A stretch of 64,000 bases of DNA, taken from NCBI GenBank assembly GCA_047495785.1, contig JBLDXI010000004.1, positions 682,001 through 746,000 of the forward strand. The letters run 5' to 3'. This stretch comes from Lepidodermella squamata (taxonomy: Eukaryota; Animalia; Gastrotricha). A program made the position numbers and the translations under genes. Shown here one piece after another: positions 1 through 64,000 of this stretch. Within the stretch, counting starts at the first letter, position 1, and each line of letters starts with the position of its first letter. Below the pieces are notes generated by a model. It had not been told where the DNA came from. It saw only the letters and a program-made list of their open reading frames with translations, and did not search any database.

Positions 1-133
1 TAGCCAGGATGGCCTATCAAAAATCAAAAATGAAAATAAGTCAAGAATAGTATTTCTATTACTATCATTGTCGGCTTGGCGGATTTTTATGGTTGCTGTC
101 ACTTTTTTGAGGTCATTGGTCGATGATGAGAGA

Positions 134-295
134 CGTAGCAAGCGAATTCGGCCCTATCTCTGTCTTTACAGTCATTTGAAAAACAACAGCTGACGCAAGG
201 TCATTATTGCAAAACACCCGATTTTCAAATGAATATGAAGCGGGGTTGTCCCTGGATCGGGTTTGGTCCGGGTCGGTTCGGGTACAATCGGGTCC
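134..295. repeat. 162-bp duplication flanking the PLE (left copy; partner 5158-5319)
   Basis: cgtagcaagcgaattc...aatcgggtcc on both sides, one mismatch seen. Confidence 0.85.
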
Positions 296-581
296 TCAGA
301 GGCACACAACCTAGCGGGTTGCCGCCAAGCTGTGGAACAGTTCGCATTGCTTACTGCTAAGATCTCATCCATGTGTGAGGCCAAGACGAGGCCGACAGCC
401 ACTTGGGCAGGAAATAACAATAATAGCAGTTGCCGGCAGAGAGTGTTTGAATGTCCTTAATGTCGCGGCTACGCTGAAGGCAGCCTGACGACGGCACTGG
501 CATTAGGCAACCAACAAGATACCTATAGCACTTCCAGGATTTCCCTGGCAGTGAGGCCTTGGATCTTTAGCTGGTCAAGCG
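288..581. repeat. PLE pseudo-LTR (3' copy)
   Basis: Matches 4866-5159 with about two mismatches seen. Confidence 0.9.
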
Positions 582-989
582 GTACCACCACGTCAAGGTT
601 CCAGTGCAAAGGTCCGTTTTTTTTTTTGTTAAGGACACTGGGTCGGCGGAGCGGGCCACATTGTGGTACCCTCAAGTGAGCCATTAGCTCACAAGTCCAA
701 TCAAACACACAAACCAACTGCAAACTTAATGCAGTCAAGAAAAGCCGTACGGATATGGCGTACCAAGAGTTGGCACGCACGTGCAGTGCGCGCAACTGGC
801 GCACACCGCCACGCTCTAACATAGGGCATTAGCCCAAGTGAGAGTTGAAGCCAGGATGCGTACCTGGCGGCTGCTACCAGCCAAGCGGGCATTGCCTGCT
901 TATGGGGTCCTGCCCTCAGGACCGGAGGCTCACCTAGGGCGCGGACTCCATCCGTAACGTCCTTTTAGCAGATGTCAGGGCGCTAAAGT

Positions 990-1709
990 TTAAGGGATCC
1001 CACGCCTCGTTGAGGACGCCTGACGCCGTGCGTAAAGGGCCTCATAGCTCGCAGTCTGTTCACAAAAGCAGTGTGGCCACCGTACATTGTCAGGGTGGTG
1101 GGTGGTGTCCTTCTTCCACCACTCCGCACAGATGCGCTTCCAGAAGTTCCGGAAGATGCAGCACGCCCGTGGGTGAGCGTTAATAAAATGTAGGTACATG
1201 CCGTGGATATTACGACAGCGGTAGTCGCATCTGCGAAAACCGCAGCGGAGTTCCTCAGAGATCGCCTGATAGAACGGTGTCGCCTTCTTCTGCTCCCAAA
1301 TTTTCAACCAGAAGTGATAGCGTGACATCGCCCGGTCACCCCCCGTCACAGGGGACATAGGTCTGGGGCGTGACGCGAGCTGGCTAGACTGAACGGAAGG
1401 CGGGAGTTCCACTACTTCCGGGGGCGTGGGACATTGGGGTTTACGCCCAGCAATGGGGAACATGAGACTTTGCCCAGCTGTGAAAAGAGACAATTTGCAC
1501 ATCAGCGTATGTTTATTGACAGACAGTACAACAATACTGAGTACACAGTTAGTATACATGAAAAGGTCTGTTAGCGCTCGGGCAGTGCCCATAGTGGCGC
1601 TCGCTTCAACGCGTACGCTGGTTCTTCTTCTGGGGGTCGCCAACGGCGCCACCTGCAAGACAAAAAGATCATTTAAGAATGAATCTTGAACGTCGATAGC
1701 GTCTGCCAA
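990..1709 (-). CDS. PLE second ORF, Cys/His-rich C2H2-like protein, probably spliced
   Basis: CGFRRC-x12-H-x4-H plus further Cys/His; minus-strand acceptor-like sites ctttttgtcttgcag (~1653) and tctcttttcacag (~1479). Confidence 0.55.
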   Translation of the reverse strand: MADAIDVQDSFLNDLFVLQVAPLATPRRRTSVRVEASATMGTARALTDLFMYTNCVLSIVVLSVNKHTLMCKLSLFTAGQSLMFPIAGRKPQCPTPPEVVELPPSVQSSQLASRPRPMSPVTGGDRAMSRYHFWLKIWEQKKATPFYQAISEELRCGFRRCDYRCRNIHGMYLHFINAHPRACCIFRNFWKRICAEWWKKDTTHHPDNVRWPHCFCEQTASYEALYARRQASSTRRGIP

Positions 1710-4700
1710 TCGACTGGTCCAACATGAGAGCCACTGGTACCCTCGCCCTGATCACCCGTAGGATTGGTAGCAGGGCTCGGTGGTATGTGAGCTTGTTGGT
1801 GGTGCGATGCACATTGTTAGGTCGCTTGGGTAACTTATAGGGCCAGTTTAGACCCTGCCTGTCCCGAGCTGTACTCTGGAGAGCAGTCACGAAGGAATGC
1901 CAAGAGTAGCCCCGTGCATGCAGCCTGATGGCGAGCTGCATGCATGCATGCATGAATGCCTGATGTGTCTGGCAGATGCGGAGAAAGCGCAGAATCTGTC
2001 CGCGCATTATGCCACGGAATACCTGAGGAGGGTGGTTAGAGCTGCCGTGGAGCAACGCTAAGTTGTCCGTTGGCTTAACGTATAGCCCAGTAGTGAGCTT
2101 ATCACCATGCCTATGGATGGAGATATCCAGGAAGTGTTGCTTGTCCACTGCGATTTCCGCAGAGACCTTAATGTTCGGGTGACTAGCCTCGTAAGACGCT
2201 ACGTAGTGCATGAGACCTTCCCTCATGAATGAGATAGACAGTATGTCATCCAGGAAGCGCGTAGTGTACATCGACCCACAGCCAAGGGATAGCCACCTCT
2301 CCTTGTAGTATAACCAACAAATGGCCACAGGTGGGGAGATGTTACCGCCCATCGCAAGGCCTCTCACCTGCTGGTAATATCTGCCATTAAAAGAAACCGT
2401 GTTGTGCCGTAGCACTAGCTCAGTGAGCTGACATGTCGGGTCCACGGCCTCCACGGGGACCCGGTGGAACTCAGTGAGGTACCAGCGGACGGACTGGACC
2501 GCCTCATCTATAGGCACCTGGTTATACATGTCATTGATGTCCGCTGACATGATGAATACAGGCCTCTCCGCGTTGCGAAGAAGCAGAGCGCGCACACGCT
2601 GGATAACCTGGAGGGTATCCTTCGCCGTAGTCTCCAGGTTATCCCATATCGGTTTCCTGTTCACGATGAGCGCCTTAAGCTGGGATTCCCCTGGACGGAA
2701 GTTGGTGCCCCCGATCAGCAAGCTTAAAGACCGGTCGAGCGCTGATGTATACGTGTTGTATGCATCAGTGATGGGCCTGACCTTTGGAAAACCCTTATCG
2801 TCCAGGGGTTTGTGGGTCTTGTAGTTGAAGTACATACACTTTTCCCGCGCCGGCAAGCCAATGTGGACCAGCAAAGGGTGATTGGTCTGGTACCACCTGC
2901 TCGCAAGCAGGAGACGGGAGTGGAGGGCATCTAAGGACGCCTGGAATTCCACAGCCCCGTCGTCGCCGCGCTGATGCCACATTGTAGCGTCACCGAGGAA
3001 ATTTTCCCCGACGGCGGCATAACGTTTCGCATCTTCCAAGATGAGAATATTACTCTTGTCGCTCTTGGTGAGGACAGTACCCTCAGGTAGTCCAAGTGGG
3101 GGGTCGCTACCCAAACGGCGTAGCAAACGTACCGCATCCCGCTTCACGCGCCTGGAGACATTCACACCATGCGACTTCGCAAAGTCAAGCGTGACGCGGA
3201 GATGGGACATGGCCTGGTTCCTAGCCAACGGTACATGTTTGAGGCCTTTGCCTAGCAATCTGAGCAGGCCAGGCGGGGCCCGCTCTGTGAGATCAATCAT
3301 GCCAAACATTCGGAGATTACGAATGTTGCGGGGTGAGAGTGGGAAAGAGACTGCGTCAGAGGACTCCCTGGCGCAGTAAGTACCCGGCACCAGTTCACGT
3401 GGGTAAAATGGTTCCCATACGTTGGTGTGGGAGAACTCAAGCTCCCAGACGTGGCCAGCGTGCTCCCGTAACATGTGAGGGAGGAAGGCTACGTAGTACA
3501 TGGTGAGCCTGCAGGGTAAGCAATGAACAGTCTGTCCATCGCATGAGGCGAGGAGGGCATTGCCCTCCATCCAGGCACCCATATAGGGTGCCATGGGCCA
3601 ATAGTTATAATGGCCTGAACGGAAAAGAAGAGACCTAAGGGCTACCAGAACGCTAATAGAGTGAGTCACACGATGTGTGGACAGTAGGTCAGTCCAGGTG
3701 TAATAGGACATACCGTTCGAGGCTGCCGACGGCGGCGGGACAGACGTCGCTTTCGGGGCCGCAGCAGGTCCGGTTGCGGGCGGCTGGGCGGTGGCAGGCT
3801 TCGGCCGCTGGTTGACGGCCTGGTCCGGCGAGGTGCGCTGATCGGCCATCGGGCGCGGCGCAGGGTGCTGCTCGACTGTAGGGTCCGTCACCGGGTGGTG
3901 CTCAACCGCAACGCTGGGCGCGGCCGGACCCTCGGCCGCAAGGAGCGGCACGGGGTTGTTCACGTCCATCATGTCCACCTCCACGTCGCGGAGGGCCATG
4001 GGTGAGGGCAGCGTTGTGTCACTCCCTACTAGTGCCATCTCACTCGCGTCCACAGCGAGCGCTCGTGCGTATAGCGCCGAGTCGAGATGCACACACAGCA
4101 GCTGAAACACGTCACATTCGTCTTGCAACGTGGCCGCCTTGAGTTTCTCAAGCGGCAAACGAAGGTCCAACTCTGCTAATTCGCCTGCTGTGAGTGGTGC
4201 GCTCGCCTGGTGGCACATAGGCCAACCCGTCGTCGCAGCGAAGCGGATCGCTTTCATCGGCCACGCCTGTGGGTCTTTCTTGTGGAGAAATGAGTAGCCG
4301 TCGAGAACAACGAGGTCGACGACCTTGCGGTCGAGACCAGAGAGGAGGTGGCGAACTCGGTCAAGAGCCGTGTAAGCATTCAAGACCTGCAGCTGGTCCT
4401 CAGTACTGAGTAACTCATCAAACGTCGAGCGGGCGACGGTCGCCAAATGAGAACGGAGCCTCGCCGGGGCTGTCGCCGGCACCTGGAAGGTCTTCACGAG
4501 TTCCAGGAGGCGTCCCTCTTCTTGCGGAGAAAGACGGCCAAGAGCCCGAAGCAGCATGCGTTGGCCGCAGTGATGTACGGCGGACCAGAAGAAGCCGAGC
4601 CGCTTCTGGGCCTCGCTGTGGTCCGGAGCTGGGGGAGCCACCACCGCGGTGTTGGCGGCGGGGGACCGATAAAGAGCAAGGACTTCTTGGAACAGCTGGC

Positions 4701-4791
4701 GCGTATCCACGCCGGCAGCAGCAGTCCGCGGCGCCTTAGCAGGGCGCGGCTGCCGATTGGCAAATTGTTTCTTAACGTTTTTAGCTGACAT
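1669..4791 (-). CDS. PLE reverse transcriptase ORF (1040 aa) with long N-terminal extension and C2H2-like motif; no GIY-YIG seen
   Basis: Motifs IDLT..LLGKGLKHVP, TKSDKS (DKG-like), YFNYKTHK..VRPI, SADINDMYNQVP, YQQVRGLAMGGNISP, RFLDD, FLDISI, YVKPTD..LHGSSNHP..GQILRFLRIC; CLPC-x11-H-x4-H upstream. Confidence 0.9.
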   Translation of the reverse strand: MSAKNVKKQFANRQPRPAKAPRTAAAGVDTRQLFQEVLALYRSPAANTAVVAPPAPDHSEAQKRLGFFWSAVHHCGQRMLLRALGRLSPQEEGRLLELVKTFQVPATAPARLRSHLATVARSTFDELLSTEDQLQVLNAYTALDRVRHLLSGLDRKVVDLVVLDGYSFLHKKDPQAWPMKAIRFAATTGWPMCHQASAPLTAGELAELDLRLPLEKLKAATLQDECDVFQLLCVHLDSALYARALAVDASEMALVGSDTTLPSPMALRDVEVDMMDVNNPVPLLAAEGPAAPSVAVEHHPVTDPTVEQHPAPRPMADQRTSPDQAVNQRPKPATAQPPATGPAAAPKATSVPPPSAASNGMSYYTWTDLLSTHRVTHSISVLVALRSLLFRSGHYNYWPMAPYMGAWMEGNALLASCDGQTVHCLPCRLTMYYVAFLPHMLREHAGHVWELEFSHTNVWEPFYPRELVPGTYCARESSDAVSFPLSPRNIRNLRMFGMIDLTERAPPGLLRLLGKGLKHVPLARNQAMSHLRVTLDFAKSHGVNVSRRVKRDAVRLLRRLGSDPPLGLPEGTVLTKSDKSNILILEDAKRYAAVGENFLGDATMWHQRGDDGAVEFQASLDALHSRLLLASRWYQTNHPLLVHIGLPAREKCMYFNYKTHKPLDDKGFPKVRPITDAYNTYTSALDRSLSLLIGGTNFRPGESQLKALIVNRKPIWDNLETTAKDTLQVIQRVRALLLRNAERPVFIMSADINDMYNQVPIDEAVQSVRWYLTEFHRVPVEAVDPTCQLTELVLRHNTVSFNGRYYQQVRGLAMGGNISPPVAICWLYYKERWLSLGCGSMYTTRFLDDILSISFMREGLMHYVASYEASHPNIKVSAEIAVDKQHFLDISIHRHGDKLTTGLYVKPTDNLALLHGSSNHPPQVFRGIMRGQILRFLRICQTHQAFMHACMQLAIRLHARGYSWHSFVTALQSTARDRQGLNWPYKLPKRPNNVHRTTNKLTYHRALLPILRVIRARVPVALMLDQSIGRRYRRSRFILK

Positions 4792-4865
4792 CTAATCAGA
4801 CAATAAAACATTTAGGATGTTACATAGGAGATTATCACACATGTCAACGGAGATCGTATATATGG

Positions 4866-5159
4866 TCGGGTCTTCAGAGGCACACAACCTAGCGGGTTGC
4901 CGCCAAGCTGTGGAACAGTTCGCATTGCTTACTGCTAAGATCTCATCCATGTGTGAGGCCAAGACGAGGCCGACAGCCACTTGGGCAGGAAATAACAATA
5001 ATAGCAGTTGTCGGCAGAGAGTGTTTGAATGTCCTTAATGTCGCGGCTACGCTGAAGGCAGCCTGACGACGGCACTGGCATTAGGCAACCAACAAGATAC
5101 CTATAGCACTTCCAGGATTTCCCTGGCAGTGAGGCCTTGGATCTTTAGCTGGTCAAGCG
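4866..5159. repeat. PLE pseudo-LTR (5' copy)
   Basis: Matches 288-581. Confidence 0.9.
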
Positions 5160-5319
5160 TAGCAAGCGAATTCGGCCCTATCTCTGTCTTTACAGTCATT
5201 TGAAAAACAACAGCTGACGCAAGGTCATTATTGCAAAACACCCGATTTTCAAATGAATATGAAGCGGGGTTGTCCTTGGATCGGGTTTGGTCCGGGTCGG
5301 TTCGGGTACAATCGGGTCC
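5158..5319. repeat. 162-bp duplication flanking the PLE (right copy)
   Basis: Direct copy of 134-295. Confidence 0.85.
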
Positions 5320-6023
5320 GACATCTTAGACCTGAAGACAACAGACAGAGATGGGGCCGATATCACTTACTATGTCTCTAAACATCGACCAATAAATGCC
5401 AAATTGAGTGAACAAAGCCGCAGTCCAGTACCTCAAGCTGCAAGTTTTCCTCATTTTTGTTACACGATCATGAAAATTCACAGCCAGGTCACAGGAAAGC
5501 CGAGAAAAAATTGGAAACAATTTACCAGAAAAAGTCATATGACAGCCTCAGGCCAGCTGTTTTTAGCTTTCGGTGCGCCATAGGCTCTCAAAAAATGCAG
5601 CGGGCTATTCAAATGGGCACGGACTCAAAGAAATAGGGCTATCGCGCGAATCATTGATTTAGGGCCCCATTTTAACGCACCTGACTACAGTTTCACTTTT
5701 GTGGTTACAATTCGCAGGTTTTGTTTACATAGTGCGCGCACAGGTGACACTTTACATTTTGGCTACGATTTACAGGATTAAGACTACGAAATTTATTTTA
5801 GCGTTTTAATATTACTTTTAATTTCCTGGCTGGTTGCCTCAGCCATAACAACTACATATACATGCTAAATACCAACGTAAATAACAAAACAGTTAACTTG
5901 CCTGTGACAAAAGGCAATTGCCGTAATTGCTCGCAAAGTCAGCCTTCGATCTAAATGTCGATAGCTGCGAAAAAAATGCGAATATAAGTCTGACGACTCC
6001 TTCGAGTACTGGAAAGGAATAAA

Positions 6024-6137
6024 TTACGACTGCCATGGGCAGGTATTATGGCATACAGGACTAGATGCAGTCGAACAAAGTCCAGCACGTACGCCTGTGG
6101 TGCAGTGATATTTGTCGATGTATGTTCTGCCTGTTGC
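6024..6137 (-). other. Possible terminal exon of a small Cys-rich protein
   Basis: ttttcag acceptor then ATGRTYIDKYHCTTGVRAGLCSTASSPVCHNTCPWQS*. Confidence 0.25.
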
Positions 6138-7000
6138 CTGAAAATGAACCTCAGAAATACCTCCATTCTTCATTGGAAACAGCAGCAGCGTAGCTGCTAC
6201 AGTAGCGCCGGGGGAACCCATTGTACATCTTTCCGTATATTTTGTACATTTACATAATGGATAAAAAAGGTGTTATGTGTCTTTTATGAGTAGTAGGTTA
6301 GGTATACTGAAAACCAGTCATCGATAGGTGGAAGGGGTCATGTTTTACATGTTACTTCGTTATCAGTTAGCTCCACGTCGTATGACGAGATGCTGGAAGA
6401 TAATGTGTTTTTCCTGAGCAGTTTAACAGTTTAAAATTTAAACGCCAAACGGAGCAGTTTTAACACTTTAACGCATAGGTTACCTCATAGGTTACGCATA
6501 GGTTAGTCAGGGTTTTTTTTAAGCAAACGATTGGTTGTTACAAACGATTGTTTGGTAGTTACCTCGCTCGAAAGCGAAATTTTGTGTGCCGCATTGGTGA
6601 AAATTAAATGTAATTTTTACCAATGATACGAGCGAAGCGAGAAAATTGTGAGGATTTTCCACTAGAAAAGGCTGCGAAACCTCCTAAAAATGAGGTTACA
6701 ACAGTTTTTTCCAGGCGTTACTTCGATTTTGGTTGTTACATTTGGTCCGATTGGTTGTTACATTGTAACATGTGTAACATGCTTAGCAAATTCGAGAATA
6801 CTAACTGTTAGTATTCTCGAATTTTCAGAATATAGCCATAATATTATACTCACAAATTTGCAGAAAATCGCCGTATACCGTATATGTGAGTATGAGGGTG
6901 TGCTACTTTTATTTTATTTTACACCATATACTCACAGGTGAGTAAGCGTTTTGCAGCGTATCGCCGTATACTCAAATATAGCATTCGCTCAAAAAACATG

Positions 7001-7053
7001 CGAGATGCGGGCATGCCGACTCGGCTCCGCCTCGTCAGCATGCCCGCATCTCG
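7001..7053. repeat. GC-rich hairpin (20-bp arms, 19/20 match)
   Basis: cgagatgcgggcatgccgac ... gtcagcatgcccgcatctcg. Confidence 0.75.
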
Positions 7054-7133
7054 TGCTACAAATCTCAGAAAATATAAAAGTCTGGGGGTCGAAGTTTTGG
7101 TAGGTACATCGAAAATACTCCGGCGCTGCAGGA

Positions 7134-7460
7134 ATTTATTTATTTTATTTATGTATTTATTTATATTTGACTTGCAATTATCGCACTTGCGATTGTAGCA
7201 AACAGTAAAACAGAAAAAGAAAGATAATTTTTCACGTATTACGGCGCCTCACTGACGACACAAGATGTTTATCAATATCAATATTCATAAGAAATTTTTT
7301 AAATTAATTGAGGCTACAATTAACATTTTCGATGTTGAAAGTATTCCAAACATTAACAATTCGTCTGTCAAGAGAATATTTTCTGCGGTTCAAATGGCAT
7401 TCAGATTGACCAATGCGATGAAGAGGAGCATATTTGTTGCTAGAAGGCGTAAATAAATCT
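7134..7460 (-). mobile_element. 5'-truncated CR1/L2-type LINE 3' end
   Basis: Minus-strand RRKYSLDRRIVNVWNTFNIENVNCSLN*FKKFL resembles the CR1 ORF2 C-terminus (R.V..WN.L...S...FK..L); followed by an (AAAT)n tail. Confidence 0.7.
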
Positions 7461-10125
7461 GAAAACTGTCGAACAGTGTTTCGTGCGACAGTCGCGCCGA
7501 GTGTTCATAGACGCTAGTCAAAGGACAACGTGCGCGTGCGACAAGATTCGAGCGAGGCGCGAGCACTCAAACAATGGATTTCGTCGCATTGGACCTGGCA
7601 CCCGGTGTGTCTCGACGGTTTAGTGTCGTCCGACAGAAGCGGTAGATCAACGCCAAAGCCATCGTCCGGCTCAAGTGCGCAATCGGAGGGTAAAAGGGGT
7701 CTTGTTTGCGAAACGTCAGGTCAAAATTAGCAACAACCCGTTCCCCGCGCGTGCTAATATCAAATGGCTAATAAAGCCGTATGCGAGCGAAGCGAGCTTT
7801 AGCTAACGCTACCGAAATGTTGGCTGAAAATAGTCTAAACAGGGTTATGATCGTGAGATACGAGGCATCCAGGCGCATATTCCAGCCAATTTTTGAGAAA
7901 ATGCCACCGGTCACCGGCCGCGTGCGGCCGGAAAAACCGAGTTTATGGAGCACCGTTCGTGTTGCGACGTAAGGAACCCACAGCACACAGAATCCTAATA
8001 TATATGTAGTAATATTACCGATTGCATCTTTATTACCCAGCCTCCGCAAATGATCATCTGGTAAAGTGATATCTGATTACCATCTCACAGCAGACCTGGT
8101 ATTGTGGTTTTTGGGTGTTATTATCTATCTTTTGTTTTATGGCCGTTGAATTTCTTGCTTGAAAACCTTTAATTTTCGTTGTTTGAATTAAGAAAAATTC
8201 GCATTAATACCCTAAATTTTAAATACACTTATAGTGAAAAATTGCTCCGCGTCATTTATTTACTAAGTTATCATTTTAGCGTAAATAGCACAGGTTTTTG
8301 TATTACAAATATATTCTAAAAATTGCAATCAAAGCGCATCTCGTCATTGCTAGAGAAGGGGGCATGGTGAAAGCAATGAGGAGACTGTTAACTTCATGCG
8401 TGCGGGAACGGAACGCTATAGAAAGGTCTTCTTAACTCTTTCAAATTCTTCACAGAACAAACAATTTATCTTTTTCTTTATTCCATTTTCTCCCATTTTT
8501 GGCTTATTTTGAAATAATTTTATCAACTTTTCCAGATATCAACAGGGTAAACAGGTTAATCTATCTCTTGCACCTAGAAATAATTCCTCTTAAAAGCTCT
8601 AAAGAGAGCCGATTTTTGATGCGGAAATCAGTAATGTTAATACTTCAGTAATACGTTTCTGCCTTTGTGTATAGCCTAGTCAATCGCCCATCGAAACGAT
8701 GTGTAATCTATGGCGATCATCTGCGTTTCTTAATCGAGATTCGCTAGGATAATTCAATTGGCTTAGTTAAACGATATTCTATCATAAGACCGCCGCCATT
8801 CACAAATTCAGTCTATTTGAGATTTGAAACTTTCTAAATTTCGACACTGGGGTGGTGGAAATTGGTTCAAATTGTAGGGAAACCTCGATAGTGTATTTCC
8901 AACCTGAGAATTACCGCAACTGAGATACTCGCTGGAAATCGACTTAAACCAAAACGTTTTTGAAAATTCGGAAATTCGAAAAAATGCATGACTTATTTTT
9001 TTCCTATCACAAAATAAATCGCATTTCATGTTTTATCAAGAATGTCTCATGTTGATACGAGACTATGGGCACAGCTTTGACCAGTCTCCTGGGTAATTTC
9101 GCCGATGAGATACTGGGTTCCGTATCATCAGCATGGCCTTTCTTTCAAATAGCAGTTAACGAAGCAATCTTAAATGTTTCGAGAAATGTTGCAGAGAAAA
9201 AGGAACTTATTGTCGAAATTTATTAAGGAGTGACAACCACGCGGCGTCGAAGCACATGAAAACCGCACCAATTAACGTTACGCCATTTTTAGCTTGCGAA
9301 ACGAGCGACCCTTTGTCATGAGTGGAACCCTTTAAAAAACTGGCGGTGGACGACCCAACTTGGGGAGCCTCTCTCACGGATATCACGTATTAAGTGTTAG
9401 GGGCTTAGAAGCTCATGAGTAGAATCGCACAAAATTAACGAAAATAACAAAATTCATGTCATTCGAGAATGCGAAGCATGGCATGGATCCCTGCATGCCA
9501 AAGAAAGATTTCAAATTTTCCTAGCAATATGATCCGATTAGCGATGATTAGCAATGAGCCCGCCATATTCGACCAATGCTTACCCCTCGCTTGCCGTATC
9601 GACAAACCTCACTCAAAGATTCAAGTTTGGGTCTGACGAGGTCTGCGCGAACTTATTAAGCCTATACCAAGGCTCGTATTTTCAGATACTATTTCAGGCT
9701 CGTATTTTCAGAAACGACAGCCATGGTTCAGCGGTGTGCCACAGAAAAATAGTTATTGAAGAAAATAATCAACCGTATCTATAATTACGGCTATCTGGAA
9801 TGCTTACGGCACATCGGCGAGAACCGCAGAATAATTATCAGGCTTTCAGAGTAACCGGAGGCAAAATATACTTTTGATGAGGACAGGTTACAAGTGGATC
9901 TTTCACCTTTTGTTTAAAGGAATGGTGCGATTTTTTCTGCTTGGCAAAGCTAAATCAAAGCACAGTATTTCAGTGACAAGTCTGATTTGAGCTGGATGTT
10001 AGCATTAAACATTTAATCAGTCTCAAATAGATAGGGAAATGCTTTGATTTTTAGGAAATATCTTAACCAAATCAAGTGAGGCAGAATAAGCCGCCATCAC
10101 TGCTCCATAGTTGTTAGCGTCGTTG

Positions 10126-10418
10126 CAGAGTTGTCCACGGGCCTAATTTTTGGAACCCGGCCCGGCCCGTGGTCATAATAAACCGGATTCTCAGCAATGG
10201 CGAGCTGAATATTTCTGTTGAATTTGCACTGGCTTAAACGCTTAACTCATGGCTATACAAGTTTAATAGTTCTTAGTATTCAATATTGTCATTTGAGATT
10301 AATTACATGTGTGTTAGTGGTTCCTAGCTAAGGGTTTTGAGCCCTACTAGAGACAGGTCTCAAAGTCAGACCGGAACCCGACCCGTACCCGGCCCGGCCC
10401 GATCCTGGCTAAACCCTG
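10126..10418. mobile_element. hAT-type MITE, related to 28168-28498
   Basis: Starts cagagttgtccacggg; CCCGG/CCCGA subterminal repeats; degenerate right end aaaccctg. Confidence 0.6.
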
Positions 10419-11578
10419 CCCACTCCCATAACTGTGGCTTGTTATTTTAGTTACCGTTCTGCCCGAATCATTCCACGCATTTTTCAAATGATGGCTGCCA
10501 CCTGAAATTTAGTGGTTACCCAATGGATTACAATGGGTACTGATCACGTTATCTTTCGAACTCTCGATCTCAACATCTATCGACTCTAGTTAAGTATGTT
10601 CTCTGCATCCTATCAACTGCTACATCAAATTTTAAATTCTGAATTTTCGATAGGATTTTTTTACTTCAATTTTTACTCGGATTTGCCGATTTTGTTATAT
10701 CTGATTGGATATTGGAATTTGACATTTATTGGAGATATGAGATGGAAAGTGGCGAAATTCTGGCAAAAGGTCGCTCTTAACAGTTGCTGAGTGCTGGTTA
10801 CTTCGATCTATTCAACCTGTTACCTGTTATCGCCCTTCCTGCTGGAACTATAAGTGTGTGATGAATTATTATATTGGTTTCATTTCATTCGCTCATTTGC
10901 TCATTTGCTGCCTTAAGAATAAAGATAAAGATGTACGGCACCAGGTCACGGTCACTCGTTTTTGCTACCTGTAGAATCTTCGATCGAAGAATTCATGAAG
11001 AGCATGAGAAACATTTGAGTGAGAAATGAGAAAGGTTTATAGGCGAAGAAGCTGAGTTACTCCCTTCAAGAGTCCAAGAATCGCTGAGAACGCAAGATCG
11101 CTGCTAATGGCAATTTTATAGCCCCTGAACTGAAAATAGTAATATGGGATTCAACCGCTCCGCAGTTGTAAACAACCGCTATAAAGTGGTCTAATGATAT
11201 ATAGTAATATGTGCTAGCACTGGCGGTTCCTTACGTCGCAACACGAACGATATGCTGATGGTCGTACGTAAGTGTTAGACGTGCCATCCTGGTGTCCTTC
11301 GAATCAGGACCCTTGGAAACTTGTAAATATGCCAACGAAAATAGGGATTCATTTTTTCACCACCAACGCATAACCCGACAAATGGCCAATTGTGACTTGC
11401 CCCATCCAGTAAAACCGAATACAGCCATTGCGGTCATGTCGGAGCATGGAGTCAAGCATTGCACACACAGTGCACATGGGTGCATACAAACAAACAAAGA
11501 AACAAAGATTTCCACGACACGAACGGCGACAGTACGGGGGTTCCCCCGGCATTGTTCAGTGTTCGAGAAATTTCATAC

Positions 11579-11681
11579 CTGTATCTGATCGGTTGTATTG
11601 CATGGCGTTGATTGGCAGCCAAGAAAAGATCCATCTGCTGTGTCAAAGCATCGATAAAACGGCACAAAGTCTGCGTCCATT
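11579..11681 (-). pseudogene. Exon of the Cys-rich secreted family seen at 49.4-63 kb
   Basis: DFVPFYRCFDTADGSFLGCQSTPCNTTDQIQ followed by donor gtatga; same RCF..F.GC...C pattern as the cluster exons. Confidence 0.5.
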
Positions 11682-12579
11682 CTAACGACTGGTTTCGAGG
11701 AAATCAATAGGGTTCTATTGTTGAAAATCGGGGATTACACTTACTGTTTTCTCCTGTGATACATGAGAGCAGCGTGCTTCTAGCGCCTACCAGCTTCTAG
11801 TTGTTATAGAGATTATCGAAATAAATACTTTTCTGAAAATCTGTTCATATTGACTATTGACTAACTAACCGTTGGTCGAGGACATGAGCCATTTTGAGGA
11901 ATACACGAACGCAGGCCGTTATTGTCGCAAATCCAAGCTTCGAAACTCTGTTACACCACTTAATAATTCATATAATTAACTTCAATTCGAATCACTCACT
12001 AGGAAATCTTTGATAGTTGACCTGCAGAGATTGTACTGAGACTTGAAATTGATCCCGACAAATTCAGATATCTGGAATTTTTATTTATTCAAAATTAAAC
12101 TTTACAATTCATCACAAACAAATTTTGCTTGAAGAAATGACGAAGATAATAATTTCTGAATTTTGATTTATTTATTTCCTTGAACGACGGCTTCATTCAC
12201 GTTCCCATCTTCACGCAAAATCAAAATCAATGACTTTTAATTTTTAATCACATATAGCGAAGCTTGATTACAAATTCACACGCTGTTCCTCAAATTTGGA
12301 AACAAAAATACTCCCTAGTTCGAGTGTCCAATTTCGCGAACTGATTTGATGATCGAAAGTAGAGATGCCGCGGTTAACCACACAGCCGGCCCGTCATGTT
12401 CGAACCCGGCGGTTAACCGGAAAAAACTCGATTTCTGCTATATATTCATTTGAATTACTTAATCTTCTGGCTGGTAGGATCATCATCGCGTGTTGCCATG
12501 CGATACTATGCTCAACTCGCCAAACTCACTCGGGGTTCCAGATCGGAGGGAAATCATAATTCTCTAACCATAGAGTATT

Positions 12580-12754
12580 TGTAGACCTGGGATGCACCAA
12601 GCAACGACATTCAACCATTGACCATCTATTCATCTTTTGATATCGTTGTCTTGGAGCATCGTATATAAAATGAATATAACAGAAATAAAGACCATTCGTT
12701 GAGTTGCGTATGATTGGTGGTCTCTTGACTTCAAGACATAGACCAGGGTTAACA
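12580..12754 (+). repeat. LTR-A 5' LTR (175 bp)
   Basis: TG...CA termini, TATA-like tatataaaa, AATAAA, followed by PBS. Confidence 0.85.
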
Positions 12755-12756
12755 TT

Positions 12757-12770
12757 TGGTGGCAGCGGTG
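12757..12770 (+). promoter_or_regulatory. Primer-binding site, likely tRNA-Leu
   Basis: TGGTGGCAGCGGTG is complementary to a tRNA-Leu-type 3' end (...CACCGCTGCCACCA). Confidence 0.7.
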
Positions 12771-12871
12771 TCTGTGAAGAGCCCTAGCCTCGTTACCCAA
12801 CCCAATCGTACACCAACGTTTCAACACAAGCGTTGCATATCGGAAGTATTATATTTTTCATTCGTGCGAAA

Positions 12872-13595
12872 ATGGCCGAGTTCCGAGGCGTTTTCACACA
12901 AGTCGGTCGCACGATTCCTACAGAGTCGTACGACAAATATGAGGACGCTTTCGACGCGTTCATCGAGGGTGCCAGGCTCCTCGGAGCCTACGACCCGACG
13001 GTACCCGGTGCTGTAGCAACCGCCGAAGCAGCAGCAGCAGCCGCAGCCGCAGCTCTACCCGCCGGAGCCACGCCGCCACGTCGCATGACGGAGGCGGAGG
13101 CCATTGCCTCGCTCCCGGTTTTCCTAGATGCTAAATTAAGACGCATCTGGAAAGGTATGGATCGAGCCGCGATAGCAAGCTTGCCCCAAGCGAAACGCGC
13201 GCTAGCTGATGCCGCCGGCCTTCGTCCTTCGGACGTCGAGGCTTCCCGACGGCTAGAAGAAGCAGTTCAGTCACCGGGAGAAACGGCCCGGGACTTCTAC
13301 GACAGATGTCGCCGGCTTATGGAACAAATTGGCGTTGCAGAAGCAGGTTTCGACGCGATGCTGAAGTTTGCTTTCATCAACGGTTTACGCAGCGATCTCG
13401 GCGTCGCTGCTCAACGAGGCGGAACTGAGGTAGTTTCCGCCGAAATCCTCAAGCGTGCGGTCGAGGAGGAGCGAATCGCAGGAGGCCGCCCTGCCACTGT
13501 CAATGCGATCGCCGATGTCGTACGTCAAGATCTAGACGCACAGCAGCGTCGTCTGGAACAACGAATGGACGACGTCGTCAATCAAATAAGCCGAA
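12872..13595 (+). pseudogene. gag: LTR-A gag, N-terminal part (interrupted)
   Basis: MAEFRG start; major-homology-like QSPGETARDFYDR..FINGL; frame continues at 36860 once the insertion and one AA are removed. Confidence 0.85.
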
Positions 13596-16500
13596 CATAC
13601 GGGCGCCGCCGTTCACAAAGTCGAAGGAAAAAAGATCCCATGGGTCGAGCATTGTTCCTCTATATCACCGCGTAATAGTGAGCGTAACATGCTTGAGTTT
13701 ATTTTCGCCGGGCGTGAAGAAATTTTCTCTAAGTCAGAATATCAGAATTTCGGGAGATTGCGCAAAATTGTGACTGCGCATAAGTCCGCTATTCTGCTAC
13801 CGCCGACAGTTTCCGCTGGTTGCGATGCGCGTCGTGAAATTTGCGCAAAATATGCGACTTTCCGTTTATAAATCTCTGATTTCGTTCACATTTTGATTCT
13901 CATTATTTAATTACCCAACTTATGATGCAATTAAATTAAATTATGTCATTAAAAACTCAATTGTTGAAAATTATTTAATATACTTTCAAAAACTTGATGT
14001 AATTAATAATATTAATCGATATAATGAATGAAAAAATTGCATCAAAAAACGAAATGAATTTTTACGAAAAAAAATAAAAATTAGATAAAATATATCCGAT
14101 CATATTTTTAGAAATTATTTTTATTTTTTTTTACATTTTTGCGATATATGAAAAGTATTCGGCTAAAAAACTAAAAAAACGGATTTTTATTCTTTCTTTG
14201 CGGTAGTTTCGACACTTTCCATTTTAATTTAAATTTCCCGATGTTATGTTGACTGATGAACAGCGTCGATTTTCAGAGCCTGAGATTTCAGTCGGCGGCC
14301 GTTACCAATTTTCAAAATTTGTTCAGCAACATTATACGGGTTTCATGTACTTGCTGTATTTTTCTTGTTCAAAAATGCTCCTGTGTGAAGATATCATTTA
14401 GTGATCAAATAATATTTTACTTCGGTATGAATTTTTCACGGCAATGTTATCGAGTTATCAAGAGATTTATCAACATCCTGTTATATTTTTTCCAGGTTCA
14501 AATATCAACAGAAAAATTGCACCGCAGTGGAGTGGCACGAATTTCATTACAAATAGAGAACTTTCAGGAATTTATTGGTTTTGTGTTTTTAAACGCTGCC
14601 ATCTTTGCCGCGGACTCGAATTGGTTCTTGCCAGCAGCATGAGTAGCAGAAAGTCGCTAGTTTTGATTTTCGTTCAATTTTTCAGATGGCCGAGGCGACA
14701 GGTGACTGTCTGAAAAAAATTACTGAAAAAAATTGGATGGAATTTTTTGGCAGAGGATAATTCTTACGGATTGGCGATGGAATGATCCGAATGACAGCGA
14801 TGAGCCAAAAATCCTATGAATGATCCCATCCCTGCGAGATCGAAATAAATCGCCCTAACATTTGCTTTCGGCAGTAATTTCCTGCCATCAGCCGAGGGTG
14901 TTCTATGCTGATTTCTTCGCCGGAGATGGGCGATCAATTTGGTGCCTGGCTGGCGAAATTTACACGAATGTTCTCATTAATTGTTTGCGTGAATGACTTG
15001 AAATGTGAAATTTTTTCCTTACGCATTATTCAGAGCTGTTATTCTGCGCGAGACAGGCGAAAAAACGTAGAATGAATTAATATAATGAGCAATCTTTGCG
15101 GTGGAAAATTATTATCAGAAGGCTGTGAAAACAAGGCTGAAGTTGTCTTTAATTTTTCACAATGATAATAGCGCGCGCAGGGTGTTTTATTTATCGTATA
15201 CCTGCGGCTTAAAAGTGTGATATCCGAAAAAATTTGCCATTCAACGCGATCTCTCGCGTTAGTTATTAAAATTCAAAATATTTCGTAATGTGACTAAAAT
15301 CATCTGACATGACGATATCAATTTTTCTCGATTTTCCCCCGAGTTCGATTTCTTCCGTAGGGGCAAACCCCTTTTATGCACCCTATTTTGCCCCTTGAAC
15401 CGGCAGAATTTTACGGTGAAAGATTCATGGCGATGCGAGTAGTCTCTTTTTTACTGTAATTTTTTGAAAATATGAAAAACCAAGTCGCCAGGTTTCAGTC
15501 AATTTTGGTTGTCGGATGAAAAAACACATCGGTCGGATGTAAAAAGTTTTCCCCGCGCGCAAATTTTTGCGAGGTTGATAAATGGAGCAGAAAAAAATGG
15601 GGAAATCCCGCCCCCTGGAGGAAGAAATTTATTACTAGCCGAAAATGTATATATCCATCTCTAATAAATTTGCCGGAGATCAAAAAAGCGCTATACTGTT
15701 GAGAGCATGGTTTCGGTGAAATTTTGTTGCTGTTTCGAGCGGGGCGAGGCTTTGAACAGGCCAAAAAAAATGGAAATCATTTAAACTGATGAACTAATGA
15801 TGGATGAAAAGTGGCAACATTTTCAAATACCTGATATGCAGCTGTTAGGGATGGAAGGAGAAGAAAAAACATCGAACTTTATGTATTAGCCGATATAATT
15901 CGACCGATAAAAATCGATGTTTAGGCGCGGTACTAGGTTCCTGGCAGTATTAAGTTTCCCCATATTACCAGCCCGGAAAAAAATAGATTTGGGTATGAAT
16001 GGAGATCGCGCCTGGAGAACACATGAAAAATAGTGTTTTCATTGCTACGGCACAGTTACTAAATATTGGGGGAAAAGCCCGAATTTCTTAGGAAAATAAG
16101 AGGAAAATGAGTGACAATTTTTTTGAATTGAACTAGAACTTGTTGTTCGCAAAGGGTGTTCACGTTACGGAACAACTAGCACTTTAAATGCGAGTTTTTC
16201 CGCAGCGTGATAGAGTGAGTGAAGAATGTGTACAAAATACGGAAAAATACTGCCCGAAAAGAATGTAAAATGAGAGACAAAGTCTAATCGTTACGGCACC
16301 CTCGCAATAACAGGCTTTTTAGGTGACGTCATAGGCATGTGGAACGATTATTGTGATTTGTTGTATAATCTGGACACGTAATGAGGCGATCTTGGCTTTA
16401 TTATGGGTGGTTATTTTTAGAAAAAAATCCGATTTGCCGGTGTGGCGAAAAATGACGAAAAAGCGAAACGAGCCCCGGTCCATTTACGTAGATTCGAAAA

Positions 16501-17031
16501 TAATCAACTAAATTACTATCTGTTTTTCGCCTGGTTGTCATTACTGCTTTTTTATCCGAATCTTAAATAAGGATCATCCTAAATTATTCCAGTCTCGCAA
16601 AAGTTGAGGGAAAAATTACATGAATTGTCTGCCAATTTAAAAAAAAACTCGACAATAATACTTGCGATTCACAACAGTACAAACTGTATACGAGGTCGAA
16701 ATATCAGTAATCAATTCCCCTAATAATATCAAATAAAGCCGAATAACTCGCAAGGGAATTTAAAATTTTAAAATTTTAAATTAAAAAAATCACGCCTATA
16801 TACAAGATTGCATTTGCGCTGCGAAAAATTTTCAATTTCATGACGCTTTCTTTCATTAGTTGTATATTTTAATGAAACACGTGGTATCATAAAACTATGG
16901 TACATAAGTAACTGATTGTTTGTGGCCCTAGATAGCACTTGAATATCTTGAAAATCGGATTGCTGTTTCTTTATAACGCCTTTATAATAACTAAATGCAT
17001 TGTGTTTCAAGTAGTAAGTAGCACTTTGAAC

Positions 17032-17302
17032 CGCGCGCTGATTGGTCAATTTATTGTTGCTATGACTCCGGGATGAAACAATTTAGTCGTGCAATCCACT
17101 AATAAATTATTTTCTATTTATGCAAAAAATGACCTTGCCACACCCTCTGCACGGTTTCCATTGACCACGAGCGTAAACCCCATAATAATCGTAGCAATTT
17201 ACTGCGGCAAAAAACACTTGTTGCAAAAAATTCAATGGATCGCACAACCAACATGTTTCATCCGGGAGTCATAGCAACGATCGATTGACCAATCAGCGCG
17301 CG
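17032..17302. promoter_or_regulatory. Imperfect palindrome with outward-facing CCAAT-GCGCG motifs; possible divergent promoter
   Basis: cgcgcgctgattggtcaat..gctatgactccgggatgaaaca vs tgtttcatccgggagtcatagc..attgaccaatcagcgcgcg. Confidence 0.45.
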
Positions 17303-17323
17303 CCCAGAAATTCTACTATTTAG

Positions 17324-18012
17324 CTCAAGCACAATGTGTCAAACAAAAATTCTCGCCAAAAGAAGGAAGAATTCGCCAACACTCGTCTACCTCAGATCAC
17401 ATCTCAAGGCCGAATGATAGCTTTTAAGCTAGAGTATAACCATCAGCTGACTTTTGGACAGGTAAATATATTTTCAAAGGGCTATTTTGCGATATTTATT
17501 TATATCAAATGGGGGGAAAAGGGGAAAGGCTATTCAATTTTGACAAGATTTTTTATTCGCTATTAAGATTGTATTCATTTTTCCTTAACATATTATTATG
17601 TCAAAAATTATAGGAATGCGATGTGTATAATTTCGATTGCGAAGACGCGCCAACTGTTCCCACGAAAGTTGTCCAGCACGAGCATGTGGCGGAGCTGACC
17701 GAGGCTCACAAGGATCGCCTGCACAAGCAGGTGCGTTGCATCCCCTGCTATGACCGGCTAAGGCTCGATCTTGGCTTCTCTGCAGAGGAGGCGGGCAAAA
17801 AATGTCGCAAGGCGACGCAGCGGTGCGTCACTTGTCCCGGAAGGCCGGGCATTTGCCGCCAATGCTGGCCGTACATCGAAAATCACGGCGGGGTGAGTGG
17901 GCCAGCGGAACCGGGGCCAGCGGAGTCAGGAGAACCAGTCCAACCAGTGGACAAGATGGAAGAAGATCGCGGAATTTCCTTGGAGCGACTTTTTGCCTTA
18001 TGCGACGATTAA
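17324..18012 (+). CDS. Spliced gene (start uncertain) encoding a piggyBac-type C-terminal cysteine-rich domain
   Basis: Exon ..RMIAFKLEYNHQLTFGQ|gtaaat, then tag|ECDVY..H..RCIPCY..G..A.KK..RCVTC..PGICRQCW...H; no DDD core nearby. Confidence 0.6.
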
Positions 18013-19174
18013 TTCTTGTTATAATTTATTGCGCTATATTATTATTATTATTATGTGATGATTAGGCCCAAAAAAGCAAAAAAATCAAATGCAGAATAGT
18101 TTCACCTTGAGTTAACAATTCTAACTTAGTACGGCAGATATTCGGCAAGAAATTCCAGTTTAAACCTCAGATTTTTATGCAAATTCAAGCCATATAAAAT
18201 GAAGAAAAATTATACTAGTTTGCTGATGCTTAGGACTTATAAATTACCTGTTCGCCGCTTTGAACGAAATAAATAATAAAAATCTTATCATCGCCTAAGA
18301 AAAAAAGTCGTTCTAAATAATCCCGCGATCTTCTTCCTTGTTATGGTTTGGTGATAAAAACAAAAATCGTTGAGCGAATTGGCCTGAATTAATGTTGCAA
18401 AAAATAAATGTGCCTAATCGAAGGTATAAGCCCAAAATCTAACGTATTCAATCACTGAAAATAATTTGGTGAAACTTGTGGAGAAAAATATATCGACAAC
18501 AAGTGAGAGGAAATATTAAACAATTAAAATAATTTTAATTTGAAAATACTAAACAATTTAAAAATAATTTTGGAGACAGTGATAGTAAGAGTTATCAAAA
18601 TTGCGAAATTGTACGTTGATATAGGGAACCCCCAGCTCTAGTTCGAAAACAAGGAGAAACCCCGGCTTTAAAATCTTCCTAGTTCGTTGTTTTTCAGCAT
18701 GCAAAATTCAGATTATTCTACAAAAATTTCAATTTCTTCAATTTAATAGCACGTGATTGAAACGTGAAAAAGCGCGCCGTTATAAGTGCAAGAGAACAGC
18801 AAGAGAGGCTAGGTATAAATTTCTTAACGCCAAGAAAATGTGACATATTCAATTAAAGGATTTTTTATATTAAAAAATTAAACGCCGTTGCGGGTTCCCT
18901 GTAACGTGAGATTCGTTGTTATTCCCCTGCGTTAAATAAATTTGGTACTTTTTCTTATCATGTGTCTCGAACTGGTGGTGCTGGTAGTAGCTGTTTTCAA
19001 ATTACAGAGCTCTTAGCGTTGCGCAATATAGGCTCGTCCTTTGTGGCTGATGTTACGTGTTTAGTGGAGGCAGAGGAATTTTAATATTTTATCTATTTTT
19101 GGCGTCCTAATTTTCACCATGATATTTGCTGCCTAAAATCGACGCGGCTCCCGCAACGTTCATGGCGTTCTCAA

Positions 19175-19441
19175 AGAGTTCACATTGTTCTCAGACTTCG
19201 ATTACGCCGTCGCCTTCGCTTGTCCCATTTTCCGCTGATTTTTCAATCCTAGAAATCTTAAAATTCCACGAAGTGGCTTTCTCTCGCGGAAGAGTTCACA
19301 TTGTTCTTGGACTTCGATTACGCCGGCATTATGCGTCCTAATTTTCGTCCGATTCCGTGGAAATCGTAAAAATTTTCAACTCGACTGCAGCCTGCATGGA
19401 AATCTGAAAAGAGGTCACATTGTTCTAGTCGGTGATTACGT
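19175..19441. repeat. Three degenerate ~115-bp tandem units
   Basis: aagagttcacattgttct..cttcgattacg recurs at ~19175, ~19290 and ~19409. Confidence 0.65.
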
Positions 19442-19692
19442 GCATATCTCTATCGTCGTTTTTAGACTAGCGGAGGGTTACGGAGGGGTTCGTTAATGCC
19501 AGCAGTTGCCATCTCCTTTTTTGAGGCCCTGCTAAGACAAATTTCGATTACGCAACTGAGCGAGTTTAAAACTTGGAATTTTCATTTTTCATGTTTTGAC
19601 ATCAAGCAATGTAAAACTTATACATTCATTTTCCACGTCAATTCTTATTTCCTATTTTTTTCATAATTGGTCACACCGATTTTACCGTTGGA

Positions 19693-21070
19693 ATGGAATC
19701 TACCTCCAAATGGAATTTTCGCGAAGAAAGTCTCTTAATTGACGAGCTAAAATCTCAGCAAGTTTCGGCGGCTACGATAGGAGCAGAGCTCGTGCAATTC
19801 GATTTGAAGTCGATTACGTCCATACTCAACGATGCTGGTAGCGCTAAAACGAGAGAGCAAGTGGAAAGAAAAGTTAATTGGTTGAAGGAAGAATATAAGA
19901 GAGAAGAGGCGAGAATGAAGGCGACTGGAGAAGAAGCCTCGACAATGAGGAATTACGAGCGCCTGAAAGATATCTGGGGTAAATCGCCCGCCTGCCTCCC
20001 ACCCAAGATTCGGCGTGACTCCGGAGTTATAAATGTTGATCCAGATCTGGAAATCAAAGAGGAATTGGTTGATCCGCCGAGTTTACCCGAGCCACCGTTC
20101 AAGCGTGGGAGATCGCTTTCCGGCGGAGGAACTTCAAAGCGGCAAACGTTGGAAGTCGCGACAGCCACGGCCGGCTCAAATGTCAGTCTTACAGCTGCCG
20201 CGAAATCGACTGCGTCGACTTCTACGGCAAGCCGCGACGTTCCAGCTAGGCCGCGCTTAAAAACGAGGAAAGACTACCTCAAGTCCCAAATCGCGGAGGA
20301 GCAAGTAATTTGTAAGGAAATGCTCGAAATTGAACGCGAAAGTGTTCGTGAAAAACAAAACCGTTTCAAGTTGGAGCAAGCTAAAATTGAGCAGGAGGAG
20401 CGCCGGATTAAAATTGAAGAAGAAAGGTATAATTTTTGAATACAAAAATTGAAATTTTTTCAAATACATAAACATTCAACATTTATTTTATATAGAATTT
20501 TTATGAAAACCGAGTTGTTTTTTTGAATATTATTCAGAAAATTCGGCTTGATTTTAATAATTTTTCAGAGTTTTTTTTAATTAAAAGTGAACGCAAAAAA
20601 TAGACGCTATCTATTAAATTCGATTAAAATTAAATTCGATTAAATTATTAAATTAAATTCGTAAAAATTCGATAAATTAAAAAAATGGCCGATGAAATAA
20701 TTGATGATCACACGGAAATGATTTTTGTATACTATGCAGGTTACGGCAAAACAACGAGATGATGCGGCAGCAAATGGAGCTGAATCGACAGCAGCTTCAG
20801 CTCAGCCAAATGCAAGCCGCCGCTTTACTTCGCATGCAGATTCCAGCTCAACAATACGCACCGCCTCCGCCACCACCAGCCGAACCACAACCGCGGCCAC
20901 CTGGCCCCGTAGTCTTGAATCCGACCGGGTTGTTTGCTCCGAACCCGACCGGGCCCTTTGCTGTAAATCAGCCGACCGGAACATTCGCCCCGAATCCGAA
21001 TATCCCTTCCTCTTTAAATCCGGGTTTCTTTCAGCCATTACCTCCGAATTTTCCTCAGTGGCGTCAATGA
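19693..21070 (+). CDS. Harbinger Myb/SANT-like DNA-binding protein (exons 19693-20426, 20740-21070)
   Basis: W..EE..LI ... KTREQV..K..WLKEEYK trihelix pattern; coiled coil; in-frame GT-AG intron; Pro/Gln-rich tail. Confidence 0.85.
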
Positions 21071-21278
21071 AGAAATTCGAAAATTTCAACTGCGCTTGAC
21101 TATCAAAAATTTCATTTTAAATATTTCCCTCTTCTTGATACATAATACGCTTTAATTCGATAGAAGCTGAAAAAATTCATTGCTATAACCATTGAATTTA
21201 AGGTCAAATAAAGCCAAATAAGTAAGAATGCAAGAATTGGATACTTTTATTCATGTCGAAAATCTTCATTTTCAATTT

Positions 21279-22694
21279 TCATTGGTGTCCCATGATATCA
21301 AGAAAATGACGAGAAAACGCATCTCTAACACGACGGCCTCGCTCGTGAAATAGCCCCTCCAGCTGTCGTAGAGCCGGGTTACCTGGCGGCATTGGAATCA
21401 TGATCGGCTGTACACCAACGATTTGTTGCGCCCATTGCTCAAAGAAGGGTTGATTCGATCTTTGGCAATAGTTGTGTAGCGTGGTTGTAGCTGCGACCAA
21501 GTCGGCCTGAAATTCGACTGACATAGCATTCACGACCAGAACTCTCTGCCAGCGACCCTTCCACCATCCTATAACCTGTTCGTCCCACCAACGTGCTGCT
21601 TTATGGCTGTTGTTGTAAAAACGCAAATTCGGATTCGCCTCGACCTCAGCTTCCGAATAAGGAGTTAATAACCACGGCAATTGAGGGTAAGCCCTGTCTC
21701 CAAGGACCGCAATAGGGACTTCTTCCCCGGAGACAATCGAGCCAAAATCAGGGAAAAGGTCACAGCCTTGGCGTTCCGCTCGGATGAACAAGGATGACCA
21801 GGTCAGCATTCGAGCGTCATGAACAGAGCCAGCCGAGCCCGCGTAGACATCCAGAAAGCAACCGTCATGTCCAGCCAAAAGCTACATATCAATTATAGCT
21901 TATTAATTTTCAAATATAATAAGCTATAATTACCCTCCTCTTCCTCTTCAGTAAAATTCTTCTATATTTTTTTTCATTTTAAAAAAATTTCTCACTGTCA
22001 ATTAGTGACTATAAAAATGCATAAAAATCTATGTAAAACGGAGACAAATTTCAACCTGAACTGCGATTGAATAATTTTGCTTCCGATCGAAATAATCGGC
22101 AGGATTTTCGACAGGACCGTTAATTGCGACATGTGAGCCGTCGATTGCGCCGATACAGCCCGGAAAATTCGTACGATTTTGAAACCCTTCGATTGCCCTG
22201 GCAAGTTCGGCTGCATTTGAGGGCAATTTAACCAGTTGATGAAATAGGTGAGCTATAATCGAGCGGCAAAATTCGTGAACTGTTAAGCACAATGTAGCAG
22301 TCGACATCCCGAATAATTCACCGACGGTTCGCATTTCACCATGTGTGGCAAGGAACCACAAAGCTGCTCCGACCCGGTGCCAAACAGGAAACGCCGGCCG
22401 AAAAATTGTATCCTCCCGATACAAGTCATTGTATACAACCTCAACCAGATGATTATAGGCCCCTCGATTCATTCTAATGTTAGATATCATCTCCTCATCG
22501 GTGAAATTTAAAAAAATTTCATTAGCATAAGTTCGGCTCCTTGCTCGCGTCCAAAACCGTCGACTCACGATTGATGAAAATTCAAGTACTAACCGGCGTC
22601 TCCTATTCAAACTGAGTCTAAACATTATTTTTCTCAAAAAACGCCTCATTTTTGCAAAGAAACAGCGCCAAATTTCATAGTGTGAAAAATACAT
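21279..22694 (-). CDS. Harbinger DDE transposase (exons ~22694-22056, 21881-21279)
   Basis: GAIDGSHV, YSIAVQ|LL, GSVHDARML, LGDRAYP..WLLTPY, EQVIGWWKGRW; 174-nt intron keeps frame. Confidence 0.92.
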
Positions 22695-25114
22695 AAAAAC
22701 TTTATTTTTTCAAAGGCTCAGTTGCATAATCAAAATGTGTCTTAACGGAGCCTAAATTAAGAGTGTAGCAACCGATGGCGTTAACGAACGCCTCCGTACC
22801 CCTCCGTCGTGTAAAAACGACGTATATTTAGCGGCCGATTACGTCTCGTCAAATTTCATCCTGCTTTTATGCGTTGAAATATTTAGGCTTTTATTGTCTG
22901 CATGCTGTCTTGTTTCTCTCCCACTCTTCCTCTCTCTCTCTCTCTCTCCGAAGAATATTTCCACGAATTTTATTTCTTTAGAGAAGTTTAATAATTAATT
23001 TCAACAAAAATTTACAAGGCGCGAATCACCAAATGTATATAGGTAACTATGTATAAACGAGGCTGGGAATGCGGGAGAAATTAAGCGGAAATCAGAGGGA
23101 ATATTTGAGCAATTTTAGTAAAATAGCTATTAAAATTACACGCCCTAATAATATTTAAAGACAACAACAATATCACCCCAGTCATTATTCCCAGTCTTCA
23201 GACCTCGCCAGCGTAGCTTGATTGGAAAAATGCGGCTAATCTTTCGCGGCCATAACGAAAATTCAGCTTCTGAAACATTTATCAGATTGAAGAAAGCCTT
23301 TCTTTCCATCTCGAACGATTTCGCCAACCGATGATGGGGTCTAAGGAACAAAAGGCATCGCGAAAAAATGATTAGTTCCATATATAGGCAATATAGGCAA
23401 ATATAGGCTCATTCTGAGGCCATATTTGAGGCCAGTAATTTTTTTAAATTATTTTTAACAATTTAGGGTTTTAATTAAAATTTAAACATGTTTTCATTTA
23501 TTTCAATTTTTCTAAAAAACAGAAAAAATACCTGGGGTTTATGTCGTGAAAATTTGCGAAGCGGCATGGCACAGAAACACGCCCTGCCTTCAGGTCCGCG
23601 CCTTCTGATTTAGTCGCCGGTTTACTTAGGATCGACGCTATTCGTAGGGCTATTTGATTAATTACAGAATAAATAGGTCCACGTGCTACGGTTGGTAAAT
23701 TGGGCGGCCGGGTGTTTTTACGAAGTGCGCGAATGGCCTCTTTCATTTCACCATCGCCATAGTGCGTGGTGCCGAAAAATTGAGGGGAAGGACAGGGTCT
23801 CGGGCGTAAACTATGTTGGTTTATAACCATGGAGTTGAAAAAAATGTATAAAAATCGCAACAAACTTTCAAGTTTTGCAAAATATTAGTTTGGCTAGTTC
23901 AGTTGAGTTAATCGGCGTCAGACTTTCATGCCATTTATATAACCAGCGATTACAAGTCTTGGTGACACGTGCGTGGCAACAACACGTAGTTATGATGGCA
24001 ATTCCTGTAATCAGCCTATAAGAGCATCGCGCCCTAAATTCGCCCACTTCATGAGGTTTTCCCCACTTTGCCAACAATTATATTTTGCCCAATAATTCAC
24101 ATTTTTAGTTTTGAACCGATTTTTCTGCCGAATTATGGCCGAAATTTGGACACCAAGTGCTTTACAGCAGTTTTTTGCTCACAGTGGGTGGCCGAATTTA
24201 CGAGATGGCCGAAATCAGGGTTGGATAGAGTTTTTGAAGTAGTTATTCTAGCAACAAATCCTATACTTTAATGAGTTACCGTCATTAATTCTTTTTTTGA
24301 GGTGGATTTATGAGGTGAAATCGAGTTAGAAATTGTGAATTTCTACAGTTGAGCATGGGAGACAAAAAGTAAGGAATATGTCACATCCTTTTTTATTTCA
24401 AAATTCATGAAAAATCGACGGAAATTGACATTGGGTGTTGATGAGAACAGAGAGAAATAGTTTTCGATAGGACTAGTTCCAGCTTGCATCATTTCAGTTT
24501 ACGGCATGTCGCTTCTTAAGGGTACATTCAGTGTAAGCCGGTTTGTAAGACCGCAGCCAGTTAGTCTCCAGGTCGACGCATCCGCGGAACAAATAGTTGA
24601 GCAGTATTCCATTCGGCGACCAAAATCTAGGAAAATGAAAATTTATTTCGTGAACAATTCAACATCGAATAATTTTAGGTTTTCCGTTCAAATCAAGTAT
24701 CAATTTGAAAAACAGTAAAGAAATGAAAAATCGAGACTTCCCAATAGTTATAACCCCCTATACTTTACGTCAATTAATTCTGAAAACTGATAAATCGCAA
24801 GCGTCTCGCTTAGCTGCAAAGCATTGTTAGACAATCAACGCTTAGTTTCGAATTAATCAGCTGTTTCTCAGCTGACGATCGGTTTCAGAACATCGCAATT
24901 TTCGCCAAGTACAATTAGCAAAGAATTTCTCATGTCCGATCGAAGGAAACGACGATCTCAGCCTCGCATGCCGAGGTTGAAGGGGAGTCTCCAAATTTGC
25001 AAATAAATCTTCCCAATCGCGTGATTATGATGGGCTTGCCCTCAGCCTGACAAGCGACAACATACAAATATCAGCCAGTACCTATAGCAGATACGTCATT
25101 TTGACCCTCTACAG

Positions 25115-25629
25115 GCAAATTTTCGCATGACAAGTTGAGTTTGCTCGATTTTAGGGCGATTCTCGCCGAAAATGACCAGTTTATTCCCGAATCGTCACGC
25201 TTGGTTGCACATCTCGCGGATTGCCTAGCTTTTGGCGCTTTACCAAGGTGTCCGAGTTGTAAAATCGGCCGCCTGATGCTCAGTGATGACGCGAAAGGTT
25301 ACCAATGCCAGGGTGATCGAAGCGGCGGCGAGCTATGCCGATGTTCCTTCGTAACCCGAAACCCGATGCGAATTCTCATGAAGATTCCAAACGATTATCA
25401 CTTCGAAGGAATAGAACTGTTCTCCAACTACAAGTTCGTTGACCGAAGTCGCATTTTCGAGGATAGCCCAGCCAGGGGCGTATCCAGGCGGTTGTTTTGG
25501 TTGTTAAACAACTACCAAAACGAATATCGAAAAACCCCTCTCAACAACAACTTCCCGATTTTCGATCTCATTCCTTATTTTAATGCAAATCCAAGGTTCA
25601 AATTATGCAAAAATAATGCAAAATCGTAA
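25115..25629 (+). CDS. Exon encoding a PADR1 (PARP1 Zn3-like) domain
   Basis: ILAENDQ..LADCLAFGALPRCPSC..GRL....YQCQG......CSFVTRNP matches the PARP1 pattern ADGMxFGAL..CxxC.G.L...Y.C.G....C; acceptor ctctacag. Confidence 0.8.
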
Positions 25630-27150
25630 CGTGAAAATAGCTAGGGACAATTTATTGAGCCATTTTCAGTTTGCTTTTTAAAGATTTCATACAGAAAAAT
25701 CCAGCTACATATAACATGCGATGCGCGGATGGGTTCAAATACCTACTGAAGTTGTCTGTTAAAATTGCCGAATACCCTTAAATATCGGACGCTAGGATTT
25801 GTATTTTTTTGAGATTTTATCTGTTTTGGAGAAAAGCAACTACCAAACCGAAATCCTGGCTACGCCCCTGAGCCCAGCTACGCCGAAGCGAGCGAGGACA
25901 AAGTTTCCAGCCTCGGACCCTGAGCTTGAAGGTAGGATCCCAAATTTCGGGTTTTTTCGGTTATTTTTTTCCGCATATTTCCTCACGAGAGAAAAGTAAT
26001 TAACGAAAAATTCCAATTTTTTCCGAATTTCGTTAATCACCAGTGAAAATGAGAAGAATGATGAATTATTACAATAATTACCTGATAAAAATTTCGTAGT
26101 CATGTTTGCGCGCCATGGATCTTCCTATCCCTCGGATTACCCGCTTCCTAGACGACCGATGCTCGTTGTAAACCCGTCGACTGTAATTCCGCCGCTTCGC
26201 TGGCGATGAAACGCTTGCAACTTCGTGCTGATCAGGTTGAAAACGGATTAAACACGTCGAGGCTGTCGGTTTCGAATTCGGCGAGTTCCGGCGGTTAGAC
26301 CAGAGTTAAATAGCGTGCTTTCGAGTGTCTCATTTTTCGAATAGTTGGTGACTCGCTATTACTTGACGTCGATACTGAAGTTGCGATAATTCTTAAATGC
26401 GGATCGAGTGTGAACGATGGGAACGATGGGAACACTGAGCCAGTCATTCGTGAAGGAATTCGAGCAAATGTCTCCTTTGTACCAGCTTGGCCATAATCGC
26501 CGCCAGCGACATCGGAATGAAGCCAGTTCAGATCGCTGTATTACGTTCGTTCATGCGAACTGCCTAAATACGGAAAAATAAATGAAAATTAGTCAAGTAG
26601 TTAATTTCTTTGATTATTATGATTAAAAAAGTGAACCATGTAAATTACGTAAAAACCTACACAGAAAAATTATTCTGTTTTTAATTTGGACTGTTCTCAG
26701 AAAAACACAAAAATAAAAAAATAGCATATCCGAAAATAAAAAAATTAAGAAAAAAAGAGAAAAAATGCTAGGGATGGTATACTATATTTTTTACGTATTT
26801 CGATGAGAAAAACTAGTGATATTGAAATTATGATTTTTACCGCCTCGCTCCCGTCGACATTTAAATTTTAAGCGGACAACAGGAAGGGCTGTGATCGCAC
26901 ATAAACAAATTTCCAATAAAAAAATTTTTATATATTACTCATTGACAGTATTAACCTCATCAGCTCAATAAAACCAACCTTGGCATTATCTTTTTCGCGA
27001 TGTTATCGGGCAAAAAATCGGGGGTAGTGCTGCGTCTGTCAACATCTACGTCACATGGAAAGCGTAGCCAATTTTTTTCGCTTGAAAATGGTTATTGAGG
27101 AAGCGCAAGGGCCAAAAAATCGAGCTTCGTAGAAACCCGAAACTCGAACT

Positions 27151-27226
27151 ACCCTAACCCTATCCTTATTCCTGAATCCTAACCAAACCTTAAACCTAAC
27201 CCTAACCCCTAACCCCAATTCCTAAT
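27151..27226 (+). repeat. Degenerate (CCCTAA)n telomere-like tract
   Basis: accctaaccctatcc...aacctaaccctaacccctaacccc. Confidence 0.7.
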
Positions 27227-28167
27227 CACAGTATGGCTAAAAATCACGATTTCATGAGAAAAAAATATGTATAAAGGTTATTTTTCCATTAAATATGAAA
27301 TTCGTAATTTTTAATCGACCAAATCATCAAAAAACTATGATTATGCAGTCATTTTTCGAAATTAACAGAAGTTCCTATAGAGCCATGTTATTTGGGAAAT
27401 TTTTGAGTTGGATTTTATTAGGCTCGCACCTTAGGGTGGCAAATCAAATCCTTTTCTTAAAAACACATCGCCACATCCAGAACTTTGCAATTCACATTTG
27501 AAATGAAAAAACTCTGCATCAATTCTTCCAAAATATAATCGCCTAAAAAATCATTTAAATCCGAACCCCCTTTTTGTATGAGGTACGCTTTTTAATCTCA
27601 GATGTAGGGCTCTATACTGAGCTCTATATCTAAATCCTATTAAATAACCCTAATTTATTCCTATATGTTCTGAAGCGATAGAACCGGGGCGATAAAATAA
27701 TTTGTTCGAAAACAACGATTAGACAATAAAAAACTATTATTACTACTTTTTATACGACTACTTGTATTATAGCCTTGAGAAAAATCTGGAAAACTGGTGA
27801 AAAGTTTCTGATGAGTTTCTTGGCAGAAACGAAACGCAATCTCAGCGCAGCCCGAAAACCGACTCATTTCGAAAGATTAAATATTGAAAATCCAATCGCT
27901 AAAATTAAGAAAAAATCTGTCAATAATTTAGTGCTTTTTATCGACCAAATTTTTTTTCAAAATTAATCCTCCTTAATAAGCTGTTCTGAGATTGCGTCAA
28001 ACTTGCCATCACCAAGTTTTGCAGCTAAAATGACTATATTTTTGTTAGCCAATGCGCAAATGCCGTTTTCCTAAAAATGACCATAAATAAGTGGCGTCGA
28101 GCAAGCATAGTTTACTAAAATTGCAGTGCGCATCATTTAATGACAGAATTTAGAGAATAGCGTAGCC

Positions 28168-28498
28168 CAGAGTTGTCCACGGGTCGAAAAATTGAGGCCC
28201 GACCGAGCCCGTCAGTAAATATCTCCAAACCCGGCCCGGCCCGTAGAAGAAAAGTCACACGAAATTAGTATTCCTTCTTCCTTTTCGATGCTCAAAAACT
28301 TCAAAGAGACGTCATTTTTACTCGAAGTTGGCATTATATTGATGTTTTGCTACGGGAATAACTTAAAATCTTACTGTCAAATTTACTGAAAGCAATTGCA
28401 AAGAAATCCTAGAAGACGGGTTTTGAAAACCAGAGGATTGGAAAACCCATACCCGCCCAAACCCGGCCCGGGTTAAACCCGGCCCGTGGACAACTCTG
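28168..28498. mobile_element. hAT-type MITE
   Basis: TIR cagagttgtccacggg / cccgtggacaactctg; perfect 8-bp TSD gcgtagcc. Confidence 0.92.
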
Positions 28499-29092
28499 GC
28501 GTAGCCAACCCTTTTAACGATGGGCAGAACAAACTAAAATCAAAAGCCAGTGTAAAAGCCACTAATGAGGATAGTCGGATCGTTTTTAGTTGGATTGGAA
28601 TGCGACATGAATATTTTAAATGCGAAATAGGAGCATATCGAAGAGTTGAAAGAATCACGTGTCCGCTAATGACCTAATTAAGGGATGCGCATTATTAGAT
28701 CATTTGCAACCACCCTGAAAACCGAATTTTTTTTGTATTCGCACTCTGAATTTTGCTGAAATTTCGATTATTGAAAATAAAGAAAAATCTACTTAAAAAT
28801 CTAAGAAGTGAATAAAGTCGAAAAAGCCTATCCGTCACGAAGTCGTTTTTTCTCCCGATAATTTTGGTACTCGCGTAATATTGCTTATTATTGAAAAAAA
28901 TATTCCTTGCCCTTGGAAGCGAATGAAATCTTAAACCATTAAAATCTTTGAAAATGGGCTGAATTTCGATAAATAATAATTCTTAACTCATCAAGGCTTG
29001 ATTACCTCATTATTCTCCAGATTCTTCAGCCTTTCAGCATTTACTATCTCTGCATCGCACGATTTGCTTAGAATTGATTAATTTCGTACCTA

Positions 29093-29494
29093 ATGGCTCA
29101 AAAGCGGCCTCTTGGTGCTGAATCGGGCTTGGAATCGAGCTCGGAAGAGCCAATAGCTGAGTCCCGTTTCCCTCTCGGTAGAATCCCCAAGGTGGCGAGG
29201 AGCACATCAGGGGCCCAGCTCAACTACTTTTCAGTGAAGCCAAGTAATCCACCCAGGAAGAATCCGATCGACCGTAACAAGCCAGGTTGCAGTGGAACAG
29301 CGCCGCCAGGAACTTCGGCTGAAGTTCCGCCACCTAGGGCCAACAATGCGAAGACGTCAAGGCGACCGGTCTCGCCAGTTGCTTCTTTAACAGAGCCAGA
29401 CTTGCCGCGTGATATGGCTCGATCAAACGCCCTGCAGAGATCTTTCCTGGAAGAAGAAGAAACGACATCATTTGATGACAACGTAATTTTTTGA
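29093..29494 (+). CDS. Low-complexity ORF; candidate first exon of the transposase or a separate cargo gene
   Basis: ATG start, GC-richer than flanks, Pro/Ser-rich, possible donor gtaatt at ~29483. Confidence 0.45.
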   Translation: MAQKRPLGAESGLESSSEEPIAESRFPLGRIPKVARSTSGAQLNYFSVKPSNPPRKNPIDRNKPGCSGTAPPGTSAEVPPPRANNAKTSRRPVSPVASLTEPDLPRDMARSNALQRSFLEEEETTSFDDNVIF

Positions 29495-30299
29495 ACTAAT
29501 TCATTTAAGCCTAAAAAATATTTACTTCACAAATATTTCTAAATTTCATGATTTTTAATGAAACGGTTTTCCCCTTGAAATATTTCATCTATCATTAAAC
29601 GCCGCAATACAGTAAAATCTGAATTTTCATCCGAGGTGGGAGAATGCAATTCTTCATTTTTCCAAAAAAATATGCGAGTTTTGCTATTTACACTCCAGTT
29701 TTCGCAATTTATAACGCATTTGGCCAACTTTCGTCGCAAATTTATCCGATCTGAAATTATAAAATTTCACAACGGAACTTGACGTGGATTTCAAATTAGG
29801 AATTTTTCAATTTTTTCGGCTTCCCTAAATCCTCCAGGGAACACCACTTTGCCCTTTTCAAATGGTGAGTATCCGTGGTCTAAAATATCTCAATTATCCG
29901 AATCGAAGCTGATTTTACAAATTTTAAGAACGTAATTTCCTCCATAGTTACTACGCGTGATGGTACTTCATGAAAATAAATCTGCATTACCCAGCCAGAT
30001 TTTTCAGGATTTTCGAAGAAGAGACGAGATTAGAATTGGAATGAATTTAAGGGTCCGACAGCGGGCGTAGCCAAAATTTTGATTACAACTTATTCCCCAT
30101 AGTTAATTAGAAAACGTGACGATAATTCGCAATGCGTTTGAAATCGTTATTGTTGCATCTAATAACTTATCATGGGCACAGTATTTCAAACGCCATTAGT
30201 CGCCTTTAGTCACATGACAGAAACAGTTGGATATATCTGATCCTAATAATGTAGAAATTAGGCAAAGTTTTCAGAGCGAATTTATCGATTTTTTTCATC

Positions 30300-30726
30300 A
30301 TGAGCAACCTCGAAGACGACGATCGCTATTCAACGGGAGATTCTGAATATGACAGCGACGAGTCCATGAGATTAAGGGCGAAAGCCAAGCGAAAAGCTGA
30401 AGAGTATGCCTTTTATCGCCGTTTGTCATGGCACAACTATAAACGCGAGAATCCTACATTAAGTAGCCACTTTGTTCCTAACAAACTGGGTATGAATTAG
30501 CTGAATAGCAGCGCTCCAAGTAAGAATTTTCACCTTATGCACTTTTCTTGCAGAAAGAAGCGCTTCGTGCATTGAGTTTATAGCCGATCGAACCGGAGAC
30601 TGGAATATGACGTGGTATATGCTTACTGAGCTAGGGAATATACCTGCGAAACGACGATATTCAGTCAATTTGGGAAAACACGAATTCAACTTCGGAGGTT
30701 CTTTTCGAAGAAAGGACTTCAATTGA
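30300..30726 (+). CDS. Small two-exon orphan gene (~120 aa)
   Basis: MSNLEDDDRYSTGDSEYDSD..; donor G|gtatga joins in frame to cttgcag|..ERSASCIEFIADRTGDWNMTWY..*. Confidence 0.4.
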
Positions 30727-32108
30727 GCTTAAGTGCTGAACCTATCTGATTTTGCCCTCAATATTTTGATCAACAGCTAATTCACCTTATTTAATTTCAT
30801 GCTTTGATGCCATTCAAGAGGTTTCAGAAATAAATTAATTCGCCTCCGTGTAATATCGTTAGCCATGGTACAGCAAGTATTATGGCACGCTTGTAAATAG
30901 TTCAATAAAATTTCGAATAAGTCTTTTTTGCAACCATGAATTTTCCGTCTGACTTTTTTCTGTGTGATCCGTATGTCATGTTAGCAATTCCAGTCGAAAA
31001 AACACAACTAGCGTGAGTGGGGATATTTTGGAAAAAACCCATGTTTTTCGAGGATTAAAATGAATTTGAATTTGTTTTTTTTCGTCCTCCTTAAGGCATG
31101 AAATGTGATGATAAAGAATATTTCGAGGATTAAAAATCAGTCTTTAATTAGAAATCGATGATTTTAGGTTTGAGTAAGGTAATTTCAGATTGACCTGTAA
31201 TGTTTGTGAATTTTACCTGATTTTTGGCGATTGCAAAAACAATTAAGAAAAGTTGAACAATGAGCGGGTGATTTTTTGCTTAATAAAAACCATAAAAAAT
31301 CAGCGCGCAAGTTTCTTACTCGGGTATCAAGTACCCTGAAACCCTCCAATTTAGCTTGGAATTAAAAATTTAAGCTTGTAATGTATCACGACCACGATGA
31401 TACGCGATGAAGCTTCTACAGCGTGTCCACAAGTTACGCAACTATTTTTTACTTGGCATCTTTTCTACAAAATCAAACTCATTTTATTAAATTAAACCAA
31501 CTGAGAGAATATTCAATTTTTTATACGCGATTTAACCGAAGAAATCAAAAATTTACCGAAGAAAACCCGGAAACCCCCGATGGTAACTGGTTCGGAAATT
31601 TTCGGTATTTTACCCGTTTGGAAATAATATCTCCGGACTTTTTTAATCCCATTAACAACTGAAATAATTCATTGAAGTTCTCCTAATTTTTTCAAATTTC
31701 TATACATTTTTTGGTCATACTGTGTGACTTCATCTATTATTACTGAGTTTCTGAACCCTTAGCCGTGTATTTTCTAAGCATGCGTTACTTATGGGACACG
31801 CTGTAATTAACAAATGAAATTCGATGTATGTCAAATTGTGGATAAAAAGTTTTCTAAGGCCAGTTTTGCTTTTAATCTTGTTTTGAACACCCTATACCCC
31901 AACTCGAAATTATTTACAGTGTAAAATTAAAAAAATAGTAATTACGCTGTTTGAGAGCACTAAGTAAGACACATTTAGACTCGCCGAGCAAAAATAATGC
32001 GATTTCCTGAGTAAGATGTCATTTTTAATTAAAATTTAACAAATATCAACGAATTTTGTGAATTAGAAATTTCTCCAGCAATTTTCTTAAATCCTCCAAT
32101 TTTTTCAG

Positions 32109-35100
32109 GCGACTTCTTTCAACATATTTGCAAGTCCAAAGCAGGTAAAATTGGGTCGACCTGCTACCAAGCGGTACCAGGAACACGAACCGTCTGCTCG
32201 CTGCATGAGGCGAAAGCGTCGCCTAGAAGATGGTTTGCAGTTCACCACAGACGATTTTGCCAATCGAGTTATGTGTTACCACGACAAAGCTCCGGTAGTA
32301 GGAGCCTCAGTAGAATTGTGGTTTCCTGGTCCCCAAGGAACCTACGACAAGGTGGCAAGGCGCTATGGCGCAGCTGCAGAGGAAGAAGACCCCGTGGAGG
32401 CAGCCAGAAAGTTCGACAAATTATAATTATAATTCCGATATTTTATCTCTATCCTTGTAGGCTCATACGTCTTTCAACCTCTCATGTCATGAGTGGAAGG
32501 GCGACAGAAAAAATAGCAAGCGCCCATAAAGTGGTGCGCCGAGCAGTGTTGCGAGAAGAAAAATCAAGGCAAAGCAACATGTTCGATTTAACGACCAAAA
32601 AAAACACCGCTACTTACTGCCGAGGTAAATTATGAAAATAGGATAACTAACTCAATACATTAATTTCGATCAATAACACTACGATTTTGCGCGATTTTTT
32701 CCGGAAAAAAATAATTCCAAAGATTATTCTATACCGAAATTAATTCTATAAATTTATTTTCCCTTGAGAAAAGGTAATACGATAAATCAAGAAGGTTGGG
32801 CAATCTCTTCTCATTTTCCTGAAAAAAAATCAATTTTAAATGGCTAAAATTTGTTAAAAACGCGGTAGGAACTCCACAGCCCATTGAAAATCTCACATAT
32901 TTTGAATGTCATAAACGATAATTTCGGCAAAATCATAGCGACTAATGGACTTACATTTTCAGCAAATTCTCTGATTTCAGGATGAAGAGGATAACGGCGA
33001 TTGTGGTATCGAGGGTGAGTCGGTAGAAAGCGCTTTGAGAAATGAGTCGTATGAACTGCGGCGAAACGATGAGGGAAGCGAGGCTGAAGAAATTGATGTG
33101 AAGACTGAGCGTAAGAAAGGCGGCTGCTCTCGAGATGTACGACAGATGTTGTCAACATTAATCACTGTTCACGAATTAAAGCCAGAGCATCCAGTCAAAA
33201 TTCGACTTGCTCTAGACGGTACGCCTGGCCGAACAGAAGGCACGCAAGAAATGGTTCGATTCACCATCTGCCTGCTGGATAAGAAAAATCGGCCAGATCT
33301 TGCATCCGAGCATGCGATAGCGACGTTCTTCGACACAGAATGTCACGCATCAATTGCCCATTATTTCTCGGAAGCGTTCTCGCAGGTTCGATTCTCCATT
33401 ATGATTATTTAAAATAATCCTAAAATATGCGAAAAATATATTATAGAGGAAGGTCTTCAATTCAAGGCGTGCTTTTTCCTGTGTTTTAAACATGAAAATG
33501 CGCAACTATTCATTAATTTTGCGAAAAAAAATTGAAATGGAATCAAACGTAGTATAACCAAATAATTCTGAAATTAAATAGTAAAATAATAGCTTTGTCA
33601 TCAACAATCAACAAACAAAAATCAACAAATCTTCCTGGGGGAATGGTATCATTTAACGATATTTTCAATTATACGAAATCATGAATTTTGCGAATTTTTA
33701 AAAAACACGGGAAAACTTGAAATTAAAATAAATTAATAGAACGAAAAATCGGAATAAATAAAACTAAGTAAATAAAAAAAATGCCCATCTGCAATACGGC
33801 AATATCTGCACCATCTCGCCGGATAAAATACCCATCGTCATCACCCATCACTATAAAACTAAACCAATAAAACTAAACCTCCATACAATATAAGGCAAAC
33901 TCTATTCTGAATTCCCTTTGTTTAACATCGTGTCCCATAAGTAAGTGATACAAAAAACAGAGAAATACGATTATGCTAGCTAAAATGAGTGCCGAATTAT
34001 TTTCACAAGGCCATAAAAATCTTTCGAAAAATTAAAAATGACAAGAGAATGCATACTGAGATTTAAACCCATGGAAATTTGGTTCAGCCTGGTAAAATAC
34101 AGCCGATTACAGTAGGTTACATCAGGGTTTTACGTGATTTTCCCGATAAATTTCTACTTCTTCGCTAAAGCCGTGCGTAATGAAAATGGAAAATTATCCC
34201 GGCAGGATTATTTTCAAATAATTATTAGAATTTTCTGCAAATAATTGCAAACTTAAAATTTTTTGCCAATTTATGCCCAATTTTTGCCCAAATTAAGCGT
34301 GTTAAAAGTCAACTAATACAGGTCCCAAAAAAGTATTACTAATTTTTGAAAAATTAATAAAATCACGTGTTTCAGATAAATCATCTGCAAGACCATGGAC
34401 ATGATTTTGGCGGCAACCACTACGACATCGAGGCCTACTGGAGTGCCGATGTTATGGCTGTCATTAAAGTCTTTGGAGCCGGTAGTACAAATGGCGATCA
34501 TTTTTGCCCTCTTTGTACCCAGCGAAGAAGCTCTAAAAATGACGAAGACGTTAGTGACCGCCTATTCCATCGACTGGCCGTCATGGATCAAATCATGCAG
34601 AATCCCGAATGCAACCGTAAAGGGCAAAAATATATGCCTCTTCTACGGATCCGTCCTGATCACATCCTGCCCGATCCTCTGCATATGCTCGCCCGTCTCA
34701 CTGAGACTTTGATTAAATTGGTTCGTAAATAATAAATTTTCGTGAATTTCTCATGTATCAAAAATATATGAAATTTAAGACGCTTCAGCGGCTACTCGAA
34801 CTCGGCCTGACTACGGATGCTGATCGCATCAAGAATGGGCTTGAGAGAAGGGGTGGCGGTCGGCTGAAAATTGACTACACCGAGAAATCGGCGAGCCAGA
34901 AGAAGGCTTTCAAGGTCACAGTCAAGGTGACGGGCCACACCATCGCTACGAAGGCCTTCAGCGAATTCGATTTTAAACTGGCCGATATAACTGTCGATGA
35001 CAGCTCAGCCAGGCGCCAACTTCTGGAGAAGCGAACTGTGGCGACTTTAAAGTCGATGATCGCCGAAGCCCAAAGCAGTCACGCCGTACTGAGCCGAAAA

Positions 35101-35663
35101 AGGGCCAAAAAATCAGACTATGTGGAGGCTGCCATGGACTTGGGTCTGCGCTGCAATGAGGATGACAGCTCCGCCGATGACGCTGAAAACGCCCAAGTGG
35201 TTCTGAAATCCCTTGACAATGTCATCGCCCTTGGAAAATTACTTTTCAAAGCGGTGACTAATCAAGTGAAGACATTGCCACCTGCCAGCGAATTTCGACG
35301 CTTTGAAGCGATGCTCTTCGACATGCGGAAGAAGCATACTATTTACTCGCATAGTAAGTATCACCCGCTATTTTTGACGATTAAGTAATTTATTTCTTTG
35401 CAGTGATGGGTTCGCACGTGCACAGCCATCTGGCTGCTGGCCTTGACCTCGTGGCATTGGGCACTTCTTCTATTGAGCGCGGCCATCGAGTACTCAAGCG
35501 CGTCCGCGAGGCAATGTCGACGCAGCAAACCGGCGTTGTCACTGCGATCGACGTGATGAAATACGAGAACAGGCGCCTATGCGCATTCATTTACGACAAA
35601 AAGTTTAATATTATTGTCCACGAAAGTGCCGCAGGAAGAATTATTGAACTGCAAAAACGCTGA
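32109..35663 (+). CDS. RAG1/Transib/Chapaev-like DDE transposase, multi-exon (core exons 32981-33385, 34376-34720, 34780-35353, 35404-35663)
   Basis: VKIRLALDG (D1); YWSADVMAVIKVFG..FCPLC (D2 + CxxC); GQKYMPLL..PDPLH; IYSH|MMGSHV (HxxxxH); LGTSSIERGHRVLKR (E). Same order as the RAG1 core; core exons join in phase. Confidence 0.85.
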
Positions 35664-36859
35664 TTTAATCTTCTAGTTAGTCCTGAATTCGTAACTCTAG
35701 TGATAAATGAAAGTGTAATGTTGTAAATAAATAGATTGAAATGATTTTCGGCTGAAATTCGATGTGATCACAGTTGTGTTATTGAACTATGTAGCAAATG
35801 TTAGATGACGCCCTCGATTAATATCATTTTTTTCATCTAATATTTTCTACAAATCCTTCTCATCAATTATGGCGGAAATTCAGAAACTAATGTAGTCAAT
35901 CGTGTCGCATTTCAATTGACAATGCCTCCATGACTTCGTGTCTTACTAAGATGGCGTGAAATATTGAAACTCGGTCTGATTGTAGATATACTCTTTATAT
36001 AAACCTATCAATCTTGTAGCATCAACTTTGAAGCATATCAACTTGAGAATAGTGATAATTTGATATCACTTCAAAAAATATATTAACGCAGACCGGAATC
36101 ACTCGTCTTCTGATAAACCTAGATGGTAAATTCTCATCATGATTTACCCCACTTGAGTTGATGATACCAATTGATGAATTCGAAACGAATACAGTTATAG
36201 CAACTGGACTAGATACAGACAAACATTTCAATCAAAATCAACTCACTTAAATACTTATCGACTCACGACATGGTGGCAACCTGTTGCTTATCTTCATCAT
36301 TTATGTCCGCAGTCAATCGCTCAATTCTTCAATCCTCCGCCGTATTATTGAAAGAGGTGACGATGTTAACTCAGCAGCAGCATTCACACAGCAAATTCGA
36401 TCCGAATACCAGCAGAAGTAACGCCAAGATCATTTTCAAGTCAAAGCTTTCACTCAAACTGAGCAAGAGTTATCTGAGTAGGACATCTTCTAACTCAGAA
36501 AGTCGAAATTAAGCAAAACTGTTAACGCCGACACCTAGTTAACACAAGTAAAAGACATTTCATTTCATCATTTCACCACCGATATGGGCAGGAACTTCAA
36601 AATGTCCTTTCAAAGTGTTATGGAAACTTTAAACAGCCAAATGCCAGCTAAAACTTGCGTGCAGTCACGCAGCTCGCAAATCTCCCGCCACGGGTGAAGG
36701 ATTTAATTATAAGAAAATAATTTTTTTCCAACGAATACATTTTTTTTATAACAAATCAAATTCTTTTCCAAGAGCTAATTTTATTTTGTTTTGATTTACC
36801 GCAGCCACTATTAGTGATTTGAGCGAAAATTAATATGTGAACGGCGGCGCCCGTATGAA

Positions 36860-37182
36860 TGTTTCCGCGGCAAGGCGATTTCCGTCGCGATTTTCGACAG
36901 CAAAGCGGTCCGCCACGTCGGTATCAACCTGCACCTCGCCAGCAGTCACCAAGCCGATTTCCTGACCGTTTTCAGGAGCGCCCGCAGCAATTTCGCGGAC
37001 GACAGCGATCAGGTAATGATAATAATAACGAAGAGGGTTGTTGGCACTGCCACAAACCGGGACATTTTAGGCGAGATTGCCGGTCATATAGGCAGGACTT
37101 AGAGCGGAATAGTCGCCAGCCGCCTTACCAGGGAAAAGGGGGGCGGCCGGCCTCAAGGCGCCAAGGTCGGCCGAACTATTGA
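36860..37182 (+). pseudogene. gag: LTR-A gag C-terminus with CCHC knuckle
   Basis: CWHCHKPGHFRRDC; slippery G GGA AAA at 37131-37137 followed by a GC stem. Confidence 0.85.
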
Positions 37183-39182
37183 AGAATTTCTCAAAAGCGC
37201 CGAGTTGCACTCGCAAATCGGAGCGCAACATCAAATCAAACCAAAATTGTAAATGTAAATGTAATCTATCTCATTCTTTTTCCCAAAAATCCAACAACCA
37301 CGTCGAAGAAGACAAATTCCAAAATTCTCAAAGTCATGAAATGTGTCAAAATTGTGAAACGGATTCCGAAGAAATACCCATAATCGGCAATATCAAGCTT
37401 GGTGGGTTTGGTCTAAAAGTTACAATTTTGCCAGACAAAACCCAAAATTCCACAAATTTTCGAAATTCCAAGGATTCTAACGATTTTCTTCTCGATATAG
37501 CGGCGCCACAGTCAGCTGTGCTAACGCCGACCTGTTACCGAAAAATGCCAAAAATTTTTCCAGCAAAAGCAGCAGGACCGGATGGTAATCTTTTACCCGT
37601 AATTGGAAAATCTCTTTTGAATCTCCAAATTGGGTCAAATTCTGTCCAACACCCGTTTTTGTTTGTGAAAGGTCTCAGGGTTCCGGGTCTCATCGGCAGC
37701 GATTTCATTCGCGAACATGTACCGCACACAGACTGGAAAAATGGGTCCATTTCTTTCAAAGGCGAGAAAATTGCTTTGACCAGTTATTCAAAAGAGGGTT
37801 GCTATGCGATAAGTGCGCCGCGAGATTTAACAATTCCTGCGCGAAGCAAGATTTTCTTTTATGGTAATGTCCAGGGTCAAGTAGCAGAGAATTCACTCCT
37901 ATTAGTCGAGCCCATGGATACGCGCGACGCAAAAGATCTCATCCTAACTGCGAGTTCTATTGGCCGCGTTAGTGACGGGCAGGTCCCTATTCAGATGATA
38001 AATCTAGGAGACCAAGATGTGCAGATTCGCGAGGGTAGGAAAATTGCGCTTTCTTCACCTGCCGAAGGTGAAAGCTCTTCTGTGGCGTTTATAGGCGCTT
38101 CTTTCAGCGAATTAAACAAAAATTTGCCGCGAAAACCAAACAAGAAAGGAAACAAAAACACGTTTGTAGGTCAAATTTCGTCGCCCTCGTCGCCGTCGTC
38201 GTCAAGGTCACCGTCGTATCTGTTGAGTCCGTCCGAGAAGGATCGAAAACTGAAAGAACTTCTGCCAGACATCTCCCTTGCCGACTGTGCTCTCCAAGGA
38301 GATGACCTCGAAAGGCTCAAAGCGATCCTCATTGACTATCACGACTGTTATAGCAAGAACGAGGATGATTCAGGGTACTGTGACCTAATAAAACACGAGA
38401 TCGACTACAAAGGCCCCGTTGTCAACATCGGTTATCGCCGCTCGAATCCCTACCAGGACGAACTTTTACGCAAAGAAGTTGATAAATTGATTCGACAGGG
38501 AGTCGTAAAAGAATGTTTTTCACCATTCAGTAGCCCCGCAGTTCTTATACGAAAATCCAGCGGTGCCTACAGATTTGTTGTCGATTTTCGTTCTGCCAAC
38601 AGGTACATTTCGTTACCGAGCATCTATCAACTTCCAAATACATTCGATAATGTTAAAGCGAAGTATTTTTGCGTCAATGATATTTTTAATGCATTCAGCT
38701 CGGCGGCCCTGCATGAAAATTCGCAGAAATACACCGCGTTTTGTGTCAAAAATAAGAACTCTCAGTTAAAAAGCTACTGTTTCCGGGTACTGCCCCAAGG
38801 TATGAGACAATCGCCTTCAAGCTTCGTTCGATTGATAACAATGCTAACTGAAGATTTATCTGGCGTTCTAGTGTACGTCGATGATGTGTGCATTTACGGC
38901 GAAACTCCGTCGCAGTTACTCGATCGTTACGAGGCGTTTCTTCAAGTAATTCGAAAATCTGGGTTAAAATTGGCAATGAAGAAAGCCAAATTAGGCGTCA
39001 CCAGAGCTGTTTTTGCAGGGGCATTGCTCACAGATAAGGGCATTCTTCCAAATTTCGATAAATTAAAAGCAGTCGAAGATTGGCCTAGACCCACTAACCT
39101 TGAGTCACTTCGAAGATTTCTAGGATTCACCAACTATTACAGTCGCTTCTGTCCCAGATACGCTATTATTGCAGCTCCTCTG
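37179..39182 (+). pseudogene. pol: LTR-A pol (protease-RT), truncated
   Basis: LLDIAA (degenerate DTGA), LIGSDFI, SPFSSP, RFVVDFR, LPQG, YVDD, FLGFTNYY; homology ends after IIAAPL. Confidence 0.88.
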
Positions 39183-39361
39183 ATCGGCAGCTTCCGATTT
39201 CACCTGGTGTCGATTTCGGAGGATTCATTCGGCGTTTACGTCGCCTCAATTGAGAAGGATGAATAGCCTCAGGAGGCTGTTGAGGTGTACTGTTGTTTAC
39301 ATCCTCGGACTTGTTATCTTCTCTTTCGAACTTTTTCTGGAACAATATCAACTTGGCATCG

Positions 39362-39790
39362 TGTAGTACGGAAACTTTGTAAACTAATGAAAAGTAATAT
39401 CTCTCGTGAGTTCTTGTACTACTGAATTATTCCTGCGAAGGATTAATATGCGGCTCGTAAAACTTCTTGTAAATGAAATACAATAGCAACCAAAAGAAAG
39501 TCGCGAAAATGCTAAGTCCAAGAGTATAAGTCAAAGGTTTTATTATTTGCATAAAATGATGATTCTTGCACGTTTTCAACGGCGCTTATATAGGCCGGAT
39601 AGATCTAAGGAATTTAGTATATTTATGTTTAATTCTTGTGTTGGCTCGACGCCGACATTCCATGGCCAACTGCCAAACTCCTTGGCCAGTTGCCAACCAC
39701 GTTATTTTATTCCCTTGGCCGACTGCCAACTTCCTTGGCCAGTCGCCAATTATACGTGAGTACACACACACATCTTATCACCTTTTTACA
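39362..39790 (-). repeat. LTR-B 3' LTR
   Basis: TG..CA; matches 46870-47298. Confidence 0.95.
39641..39749. promoter_or_regulatory. Cluster of NFI-like TTGGC-N5-GCCAA sites in U3 (also in the 5' LTR)
   Basis: ttggccagttgccaa, ttggccgactgccaa, ttggccagtcgccaa exact; two near matches. Confidence 0.65.
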
Positions 39791-39917
39791 CCTTTCCCCT
39801 TAGTTTATTCATAATGACAAAAAGGTGCTATGTACATGTGCAGCACGGTTAGTAATTTTAAACTCTACAAATAGAATTAGTATTTACATCGGCAACGGCA
39901 ACGGCTTACGCGTCTGC

Positions 39918-40679
39918 TTACATCGGCTGGTCGGGGAAGCCGTGCGGAAGACTGGGGTTGATGAGATATCCCTCCGCATTCAACTGCCTCATGTAAGCCA
40001 GGTCATCAAAGAAGATGTGTTGGTCCAACATTCGGTTGCAGGGGACCTGTCGAACTCCGCCTCCAACATAGAACTCCGAGTTCCAATCGTTACTCATCAG
40101 AGTAATTTCCTCGAGTTCCGAAAATGGTTGCGTCTGCCACAAATTGAATCGCGCTGGCAGGGTAATACGCGCATTTAATGTCAACGAGTTGTATTCCAGC
40201 CGCGGGATATCTGTCGTTCCCAGCACCTGCTCCAGTCTGGTACGCGGCGTTACCAAGCGCATGATGCGTTCGGTAAAGATGACCCGCCACGTGCGGTACT
40301 CGAGCGTGTGCAGCGCCCCTTCGTCCGGCATTCTATCGGGCAGAACTGACGCCGGCTTCAAGGAGGATGGCACTGCCTGCAGCATCATAGTAACGCGAGG
40401 GCCATCTGGCTGGGCGTTGGCGAGGCGCCTGTACAAAAACGGCGCTTCGTTTTCCGCCTCAGTGAAGCGAGTCGTTACTTGTGAAACGGTGCCGTCATCG
40501 TGCAACCACGTGTTGTTGCGTTGGAACCCGTCTCGATAAACGAAATCTCGAGCGTTGGCTGGCAGTATGGGCGGAGACGGCGGGTTGCTTTCAGGGCCAT
40601 ATTCAGCATTAGGTTGTGGCGGTTGAGGCGGCGGATATTCGGCCACGGATTCCTCCTCAGATACAGATGGCGGCCGCAT
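39918..40679 (-). CDS. LTR-B accessory ORF downstream of env (253 aa, unknown function)
   Basis: Intact ATG-to-stop ORF between env and PPT; Pro/acidic N-terminus. Confidence 0.7.
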   Translation of the reverse strand: MRPPSVSEEESVAEYPPPQPPQPNAEYGPESNPPSPPILPANARDFVYRDGFQRNNTWLHDDGTVSQVTTRFTEAENEAPFLYRRLANAQPDGPRVTMMLQAVPSSLKPASVLPDRMPDEGALHTLEYRTWRVIFTERIMRLVTPRTRLEQVLGTTDIPRLEYNSLTLNARITLPARFNLWQTQPFSELEEITLMSNDWNSEFYVGGGVRQVPCNRMLDQHIFFDDLAYMRQLNAEGYLINPSLPHGFPDQPM

Positions 40680-40767
40680 GGCTGATACTTGTTGATGGTT
40701 TGAAAAAAATTTAAAATGCAGAAAATAAATATTTGTGTCAGTGTGATTTTGTTTGTTATTTCGCCGT

Positions 40768-41970
40768 TTATATAGCCGTCAGAGTGCACTTCTTTTGTCT
40801 TTTTGGCTTCAATCCAGCCCTCCCTCCGTGAATATTTTTCGCCGATGGAAGGATCTCGAAATCATCCATACTGATGGCTCTCTGATTCTTACACCTAATT
40901 TTGCTGCTGGCCGGCCATCTCACTGCTGTGAAGAGCAGTAGTGTTGCCAAGGCTACGATGGCTATGAAAGCCATTCCCCACCATATCAACCTGCTGGTGC
41001 TGTAGGTGTCATAAGAGCCATAACATAGCTGCTCGTCTACAGCATGGACCATTGTAAGGCTGTCGTCAAGTTGCCACAGCTTTTCGTTGGCAGCTGTCGA
41101 GGTGTCGTTGCGGTCATAAATGTGTATTTGTCGGTTAATGAAAAAAATGTCTGCACCCGCCGCCAGTGTTAAGACAGTGGCTGCGGATATATATGAAGTA
41201 ATGTTTGCTGACGTTATCCGAATTGCTTGTGATAACCAGAATTTGTTGTTGCCTAATCGAATCCATGGTGGCAAAATTTCGCAAAATGATGAACTTACTA
41301 TGCAGTGGTCCTGTCGGTCTTTATTTTCCGGATGCATCCATTCTACTTTGATTCTTTCTGCATAGACTTTCCAGGGGCATGTTACTGTGTTGTTTGACCT
41401 TCGACATGTTCTAAGAAGTGAAGATGAAATGTAAAATTTTCCTTCATTGCAGGTGATGATAGGCTGGTAGAAATTGATGAGATAAAACGCGGAAATGACA
41501 CAACGGTCATCTTTGGCGTAATGAAGAGGGATCACTCTGAGCAGTTGACATTGTTGTGAGTGATATTTACGTTTTAGTGCCAGACGTGTACGGCCGATAG
41601 ACGCCGGGCTGAGACTTGATTCGTCTTGACTGTCAACCGCGTTACGATCCATTCTTCTAGCCCGCTTTCTGTCCCGTATCTCAGATGATTCTAGCAGCTC
41701 TGTATCAATAAATTGACGTCGTTTTCGTCTCGCATGCGATGGTGTCGTTTGCTCTGTTGTCGTCTTATCCAGTCGGGCTGTCGACGTCATGATTTTCGTA
41801 ATAGCTGTTGGTGTCCTAGGACTTGTTGTTGTATCTTCTACCACGTTTTCTACAAATATTATGCTTTCCCTTGTTGCTGTCGCGACCAATTTGTGTATCC
41901 ATATCTCTGTTTTGTCAGTTGCCCCAACTCTCTCCACCATAGTTGTTGTCAGTATCAGCAGCATTGTCAT
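40768..41970 (-). CDS. env: Env-like glycoprotein
   Basis: Hydrophobic N-terminus, Thr-rich stretch, furin-type RRKRR, Cys-rich ectodomain with N-x-T/S sites, C-terminal TM (LIWWGMAFIAIVALATLLLF); upstream tttcag acceptor. Confidence 0.75.
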   Translation of the reverse strand: MTMLLILTTTMVERVGATDKTEIWIHKLVATATRESIIFVENVVEDTTTSPRTPTAITKIMTSTARLDKTTTEQTTPSHARRKRRQFIDTELLESSEIRDRKRARRMDRNAVDSQDESSLSPASIGRTRLALKRKYHSQQCQLLRVIPLHYAKDDRCVISAFYLINFYQPIITCNEGKFYISSSLLRTCRRSNNTVTCPWKVYAERIKVEWMHPENKDRQDHCIVSSSFCEILPPWIRLGNNKFWLSQAIRITSANITSYISAATVLTLAAGADIFFINRQIHIYDRNDTSTAANEKLWQLDDSLTMVHAVDEQLCYGSYDTYSTSRLIWWGMAFIAIVALATLLLFTAVRWPASSKIRCKNQRAISMDDFEILPSAKNIHGGRAGLKPKRQKKCTLTAI

Positions 41971-41991
41971 AGTACCATACCTGAAATTGGG

Positions 41992-44900
41992 TTAGTTAGT
42001 TTTCCGGTAAAATGAAGGCCTATCTAGTTTTGGCCTAGTCGATTCAGAGGGTGCTCGCGGATTCCTATAAGTTCTGTAGGGAAGAATTTCAATGTCAGGC
42101 CGTTCCTCCCCTTGGTCTGATTCATTCTCGAACAACTCGGCTAATCCTAAGTATCCTAGGTCTGCTATAGGATCTGGTTCAGGTTCTGGCGAGCGTGCTG
42201 GTATGGGATTTGCTGGAGGATCCACAGGGATGGGCACCAAGGGCCTTGGTACCGCGGGAATAACCGGTGAAAGCGGATTTGGCTCTGGCTCCGGTCGCGG
42301 TTCCTCCACTGGAGACGTGTCGAAACGATCTTGGTCCCATAGAGAGTCCAGCTTATTGCTCCTGAGGTTGTAAGAATGAATGGGAGACCTCACTGGCTTC
42401 TCAGGCATAGCCTGCGGTTTTGTCTGTAACATGAGCCGGGCCGGTTTCGGCGTGTTTTGGCTGTCACTGTTCAGCTCGTCTCGCCGCTGTTTCTCTGCCA
42501 AATCTTCATTATCTTCCGGCTCTTTAACTTGGGCTGCCTGGTTTGATTTGGCGAGTTTGTCCACATCGCCATAGAATGGTTTCAGTCTGTTTCGGTGAAC
42601 GAATTTCGGTTTCTGCGATCCATTGTAGAGTTGGATTTCGTAGTTGACTCCTATCCTTTGCAGCACAGTGTAAGGGCCTCTCCACGGGCTCCAGAATTTC
42701 CTAGGAGTTGACGATGAAGCTGGTAATGCCGGGCAGTGTAGCCATACCAAGGTTCCTTCTGGAAATGGATCACAATTTCCTGCTTTCTGATCATAGATCG
42801 CTTTCTGTCGTTCTCGAACTAGTTTCATTCGATCATTTACGATTTTGTTTGCTGTAACGAGATTTCGATGGAGCTTGTTTGCATAATCATCTGTGCTGAC
42901 TGGTTTTCCTCCATTGTCTGCTACGATCTCGCCTGGTAACCGTATCCGTCGTCCTGTTGCTAAGAACGCCGGACTATACGTAGTCTGGCTGTGGCGAGAT
43001 GTATTATAGAAAAACATTACCGGCTGTAGTTGTTCATGCCATTTTCCGCCCTTCTGACTCAGGCTGTTGGCAATCATATTAGCTATTGTCAGATTTTGCC
43101 TCTCACACAACCCATTGGTGGATGGCTTGAATGCTGTAGTACGAACCTGCGTAATTTGGAGTAGTTTTTCAACTTCACTGACCAGTTTCCCGATCAACTG
43201 AGCTCCGTTGTCTGATAGGATGCGTTTCGGGAAACCGTGAATGTAGCAGAATTCCAGGAGTTTTTCTACAACTTTCTCAGCTGTAATTGTTCTTAATGGC
43301 CAAGCTTGGAAGTATTTGCTGAAGTGGTCTCCGATAAGAAGAACGTATCGATAACCATCGGATGGCTGGACAGGACCCATGATATCCCATACATATAGCT
43401 CGCCGAAGCTCGATGTTTCGATAGGGTGTAGCTCGGCTACAGGATGTTTGATTGGTCCTTTCCTTTGTTGGCAAGGGATGCATTCCCTGACGTAGTCAGC
43501 CACATCGGTCTCCAAGTCAGGCCAGAAGTATTGCTCCTTGATTCTGGCTATCGTTCGGTCCATTCCCAGATGTCCTCCGACTTCGTCATGAAGATGTTGT
43601 AAAATCATCTTTCTCAAGGTAGCCGGTAGGACGTATTGCTTCAATTCTTTGTTCGATTCTTCCGGATATCTTACCAGTACATTGTTCTCGATATCGAATC
43701 GCCTATCGACCGGTTTGTTTGTTTTGACCTTCTCTATGGTCGATTTGATCCAATCGTCCTTCAATTGCTCAGCTCGGAGTTGTTCCAAGGTGATTTTGGG
43801 CTGTAGGCATATGTTGATGCTTGGTCCGATGCCTCGTTTTGTAGGTGGGAATTGTCGATCGGGCTTTCGAGACATGAAATCGGCGTTTCCATGCTTCTTG
43901 CCTGGTTTGTAGACAATCTTTAGGGCATAGTTGTTCAGTTTAAGCGCCCATCGACTTACTCTACCTCCCACATCCCTACATGATTGCATCGTAACTAGCG
44001 GGTTGTGATCGACCTTAACAGTCACATGTCCCAGGTCAGGTGAGTCGTTAATCATTGCGTGTTGCTCTCTTGTCCGAATGTAGGGTTTGAAGAATTTGGT
44101 GACACATTCAACCAAGGCTAGGCACTCCTTCTCCGTTACGGATAAGTTTCGCTCGCTCTTGGTTAAAGTTCGGCTGGCGTAAGCTATAGGGTGTTCCTCC
44201 CCGTCGATAACTTGAGTTAGGACTCCGCCTATCGCGTGATCTGAGCTATCGCTTTCTATTTGGAACGGAACAGAAAAGTTAGGGTAACGTAGTACAGGGC
44301 TAGTTGTCAGCTTTTCCTTAAGGGTTTGAAAAGCTTTATCTGCTTCCTCAGACCACTGGAACTTTTGCGTTGACTTTCGCATAAGCGAAGTAAGCGGCTC
44401 CGTGATTTTCGCAAATCCTTCGATGAAGCGCCTGTAGTAGGACACTCCACCGTATATGCTACGAAGCTCATGAATGTCAGTGGGTCTGGGGTAATCTAGG
44501 ATTGCGGCTATTTTGCTTCGTGATGGCGTTACTCCGTAGGCGTTCACTGTGAAACCTAAGAAATCGATCTCTGATTTCGCTAGCTTACATTTCGCGCCAT
44601 TGAACTTCAACTTGGCCTCCCTAAATCGCTTGAATACCTCTCTTAATAAAGCTAAGTGTTCCTCAAAGGTGGAAGAAAATAGGCATACATCGTCTGCGTA
44701 GTTGCAAACGTTGCCTTGTGCGATTAAATCACCTAATGTGGCATGCATTACGCGATTCCATATGGAAGATGAGTTGGTACCCCCCATTATAACTCGCGTA
44801 TATTTCCAGGTGCCGATATGGGGCCCGAGATCGAAGGAAGTCAGGTCCTGAGAGTTAGGAGTGAGGCTAAGTGAATAAAATGCTTGCCCCACATCTACCG

Positions 44901-45918
44901 ATGTGATATACTTGAATGACTTTCCCCCATTTCCTAACATTTCTAAACATTCATCAGCTCTCGGTCCTGAAAAGAGTTCCTTCTTCGTTTTACTGTTTAG
45001 GTAACGCGCATCTAATACTATCCTAACTTGGTTGTTGGCCTTAGGCACGAGCTGAATGCTGTTGCGATGCTCTGAGTTGGAGGGTGCAATTATGCCAGCC
45101 TTATAAAGTTGCTCTATCTCTTTCTTAAGCAGTATTTTCTCCGCGTTGGAAAATCTCCTCATGGGTTGCTTTATCCTACTCCCATCGGTTTTGATGGAAT
45201 GTTTGAATTTATCGTAGCAGCCTACGTCATATTTATGACGCATGAAGATATCGCTAAATTCGTTTACGAGTGCTCTGAGCTGGGCTCGTTGGCTGTCCGT
45301 TAAGGTGGGTTCACTTATGTCTACCTCGGGCTCCCATGGTGTAACTGGCAATGTTGAGGGCCTTGCTATTTTGTCGCTGCCTGATTGTGGCAGGTAAGGC
45401 GCAATAGCGGATTTCTGCCCGATATTCATTAGAATATCTAAAGGGCCTTTGCTGAGCGCTATTCGCGTGCCGTCTCTTAATATTAGCTGCCGTTTTTCCC
45501 AATCTATCGCTGACGCGTAAATGTCTAAAAAGTCTGCCCCGACTCAGGCTGGTACGCAAAGCTTCTCTATCGCTAAGAAATCGTGCTTGAATGTGAGTTT
45601 TCCCATTTTCCCTGAGAGCTGTGCAAGGCCTTTGACGTTCAGACTTGACCCGTCAGGACCTATTGCAGTAGCTGGCCTTAGCTGAGGTGAACTAGGGATA
45701 AGATTGCAGTTAAGGCAACTTTTCGCGGCACCTGTATCTAGCAATGCCTGGATGGGTTTGCCATTAATGACAAGTTTAACCATGAGTCCCTTAATACCAT
45801 TAACACTAGGGATAAGCGGTTGGGATTTCAGGGATTTAGCTGACAGGCATACCGTATCCCCTCTTAGGTTTGCCCTTCCTCGTTTCCCTGGTCTTGGGAT
45901 GAGTTGGGTGGGGTCCAA
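41992..45918 (-). CDS. pol: LTR-B pro-pol (PR-RT-RNaseH-IN) with one in-frame TGA at 45544-45546
   Basis: LLDTGA; VPA*VGADFL continues in frame; YADD; DSS..E..VDH..NADFMSR; HHCC; D-D-E integrase; WRGPY. Confidence 0.92.
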
Positions 45919-46802
45919 GCTCGTCTAAAGCCAAACGCTCTCCCAAATGTCCTCCCCCTCGTTGATTTTAATGGCTGCCTACATTCCCTCTTCCTATGGC
46001 CGGGGCGGTTGCAATTCCAACACGTGATGACCCGACGGGAAGCAGGAGGTTGTTCCTCAGTGCTCAACTTGCCCACTCTATCCGTTAGCTGTTTGATGGC
46101 TTCATTCTGCGCTTTGGCAGTCTCGGCCTGCGAAACTAGCGCATTAATGAGGCGATCGGCGGAATCAGATTCCGCTGAGCTGATGGCTCCTATGACTGAA
46201 TTCCCCAAATTACTTAACCTATCTGCTCGCTCTGCCTTTTCCGCACGAGCGGTGATAGTATCTATATCGGCTGGGTCCCCCTCTCTATAAACGGCTACCC
46301 TAAGTTCTGGCCTAAGGCCTAAAGCATACCTGTTAAGCAGTTTGCCGTCGAAGATCAGCTTCTTGTCGGGAGGGTTGTCCTCGTAACCAGCTTGATAAAG
46401 CAGTCGTTTGAGGGCCGTAAGATACTCGCGAACAGATTCGGTCGGTTGTTGGGCTCGAGCCATGAATGTCATCTCAGCTAGGGCTTTATCCGGTTGAAGG
46501 TTTGCGCCTTCCTCCAGTATGGTCTTTGCTGCCGAGAGTTTCGTACATGTTTTAGCGGCAGCTGATTCTTGCCAGACCTCGAGCAATCGCCCTGTGAGGT
46601 ATAAGGGCAGCACCGCGATGACTTTACGCCTGGCGATCAAGGCTTCGGAATCTACACCACCGACAGCATCTGGATCCTCGTCCTTGGCTCCACAAGCGCG
46701 AGCAAGGGCGATAAATTGCTGCCAGCTTTCTTGGAATCGCTCGTAGTTTGTGCCAGAGATTTTCGGAAATGCGTTGAGGGATCGTTGAATTTCGAATGAC
46801 AT
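45864..46802 (-). CDS. gag: LTR-B gag
   Basis: QQPTESVREYL, CWNCNRPGHRKREC; slippery G GGA AAC at 45888-45882. Confidence 0.92.
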   Translation of the reverse strand: MSFEIQRSLNAFPKISGTNYERFQESWQQFIALARACGAKDEDPDAVGGVDSEALIARRKVIAVLPLYLTGRLLEVWQESAAAKTCTKLSAAKTILEEGANLQPDKALAEMTFMARAQQPTESVREYLTALKRLLYQAGYEDNPPDKKLIFDGKLLNRYALGLRPELRVAVYREGDPADIDTITARAEKAERADRLSNLGNSVIGAISSAESDSADRLINALVSQAETAKAQNEAIKQLTDRVGKLSTEEQPPASRRVITCWNCNRPGHRKRECRQPLKSTRGRTFGRAFGFRRAWTPPNSSQDQGNEEGQT

Positions 46803-46869
46803 TGTAGGGCAGGTAATTTATTAACCAAGAAATCGTCGATTTGTAGCTACCAGTGGCCACCAGAAAAGA

Positions 46870-47298
46870 TGTAGTACGGAAACTTTGTAAACTAATGAAA
46901 AGTAATATCTCTCGTGAGTTCTTGTACTACTGAATTATTCCTGCGAAGGATTAATATGCGGCTCGTAAAACTTCTTGTAAATGAAATACAATAGCAACCA
47001 AAAGAAAGTCGCGAAAATGCTAAGTCCAAGAGTATAAGTCAAAGGTTTTATTATTTGCATAAAATGATGATTCTTGCACGTTTTCAACGGCGCTTATATA
47101 GGCCGGATAGATCTAAGGAATTTAGTATATTTATGTTTAATTCTTGTGTTGGCTCGACGCCGACATTCCATGGCCAACTGCCAAACTCCTTGGCCAGTTG
47201 CCAACCACGTTATTTTATTCCCTTGGCCGACTGCCAACTTCCTTGGCCAGTCGCCAATTATACGTGAGTACACACACACATCTTATCACCTTTTTACA
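46870..47298 (-). repeat. LTR-B 5' LTR
   Basis: TG..CA; TATA-like and AATAAA on minus strand. Confidence 0.95.
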
Positions 47299-47456
47299 AT
47301 CGTTTCGAGCTTCTTCAATGGGATCGATGTAGTAATCACTACGGCGACTTAGAGCATCGGGACCTGCCAAATTAGTCCCCTTTTTGTGATGGAACGAGAA
47401 ATTATATTGCGACACAAATCTTGCTAGTCTCCCGAGTTTGCTGAATGCATCCTTAT
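47299..47456 (-). pseudogene. Inverted RNase H C-terminal fragment, probably of LTR-A (continues at 39357-39183)
   Basis: LGRLARFVSQYNF..KKG.N..PDALSR; frame continues across the ATCG TSD as ..ARND|AKLILFQKK. Confidence 0.75.
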
Positions 47457-47522
47457 GTTTGATATGAAAATATTTACAAATCCGAATTCTTTTCCTTTCC
47501 AATTTTCGTTCAATTTCAAAAC

Positions 47523-48830
47523 TCACCCAGCCTGAAACAGTTCTGGCTGTTTTATTTCTCTTCTTGGATAGCGATCTGTCCTATCGCTACGGTAAAACGT
47601 ACGAACATGCGAACGCTGCATGTTTTCATTCCTGTGACCTTGGTCATATTTTTCAGACTTTTCGCCACGCGATTTCCCATTCTTGTGCCTTCTCATAGGC
47701 TGAGCTCTGGCTCTTGGTTCTCTGTGGCCTTTATTTCCGGTCTTTTCCGCCTTTCTACGGATCTCGTTCAAGTATAACCTCAAATCAGGTTTCCCAGCTT
47801 GAGCTTTCTGCTCATTGGCTTGCCAAAATTCCGTGATTTCCGGAAAATTAGCATTATTATTTTCCGTGTCAACTCTGACAACTGGCGCAGGGGTACCCCG
47901 AGAGGTGGTAGCTTTGGCGTCATCTCGCTTTAACTTAACACTCACCTCCGTCGGCGGTTCGCCGCGGTACAGCATGAGGCGCTCTCTATGTACTCGCTGC
48001 GTTCGCCCCTCGCCGTTAAAGAGCATGATCTCGTACGTATTCTCACCGACTCTTTCGGTGATGGTGTACGGCCCTTGCCAGGGACTGGCTAACTTTGTGG
48101 TCATTCCTACTGGTACCACCTCACTATGTAGCCAAACCAATTGTCCCCTGATGAGTGGCTCCGCGTTGCAGTCTATGTCATGCCTTTCTTTGGCGCGAGC
48201 CTGCTCTTTTGCGATGCGAATTCTCACATCTTCGTACGCTTGACGTAAATTTTCTACTATCTTTTTCGCGTAGTCATTATAGTCTTTTGGCACATCAAAT
48301 CGCGGTTTCAAAGCATCAAAAACTTCTCGTTTTCCTCGTCCAAACAACAGGAAATTTGGGCTAAAATTTGTAACGCTGTGAGAACTATTATTGAAGGCCG
48401 ATACAACACCTGGTAGCAATTCATCCCAATTTTTCTGACCTGAACTGGTACTCATAACTTTCGACAACAAAAGTTGGACTGTTCTGTTGGCTCTTTCGGG
48501 ATAGGGGTCTGTTTTCGGCGAATATGGAGTCGTCCTGGTTTTCTTAACCCCGTAAACTTTCAGGAGTTGTTGAATCAAATTCGAATTCAAGTTACTTCCT
48601 TGGTCAGAGTGAAGTGTATAAGGGGCTCCGAATGTGTCAAAGAGCTCCTTCAGCTTTTCTGCTATTGTTTCTGAAGTAGCATCCTTCAATGGATAGGCGA
48701 AGAGATATTTAGTGAAGCTATCCACAACCGCTAAAATATGCTTATTCCCTTTTGTTGACTCTGGTAGGTCCATTATGTCCATTGAAAGAAAGGACATTGG
48801 AGCATCTGCGGGTAGATGCTGGAGAGGGGC
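47523..48830 (-). pseudogene. Inverted integrase core, probably of LTR-A (HHCC finger missing)
   Basis: SMDI, VDSFTKY, HSDQG, PERANR, WQGPY. Confidence 0.85.
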
Positions 48831-48946
48831 TGAAATTGAACGAAAATTGGAAAGGAAAAGAATTCGGATTTGTAAATATTTTCATATCAAAGTTGTTAAT
48901 CCACCTTGATTTCAGCCTATCTACAGAAATACACGCACGATTTTCG

Positions 48947-49024
48947 TAACAGAAATAAAGACCATTCGTTGAGTTGCGTATGATTGGTGGTCTCTTGACT
49001 TCAAGACATAGACCAGGGTTAACA
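48947..49024 (+). repeat. LTR-A 3' LTR remnant (78 bp)
   Basis: Identical to 12677-12754; followed by TATT. Confidence 0.88.
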
Positions 49025-49399
49025 TATTCCCTTCTTATTTCTGTCTCGAAAACAGTGTGTGATATTGAATGCTTGCTTCCCGAAGCATTATCCGTGCTAC
49101 TTTTTCAATCCCCCGGTTATTTTACTGTTAGCCTGGCTTTGTCTGAAATTTGGCGGAAATTTTGCTTTTAAACCGAGCTTTTAATTCTAACCACGGCATC
49201 TCTAATTGAAGGCTTGGTCTCCACTCTTCGCATACATAAATTTTATACCTATATTACAAAGTTACTATGAAAATAAAAGAATTGAAATACTCAGAGATTC
49301 GATTCGGCTGTTCAACTCTAAACTTTAAACTATCTTTTCCCATCTTAATCAGGAAGACCGAGGCCAAATCAAATCATAATCGAAGATTTGAGTTTGTAC

Positions 49400-49793
49400 T
49401 AATTCAGTGGCAAATTCATTTTGGATTTTTTATTGCAGGCAAGATTCCGAGGAATGCATCGCATGTTGATTGTTTTGTAGTTGAAACAGCTTCGAGCGTA
49501 CTAGTAAGGAAGTGAATAATGCTCAAGCACTGTTTGTCGAAGTTAGCCAAAAACTCACGCCCGATGAACATGACTCGGGGGACGGCAAGGCAAGGCCGAG
49601 CTAAATTGAAGGCATGACAATGAAATAAATGGTGAATAATGAAACTAGCAACCTGAACTTCATCCAAGAATGAGCAGTTCATTTTACACCCTGTGAAGGC
49701 ATCATTCAGGCGTGAAAAGCAACGCTTATATTCGGCTACGACTAAACCTTGAGAAATGACCGAAGCGAGTAAAATTCGAAGAAAAAAGGTCAT
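49400..49793 (-). pseudogene. Cys-rich secreted family member, first three exons only
   Basis: Signal peptide MTFFLRILL..; RCFSRLNDAFTGCKMNC; LGLALPSPESCSSG|; YARSCFNYKTINMRC. Confidence 0.65.
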
Positions 49794-50253
49794 AGCTTGA
49801 AAACTCGAATTTTCGAAAAATGAAAAATGGTTAAAATTAATGTCGAAGAAATAGGCTGATAAATTGTCAACTAAGCGAATGATGGTCCATCTCATTAAAT
49901 TTTCAGGAACACGCGTTCGAATCGAGAGAAATTTTTCGATCTCGTTCTCCTTTTTCGCTAACAAGACAATAATTGATTGTCCAAGCCCCAGACACATTTA
50001 AGCACATTTAATAATTGGTCAATTTAGGTCATTTTTTGTCCTAATTTTACTATTGCGTAACTCTTCTAACAAAGCGGACGAGGTCAAATTCCGAATCAAA
50101 GCAAACAGTCAAATTATTGTCCTGTGACTCATTTTTCACGATTGTTCCAATTCTACGTCATTTCCAGCGATTTATTCACCTCAGTTTTAATTAATTTCCA
50201 AGGTTGTGTTAAAAAACTTGATTATAACATTTCGCACCTCAATTATGTTAAGC

Positions 50254-51897
50254 ATGATGAATCTTTTTCTTTCAATTATCATATGGCAAATGATAGCCTC
50301 ATCGCCATCGTTAGCAGCGAAGTCGCGTTGCTTCTCAGTTTTCAATAGCGAATTTAACGGGTGTAAAAGCAATTGCTCACAACAGTTAGAGTACCATGTG
50401 ATCATCATCTAAACAATTTATTTAAAATCTATTTTTATTCTAGACTGGGACTCCGTTTTCTTCATCCGAGAACTGCAGAGACGGGGTGAGTTAACACTTA
50501 TCATTAATTTCCTAAATTCGTCAAATTTCTGTCGGTGCAGGACGCTATACTTTGCTACAACTACAAGACTTACAGCGTTAGATGCATTCAAGACCGATTC
50601 AAATGCAACAGAACCAACGAGCGCCAAGTTTGTCCAACCTCTCGCTCTTTATCCGCTCTTATCAATTCCATTCAGGCGGGAGTTTTCGACAGACACGCAT
50701 TATTCGGGGACAACTGGTCGGATTGCAGAAATGCGTCAGCGCGCTTCGCTGTTAGTTAAAATCTAACCAAATAAATGTCGATTTTATTTTTTTCGAATTC
50801 AGTCACAGCGATTCGAACGCTGCATGAGGGGCGACTCTTTCATAACCTGTTCTCCTGATTCTCTCGCCTGTCCATTCAATTTGGTAATTGGGCAATGTCT
50901 TAACCACTGAATCAAAATTGTTCCGCTTTCGAAGGATCCAGGAGACGAAGCAACTTCGTTTCGCAATCTCGAAGCGTGCTTGAGGGGTGAAGGTAAATTT
51001 GCATGGTTGTCTTGACTAAGCTATGAATCTTTTGAACAGTTAACCTCGCCATTCCTGACGACCGAAAACCGCACATTCGCTGTGTTGACGTGAAGACTCG
51101 ATATTTCTTGGGTTGCCGTCGCCGAAACACAGCCTGCTCGCCAGATGCCGAACTATACGCGCCTAAGCCTTTCGCCAACAAAGTCTTGTGCCTTAGAGGG
51201 GTGAGTTAGGAAGCACTGAATCGACTGAGTTTCAAAAATTCTGGATTTTGTTTTATTCCAGACTGCCGTGCTTTGCAACACCACGTCAGGCAAAGCTTGC
51301 AGCGCGTTCTGTGAAGATGAATCGCAAACAGTATTGTTTGAATTTGTGTTCATGACTCAATTTCATAACGAGGTTTTACATAGGAAATCATTTACTCAGT
51401 TTCACAAGACTTCTCGACAAACTATGCTCAATGTGAACGGAGCCGAGTCGCTTCTGGGAACCATACAGTTCGTTTTGCTTATTGCATTCGTGAAATCCTA
51501 TTTAAACTTGACCCAAACAGCTTGCGAAGAATTTTACGGTTGCGGTAACGGATGGTGGGACATTCACTCAAGATGACGCGAAGCGAGCCTGTTCGAACTT
51601 CACAAACTCTCGCTCAGCTTTGATCAAAACTGAAGCTCAACGGCAAGCTGTCTACCCGCGATGACGAGCGCCTCGGTCACCACTGCTTACATCGGCTTGT
51701 CGAAAACCAAGGACCAGTGGCTGTGGGATGACAGTTCAGCCTATGACAACATGCCACCCTGGGCGCCGGGCTACCCGTCCGAGGCGAAGATGAACCGATG
51801 TGTTGGGCTGGCAAGCATTCTCGATGCAGCTGTGCTTTTGACGGATGGATCTTGCGATTCGCCTTCGGCTAACGCCTACATTTGTGAGACTTTGTGA
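50254..51897 (+). pseudogene. Cys-rich repeat + C-type lectin domain gene, copy 1
   Basis: Signal peptide, short exons, CTLD (YIGL..WLWDD..W.PG.P..CV..C...YICE); 1-bp deletion at ~51657 relative to copy 3. Confidence 0.75.
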
Positions 51898-52119
51898 TGC
51901 GTTCCAATAGTACTTCCACTTCAATAGTAGTTCCAATAGACCGCAATTTCCTCCTCTGCTTTTCTTTGACTGAAACCTGGAACTTCTATTCTCAAACACG
52001 ATTACAACTGAAGAAGTTGAGCAAGATGATCTTGAATTATGTACCTGGGAGCATTTACCGCCAATGCAATATCTTTTCCCCGCTTGCATATTTTTCATGT
52101 TCATCATGTTTTAGGCTCG

Positions 52120-53450
52120 ATGAATCTTTTTATTCGCATTTGCCTGTGGGTCCTTGTCGCAGAGGCTCAGGTTTCGCAAAGTAGGAAATTTCAGCATTGC
52201 TTCTCCGTTTTTAATAACAAATTTAACGGCTGTTCTGAGGAATGCGACCAGCACGAGTATCAGGTTAACACCATCAACTAAATTAACACAATTTTCTAAT
52301 TTTTAGTCCGACCTTTCGTACAGATCCCCCATAGATTGCCTTGAAGGGGTGCGTTTCAAATTAGTTTCATATGTTAGAAGGGTATCAGTGTCCCCGGAGA
52401 CGGCCACCTTCCCCGCCGTATTCGGGCACAATTCCTTTCCTCCGTGTCCGCCTGCGAATCTCCGGCTGCTGCTGCCGCCAATTATTTGATATGTTTTCTT
52501 TTATTTTGAATTACGCTCGACTATGCTACAACCATGCGGACTACAGCTATACGTGCATTCGGGGCCTATTGAACTGCACAAAAACCAACAACGAGATCCA
52601 GGTTCGTCTTGAAGTCGAGAAAATGCTTTCCTCACTTTGTTTCATTTCATTTTCCGATCGAATCTGTAGGCCGGAATCTTTAATTCGAAAGTTGCTAATG
52701 ACGTTACTGTTCTCAAGCTCAATTGGGCTGACACTCTTGATGCCAGAAAAATTTCGCCCGTAAGTTAAAAATGATATACCGACCCAATCGTGTGCCTCAA
52801 CATTTTTAGCCCAGCCAAGAGCAATCTTCTCCTCATCTCCATTAAGAAATGAAAATTGAGATTACTCCATCTACATATTTAGAGTTTGGTTACAAGTAGT
52901 CATTTAACCTTTTCTCATGCCGAGTTTTTCACAGAAATCCGTCTATTCGAGTTCGGCAGACTTCGTGACTAACTATGCGCAATGTAAACGTAAACGAATT
53001 ACTGTGACTGAATTCGTTACATTCCTTTCATCGAATTTAATTGACTTCATCAGCCTGGGAAGAGCTATACACTGCTATACGTGCAAATGCTGAAACATTC
53101 ACGCCAGGCGACGCAAGATCGGCTTGTTCGGAAACCACGAGCTCTCGCTTTCGATCGAAACTGTGATCAAAGCTGTGATCGAAACTGAAGCTCAACGGCA
53201 AGCTGTTTACGCCGCTATGACAAACGCTTCGATCACCACAACTTACATCGGCTTGTCGAAAACTAATGATCAGTGGCCATGGGATGACCTATGAGGACAT
53301 GCCGCCCTGGGCGCCTTGTTTCCCGTCAAAGTCGAAGATGAACCGATGTGTTGAGGTTGGGTTGGCTAGTATCAGCGATGCAGCTCTCTTTGTGCAGAAT
53401 AGATCCTGCGTTTCTCCTTCAGCCTGCGCTTACTCGGTGAAACTCGGTGG
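52120..53450 (+). pseudogene. Cys-rich + CTLD gene, copy 2 (exons lost, degenerate CTLD)
   Basis: Paralogous exons; deletions and frameshifts in the CTLD. Confidence 0.7.
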
Positions 53451-53724
53451 TAATCTTCATTTTTTCTGCCCCTTGCTTCAAGCAATGATTTGATAGTTTT
53501 CTCTTAATTTCGGACATCTCCTGACCTGATTCCGCGGTAACTCAGCTCCAGTTTTGAAGGATGCGATATTTAAACATTTGATGACCTCCGCATCAAACAT
53601 TTTGCCTACCATTCGGACAATTTCTTTGTTTGAATTGAAGTTATCTTGATGCACCAATCACTGAACTCGCCTTGCTTTAAGCCATTTAATATTTATGCAG
53701 CTATACCAGAATAAATATCACCAT

Positions 53725-53787
53725 ATTTATCTACCGAAAGCATGAATTTAGTTTCGGTATCAGAATTCATGCTTTCGGTAGATAAAT
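53725..53787. repeat. Perfect 24-bp inverted repeat (hairpin)
   Basis: atttatctaccgaaagcatgaatt ... aattcatgctttcggtagataaat. Confidence 0.85.
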
Positions 53788-54135
53788 CACTGCATTTTCG
53801 TGATTAGGGTGATTTTGGGCATGAATTCAGATAAATTTTGGAAACCCGTGAATTATGATACTCACAGGGCCCTATTTGAGGGGATTTCACAAGCTAAAAT
53901 TCCGATTTTTTATCACCCAAATTAGGGTGTTTTTTCTGGTGTACCTATATATAATGTTGATAACTGCTTTATATTTCAAGAAAGTGCGATTTTGCAATAT
54001 TATTTTCGAGAACAAACTCGGGCATCTATCTTCTTTCCCATATCATTATGGTGGATATTGTTAATTTTGCTCTCTTACTCGATATTCTGTAATATCTTTC
54101 CGCCTGTAATATTTCACGTTGGTTTTTTCGGCTAG

Positions 54136-56386
54136 ATGAATCTAATAATTCACATCAGCTTGTTGCTCCTTGCTGCAGACGCTCAACGTGTCACACCTTC
54201 GTTATGGAGGCGTTGTTTCTCACTTTTCGATAACGACTTTAACAGCTGTTCAAATGATTGCAGGGAAGTCGAATACCAGGTTATTACAGTCATTCAAATA
54301 CTTTGAGTTTTAACTTAATTATCCTAAAATCCCTTACCAAGTCCGCCATATGGTTCGATAGGTTTACCGATTGCCGTGTTGGGGTGAGTGTGAATATGAA
54401 ACTATTCCATTTTGCTGAATTTGTGTTCATTTTGCTGTGTAGAACGCTCGACTTTGCTACAACCGTTTTGAATACAGCTTCAGGTGCATTCCTCACGGAT
54501 TGCAATGCAACAAAACCACCGAGAGCCAGGTTTTAAATGCGTCTCGGTTTTCTTAACTTTTTACAACATCATATCGACTCGCAGGCTGGATTCTTCAATG
54601 GACTTCAGACATTTTCGGGCAATTGGGCGCAATGCTTGGATGCCGTACTACGCTTGCCTGTGAGTTGCGAGCCTTTTACCCATAATCTGTTGACTTAATT
54701 GAATATCAATTTTTGATTCAGTTGCAGCCATTTGAACGCTGTTTTTCTGGCGGAAGCTTTGTTTCCTGTTTTCCTATTTCTCTTGGCTGCCCAGCAAATT
54801 TGGTAATTTCACAGTGCTGACATCTGATTTCAATTAGTACTGATTTCAAGGACGTTATCGGAGATCTACTTCCCTCCGGCAATCTAGAACAATGCGCAAG
54901 AGGCTTTGGTAAATTTTCGGGTATCCTCGCTCACTTCAATTAACCTCAATATTTCCTGCATTTTTGATAGTCCCTCCTGCTGTTATTGATGACCAAAAGC
55001 CGCACGTTCGCTGTATGGACGAGAGAACTGGCAAGTTTGTAGCTTGCCGCCGCGAAAGCACAGGCTGCTCACCAGACATCCAGATGACTGCGCCACAGCC
55101 TTACGCAAACAAAAACATGTGCCTTAAAGGGGTGAGTTCTTGCAATACTATTTTCACTGCATTTTCTGTGGTTATTCTGCATTTTTTGCTTTTTTATTAA
55201 GAATGCTGTGCTCTGCCACGAATCATCCGGCGTAACGTGTCGTGCCTTCTGCGAGACAAAATCAGATAGAGTTTGACCGAAATCAACCAGTCATCCTTTT
55301 TTATGCTGTGTATTTTCACAGCTATCGGTCTTCTCGAGTTCCGCAGACTTCGCGACTTGAGGAATGTCAGCGTAGCAGATACACTGTGAGTGACTTCGTT
55401 TCTTCCCTTTCCGATTCCGATTATCGTATATACCGAAGTAGAAGACAACTTCGTACAGCCTCGTCAAAGGCAGTGAGGATCCTCGGGATATTTTTCGGCC
55501 TGAATATTATGACCAAATGTTTTCCCCGTGATTTTTTTTGGTGTTTCCTTGGCCTACGATACCCCTTATTCCCGCGTACTTGGAATCAAAGGGCAGAGCC
55601 TCGGGTTCAACCATTCGAATAACATGCCAATATGCACTATGGCGCGAGTTGATCTGTGAGTTGTGAATATCTTCACAGCTCGCTCACTTTCAGTGGATGA
55701 AGTAGGATCCTCGAGTTGGGGGGAAGGCAGTGTTCGAAGTAGGATCAGGGAGCTGAGGTGTTTCCTAGCAATCAGCCGTAGAAAACAAATGCCCCCTGTG
55801 GTTCTTTCAGCCTTCCGCTGGCTGGAGTTCCGGAGCTGGGGTGTCGCGGCGCCCTAGCACCCCTGTACTTCGCACACTGGGGTATGTGTGGGTAATTTCA
55901 GCCCCGAATTTATCTAGCGAGGATTATCCTGTCGGGTTTCCTGCCAGCGTTCATTTAGCGAACCTGCGTTTATGATAAATAAATATTGTCATGTAAATTT
56001 ATGGACAGCGTGCGAAGAATTTCACTGTTGCAATAACGGATTCAGAAACTTTAACGCAAGATGATGCTAGAAGAGCCTGTTCGAACAACTCAAACTCGCG
56101 ACTGGCTATGATCGAAACCGAAGCTGAACGACAAGCAGTTTACTCGGCGATGATAGACGCCTCGATCACCACTGCTTACATTGGCTTGTCAAAAACTAGC
56201 GACCAGTGGCTGTGGGACGACGGTTCAGCCTATGAGGACATGCCGCCCTGGGCGCCTGGTTTCCCGTCAGAGGCAAAGATGAACCGATGTGTTGGGCTGG
56301 CAAGCATCCTCGACGCAGCTGTGCATTTGACGGATGGATCTTGCGCTTCGGCTTCAGCTATGGCATACATTTGCGAAACCTTTTGA
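54136..56386 (+). pseudogene. Cys-rich + CTLD gene, copy 3 (best preserved, ~10 exons)
   Basis: Exons 1-8 join in frame; small deletion gives TGA at 55358 in exon 9; CTLD exon 56009-56386 intact. Confidence 0.75.
55728..55879. mobile_element. Small hAT-like MITE (relative at ~62237-62370)
   Basis: TIR cagtgttcgaagta / tacttcgcacactg; TSD degenerate. Confidence 0.6.
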
Positions 56387-56733
56387 TTTCCTTCAATATT
56401 TCCGTCTAATAGTAAACGAATTAGCTGAAATGGATAGCTATTTAAATATTGCTTGTGTTGCGATTTTTCCTCTGCTAATTTATTTTTCGTGAGAAAATTA
56501 TGTGTTTGCCCAGCAAAATCGATTTGCTGAAAATTAGCATGAATTAGTTTATTACGTTTATCTATTTGTAAAATATATTTGACATCCATCCATCCATCAT
56601 ATATTTGACATTTTTCCGCCAAAATCAATGGCTATGCTTACTTGAGTAGATAAGTTCTTTCCGTGAAAGATTTCTCGGCAATGAATTATTTTTCTAAGTT
56701 CACAAATTGTTCATGTTCAAATTTTTAGGATAT

Positions 56734-58680
56734 ATGAATCTGCTTATTCGCGTTAGCCTGTGGCTCCTCGTCGTAGACGCTGGTAGTAAGCCGCCAATAA
56801 AAAGATGGTGGCGCTGCTTTTCCGCTCTGAATAGTAAATTCAACGGCTGTCAATACGAATGCAACCAATTCGAGTATAAGGTTATCATTGTCGTTACTTA
56901 TGCTAATTTGTGACATCATTCCTGTCTCTAGTCCGTCGTTCCGTATATATTTCACGAACATTGCGTTGAAGGGGTGTGTTTGAAAATATTCCGGCTACAG
57001 TAGCCAATCTATGTTTTTTTGCTATGAAGAACGTTAAACTCTGCTACGACCATGTGGAATTCAGTTATCGATGCATTGAAGGTGCATGGCAGTGCAAGAA
57101 AACCAACGAAATCCAGGTTTGTGCTCAACAGAAGAAGATGCGTGAGGCTTCCTGCTTGCTTTCTGTAGCCTTTCCATTTTATTATCAATTTACAGGCTGG
57201 ATTCTACAACATAGGAACCTTTGGACGCAATTATGCAAACTGTATGACTGCCTCTACAAAATCGCCCGTAAGTAGAACAAATTATAACTAGGTTTATTAG
57301 TATTGAAATTTCTGATAATAAATAAATTAACTAGTCTCAAATAATAGTTTCAAAAATCTTCACTTTTCAACTAATTAAAAAAATTCAAAGTTATTTTCCA
57401 ACGACAATTGGTAAGAAAATTGAAATTAATGAAATTGAATTGCATTTACTTCTACTCGAGAAAAAAGTGGCTTTCGATTTCAGTTGAAGCCATTTGAACG
57501 GTGCTTATCTGGCGGCAAATTTGTATCCTGTTTTCCTCTTTCCCTCGGCTGTCCAGCCCATTTGGTGAGTCGAACAGCCAAGTCCGAACTGCTTTCACCT
57601 TTTTTTTTAAAGGACGTTAACGACGATCTACCTACCTACAACAATCTAGAATCATGCTTGAGGTAGTTTTGGAAGTCGGAAAAACCTTTTCACCTATGCG
57701 CCTATTTGAACTTCTTTACCATGTGGCTTTTAATGATAATTTTACAGTGCCACAAGCTGTTATCGATGACCAAAAGCCGCACGTACGCTGAGTGGACAAG
57801 AAGGCGGGTGATTTCGTGGGGTGCCGCCTCAAAAGCACAGGCTGCTCTCCAGATACCAAGATGTACGCGCCGCGACCTTTTGCAAATAAGAAAATGTGTC
57901 TGAAAGGGTGACTACACAAAAACAGTTATAAACCACAATAAGATACTTCTGATTTGCCAATGAATTTCAACGCACAATTTTTTATGTAAATGTGTGTTTA
58001 GAATTCTGTGAAATGCAACACCTCATCCGGCGCAACTTGAGGTTCTTTTTGCCAGAACGACTCAGATATAGTTTGGTTTCAAATAATGTATTTCCAACTT
58101 TTTATGCCGAGATTTAAACAGAACTTCGTCTTTTCGGGTTCGAGAGACTTCGCGACTAATTATCAGCAGTGCCGACTTGGTGGAAACATTGTGAGCGACT
58201 TTGCTTCTTCCTATTCTGAATTTGACAAAATCATGAATGAATAATAATGTCTGTGGTTTAAGCCGTAAATCAAATCAAATCCAAAGCTCGGGCTAAATTA
58301 TGCTCATCAAACACACATTTTATATAACTGTAATGATGTTTACACGAACTTATGATTGTCATTTTGCTAGCAACGTACGAAGACTTTCACTGTTGTATTG
58401 AATGGCGAAGGATTAACGCAAGATGATGCCATGAAGGCATGTTCGAAAAAGCCTAACTCAAGACTGGCGGTAATCGAAACCGAAGCTGAGCGACGAGCTT
58501 TTAATGCCGCGATGCATGAAGCCCCGACCTCCTTCGCAATGATTGGCTTGTCGAAAATTGACGACCAGTGGTTGTGGGATGACAGTTCAGTTTCAGCCTA
58601 TGTGGGCATGCCACCCTGGGCGCCAGACTACCCGTCAAAGGCCAAGTTGAACAAATGTGTTGGGGTGGCGGGCCTTGTCA
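56734..58680 (+). pseudogene. Cys-rich + CTLD gene, copy 4
   Basis: Cys codons changed to TGA at 57789 and 58038; CTLD truncated. Confidence 0.75.
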
Positions 58681-58927
58681 TAGGAGAATTGTATTTGATT
58701 TCCCCAAACAGGATAACCGGGACTTCGCGAACGCGAGTGACTGCAATAAAGGCGTAAGATTTAATTACACATGATCACTGATGATTCCTTACAACGATTT
58801 TTGGCAACAGAGCGTTGTTATGTGCTACAAATTCGAGGTTCTTACTCCGTGGTGCGTGCCTGGAAACATCGGATGCGACGAGGTGAACGAAACGACGGTA
58901 AGTTGTTTGAACATATTTCTGCGGAAT

Positions 58928-59364
58928 CAGAGACTTTGATTTGATTTGATTTGATTTCGGCCATTTTTCGTTGATTTGATTTGCAAATGATTCAGCCCCC
59001 TTGATTTACGCTGATTTAGAGTATTCAAAACTATTGGGATTCCCCCTTTTACCTATCATGAGAACTTGCATTTGAGTCGAAACACCTCTTTTCGTTTAAA
59101 TGATTGCTAAAACTGGAGCCATTCTACTCCTTTTGAAGTTACCCTGCCAAAGTCAACCTTAAAATGTGAAACAATTCTCCGAAATTTACCGTAATAATCA
59201 AGGTTTTCTATGCGGAAGATTTGATTTCATTTGATTTAGACTGGTCGAATGATGTGATTTGATTGTTTTACAATGGATTTTTCGTGGATTTGATTTGAAA
59301 TGATTGATTTAACAAGACCCGTGATTTACTGAAGAAATCAAATCAAATCAAATCAAAGTCACTG
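58928..59364. mobile_element. hAT-type MITE with (GATTT)n subterminal repeats
   Basis: TIR cagagactttgatttgattt / aaatcaaatcaaagtcactg; perfect 8-bp TSD tgcggaat. Confidence 0.92.
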
Positions 59365-61798
59365 TGCGGAATTCTTTGCCTCACCACCGTTCAGGCGGAT
59401 TTCAGGGCCCTGGAAGTTTATCAAGTTGATAGACTCAAATTAGACAAAATCAATCTTTGCCCCATTTTTCGAGTTCGATTCGTCGTGAGTTGAGGAGTCC
59501 ATCGAAGTCCCATCGAAGTCCCATAGTCATAGCACTCCCAACTGAGAAGCAGTTAATTCCCCAAGAGTCGGGTCCACCTTAACAAAATGACTGTAACTCC
59601 AGGAAAAAAATCACCCTAATAGGGGTGATGGGTGAAAAAAAATTAGCTTGTGAAATCATCCGAGGGCCTTAATGAGGTGTGAGTATCCTTATTTCCCATT
59701 TTTCATAATTTATCGGAATTCATGCTCAAAAAGTGAAAGTCATTCCATGATCATGATTTAATTGTGTATTAATTACGAAATTTGACGATTTTCATTGCAA
59801 ATCTTGAGATGGTTGCTATTTGAAATGTTGCCACGTAACATAATATGGCGCTCACTCATGTCTAACGCATCCCATTTTCACTTGATCAGTGGTACATTTT
59901 TATTTTAGTTCATTTTGCCTACAATATGAAATCCTATTGCTATCGATTCAATTTGATTTACTATTCGATTTTTCAGTGGGAAAGTGTGCTCAAAACGTCC
60001 AACATTTTGGGTCCAAGCAATAAAATAGCACACAATGTACAGTATTTTTCTCAAAATTTCTTTAAACATGAACTCGGCTCTCAACTGCAATTTCAGCCGG
60101 CCTTCAGTCGAATAAAATTGGATGCGAGCAAAGGGAGCTTTAGCTAACGCTCTTTTTAAAGATTTTTACTGCTGGAAGAGTGACTAAAAATGAACCAAAT
60201 TTTCGCAATATTCAAGTTTTATGAAAACCATCAGGCGACCCCAGCGACCCTCGGCTGACTCGGCGACCAACGAAAAAAGGGCCCTCGACCCCCAGTTTGA
60301 GAAGCCGGCGCGACCCCGTTTAGCGGCGATGGAGCTTGGCGGTCTTTGGCGACGGTCTTTAGCGGACGCCGTTCTCCCGTGACCTCGCGGCGGCCCGGCA
60401 GCGATGATACCGGGCGCATCAGCATCGACAGCCTCGTTAGTGGCAGCGGCAGATTTCGCGCGGCGAGTACCAGCCATGATTTTGAAACATGATATTTAAA
60501 CATTTCCAAAACTCAAAACTTGTAATCGAGTTTTTCGCGTGCGTTCGTGTCGATAAATATGCAACACGGCGTGGCGTGCTCTATTTGTAGCATGAGCAGC
60601 AACATGACACAGATTAATTAGTGCGCGCATTGGTTTTCATGCATTAGTCGCATCAGAGGCTTTTACACTGGCTTTCTTCCCAAACAACTTCAACGCGTTG
60701 AAGGTTCAAACCTCATTACAGTCAGCTCTCGCCATAGCGTACTTCATGGCTGTACACTTTCCGCCATCGTACACATTTTTCCACGGTCAATGCGAGATTG
60801 TATAGGAGTATGCATACTTTCCTCTCGCTGCTGTACACTTTCAGCTGGGTACACAATTCGCCTGCGTACACCTTTTCCGGCGGTCCCGCCTACACATAAA
60901 CTGTAGAAAACTCTCCCGCAAGTGTACACTTTCGTCCAAAAGAGCGGAGAAAGTCTGGTCCGCGCATTTATATATGACTCTCAAAAAGCGCGCCTTAGCA
61001 ATTATGTAACATTATTTTCATCGCAGAAAGGATTTTTTCGATGTGTGGCAAACGTTGATGGTGCAGTTCGATGCGTGTCTAACGTAACGGGTTGCGATGC
61101 TGTCAAGGAGCTGAGAATCCCAGTCGATGTCGTTTACCCGAATACGACCAGTTGCAGGAAAGCCGCTAAGAGGTACTTCAGGATAGGTCCAGCTTTGACC
61201 TGGGAACAAGTGACAGCGCGTTTCGAACCTGTGTTCGCGTTTCGAACAGTTTAGCGACTGTGAGATCAAGTGAAGAGCTCGAGCGATTCCTCAACGTTCT
61301 CTATGGTGATAAAGGTTCTTGGGTTGGCTTGACTCGAGAGAATGGCGTTTTGAAGTGGATAGATGGCTCTGATTACACTGGTATGCCGAAATTGGATTAC
61401 TATGATGGATACAGGGATGGCTGCTATAAAATACGTACAAGAATAATCGATGAAAACCCTGACTATTCAGTCGGATATTTCCGCTGTGATCAGCCATCAC
61501 GTTCGGCGATTCTCGAAACATTCAGACCCGAGGAGAAGGTAAGTGCACCTGAGTTGTTGTGAGGCAGCATCATTTTGAGCTGGTGCCAATTTTAAGTAAT
61601 CACCTCGGGGACGAAACTAGGAAGCATTTCATTTTATTTTCGACGACAATCCCACCTCTTGGTAGACTTTTATTACTATCAACGTCCTCTCGGTATCTCG
61701 AACGGATTTGTACGATACTTACTTTAATAGAAAGGGGTTAAACCAGTGTACGACTTCCAAGACAGGGCATGCTAGTGTGGTTGCTAGCTGGATTATCC

Positions 61799-62210
61799 CA
61801 GGGCTTCTCAACGCCAAACCCTTGACGACCCAAAAATATAAAATTCTTACCAGGCTGCGACCCCTAGAAGAATTTTCCATTTTTTTCGTTTCTCAGAGTG
61901 GGAAAATATGCTGAAAATTTCGAGATTCTACGTCAAAGCTATAAAATATCACTAAATTAGCATAAGGTTTTCCTGGTTTAGTTCAAACTTTCCATGAATC
62001 GGATTCTTAACCGCAATTTAAGCCGGTTATCAGTCGAATATTATTGGACGCGAGCGAAGCGAGCTTCAGCTGACGCTATTTTGTAAGATTTTTTCTTGGG
62101 ATTATGCCAAAAATGAACCAAATATTCTCAATTTAAGAGGTTTATGAAAATCATCAGGCGACCCCCGCGACCCCCGGCTGAGTCGGCGACCCCCAGTTTG
62201 AGAAACCCTG
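61799..62210. mobile_element. hAT/Charlie-type MITE (partial relative at ~60124-60306)
   Basis: TIR cagggcttctcaa / ttgagaaaccctg; TSD gattatcc / ggttatcc. Confidence 0.8.
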
Positions 62211-64000
62211 GGTTATCCCCAAACTCGTCCAGACCAATTGTGCGAAGTAGGATCCGGGAGCTTGTTTTCTATCACCGAGCCGAAAAAAACCAAAGGGTCT
62301 CTCGTGTGGTTTTTCAGCCTTCCTCTTGCTGAAGTCCCGGACACCCCAGCAACCCTGTACTTTGTACCCTGACCAGACAAGACAACGAAATGAGAAATCT
62401 AATCTCAGGGGTTTTGAACCGTGTATTAAGGGAAAATCTTTTACATTTTCTTCCTTCGCCAGGTTTTCAGTCGAATTTTGGCAAAATCAGGAAAAAATAT
62501 TTCTTAGCAGCGCCGGGATCCATGATCGTACCCTGGAAATCCTTGAAAACATTGATCTAGTTTCCACGAGGGCGTCTAAATTTAATTTGATGTAGGGTCC
62601 GAATGCATTCAAGGTTGTGTCAAACTTCGAAGTGCCGAATTTCACACAAGACAGAGCGAGAAAGAGGTGTTTACGCGTTGCACCAGACGGGCGATTGGCA
62701 ATCATTGCTGACGAGGCAGATCGTCAAGCTGTATACACGTCGATGGTGAGTGAGAATGTTAAAAAAACCTACGTCGGTTTGAGGAAAACAAACGGCCAGT
62801 GGTTGTGGGGCGATGGTACCCCGTATGTTGGCATTCCACCATGGGGCTCGGGCAAGCCGGATGGTGCCAAGTTGGGCTATTGTGTTGGCCTGGCGGCTAT
62901 CGAATCAGGCTCATTGGTGTTGACGGACGGCTCTTGCGATGAGCCATCTGCCGAGGCAGCAGTCTGCGAGTCGAATATGATTCCCTAGTGACCACAGTGA
63001 CGCCTGGTGAAAACAAGAAATGAAAAGTAGCCGCTAATGTGTGACAGATGAGACTTGAGCTTATGTTTGCGACTGGTATGCCTGGTGCCTGGCTACGCCA
63101 ATAAAGAAATGTAAAGAGCTTATTGCGTTGAAATTGTATTTTCGTCTGATATTAAAATCTCTCAGAGAGCGAAGTGCCGCATGGGATGTTAGAAATCATG
63201 TTGTCGAATCTGCGCGAATGATGAAATCCCGAAGAATTTTCGATTTCACGGAACAAAATTCGCAAGTTATGACTCTTTTCAAGGATAACGATTCTCTTCC
63301 ATTGTTGCTCTCCACCAGTTCTGCTCAGGTTTTCGCATATTCACAAGCTTCAAAAACATACCTAATTTTTTTATTCACATACTTTTTTTGCGGAAAGAGA
63401 GCGGAGACAGGGAGAAAATAAGTTTTAAAGATTTGGTTGCTTTTGCTGTTGAACTTAACCGACTTCATAACTGAGCACCATCAGCTTTATTGTGATGAAT
63501 TTGAGATGAATCGTATTTGCCTTCACATTTTCTTGGCAAGACTCATCGAACAATTTTTTATGGTTGTAATCGGAGCAGGGGATATTTTCAAGGTGCGGTA
63601 TATTAATGATCCATCACAAATTTCCCAGAAAAAGGCTAAATAGTGCCAACGCCGCTGTTGTTTTATTTTTTATTGGACCGAAATATGATGAAGGGAGGAT
63701 AAGCAAAGCTTATTTTTGTGTAAATTCAAGTAATATACGATCGGACCACGTTATCAGCCATAAATCAGTAATACTGGACGAATATTTGAAAATGAATGGT
63801 CTGGACCCTGACCACAGCCTCTCCCACTTCGCCCTTCCTGCCTTTATTGGGGTAACACTTATAATTTATAATATTATGCCCAGCCCAAGTTGAGCAACAG
63901 ACTTATGGGGTGGTTATTAAGATTTTGTTATTTTTTTACTCGCGCTCCGAGTGACGGGGTAGTAGTTAGAGGTGCGGTATATTTATGATAAAACGGAAAG

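Follow-up and report, generated by a model that had tools for sequence, protein, structure and literature searches.

Structure of the Inserted Copy

In the window, the 64-kb stretch of DNA analysed here as a whole, positions 134–5319 hold an insertion with the order A (162 nt)–B (294 nt)–internal body (4284 nt)–B–A, in which a repeat search found every repeat to be direct, without inverted copies. The outer repeats, A, lie on the plus strand at 134–295 (left copy) and 5158–5319 (right copy), and direct comparison found them identical at 161 of 162 positions, the one difference being C at 252 and T at 5276. The inner repeats, B, read on the minus strand as pseudo-LTRs (pLTRs), the downstream one, at 288–581, being the 3′ end of the element and the upstream one, at 4866–5159, the 5′ end of the insertion; they form a direct repeat identical at 292 of 294 positions, with C at 295 and 433 in the first copy and T at the corresponding 4873 and 5011 in the second. 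The sequence-only reading had claimed this order, with an A of 162 bp and a B of about 290 bp, and had taken the near-identity of the repeats as a sign of recent activity; both points are borne out by the comparison, with one difference in 162 nt for A and two in 294 nt for B. Repeat pairs of 162 and 294 nt that are so nearly identical cannot arise by chance and, since A and B are equally diverged (0.6–0.7%), both pairs date from one event.

The internal body extends over 582–4865 on the minus strand. The spacing of the two B copies, 4578 nt, corresponds to one unit (body plus B), and the units of the relatives of the element measure 4588–4675 nt. Contigs of a second organism (X2) cross both joints of the body with B, at 581/582 and 4865/4866. 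The whole inserted copy, pLTR–body–pLTR, amounts to 4872 nt on the minus strand and is young, intact, and full length. No further copies of A, B, or the body were found in the window. Two other ways of producing such repeats were considered and rejected. TRF detects no tandem array containing A, and the split direct repeats of DIRS/Ngaro elements, which run A1–body–B1–A2–B2, do not fit the order seen here, nor was a tyrosine recombinase found.

Coding Capacity and Phylogenetic Placement

The minus strand carries an intact ORF1 of 1040 amino acids (1669–4791) with a helical N-terminus, a Pro/Ala-rich linker, a C2H2 finger, the N-terminal motifs of Penelope-like elements (PLEs), the reverse transcriptase (RT), and the thumb, right after which it stops. 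The C2H2-type finger, at residues 424–444 (3460–3522, minus strand), is followed by a WELEFS motif, and both are kept in the five nearest relatives of ORF1, with C424, H439, and H444 invariant. Upstream of the RT lie the N-terminal PLE motifs LLGKGLKHVP (GxKF/Y type) and TKSDKSN (DKG/DKN type), and the K and G of the first are invariant in a five-sequence alignment. A second frame, ORF2, is open over 990–1709 and contains a conserved core (1068–1337, minus strand) with a zinc-finger-like CX4C...H...H arrangement; in tblastn its residues 125–214 match two of the relatives (L003, E 6e-12; L002, E 1e-8), and a weak C2H2 match occurs in a third (L001). The exact ORF1 protein has no record among public assemblies, the PDB gave no match by sequence, and in the Protein Atlas the leads, to DUF8422 clusters (0.88), were weak.

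The RT is most closely related to those of PLEs; the search gave 8881 matches, the best of which span the whole RT and thumb. The RT homologues carry PF28514/PF26215 (HTH_animal), and those members with a GIY-YIG endonuclease (EN+) also carry PF01541. Together with the GxK, DK(S)N, and thumb motifs, these matches support the earlier assignment of the element to the PLEs. In the RT tree, the query falls among PLE proteins, in a clade of 16 (SH-aLRT 100), among which 14 are complete and EN-minus and none is EN+; the canonical EN+ clade is the sister group of this EN-less one. The phylogeny that had been proposed, against named PLE lineages, was thus realized in part: the EN-less clade was recovered, in a tree of PLE proteins from clusters that carry no family names. 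Within that frame, the absence of EN from both the element and its clade would make it an EN-minus PLE of the Athena/Coprina type.

Absence of the GIY-YIG Endonuclease

The claim that no frame contains a GIY-YIG domain held in three kinds of search. Pfam was blank for this domain at E≤10; hhalign of a PLE-EN profile against ORF1 and ORF2, a comparison of profiles of the sort suggested to reveal a cryptic nuclease, gave probabilities below 0.1%; and hmmsearch --max with the same profile over the six frames of 1–6000 reached at best 7 bits. As a positive control, the profile detected the EN in 78 other PLE proteins, and in the clade of the element it detected none. A degenerate N-terminal GIY-YIG in Naiad-like permuted order, at about residues 417–445, was examined as a candidate and rejected, as the CX2C...H...H at residues 424–444 is spaced like a classical C2H2 finger and none of the GIY, YIG, and R residues is present.

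The lack of EN is a trait of the lineage and not a result of truncation, since ORF1 aligns end to end with the C-termini of its relatives P0056, P0057, P0001, and P0058. A cryptic nuclease could conceivably still reside in the N-terminal 360 residues of ORF1, because no recognisable fold was found in them; AlphaFold reached a pLDDT of 36 on the N-terminus with a single sequence and of 33 with a three-sequence alignment, and a word search with this region gave no match.

The Target Site

The insertion occupies a MITE-like repeat of the host. The left arm of an inverted repeat, at 115–165, spans the joint of the left flank (L) with A at 133/134 and is 84% identical over 51 nt to the reverse complement of the right arm, at 5343–5393 in the right flank (R) (E 4e-10). 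When the empty site, L–A–R, is reconstructed, it folds as one hairpin (dG −56.9, z −6.2), in which position 134 pairs with 5374. On the other side, the right copy of A continues into R in the same way as a paralogue at 10354–10419, which runs unbroken across the A|R joint (E 2e-4). A is thus host DNA, still bordered on each outer side by the sequence that it adjoined before the insertion, as had been supposed from its resemblance to a local MITE end. Moreover, in the small sample of other copies, B appears beside a flank other than this A, so A is probably not shared by all copies of the element.

The T at 167/5191 is common to both copies of A, whereas five of five A-like contigs of run X1 have C at this position. 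This private base indicates that the two copies are mutual duplicates and not two paralogues, and recombination of two MITE paralogues through two PLE copies was ruled out by the same base together with the 99.4% identity of A. None of the contigs listed skips 296–5319, and, given the 162-nt length of A, there are no 31-mers by which an empty allele could be recognised.

The site is internal, far from any telomere, and, as had been noticed before, telomeric repeats are absent from both ends of the element. The window contains no telomeric array (≥2 TTAGGG/CCCTAA units); in positions 1–6000 there is a single TTAGGG hexamer, at 5659, and the contig continues for at least 22 kb leftward.

Junctions of the Element

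At the 3′ junction of the element, A and B share the span 288–295. Position 295 carries the C of the target and not the T of the element, so the microhomology between A and B is of 7 nt (tcgggtc, 288–294), which ends A (5312–5318) and begins B (4866–4872). By our own arithmetic, an overlap of this length is expected by chance at about 6e-5 per junction. At the 5′ junction, comparison of the repeats shows a B|A overlap of 2 nt (cg, 5158–5159), and both microhomologies are those that had been read from the sequence initially. A junction k-mer search in run X1 found three of seven words present.

The 3′ end of the element is defined, as two other contigs of run X1 place the end of B at 4864, at most 2 nt off. 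In these contigs, of which 30-nt consensus ends are shown, B from 4864 onward stands behind a flank other than the one here, which resembles the tail of A inverted, i.e., the same repeat family reversed. This reversed orientation is unexplained by simple annealing of a 3′ end. Other contigs break within 8 nt of the far boundary of B (at 574), and one X2 contig joins 927–834 to 251–104.

A wrong join made by the assembler at a heterozygous insertion could in principle have produced the second A. However, a B|A joint that overlaps by 2 nt is not something an assembler would create, 4694–5442 is covered in run X1 and none among the differences listed falls there, and the copies of A differ at one base while those of B differ as well; an artefact of this kind is therefore very improbable.

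The contigs with other flanks bear on a further explanation, by which the composite A–B–internal–B–A, or a read-through RNA with MITE flanks, passes from one MITE copy to another through homology-driven conversion, the duplication having arisen once and elsewhere. The PLE and the hairpin repeat family co-occur above chance, and the two X1 contigs with a flank of B like an inverted tail of A, as well as the joint of the X2 contig, could be seen as traces of such movement. Nevertheless, the positions and orientation of the junctions differ in those contigs, a fixed A–B joint is not common to them, and L–A–R at this locus is a single coherent hairpin repeat, which leaves a mobile composite a distinctly improbable source of the copy.

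Proposed Mechanism of Insertion

One recent retrotransposition placed a complete EN-less PLE in a MITE-like hairpin at an internal site, duplicating 162 bp. The best explanation for this event seems to be endonuclease-independent, microhomology-primed reverse transcription with a second 3′ end 162 nt away, for which we estimate a probability of about 0.6. The plus-strand DNA end at 295 (...tcgggtcc-3′) would pair over 7 nt with the 3′ terminus of the element RNA (...GACCCGA(CC)-3′), and the RT of the element itself would take this annealed end as its primer. The cDNA would then run through 1.064 units, either along a terminally redundant RNA or by a jump to a second template, which are the usual origin of PLE pseudo-LTRs. 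Afterwards, the cDNA end would join the minus-strand 3′ end 162 nt upstream via the 2-nt overlap (cg), and fill-in of two complementary 162-nt 3′ overhangs would give rise to the duplication. Both 3′ ends would be pre-existing and not made by the element. One possible source is nicking or breakage of the repeat, which is prone to form hairpins; another is a stalled fork whose nascent strand changes over to the RNA and later resumes on its original template, 162 nt farther back. Because a resected double-strand break gives no complementary overhangs, we infer that either a pair of nicks spaced by 162 nt or template switching at a fork would be needed. It has been proposed that EN-minus PLEs prime on exposed 3′ ends via homology between RNA and DNA (PMC8557442, PMC13159263), and microhomology at the 5′ junction of PLEs is documented (PMC3846280).

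A duplication bounded by 3′ ends on opposite strands is the geometry of target duplications made by nucleases. Hence, a nuclease supplied in trans, such as a LINE endonuclease, the GIY-YIG EN of an EN+ PLE, or one encoded by a stand-alone GIY-YIG gene of the host, could have nicked the strands 162 nt apart, ordinary target-primed reverse transcription following. The target duplications of PLE ENs do vary in length (PMC8557442), but the PLE duplications cited in PMC3846280 are of 8–10 bp or absent, compared with 162 bp here. Moreover, the 7-nt overlap with the RNA 3′ end points to annealing and not to site-specific cutting, and a PLE EN is not known to act in trans; the participation of such a nuclease is thus considered unlikely.

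Replicative template switching classically leaves microhomology at its two junctions and a duplicated breakpoint sequence and, since the target is also a strong hairpin, MMBIR/FoSTeS could account for the locus without any reverse transcription. In that case, a fork would have collapsed in the hairpin and the nascent strand would have switched by microhomology to a PLE DNA copy elsewhere, copied 4.9 kb of it, and returned 162 nt behind the break. However, the insert comprises one entire element and nothing more: its 3′ end lies within 2 nt of the end in two other contigs (4864) and its 5′ end at the other boundary of B, from which other contigs break at most 8 nt away (574), whereas a random switch is estimated by us to meet each terminus about once in 500. 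Purely replicative copying is, accordingly, quite improbable.

The case is a single locus, from which the microhomology-primed mechanism is inferred, and it suggests that the element entered by annealing its RNA end to an already existing DNA end. A tentative extension, which we regard as unlikely in its full form, is that this branch of an ancient, telomere-attaching PLE lineage without nuclease may have lost both the ribozyme and the telomere-complementary tail, and that its RNA 3′ end (GACCCGA...) may home to 3′ ends, free or nascent, within subterminal GGGTC-rich repeats of a single MITE family that forms hairpins, with duplications of Okazaki or nucleosome size arising as the cDNA re-anneals behind a stalled fork. 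If true, this would constitute a sequence-guided, endonuclease-free mode of insertion. Similarly, if the association of the element family with one hairpin repeat is true, it would offer a testable case of nuclease-free target choice.

Relation to Other Retroelements

No other transposons are as closely related to telomerase as EN-less PLEs, and the prevailing view restricts these PLEs to chromosome ends because they are unable to cut DNA. Athena and Coprina, the known EN-minus PLEs, are mainly telomeric, attach to telomeric repeats, and have reverse-complement telomeric repeats at their 3′ end, and target duplications of PLEs are usually short or absent. The present element is like Athena of bdelloid rotifers and Coprina of fungi, protists, and plants in its RT-only ORF ending after the thumb, its accessory ORFs, its head-to-tail pseudo-LTR organisation, its position in a clade that lacks EN and has the EN+ PLEs as its sister group, the hammerhead ribozyme (HHR) found at the unit joint of its nearest relatives, and the proposed priming, in which the RNA 3′ end is homologous to an exposed DNA 3′ end. 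In contrast with them, this copy is internal, lacks telomeric repeats and a hammerhead, and is bordered by a 162-bp duplication, and its 3′ tail matches a GGGTC-rich repeat instead of the telomere. An internal, intact copy with a defined 3′ end, a 7-nt overlap of RNA and target, and a long duplication bears on the view that these elements are restricted to chromosome ends. It would provide a natural example of an EN-less RT using non-telomeric 3′ ends and of how retroelements could spread before gaining nucleases.

Target duplications of more than 100 bp have a counterpart in the rDNA-specific non-LTR elements R9 of rotifers, which make an exceptionally long target duplication according to the title of Gladyshev and Arkhipova 2009, as cited in PMC8557442. 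The duplication of R9 is reportedly of 126 bp and invariant, made in rDNA by a site-specific endonuclease that the element itself encodes, unlike this PLE, which lacks a nuclease. Endonuclease-independent L1 events typically have no target duplication, and truncation or accompanying deletions are frequent among them, whereas this PLE is full length with a long duplication. These L1 insertions occur at DNA lesions and resemble the present case in the use of a pre-existing 3′ end and in junction microhomology (PMC1920257). Among PLEs, the EN+ elements Pen1–3 of Adineta vaga encode a GIY-YIG EN and have target duplications of 0–10 bp (PMC3846280), and they share with this element the partial-tandem direct pLTRs of about 200–300 bp and a 5′ junction formed by microhomology. 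In Chlamys PLE-X (Selaginella, Chara) and the Neptune-like MjPLE01 of kuruma shrimp, loss of EN is secondary and occurred inside EN+ clades (PMC8557442), whereas here the whole surrounding clade is without EN.

Hammerhead Ribozyme and 3′ Hairpin

Rfam was blank on the window at E≤1, but it equally misses the true HHRs of the relatives L001 and L003. Since it was blank on relatives with a clear HHR, it was replaced by a search for the core pattern CTGANGA...GAAA and by local alignment to the HHR of L003, neither of which found a hammerhead in 134–5319. L001 and L003 have a complete canonical minimal HHR at the unit joint, and in L002 the contig breaks off within one. L003 also assembles with a 127-nt terminal overlap, which indicates a tandem or circular unit. 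In the present element, RNA folding of 262–337 gives a 13-bp stem-loop at 305–334 on the minus strand, 19 nt from the 3′ terminus, and folding of 4840–4915 gives the same 13-bp hairpin in the second copy of B, at 4883–4912 on the minus strand.

Structure of the insertion

The repeat search of positions 1-7000 returned exactly two families of direct repeats and no inverted repeats, namely A, the duplicated target of 162 nt at 134-295 and 5158-5319, and B, a pseudo-LTR (pLTR) of 294 nt at 288-581 and 4866-5159, which run along the locus in the order A-B-internal-B-A. Direct comparison shows one base of difference between the two A copies and two between the B copies. At the left junction, the closing bases of A and the opening bases of B coincide at 288-294 (tcgggtc), a 7-nt overlap, and base 295 is C as in the target and T at the equivalent base of the other B copy; at the right junction, cg at 5158-5159 is common to B and A, a 2-nt overlap. 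The insert is exactly pLTR-body-pLTR. The repeat order and both junction microhomologies, which a sequence-only reading had described, are therefore real and well characterized; misassembly is a rival explanation of them. No extra copies of A, B or the body are found elsewhere within the 64-kb window and no tandem array is involved at the locus. Moreover, that reading had reported the absence of telomeric repeats at the element ends, and no hexamer array exists anywhere in the window; the contig reaches at least 22 kb beyond its left edge and, thus, the insertion site is internal.

The target repeat

A was also proposed to be host DNA, which is borne out on both of its outer sides. Positions 115-165 and 5343-5393 are inverted copies of each other (84%, E 4e-10), and the left arm spans the boundary between the left outer flank and A, so the left A is in its native context and the right outer flank is part of the same palindromic repeat; when 100-295 are joined to 5320-5410 to rebuild the empty site, the sequence folds into one long hairpin (dG -56.9 kcal/mol, z -6.2). 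At 10354-10419, a related transposon end (71% over 72 nt, E 2e-4) runs without interruption from the A tail into the beginning of the right flank and, therefore, the right A is native on its outer side as well. In contigs of sequencing run X1, A-like sequence has a summed depth of 350-600 vs about 42-150 for the element body. Position 167/5191 is T in both A copies of the window and C in five of five X1 contigs, so the two copies are duplicates of each other, and the joining of two A paralogues by recombination is ruled out. The A pair and the B pair are equally diverged (0.6-0.7%), which fits a single event. Further ends of this GGGTC-rich, hAT-like repeat family lie at 10335-10470 and 28452-28494, both on the minus strand.

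Other copies of the element

Evidence on other copies comes from short contigs of run X1 and of run X2, the latter from a second organism. X1 contains an exact contig over body positions 3280-4893 and near-identical contigs elsewhere on the body; a few young copies of the family therefore exist. Contigs of X2 cross both boundaries between B and the body (581/582 and 4865/4866), and B therefore belongs to the element in two organisms. In two X1 contigs, B runs from 4864 onward next to a different flank, thus the 3' terminus of the element is reused within 2 nt, and contigs of both runs break at 574, at most 8 nt from the other end of B. Since other copies diverge within 8 nt of both its ends, B seems to act as a discrete module and not as a partial copy with an arbitrary 5' truncation. 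In the two X1 contigs, the sequence beside B is similar to the GGGTC-rich tail of A turned the other way round (score 28 vs at most 21 for other loose ends). Taken with the X2 joint described below, this suggests that the element family recurrently lies beside the target repeat family, with joints that differ each time; the spreading of a composite block is a rival explanation.

The second organism (X2) has this Penelope-like element (PLE) family too, about 88-99% identical and for the most part in internally deleted forms, with joints 1736>3503 and 3685>4745. In one X2 contig, 927-834 are connected via 11 other letters to the repeat at 251-104.

Element proteins and lineage

ORF1 (1669-4791, minus strand) is intact and encodes 1040 aa, in which Pfam recognizes only RVT_1, with a weak match. 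It carries the PLE motifs LLGKGLKHVP, SDKSN, the RT blocks and RFLDD, and its thumb reads YVKPTD...SSNHP. The word-index search with ORF1 returned PLE proteins, some of them with a C-terminal GIY-YIG domain, and the exhaustive HMMER search gave 8881 relatives, just 13 of them at <1e-30. The four closest complete proteins (P0056, 41% identity; P0057, 37%; P0001, 34%; P0058, 32%) align up to the final residues of ORF1 and have their own C-termini there too; therefore, the stop just past the thumb is ancestral and not a truncation. P0057 and ORF1 are colinear over their full length, N-terminus included. The first 360 residues of ORF1 are helical by prediction, and AlphaFold models of the N-terminal region have low confidence (pLDDT 36 and 33).

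A maximum-likelihood tree built from 75 RT regions places the query in a 16-member clade (SH-aLRT 100) that comprises 14 complete proteins without the endonuclease (EN) domain, two fragments and none with EN, and the remaining 59 rows form the clade containing all 37 EN+ proteins. The element therefore belongs to a deep EN-less lineage and does not represent a recent loss of EN. By its RT, architecture and clade, it is an EN-less PLE.

Loci of the relatives contain two or three ORFs (an N-terminal ORF, the RT ORF and a zinc-finger ORF) in units of 4.6-4.7 kb. L003, a metagenome contig from the closest relative, has an exact 127-nt terminal overlap (1-127 = 4676-4802), which indicates a unit of 4675 nt, either tandem or circular, near the 4578-nt unit of the window's element. 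The small protein encoded by ORF2 (990-1709, minus strand), downstream of the RT, combines a W..KI/W motif with a zinc finger of the form CX4C...H...H. ORF2 is homologous to the zinc-finger ORFs of the relatives (E 6e-12 for L003 and 1e-8 for L002), which lie at 3724-3933 in L002, 3799-4080 in L003 and 4437-5354 in L001, and is thus a genuine accessory gene; judging from these sequences, a zinc-finger ORF downstream of the RT is conserved across the EN-less lineage. L001 also has an inverted repeat of 31 nt at 535-606 (minus strand); its match to the mir-2944 model, at 35 bits (E 3e-4), falls short of the gathering score of that model.

Search for a nuclease

The earlier claim that no frame contains GIY-YIG stands after three kinds of search. 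No nuclease family was found by Pfam at E<=10 in overlapping thirds of ORF1, in ORF2 or in antisense ORFs. A PLE-EN profile made from the EN domains of three other PLE proteins (P0002, P0004 and P0007) gave probabilities <0.1% against ORF1 and ORF2 with hhalign and, with all hmmsearch filters off, a best score of 7 bits in the six frames of 1-6000, where every open stretch of at least 30 aa was taken in. As a positive control, this profile was run on about 160 other PLE proteins and picks up EN in 78 of them (lowest E 1e-70); among the relatives of the query it found none. A degenerate N-terminal EN of the Naiad/Chlamys type was rejected at residues 424-444, where CX2C-X11-H-X4-H has C2H2 spacing and the GIY, YIG and R positions are missing; five relatives conserve both the finger and the WELEFS that comes after it. 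A cryptic nuclease within the first 360 residues of ORF1 is unsupported, and a nuclease working in trans is a rival explanation.

A possible remnant of the hammerhead ribozyme

Canonical minimal PLE-type hammerhead ribozymes (HHRs) lie downstream of the zinc-finger ORF at L001 5373-5412 and L003 4663-4702, with helices I and II covarying between the two, and the L002 contig stops inside an HHR. At the start of L002, adjoining that contig-end HHR, positions 1-40 contain AACCTAACCT, which amounts to about 1.6 CCTAA units; CCTAA is complementary to the telomere repeat of the arthropod type. Rfam reports no hammerhead in the window; cmscan misses the HHRs of L001 and L003 too, even at E<=0.1, so the blank result is weak evidence against such a ribozyme. 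The HHR core pattern has no match within 134-5319, a relaxed pattern has a single match that straddles the joint between element and target, and local alignment to the L003 ribozyme gives a background score. In the relatives, the HHR order is CTGAAGA, helix II, GAAA and CCGGTC, and the ribozyme cuts just after the final C. The 3' end of the window's unit (286-301 and 4864-4879, minus strand) reads CTGA(A/G)GA and then CCCGA(CC), and its final 14 nt are CTGAAGA plus CCCGACC. From this short match, the 3' end may be a collapsed ribozyme, resembling the relatives' HHR minus helix II and GAAA. Near the 3' terminus of the element, at a distance of 19 nt, is a hairpin of 13 bp. Outside the insertion, 27808-27834 (plus strand) reads CTGATGAG-TTTC...GAAAC-GAAA, which is hammerhead-core-like with a 5-bp helix II; no Rfam model reaches the gathering threshold in the window.

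Mechanism of insertion

Telomeric attachment and the hammerhead, both habits of Athena and Coprina, are absent in the window element, and its 162-bp duplication contrasts with the 0-10 bp cited for PLEs (PMC3846280). From this one locus, we infer that the insertion arose by target-primed reverse transcription on pre-existing ends. Another retroelement, R9, reportedly has its own endonuclease. Its target duplication is cited as exceptionally long in PMC8557442.

EN-less families must obtain 3'-OH groups by some other route (PMC8557442), and reverse transcription would here be primed from ends that the element itself did not make. The geometry requires 3' ends on both strands, at 295 on the plus strand and at 134 on the minus strand, equivalent to complementary 162-nt 3' overhangs. 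The plus-strand DNA end would pair with the 3' end of the RNA over 7 nt, and the cDNA end would meet the other DNA end through the 2-nt overlap; a PLE 5' junction formed by microhomology is on record (PMC3846280). A resected break yields no duplication and, therefore, the likely sources would be either a pair of nicks within the hairpin repeat or a nascent strand at a stalled fork, which would switch to the RNA and come back 162 nt behind. A template switch at the DNA level alone is disfavored, as the insert begins and ends at recurrent termini of the element.

Follow-up and report, generated by a model that had tools for sequence, protein, structure and literature searches.

A probable CMC/Transib-type transposon of 23 kb, with a predicted six-exon DDE transposase and gene fragments, in the gastrotrich Lepidodermella squamata

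A 64,000-nucleotide stretch of the Lepidodermella squamata genome (contig JBLDXI010000004.1; the window hereafter) contains two opposed inverted repeats some 23 kb apart, raising the question of whether everything between them is a single transposon and, if so, to which lineage it belongs and what it carries. On the left, a 2-bp AA (13594..13595) precedes a 22-bp terminal inverted repeat (TIR; 13596..13617, plus strand) that starts CATACGGG; the right TIR (36836..36857, minus strand) is the inverted repeat of the left end and is followed by the second AA (36858..36859). The GC-rich TIRs are 100% complementary over their 22 nt, the termini read CATAC..GTATG (with a CATACGG start) and the element measures 23,262 bp, so that the ends, the AA duplication and the length given by the first-pass annotation were all correct. 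No convincing En/Spm-type subterminal repeats were found in the element. The annotation had also proposed that the element interrupts a gag frame of an LTR retroelement. Because position 13595 is codon position 1 and position 36860 is codon position 2 (codon-phase arithmetic on ORFs 12788.. and 36859..37182), the two gag halves do join in a single frame when the element and one AA are left out of account. For the suggested comparison with an uninterrupted gag, a genome search with 200 bp of the left flank returned the locus itself, its duplicate and one 74-bp match at 85%, and nothing else, so no such close copy of the retroelement was found. A search with the neighbouring pol ORF brought up distant matches only.

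We next consider how general these ends are. Allowing up to 2 mismatches, the TIR pattern has 66 matches in the 121-Mb genome, versus 0 for a reversed control pattern. We scored target-site duplications (TSDs) in 24 independent insertions for which both ends are available, 4 of them long or medium copies and the other 20 MITE-like. Of these, 23 have a perfect 2-bp TSD, comprising 12 different dinucleotides, compared with a chance expectation of ~1.5, while the single exception fits a 3-bp CTA. The genome-wide TIR search that the annotation had recommended is therefore in agreement with its CATAC ends and 2-bp TSD.

The abundance of the ends leaves room for a simpler reading, in which the 23 kb would be not one transposon but ordinary DNA lying between two opposed MITE-like ends, whether through coincidence or as a composite. 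Non-autonomous relatives that have these ends in common span 0.48 to 5.9 kb; the ~483-bp MITEs and the 5.9-kb derivative have only their ends in common with the large element, and in copy E the family ends surround an unrelated interior. On the other hand, the copy in the window (W) and two other long copies, A and D (the latter on contig C42), between them occupy three independent sites (C4:599547, C4:695596 and C42:1627645), each with perfect TIRs and its own 2-bp TSD. The flanks and TSDs differ among the three (AG, AA and TT), and the interiors are collinear over ~18-19 kb at 97-99% identity and encode a matching transposase. With ~18-19 kb shared, in one order, by three long copies at independent sites, it follows that the body moves in its entirety, as had been claimed for W. 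The TSD survey and the collinearity of the copies refute the chance or composite reading, whose probability we regard as negligible; the 19-23 kb element is a real, young transposon.

Several other repeats are nested in this transposon. Two are private to W: a high-copy MITE at 16998..17336 (ends CATTGTG..CACAATG, TSD TG) and a PIF/Harbinger element at 19454..22822 (DDE_Tnp_4 and Myb/SANT ORFs, TSD TAT), a second copy of which lies at C42:184218. Both were confirmed by empty-site comparison with a duplicated sister locus, and their removal leaves 19.55 kb, in line with the ~19.5 kb estimated earlier. A MITE-like repeat with 20-bp TIRs (28167..28499) is present in W, A and D. The body also contains an old dispersed repeat of ~390 bp with many copies at 77-80% (31417..31809, plus strand), and an inverted second copy of it (33925..34256, minus strand) falls within transposase intron 3.

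Our model of the transposase, derived from sequence, comprises six plus-strand exons and 646 amino acids. Exon 1 (32109..32410, probable ATG at 32205) and exon 2 (32461..32624) are followed by exon 3 (32981..33385) with the first catalytic D in the ALDG motif, exon 4 (34376..34720) with the second D, a C(2)C 19 residues on and then the LH motif, exon 5 (34789..35353) with the insertion domain, and exon 6 (35404..35663) with H(4)H, the catalytic E 20 residues past the second H and the stop codon. The spliced protein reads ALDG, SAD-x19-CPLC, DPLH and H-x4-H-x19-E (x18 in copy D), that is, a D-D-E transposase with C(2)C, LH and H(4)H motifs, and the motif order is the RAG1 order noted in the annotation. 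Removing the five GT..AG introns (50, 356, 990, 68 and 50 bp) gives an uninterrupted 678-codon frame in copy D, and two of the intron positions, with their phases, are kept in a 35-51% identical gene on a contig of another organism. Since no RNA run containing the element was found in the run searches (read-level matches came from DNA contigs only), splicing is predicted rather than observed. The gene is present in W as had been proposed, but its frame there is shifted by one extra base near 32595, in exon 2, and A lacks 4 nt; only D has an open transposase. Between D and W there are 25 synonymous versus 6 non-synonymous codon changes (dN 0.0046, dS 0.058), and exon 6 of D has a dS of 0.31 and a dN of 0.022. 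The transposase gene is under purifying selection.

To place this protein, we searched 1.84 billion proteins with exon 4 and recovered 33 relatives. A profile of these relatives scored 100 bits against the spliced protein from D1 to LH, and a full-length hhalign comparison, which takes in H(4)H and E, gave a probability of 99.5% (E 2e-21). In the PDB the relatives' profile matched RAG1L (6b40) at 6.4e-8 and RAG1 at 5e-6, whereas an exon-4-centred profile reached RAG1L/RAG1 at 0.08 at best. The profile search advised in the annotation suggests a link of the family to RAG1 through its relatives, but not a direct one, as Pfam transposase and RAG1 models had no match at E<=1 among the element exons tested. 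The language-model neighbours are Plavaka, Transposase_21 and RAG1 clusters. Cluster look-ups identify the relatives as 'uncharacterized' proteins from Nematostella, Dysidea, Mytilus, Rhipicephalus and Diversispora, to which the profile search adds further unannotated marine-invertebrate proteins; none of the 20 looked up had a nematode source or the name Mirage. In Pfam, the ~800-aa relatives showed no domains except a weak SAP and one weak RAG1 match (E 0.029), and no relative tested matched Transposase_21 or Plavaka. The Nematostella relative belongs to a 5.36-kb element with 22-bp TIRs starting CATGGCC, a single copy whose flanks do not match and so say nothing about its TSD. In the gastrotrich genome itself, a sister family (K) is 3.6 kb long, with CATCTTAG ends, a 2-bp TSD and a weak match to Transposase_21 (CACTA; E 0.005, below cutoff). 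The transposase appears to be a distant cousin both of the plant CACTA transposases and of RAG1, an enzyme of the immune system.

The CMCT clade (Kojima 2025, PMC12730594) unites EnSpm/CACTA, Mirage, Chapaev, Transib, Plavaka, ESTA, Lanisha and RAG1, and is defined by C(2)C and H(3-4)H, both lying after the second D and before the E, together with CA..TG ends and a TSD of 2-5 bp. Our element has a DDE transposase with these motifs, CATAC..GTATG termini and a TSD within that range, although its ends start with CAT instead of CAC and its exons, among those tested, match no Pfam model. Motifs, ends, TSD and profile homology together support the membership in the Transib/RAG/CMC group that had been proposed. 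The term RAG1-like, however, is valid at clade level only, because the motifs, the CA..TG ends and the 2-5 bp TSDs define the whole clade. With good confidence, we regard the element as a giant CMC/Transib-type cut-and-paste transposon with a six-exon DDE transposase and Pack-CACTA-style cargo, placed at clade level with no sub-lineage assigned.

Comparison with the named members of the clade brings out a mixture of features. Transib and ProtoRAG have CAC-heptamer-like ends and 5-bp TSDs, and ProtoRAG a convergent RAG2-like (kelch/PHD) partner gene. In the present element D, D, C(2)C, LH, H(4)H and E follow one another in the same order and at the same spacing as in Transib, ProtoRAG and RAG1, but the element differs in its 2-bp TSD, its non-heptamer termini and its lack of a RAG2-like partner gene. 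When all 146 ORFs of >=50 aa were scanned with Pfam, no RAG2-like or kelch ORF came up, and neither a RAG2-like nor a Kleisin partner was found in the element or at a related locus (Q). Strict CACTA/EnSpm elements have CACTA/CACTG termini, a 3-bp TSD and a TNP2-type transposase (Pfam Transposase_21); here the ends are CATAC, the TSD is 2 bp and the exons tested give no Transposase_21 match at E<=1. Mirage has 2-bp TSDs. It is now filed under EnSpm in Repbase (PMC4455052). By description, the element shares its 2-bp TSD and its animal host with Mirage and animal EnSpm, and like them it has short TIRs and moves by cut-and-paste, but its autonomous copy, at 19-21 kb, is far above the related 3.6-kb family of the same genome. 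The ends of Chapaev are invariably CAC..GTG and its TSD is 3-4 bp long, TWA in the case of Chapaev3 (PMC4079192). The element has the same C(2)C, LH and H(4)H set as Chapaev/Chapaev3 and likewise an animal host, yet its ends are CATAC..GTATG, its 2-bp TSD can be of any sequence and the 646-aa model shows no sign of an N-terminal 'Chapa' zinc finger.

These features bear on whether the element could truly belong to the Transib/RAG1 branch, as a sister to Transib, TransibSU or ProtoRAG, with altered ends and a 2-bp stagger in place of the 5-bp one, and not be a CMC (Mirage/EnSpm/Chapaev) element at all. RAG1L and RAG1 are the only significant PDB matches of the nearest relatives' profile, the one weak Pfam match among these relatives to a transposase of the clade is to RAG1, and the D-x19-C(2)C and H(4)H-x19-E spacing equals that of the aligned RAG1 residues, on the RAG1 numbering that we assume. 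Such a placement is hard to reconcile with 2-bp duplications in all but one insertion, with CATACGG in place of a CAC heptamer, with the lack of a RAG2-like or kelch ORF and, among the exons tested, of a Pfam RAG1 match, with the absence of the solved Transib transposase chains from the PDB matches, and with the leaning of the in-genome relative K to Transposase_21; H(4)H and LH are, besides, hallmarks of Chapaev as well (PMC4079192). We thus consider membership in the Transib/RAG1 branch improbable, and retain the clade-level assignment.

The annotation had further described the element as a giant, gene-capturing lineage with several coding islands. A giant lineage finds no support: the related family K is only 3.6 kb, so that being large does not characterize the lineage as a whole; with K and the same-end relatives all small, this one family alone is large. 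The ~15 kb of extra body consist for the most part of non-coding DNA that is unique, of old nested MITEs and of pieces the size of exons with relatives among host genes. Exon-like islands are present, and the GC-rich ones coincide with ORFs. A Cys-rich island at 17614..18009 (plus strand, 132 codons, GC 0.58), present in all long copies, has a partial paralog on C1 (77%) and a tandem family on C42. Another, at 23501..23884 (minus strand, 128 codons), is found in element copies only and its changes are mostly non-synonymous. A third, at 29078..29491 (plus strand, 138 codons, GC 0.52), has a partial paralog at C3:1777112 (48%). At 25105..25626 (plus strand) lies a PADR1 zinc-ribbon fragment of a PARP paralog, 80% identical in amino acids to C31:36485-36853; this piece is private to W, sitting in a ~0.9-kb segment (25119-26053) in place of unrelated sequence of A and D. 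Among the 146 ORFs, Pfam detected DDE_Tnp_4, PADR1, Myb_DNA-bind_4 and a borderline Cwf15 (E 0.0096), nothing more, so that outside the nested Harbinger only PADR1 and Cwf15 are left; no ncRNA or tRNA was found. Internal pieces with partial paralogs on C1, C42, C3 and C31 are what characterizes Pack-type elements. Substitutions in the islands are mostly non-synonymous (e.g. 1 synonymous versus 6-8 non-synonymous), and most islands seem to be under no purifying selection, which matches Pack-CACTA-style fragment capture. Gene capture therefore stands with regard to fragments, but not to intact genes kept by selection. In plants, Pack-CACTA and Tgm-Express are large CACTA-clade elements with several host-gene fragments between their TIRs (PMC6379663, PMC1947982, PMC8903248). 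Those are mostly non-autonomous, with CACTA ends and a 3-bp TSD, whereas here the fragment carrier also encodes its transposase and resides in an animal genome.

Random capture alone does not explain why ~15 kb of body persist in three copies and, it seems, in a second organism as well. Part of the cargo might instead consist of selected accessory genes, comparable to En/Spm TnpA or the ProtoRAG RAG2L, which would account for the preservation of the large body, collinear in three independent copies. One candidate is a two-exon ORF of ~120 aa just upstream of the transposase (30300..30726, plus strand; exons 30300-30489 and 30554-30726), with a 63-bp intron and clean predicted GT..AG splicing. 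For its exon 1, W, A and D have one and the same sequence, to which a further copy, C, is 98% identical; for exon 2, W and C agree fully, with A and D at 98%; and the 66 codons compared among W, A and D contain no change. On the second organism's contig, 30349-30511 has a single mismatch, versus ~88-95% in neighbouring pieces. A minus-strand ORF at 26298-26540, moreover, has 4 synonymous and 0 non-synonymous changes. Given these two ORFs, some cargo may be functional. Nevertheless, the substitution counts are very small, the other islands change in a non-synonymous-biased manner, a 61% paralog (at C3:670432) exists for exon 1 of the small ORF but none for exon 2, which suggests a chimera, and neither the Pfam scan (the borderline Cwf15 aside), nor atlas searches with two cargo ORFs, nor the search for RNA runs returned a convincing or usable match. 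Overall, selected accessory genes seem to us unlikely, and capture of fragments remains the preferred reading for most islands. We also advance, tentatively and as a possibility still short of an expectation, that the family and its in-genome relatives (CAT..ATG ends, non-specific 2-bp TSDs) constitute an undescribed animal CMCT lineage between the CACTA and Transib/RAG1 types, with a ~20-kb autonomous form whose large body, at least one small conserved ORF included, would be maintained across species and would not be accidental filler.

Mechanistically, the ends, TSDs, copies, gene model, selection on the transposase and clade homology described above allow us to propose a biochemistry, a mode of mobilisation and a route of fragment acquisition. 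The 646-aa DDE transposase, with its C2-H2 zinc site, would recognise the 22-bp GC-rich inverted ends, excise the whole 19-21 kb element and reinsert it at a 2-bp staggered cut without sequence preference, generating the 2-bp duplication. W inserted in the gag region of the LTR retroelement and, together with its flanks, was duplicated to a second site 82 kb away, the Harbinger and the MITE entering W after that duplication. Given the 1-nt frameshift in its transposase, W should now be mobile only if the intact C42 copy supplies the enzyme in trans, on which the ~483-bp MITEs and the 5.9-kb derivative would likewise depend. The cargo pieces would have been acquired as in Pack-CACTA, and not kept by selection.

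Although large and fragment-carrying, the element lies within a known broad transposon class, and ordinary cut-and-paste suffices with no new kind of system required. It adds a family to the clade that gave rise to RAG1, and its combination of RAG1-like zinc-site spacing and Mirage-like 2-bp TSD could help to resolve the relationship between Transib/RAG and the CACTA-type elements. The host is an animal with a compact genome and small introns; such a genome, too, harbours a very large autonomous element that captures gene fragments, as plant CACTA elements are well known to do. With one copy retaining an open transposase frame and perfect ends, the family is possibly still active.

The window holds a perfect inverted repeat of 22 nt (13596-13617 and 36836-36857) with AA immediately outside each end, as the first-pass annotation had claimed. 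In the genome (121 Mb, 151 contigs), where the window lies at C4:682001-746000, a search for the end pattern allowing at most 2 mismatches returned 66 occurrences against 0 for the reversed control pattern. We read the sequence flanking each pair of ends, which gave 24 independent insertions: 4 long or medium, and 20 MITE-like, mostly of ~483 bp but also of 286 bp, 1.4 kb and 2.0 kb. An exact 2-bp duplication borders 23 of the 24, with 12 different dinucleotides and ~1.5 matches expected by chance, while the single exception is compatible with a 3-bp CTA. These counts establish a 2-bp, sequence-independent target-site duplication (TSD) for the family. The gag open reading frame (ORF) upstream (from 12788) and the ORF downstream (36859-37182) share the same phase if the element and one AA are left out (codon position 1 at 13595, codon position 2 at 36860), so that the reported restoration of the gag frame holds as phase arithmetic. 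The suggested comparison with intact gag copies yielded nothing, as the genome search found no close uninterrupted copy of the retroelement.

Besides the window copy W (13596-36857, 23,262 bp, TSD AA), the long copies are A (C4:599547-618565, 19,019 bp, opposite orientation, TSD AG), D (C42:1627645-1648596, 20,952 bp, TSD TT) and C (C4:777777-792054, 14,278 bp). Across ~18-19 kb, W, A and D align collinearly at 97-99.6% identity, each with its own TSD, in agreement with the proposal that the element moved as one unit. Judging by its flanks, which are 99.7-99.9% identical to those of W for 1.5 kb or more in either direction, copy C is a duplicate of the entire locus and not a separate insertion. 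The duplicated locus (window 12096-38357 and C4:776277-793554, 82 kb apart) includes both the gag retroelement and the inserted transposon. C lacks the 339-bp MITE (16998-17336, TSD TG) and the 3.37-kb Harbinger (19454-22822, TSD TAT) nested in W, and therefore serves as an empty-site control for both. It has also lost the transposase region, the segments of the element missing from it being 23964-27644 and 31075-36163. In turn, C has acquired a Harbinger-like insert of its own, 3.6 kb long and different from the one in W.

Shorter or degraded relatives are also present. A 5.9-kb element on C50 has in common with the family no more than ~130 bp at one end and ~54 bp at the other, and 17 MITEs of 453-485 bp (mean pairwise identity 93.8%) share ~30 bp of each end. 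The locus C4:277606-280744 is an older degraded copy of the transposase half, at 84-97% identity. Two MITE insertions (C3:2905369 / C4:154992 and C4:2933459 / C4:2941306) are each present twice with identical reverse-complementary flanks, and would be segmental (inverted) duplications or uncollapsed haplotigs.

The exons of the transposase coincide with GC-rich islands. Splice-site reading predicts six exons (32109-32410, 32461-32624, 32981-33385, 34376-34720, 34789-35353 and 35404-35663) and five introns of 50, 356, 990, 68 and 50 bp, giving a gene of ~3.6 kb with introns. The short introns (50-68 bp) with TTTCAG acceptors are those of a small-intron animal host. With these exact junctions, D (exons at C42:1643799-1647400) is open for 678 codons (646 aa counted from the first ATG), and exon 3 of A has a 4-nt deletion. 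The spliced transposase announced in the first reading stands as a predicted gene, but the window copy itself is defective because of one extra base in exon 2, near 32595. Our run search found no RNA run containing the element.

Codon changes between D and W comprise 25 synonymous and 6 non-synonymous (dN 0.0046, dS 0.058), and exon 6 of D is far more diverged (dS 0.31, dN 0.022). At the sequence level, this pattern indicates purifying selection on the transposase together with recombination with a divergent subfamily. Exon 6 of D (C42:1647144-1647400) differs from W and A almost exclusively at third codon positions, with dS at or below 0.03 elsewhere in the gene, and has the appearance of a tract acquired, by recombination or gene conversion, from a subfamily that is diverged and unsampled. 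The protein encoded by a Logan contig from another organism (SRR21620664) is 35-51% identical to the transposase over residues 252-643, and two introns of its gene match in both position and phase.

The RAG1-like order of motifs is real in the spliced protein: ALDG (first D), SAD (second D) followed 19 residues on by CPLC [C(2)C], DPLH (LH), H-x4-H, and the catalytic E 20 residues further. An exon-4 search of 1.84 billion representative proteins returned only 33 relatives, the best being a 95-aa fragment at 56% identity. The full-length ones are unannotated proteins of ~650-860 aa from cnidarians, sponges, mussels, a tick and a glomeromycete, in which no Pfam domain was found; one relative gave a weak match to Pfam RAG1. 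Their profile matches the spliced protein with 100 bits from the first D through LH, and full-length hhalign (probability 99.5%, E 2e-21) also aligns H(4)H and E. Run against PDB, this profile finds RAG1L (6b40, E 6.4e-8) and RAG1 (E 5e-6). Clusters of Plavaka, Transposase_21 and RAG1 are all represented among the language-model neighbours. Among distant relatives, the uncharacterised Nematostella vectensis protein XP_048581436 lies within a 5.36-kb element (positions 9147-14503 of the stretch taken from OW051987.1) with perfect 22-bp TIRs starting CATGGCC; its protein family has a C-terminal SAP domain and no Pfam model.

C(2)C, LH and H(4)H are hallmarks of Chapaev (Zhang 2014, PMC4079192). 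However, Chapaev has CAC..GTG ends and a 3-4 bp TSD, Transib and ProtoRAG a CAC heptamer and a 5-bp TSD, and strict CACTA elements CACTA ends and a 3-bp TSD; with CAT ends and a 2-bp TSD, the element differs from all of them on both counts. Mirage and animal EnSpm agree with it in TSD length. Taken globally, the element represents a young family within the CMCT clade (CACTA/EnSpm-Mirage-Chapaev-Transib, including RAG1), and through copy D this family may remain active. What sets it apart is the size of its autonomous form (~19-21 kb), together with CAT ends, a 2-bp TSD of no particular sequence and the absence of annotated relatives. The initial observation is confirmed, while its interpretation is borne out only in part.

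In particular, the notion of a giant lineage fits the autonomous form but not the related family K, of only 3.6 kb. This family (C26:560596-564239, with copies on C34 and C11 and a further match on C31) has CATCTTAG ends, ~44-bp TIRs starting CATCTTAGTC, 2-bp TSDs (AA, AA, TC) and a main exon with a weak Transposase_21 match. Its transposase exons all share a strand, and a 263-aa ORF rich in lysine and acidic residues runs convergently on the opposite one. The closest transposase relative in the genome, Q (C4:~167-170 kb), shows 39%, 31% and 27% identity in three blocks. Since no element boundaries were found at this locus (C4:166000-170000), Q may represent a domesticated copy or a fused one; a same-strand ORF immediately upstream of it carries a SOCS box (E 2e-5). 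The high-copy MITE nested in W likewise combines CAT..ATG ends with a 2-bp TSD; its more than 40 copies end in CATTGTG..CACAATG, the Transib/RSS heptamer in reverse orientation.

Gene capture, also put forward in the first reading, is supported by islands with partial paralogs elsewhere, but these are fragments only, with mostly non-synonymous substitutions. The shared body contains three old nested repeats (28167-28499, 31417-31809 and 33925-34256) and exon-like GC-rich islands that coincide with ORFs, the remainder being unique AT-rich DNA absent elsewhere in the genome; no Rfam families or tRNAs were found in the element. The ORFs include a Cys-rich one (17614-18009) with paralogs at C1:4818987-4819209 (77%) and in a tandem family on C42, one at 23501-23884 (minus strand), one at 29078-29491 with a partial paralog at C3:1777112 (48%), and a predicted two-exon ORF with clean splice sites (30300-30726). 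Exon 1 of the latter has a paralog at C3:670432 (61%), and none was found in the genome for exon 2. The C42 cluster (2510191-2524530) is a tandem array of at least 6 genes with the Cys-rich motif C-x2-C ... C-x2-C ... C-x2-C, which is present in the element in fragment form. A PADR1 zinc ribbon (25105-25626, Pfam E 2e-9), 80% identical in protein to a PARP-paralog exon at C31:36485, sits in a 0.9-kb segment private to W; the corresponding position in A and D is occupied by unrelated sequence. The islands have accumulated mainly non-synonymous substitutions (e.g. 1 synonymous against 6-8 non-synonymous), the opposite of the transposase. Possible exceptions, both on tiny counts, are the ORF at 26298-26540 (minus strand; 4 synonymous, 0 non-synonymous) and that at 30300-30726, invariant or nearly so between copies. 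Plant Pack-CACTA and Tgm-Express elements capture gene fragments (PMC6379663, PMC1947982, PMC8903248) and present the same picture; both the mechanism and the fragment-carrying habit of the family are of known kinds.

Contigs of a DNA run under the same organism label cover the element. In a run labelled as a second organism, low-depth contigs align to unique portions of the body (27677-31790) with ~88-99% identity, and 7% of 31-mers are in common, as expected from ~92% identity over the whole stretch; on these grounds, the large body is probably present in the second organism too.

Follow-up and report, generated by a model that had tools for sequence, protein, structure and literature searches.

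Does the group of open reading frames near 32.1–35.7 kb of the window (the whole stretch of DNA analysed, 64,000 nucleotides from the gastrotrich Lepidodermella squamata) encode the transposase of the mobile element that surrounds it, and is this enzyme a close relative of RAG1? The sequence-only reading had described an intron-split transposase resembling the RAG1 core. We estimate at roughly 80% the probability that these exons encode the RNase H-fold DDE transposase of the element at 13596–36857 and that it belongs to the CMCT clade (CACTA/EnSpm-Mirage-Chapaev-Transib; PMC12730594).

Gene structure and state of the copies

The gene is located on the plus strand and is interrupted by five GT..AG introns, whose splice sites were read base by base (Table 1). 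The four core exons (exons 3–6) join in phase, as claimed earlier, and the peptide motifs quoted for them all lie in open plus-strand frames. The D-D-E and CxxC/HxxxxH set is indeed intact, with the arrangement D, D-x19-CxxC, DxxH, HxxxxH and E at +20. The last intron interrupts a codon (A/TG, Met) between the two His of HxxxxH. The first in-frame ATG of exon 1, at 32205 (MRRKRR...), is a putative start; if translation begins there, the summed exon lengths predict a protein of about 650 codons. No homologue of exon 1 was found by the Pfam scan or by tblastx against the paralogues, and tblastx found no paralogous counterpart of exons 1–2 taken together; three of the four between-copy substitutions in exon 1 fall in the third codon position. 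The short N-terminal part contains no recognisable DNA-binding domain.

Table 1. Coordinates (window positions) of the element, the gene and its key residues.
Feature	Position	Strand	Remarks
Whole TIR element	13596–36857	+	23,262 bp; limits from alignment with two sibling copies
Target-site duplication AA	13594–13595, partner 36858–36859	.	2 bp
Left TIR	13596–13617	+	22 bp, starts CATAC; perfect reverse complement of right TIR
Right TIR	36836–36857	-	22 bp
Exon 1	32110–32410	+	open frame and donor GT at 32411; 5' limit provisional
Intron 1	32411–32460	+	50 bp, GT..AG
Exon 2	32461–32624	+	164 nt in window copy, frameshifted by extra C at 32595
Intron 2	32625–32980	+	356 bp, GT..AG
Exon 3	32981–33385	+	pre-RNase H segment and first catalytic Asp (LALDG)
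D1 codon	33215–33217	+	exon 3
Intron 3	33386–34375	+	990 bp, GT..AG
Exon 4	34376–34720	+	second Asp, CxxC, DxxH
D2 codon	34448–34450	+	exon 4
CxxC Cys codons	34505–34507, 34514–34516	+	exon 4, FCPLC
DxxH codons	34673–34684	+	exon 4
Intron 4	34721–34779	+	59 bp, GT..AG
Exon 5	34780–35353	+	insertion region between DxxH and HxxxxH; ends ..IYSH with first His; in phase
HxxxxH His codons	35350–35352, 35415–35417	+	exon 5 / exon 6, H-MMGS-H
Intron 5	35354–35403	+	50 bp, GT..AG
Exon 6	35404–35663	+	second His, catalytic Glu, stop 35661–35663
Glu codon	35475–35477	+	exon 6
AATAAA, possible poly(A) signal	35726–35731	+	63 nt past stop; seen in sequence

A Lys/Arg-rich insert in exon 5 had been taken for SAP-like. 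The Pfam SAP model (PF02037) gave no match up to E 1 on 34753–35388, and without Pfam support this assignment was rejected. The structural model of exon 5 is of low confidence (pLDDT 55.7), with a helix, a beta-hairpin and then further helices, and is too poor for a fold search. Below the threshold, SAP matches appear in distant kin, and there only at the extreme C-terminus.

The exon ending at 32624 had been reported as one nucleotide out of phase next to a run of nine A. The offset was confirmed, but the run is A8 (32597–32604), not A9. Compared with both sibling copies of the element, the window copy alone carries an extra C at 32595 and substitutions at 32597 and 32604. Both siblings have an exon 2 of 163 nt, the only length that joins exon 3 in phase; therefore no micro-exon is required, and the proposal that one had been overlooked within the 356-bp intron was rejected. 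Among the explanations proposed earlier, a frameshift, either real or introduced by assembly, fits the data. The window copy contains a +1 frameshift seven codons short of the end of exon 2 and, because of it, is defective as assembled. Phase is kept through exons 2–6 in the sibling at C42, and exon 3 of the other C4 copy lacks 4 nt through an unrelated deletion, which brings the copies with broken frames to two of three.

It is possible, though doubtful, that the frameshift arose by mistake in assembly or base calling at the homopolymer and that the window copy is truly intact. The extra base adjoins the A8 run, the three differences lie within 10 bp, as in a poorly polished patch, and the window copy otherwise keeps all its frames and motifs. 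However, the extra base is a C ahead of the run and not an additional A, and the separate deletion in the other C4 copy demonstrates that copy decay does happen in this family. Of the 36 exon sites at which the three copies differ by substitution, 28 are third codon positions, and in exon 6 about 22 nucleotide differences from the C42 copy lead to only three amino acid changes. Judged from the sequences, the transposase family is one that evolved under purifying selection.

The 23-kb element and its probable enzyme

The two sibling copies, one at C42 (20,952 bp) and one at a second site on C4 (19,019 bp), are 97–99% identical to the window element, with unrelated flanks outside it. The element ends read CATAC...GTATG. 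Duplications of 2 bp were found at four independent sites: AA in the window, TT at C42, CT at the other C4 site and CC at a 5.9-kb element at C50. Genome-wide, the TIR pattern has 66 occurrences, vs none for the reversed control; among them are roughly 17 MITE pairs, whose two sites lie about 480 bp apart. The family members are the 19–23-kb copies, the 5.9-kb element and many MITEs of roughly 480 bp. A neighbouring 14.3-kb element that appeared "transposase-less" is the same insertion again: it sits in a duplicated segment and has lost its transposase region by deletion.

Passengers unrelated to the transposase are present inside the element, namely a nested PIF/Harbinger and a PADR1 ORF. Pfam found neither kelch nor RAG2 in ten ORFs, seven of them inside the element and three in its flanks.

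The transposase gene is located at the right end of the element, about 1.2 kb from the terminus, and occupies the same position in all three full copies; no second TIR pair was found around it. Under the preferred reading, the enzyme would bind the CATAC... terminal repeats, and the element would be excised and then re-inserted across a target cut with a 2-bp stagger. Excision would probably proceed via a nick and a hairpin, after RAG/Transib. Deletion derivatives and the MITEs of about 480 bp, having the same ends, would also be mobilised, and this gene may be the missing enzyme for the elements of 19–23 kb and 5.9 kb as well as for these MITEs.

Alternatively, the gene might be a real CMCT transposase but not the mover of the 23-kb element, being either a captured passenger or one whose role is taken by a paralogue acting in trans. 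This we consider improbable. Several further lineages of the same clade do exist in the genome (L005–L010, plus PF02992 and PF06869 matches), the element does carry the passengers listed above, and two thirds of the copies have broken frames. Against this stand the constant place of the gene, its closeness to the right end with no other TIR pair enclosing it, and the conservation of its sequence between copies, the changes being mostly synonymous.

Homology and the link to RAG1

Pfam scans and phmmer searches against PDB assigned no Pfam transposase model and no PDB chain to single exons, the exon-4 profile found no match in PDB, and neither any exon nor this profile showed direct similarity to the Transib transposase or the RAG1 core in Pfam or PDB. 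Genome-wide searches with PF12940, PF06918, PF06869, PF02992 and PF18759 gave no match at the locus, nor was it ever matched in genome-wide HMM searches that included RAG1, DUF1280, DUF1258, Transposase_21, Plavaka and RAG2.

A profile search with exon 4 retrieved about 96 unnamed eukaryotic proteins. Exon 4 matches the profile of these kin (A4) with E 1.8e-22, and exon 3 matches positions 314–409 of the same profile (E 4.2e-5), collinear with exon 4 and with its Asp on the invariant GDG of the family. In exon 6, hhalign sets GSHV..SIERGH on the family's YxHxLxxH..QxxEKxN (E 0.007). The codons at 33215 (D), 34448 (D) and 35475 (E) align with the invariant D, D and E. Paralogues L006, L009 and L031 keep CxxC and HxxxxH, as do about 100 kin. 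A homologue search with the kin alignment returned only 12 unnamed proteins.

The exon-intron structure is conserved in a paralogue 29–39% identical to the gene. The intron within HxxxxH shares its phase and position with paralogue L031, and the end of exon 3 is also found in paralogue L009/L010. Exon 5 is 23% identical to the matching exon of the paralogue, with the common end TxYSH; for exons 5 and 6 no significant sequence match was found outside the own genome. The tree built from the 131-column D2-DxxH region groups the gene with a single type of paralogue and a metagenomic fragment of 95 aa in a long-branch clade of their own, and does not settle where this clade attaches. In hhalign comparisons, this clade matched unnamed or Mirage-like groups with E from 1e-15 to 5e-18, and a RAG1-like fragment, the farthest, with E 2.5e-5.

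Since the gene has no direct match to a named family or to PDB, its link to RAG1 is only transitive, through kin profile A4. This profile matches zebrafish, mouse and amphioxus RAG1 (E 1.3e-9) with D, CxxC, DxxH, HxxxxH and E in register. The exon-4 columns align to RAG1 D708, CxxC and DALH, and the spacings in the alignment equal those of RAG1 (D2 to Cys 19, HxxxxH, His to Glu 20). The fold was modelled on the relative P0024 (863 aa, about 28% identical in exon 4), not on the window protein itself; the model of this relative has pLDDT 86.7 and matches RAG1 in Foldseek with E 1e-15. Its superposition on the RAG1 core yielded a VIA-align Z of 27.4 (rmsd 3.8 Å over 437 residues). The Z-scores for amphioxus RAG1L and Helicoverpa Transib (HzTransib) were 24.6 and 23.2 (PDB 6xnx, 6b40 and 6pqx for RAG1, RAG1L and Transib, respectively), and the next fold was the P element with Z 12.9. 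A RAG1-type fold of the gene product is thus supported by transitive evidence from profiles and the model of a relative. In the predicted protein, Asp, Asp and Glu would be interleaved with a Cys2/His2 module that may bind zinc, as in RAG1 and Transib. We infer the fold of the window protein itself, its zinc binding, the hairpin chemistry and the movement of the CATAC ends by this enzyme.

What stood of the claim of a RAG1-core-like gene is an intron-split DDE transposase with RAG1-type motifs; the special kinship with RAG1 or Transib did not stand, given the CMCT-wide occurrence of the motifs, the 2-bp duplications and the CAT ends. In its strict form, this kinship would make the gene a true Transib/RAG-like member (Transib, TransibSU, ProtoRAG), that is, closely akin to the V(D)J recombinase but with divergent ends, which we judge quite improbable. 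Its motif set and spacings are identical to those of RAG1 (D to C 19, HxxxxH, H to E 20), the kin family scores RAG1 above insect Transib in sequence and structure alike, and Kapitonov and Koonin placed Chapaev within a broad Transib superfamily (PMC4411706). On the other hand, a 5-bp target duplication is a hallmark of Transib and the CAC start is described as invariant for Transib and RSS (PMC1131882), whereas here all four independent duplications are 2 bp long and the ends start with CAT; no RSS-like TIR (CAC heptamer, spacer, A-rich nonamer) was found. The gene has no direct match to RAG1 or to Pfam PF12940, and the hhalign values given above favour the unnamed and Mirage-like groups over the RAG1-like fragment. 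The RAG2 model PF03089 had no match in the genome, though it had none in the control genomes either. An A6 run, at best a putative nonamer, is present about 25 bp inside the left end only. The possibility that the motifs arose by chance in non-coding DNA or unrelated ORFs, in line with the lack of a direct match of any exon to a named family, is refuted by the strong profile matches, the 96 database relatives, the exon-intron structure kept in the paralogue and the third-position excess, and we give it practically no weight.

Place within the CMCT clade and comparison with known systems

A C(2)C plus H(3-4)H motif between the second D and E is common to the CMCT clade, whose definition also includes CA..TG ends and a TSD of 2–5 bp (PMC12730594). 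The gene has the D, D, E triad (the RNase H-like core being modelled for P0024 only) and the zinc motifs FCPLC and H-MMGS-H, and the element has CATAC...GTATG ends with duplications AA, TT, CT and CC. Because the motifs are CMCT-wide, and the ends and the 2-bp duplication are unlike those of RAG/Transib, the family of this gene is a new one of a known kind: a CMCT transposase, not a special relative of RAG1. The perfect "RAG1 motif set" is a property of the whole transposase clade and is no evidence that its bearer is specially related to the V(D)J recombinase.

DUF1280 corresponds to Chapaev and DUF1258 to Mirage (PMC3985635), and Chapaev has the Chapa zinc finger (PMC4411706). Bona fide DUF1280 proteins (P0039, E 6e-6; P0090, E 8e-4) are among those that the exon-4 profile retrieves; within this set, Pfam matches to DUF1280 reach 2e-24 and 1e-16, and those to RAG1 and DUF1258 are sub-threshold. 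The Chapaev model PF06918 matched neither the exons nor the locus, and no Cys-rich Chapa or RING region was found in exons 1–3, the N-terminus of which may be incomplete. The Mirage model PF06869 likewise had no match on the exons or, in the genome search, at the locus.

We hold it rather unlikely that the gene, the L009/L010-type paralogue and the metagenomic fragment constitute an undescribed deep CMCT lineage, one combining catalytic and zinc spacings identical to those of RAG1, Mirage-like 2-bp integration and more than 20 kb of cargo. If true, this would place a new branch between Mirage/EnSpm on one side and Chapaev/Transib/RAG1 on the other, and would provide a recently active, testable enzyme with which to ask how target-cut spacing (2 bp vs 5 bp) evolved within the RAG1 fold. 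Being young and having ends that are readable to the base, the family is a practical candidate for studying target-cut spacing in RAG1-fold enzymes.

Among known systems, RAG1, RAG1L and Transib resemble the gene in the order and spacing of D, D, CxxC, DxxH, HxxxxH and E, but the window element differs from RAG1/Transib in its 2-bp instead of 5-bp duplication and in its CAT instead of CAC ends. Chapaev aligns with the gene's clade in hhalign with E 4e-12. The profile group that comes nearest over D2-CxxC-DxxH (hhalign E 4.6e-18) includes P0033, a weak DUF1258 match, and the Mirage label of this group rests on that sub-threshold match (17 bits vs a cut-off of 33). Mirage elements make 2-bp target duplications, according to their Repbase descriptions, and the window element resembles them in this. 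With the CMCT clade as a whole the gene and its element share the DDE triad, the C(2)C and H(4)H motifs, the 5'-CA..TG-3' ends, the 2-bp duplication and relatives with a RAG1 fold. The gene differs from the named CMCT lineages in matching none of their Pfam models, and the window family differs from other CMCT elements in its unusually large size, 19–23 kb, and in carrying passengers.

Exon structure and reading frame

In the 121-Mb eukaryotic assembly (window G000:C4:682001-746000) the transposase gene lies inside a long element with terminal inverted repeats (TIRs). Splice sites were determined by direct reading of the sequence, and database searches were run one exon at a time. Every peptide quoted in the sequence-only reading was recovered from the ORF listing and the stop-to-stop translation. 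The gene has five introns of 50, 356, 990, 59 and 50 bp, all with GT..AG ends, and the last one falls inside the codon for the Met located between the two His of the HxxxxH motif. Exons 3–6, proposed to form the core, do join in phase at these splice sites. The summed exons, counted from the ATG with the exon 2 length of the sibling copies, make up 1950 nt, or 650 codons. No homologue of exons 1–2 was detected by tblastx against the paralogues or by the Pfam scan of ORFs.

The window was aligned base by base with two sibling copies, one from contig C42 (locus L012) and the other from elsewhere on C4. The phase break suspected in exon 2 is confirmed in the window copy as assembled, which has an additional C at 32595 compared to both siblings; the run of adenines is an A8 (32597–32604) rather than an A9, and was created by window-copy substitutions at 32597 and 32604. 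In both siblings exon 2 has 163 nt and finishes in phase 0, so that it continues directly into exon 3 and the suggested missed micro-exon is not needed. Therefore, the window copy is frameshifted 7 codons ahead of the exon 2 end, unless the assembly is wrong there. A separate deletion of 4 nt affects exon 3 of the second C4 copy; in the C42 copy the phase is kept across exons 2–6, with an in-frame 3-nt deletion in exon 6.

Third codon positions account for 28 of the 36 exon sites substituted among the three copies (25 synonymous and 11 nonsynonymous substitutions). In exon 6 the C42 copy differs from the window copy at approximately 22 nt, with only 3 residue changes. The exon frames are thus genuine, and purifying selection has acted on them. 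The exon 6 substitutions of the C42 copy are nearly all synonymous, and the rest of its gene has far fewer differences, a pattern suggestive of recombination or gene conversion involving another subfamily.

Coordinates of the gene, the element and associated features (window positions unless a contig is given)
Feature	Position	Strand	Comment
Element	13596–36857		limits from copy alignment
Exon 1	ends 32410		first in-frame ATG 32205 (candidate start codon)
Exon 2	32461–32624		
Exon 3	32981–33385		
Exon 4	34376–34720		
Exon 5	34780–35353		
Exon 6	35404–35663		
LTR retrotransposon, left part	12833–13595		gag-like ORF broken at left TIR
LTR retrotransposon, right part	36858–39266		gag-like ORF resumes past right TIR with a CCHC knuckle, then dUTPase and reverse transcriptase (RVT_1, E 8e-22)
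PIF/Harbinger-type DDE_Tnp_4 ORF	21279–21878	minus	E 2e-11
Myb/SANT-like ORF	19693–20439		E 1e-6
PADR1 ORF inside element	25135–25629		PARP1-type PADR1 zinc ribbon PF08063 (E 1.9e-9) and PADR1_N
TIR pairs ~480 bp apart (examples)	G000:C3:263351-263833; C12:881826-882308		

Homologues and predicted fold

No exon taken alone matched Pfam or PDB. In the genome, exon 4 matched its three copies, an incomplete copy and distant paralogues of two types (29–35% identity). The paralogues keep D, D-x19-CxxC, DxxH, HxxxxH and E, and the type found at loci L009/L010 also keeps the exon boundaries, including the intron within HxxxxH. A profile of exon 4 and the two paralogues yielded 96 matches in a database of 1.84 billion proteins (best E-value 3e-18, none below 1e-30); a few matches have a named source, which is a sponge, a mussel or a glomeromycete fungus. 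In full-length kin (~800 aa) the only Pfam matches are sub-threshold SAP-like ones at the C-terminus. Such a motif, along with an N-terminal coiled coil, is seen in the distant kin P0011, P0017, P0024, P0045 and P0059, the last being fused with a Ulp1 protease domain (PF02902, E 9e-19).

The A4 profile, built from 22 long members among the retrieved proteins, matched exons 4 and 3 in collinear order (E 1.8e-22 and 4.2e-5, respectively), and exon 6 was placed on the His/Glu block of the kin family by hhalign. The same profile matched zebrafish RAG1 (E 1.3e-9), amphioxus RAG1L (4.4e-9) and mouse RAG1, with D708, CxxC, DALH, HxxxxH and E962 in register.

The AlphaFold2 model of the relative P0024, built with a 101-row alignment, has pLDDT 86.7, exceeding 94 across most of residues 310–770. 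Foldseek matched it to RAG1 (E 1e-15), BbRAG1L (5e-12) and HzTransib (7e-10). VIA-align superposed model residues 314–779 on RAG1 460–1007 with Z 27.4 and rmsd 3.8 Å over 437 residues; Z was 24.6 for BbRAG1L and 23.2 for HzTransib, and the next folds were the P element (12.9) and Hermes (~10). Thus, at the level of the family, as represented by this relative, the predicted RNase H core and zinc domain are present. Exon 5 alone was modeled with low confidence (pLDDT 55.7) as a helix, a beta-hairpin and further helices, which gives no basis for the SAP-like insert proposed there.

Element ends, insertion and passengers

The element ends in perfect 22-bp inverted repeats starting with CATAC. The 2-bp flanking duplications are AA in the window, TT in the C42 copy, CT in the other C4 copy and CC in a 5.9-kb element on contig C50 that has only the termini in common with the window element. 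The TIR pattern with at most 2 mismatches occurs at 66 genome sites, versus 0 for the reversed control, and many of these are paired ~480 bp apart in a MITE-like manner. At least 15 pairs of a TIR variant bearing GCCGTCG, spaced by ~480 bp, are found genome-wide and are likely MITEs of this element family. An A6 run (AAAAAAGATC, window 13628–13637), seen at the left end alone, lies ~25 bp inward from the first seven bases and is kept in the C50 element; this loosely resembles a heptamer–spacer–nonamer layout and may be due to chance.

The target element splits an LTR retrotransposon within its gag region. A 14.3-kb "transposase-less" element with CATA ends (G000:C4:777777-792054, 31.8 kb past the window) is without window bases 31074–36164 and shares identical flanks with the window copy on either side. 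The 14.3-kb element is therefore not an independent landing: it represents the insertion of the window copy within a duplicated segment, minus the transposase gene, which internal deletions have removed.

Among the copies, only that of the window has block 19453–22915, which looks like a nested Harbinger insertion since it contains the DDE_Tnp_4 and Myb/SANT-like ORFs. The PADR1 ORF may be cargo or a portion of a longer gene. Upstream of the transposase, an ORF of 133 aa (29093–29494) has a weak collinear match over 31 aa (32% identity) in the paralogous element of the L010 type, and may be either a second, conserved gene or an upstream exon. Segment 31500–31818, located ~300 bp ahead of the gene, shows DNA-level similarity to positions 2317–2645 and 6972–7285 of locus L030, an L010-type element; it matches in all frames and may be an internal repeat or regulatory block common to both.

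Position within the CMCT clade

Elements of the CACTA/EnSpm-Mirage-Chapaev-Transib (CMCT) clade mostly have CA..TG ends and 2–5 bp duplications (PMC12730594). [quoted passage not shown] Proteins retrieved with the exon 4 profile include two true DUF1280 members (P0090, 2e-24; P0039, 1e-16) and sub-threshold matches to RAG1 (P0095, 9e-5; P0044) and DUF1258 (P0033); DUF1280 corresponds to Chapaev and DUF1258 to Mirage (Majorek et al., PMC3985635).

In a tree built on the D2-DxxH region, the target groups with the L009 type and fragment P0001 in a separate clade (100/100); this clade has a long branch and is unplaced inside a large unnamed family. The L006 paralogue type is nearer Chapaev. Profile-profile scores of the target clade were 4.6e-18 with the group having a weak Mirage match, 1e-15 to 7e-17 with unnamed groups, 4e-12 with Chapaev and 2.5e-5 with a RAG1-like fragment. 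The language-model neighbours of exon 4, considered as a lead only, were Plavaka and Transposase_21 clusters first and RAG1 sub-domain clusters later.

Transib elements are marked by target duplications of 5 bp and by an invariant CAC heptamer (PMC1131882), whereas the target element has neither. The description of the transposase as RAG1-core-like stands for its motifs and the fold of its family; a special kinship with RAG1/Transib is not supported, the RAG1-like fragment being the farthest in the profile-profile scores. Given the clade-wide motifs, the unmatched Transib hallmarks, the tree and the profile scores, we file the transposase as a new family within the CMCT clade, possibly nearest to Mirage-like elements, rather than as a special RAG1/Transib relative.
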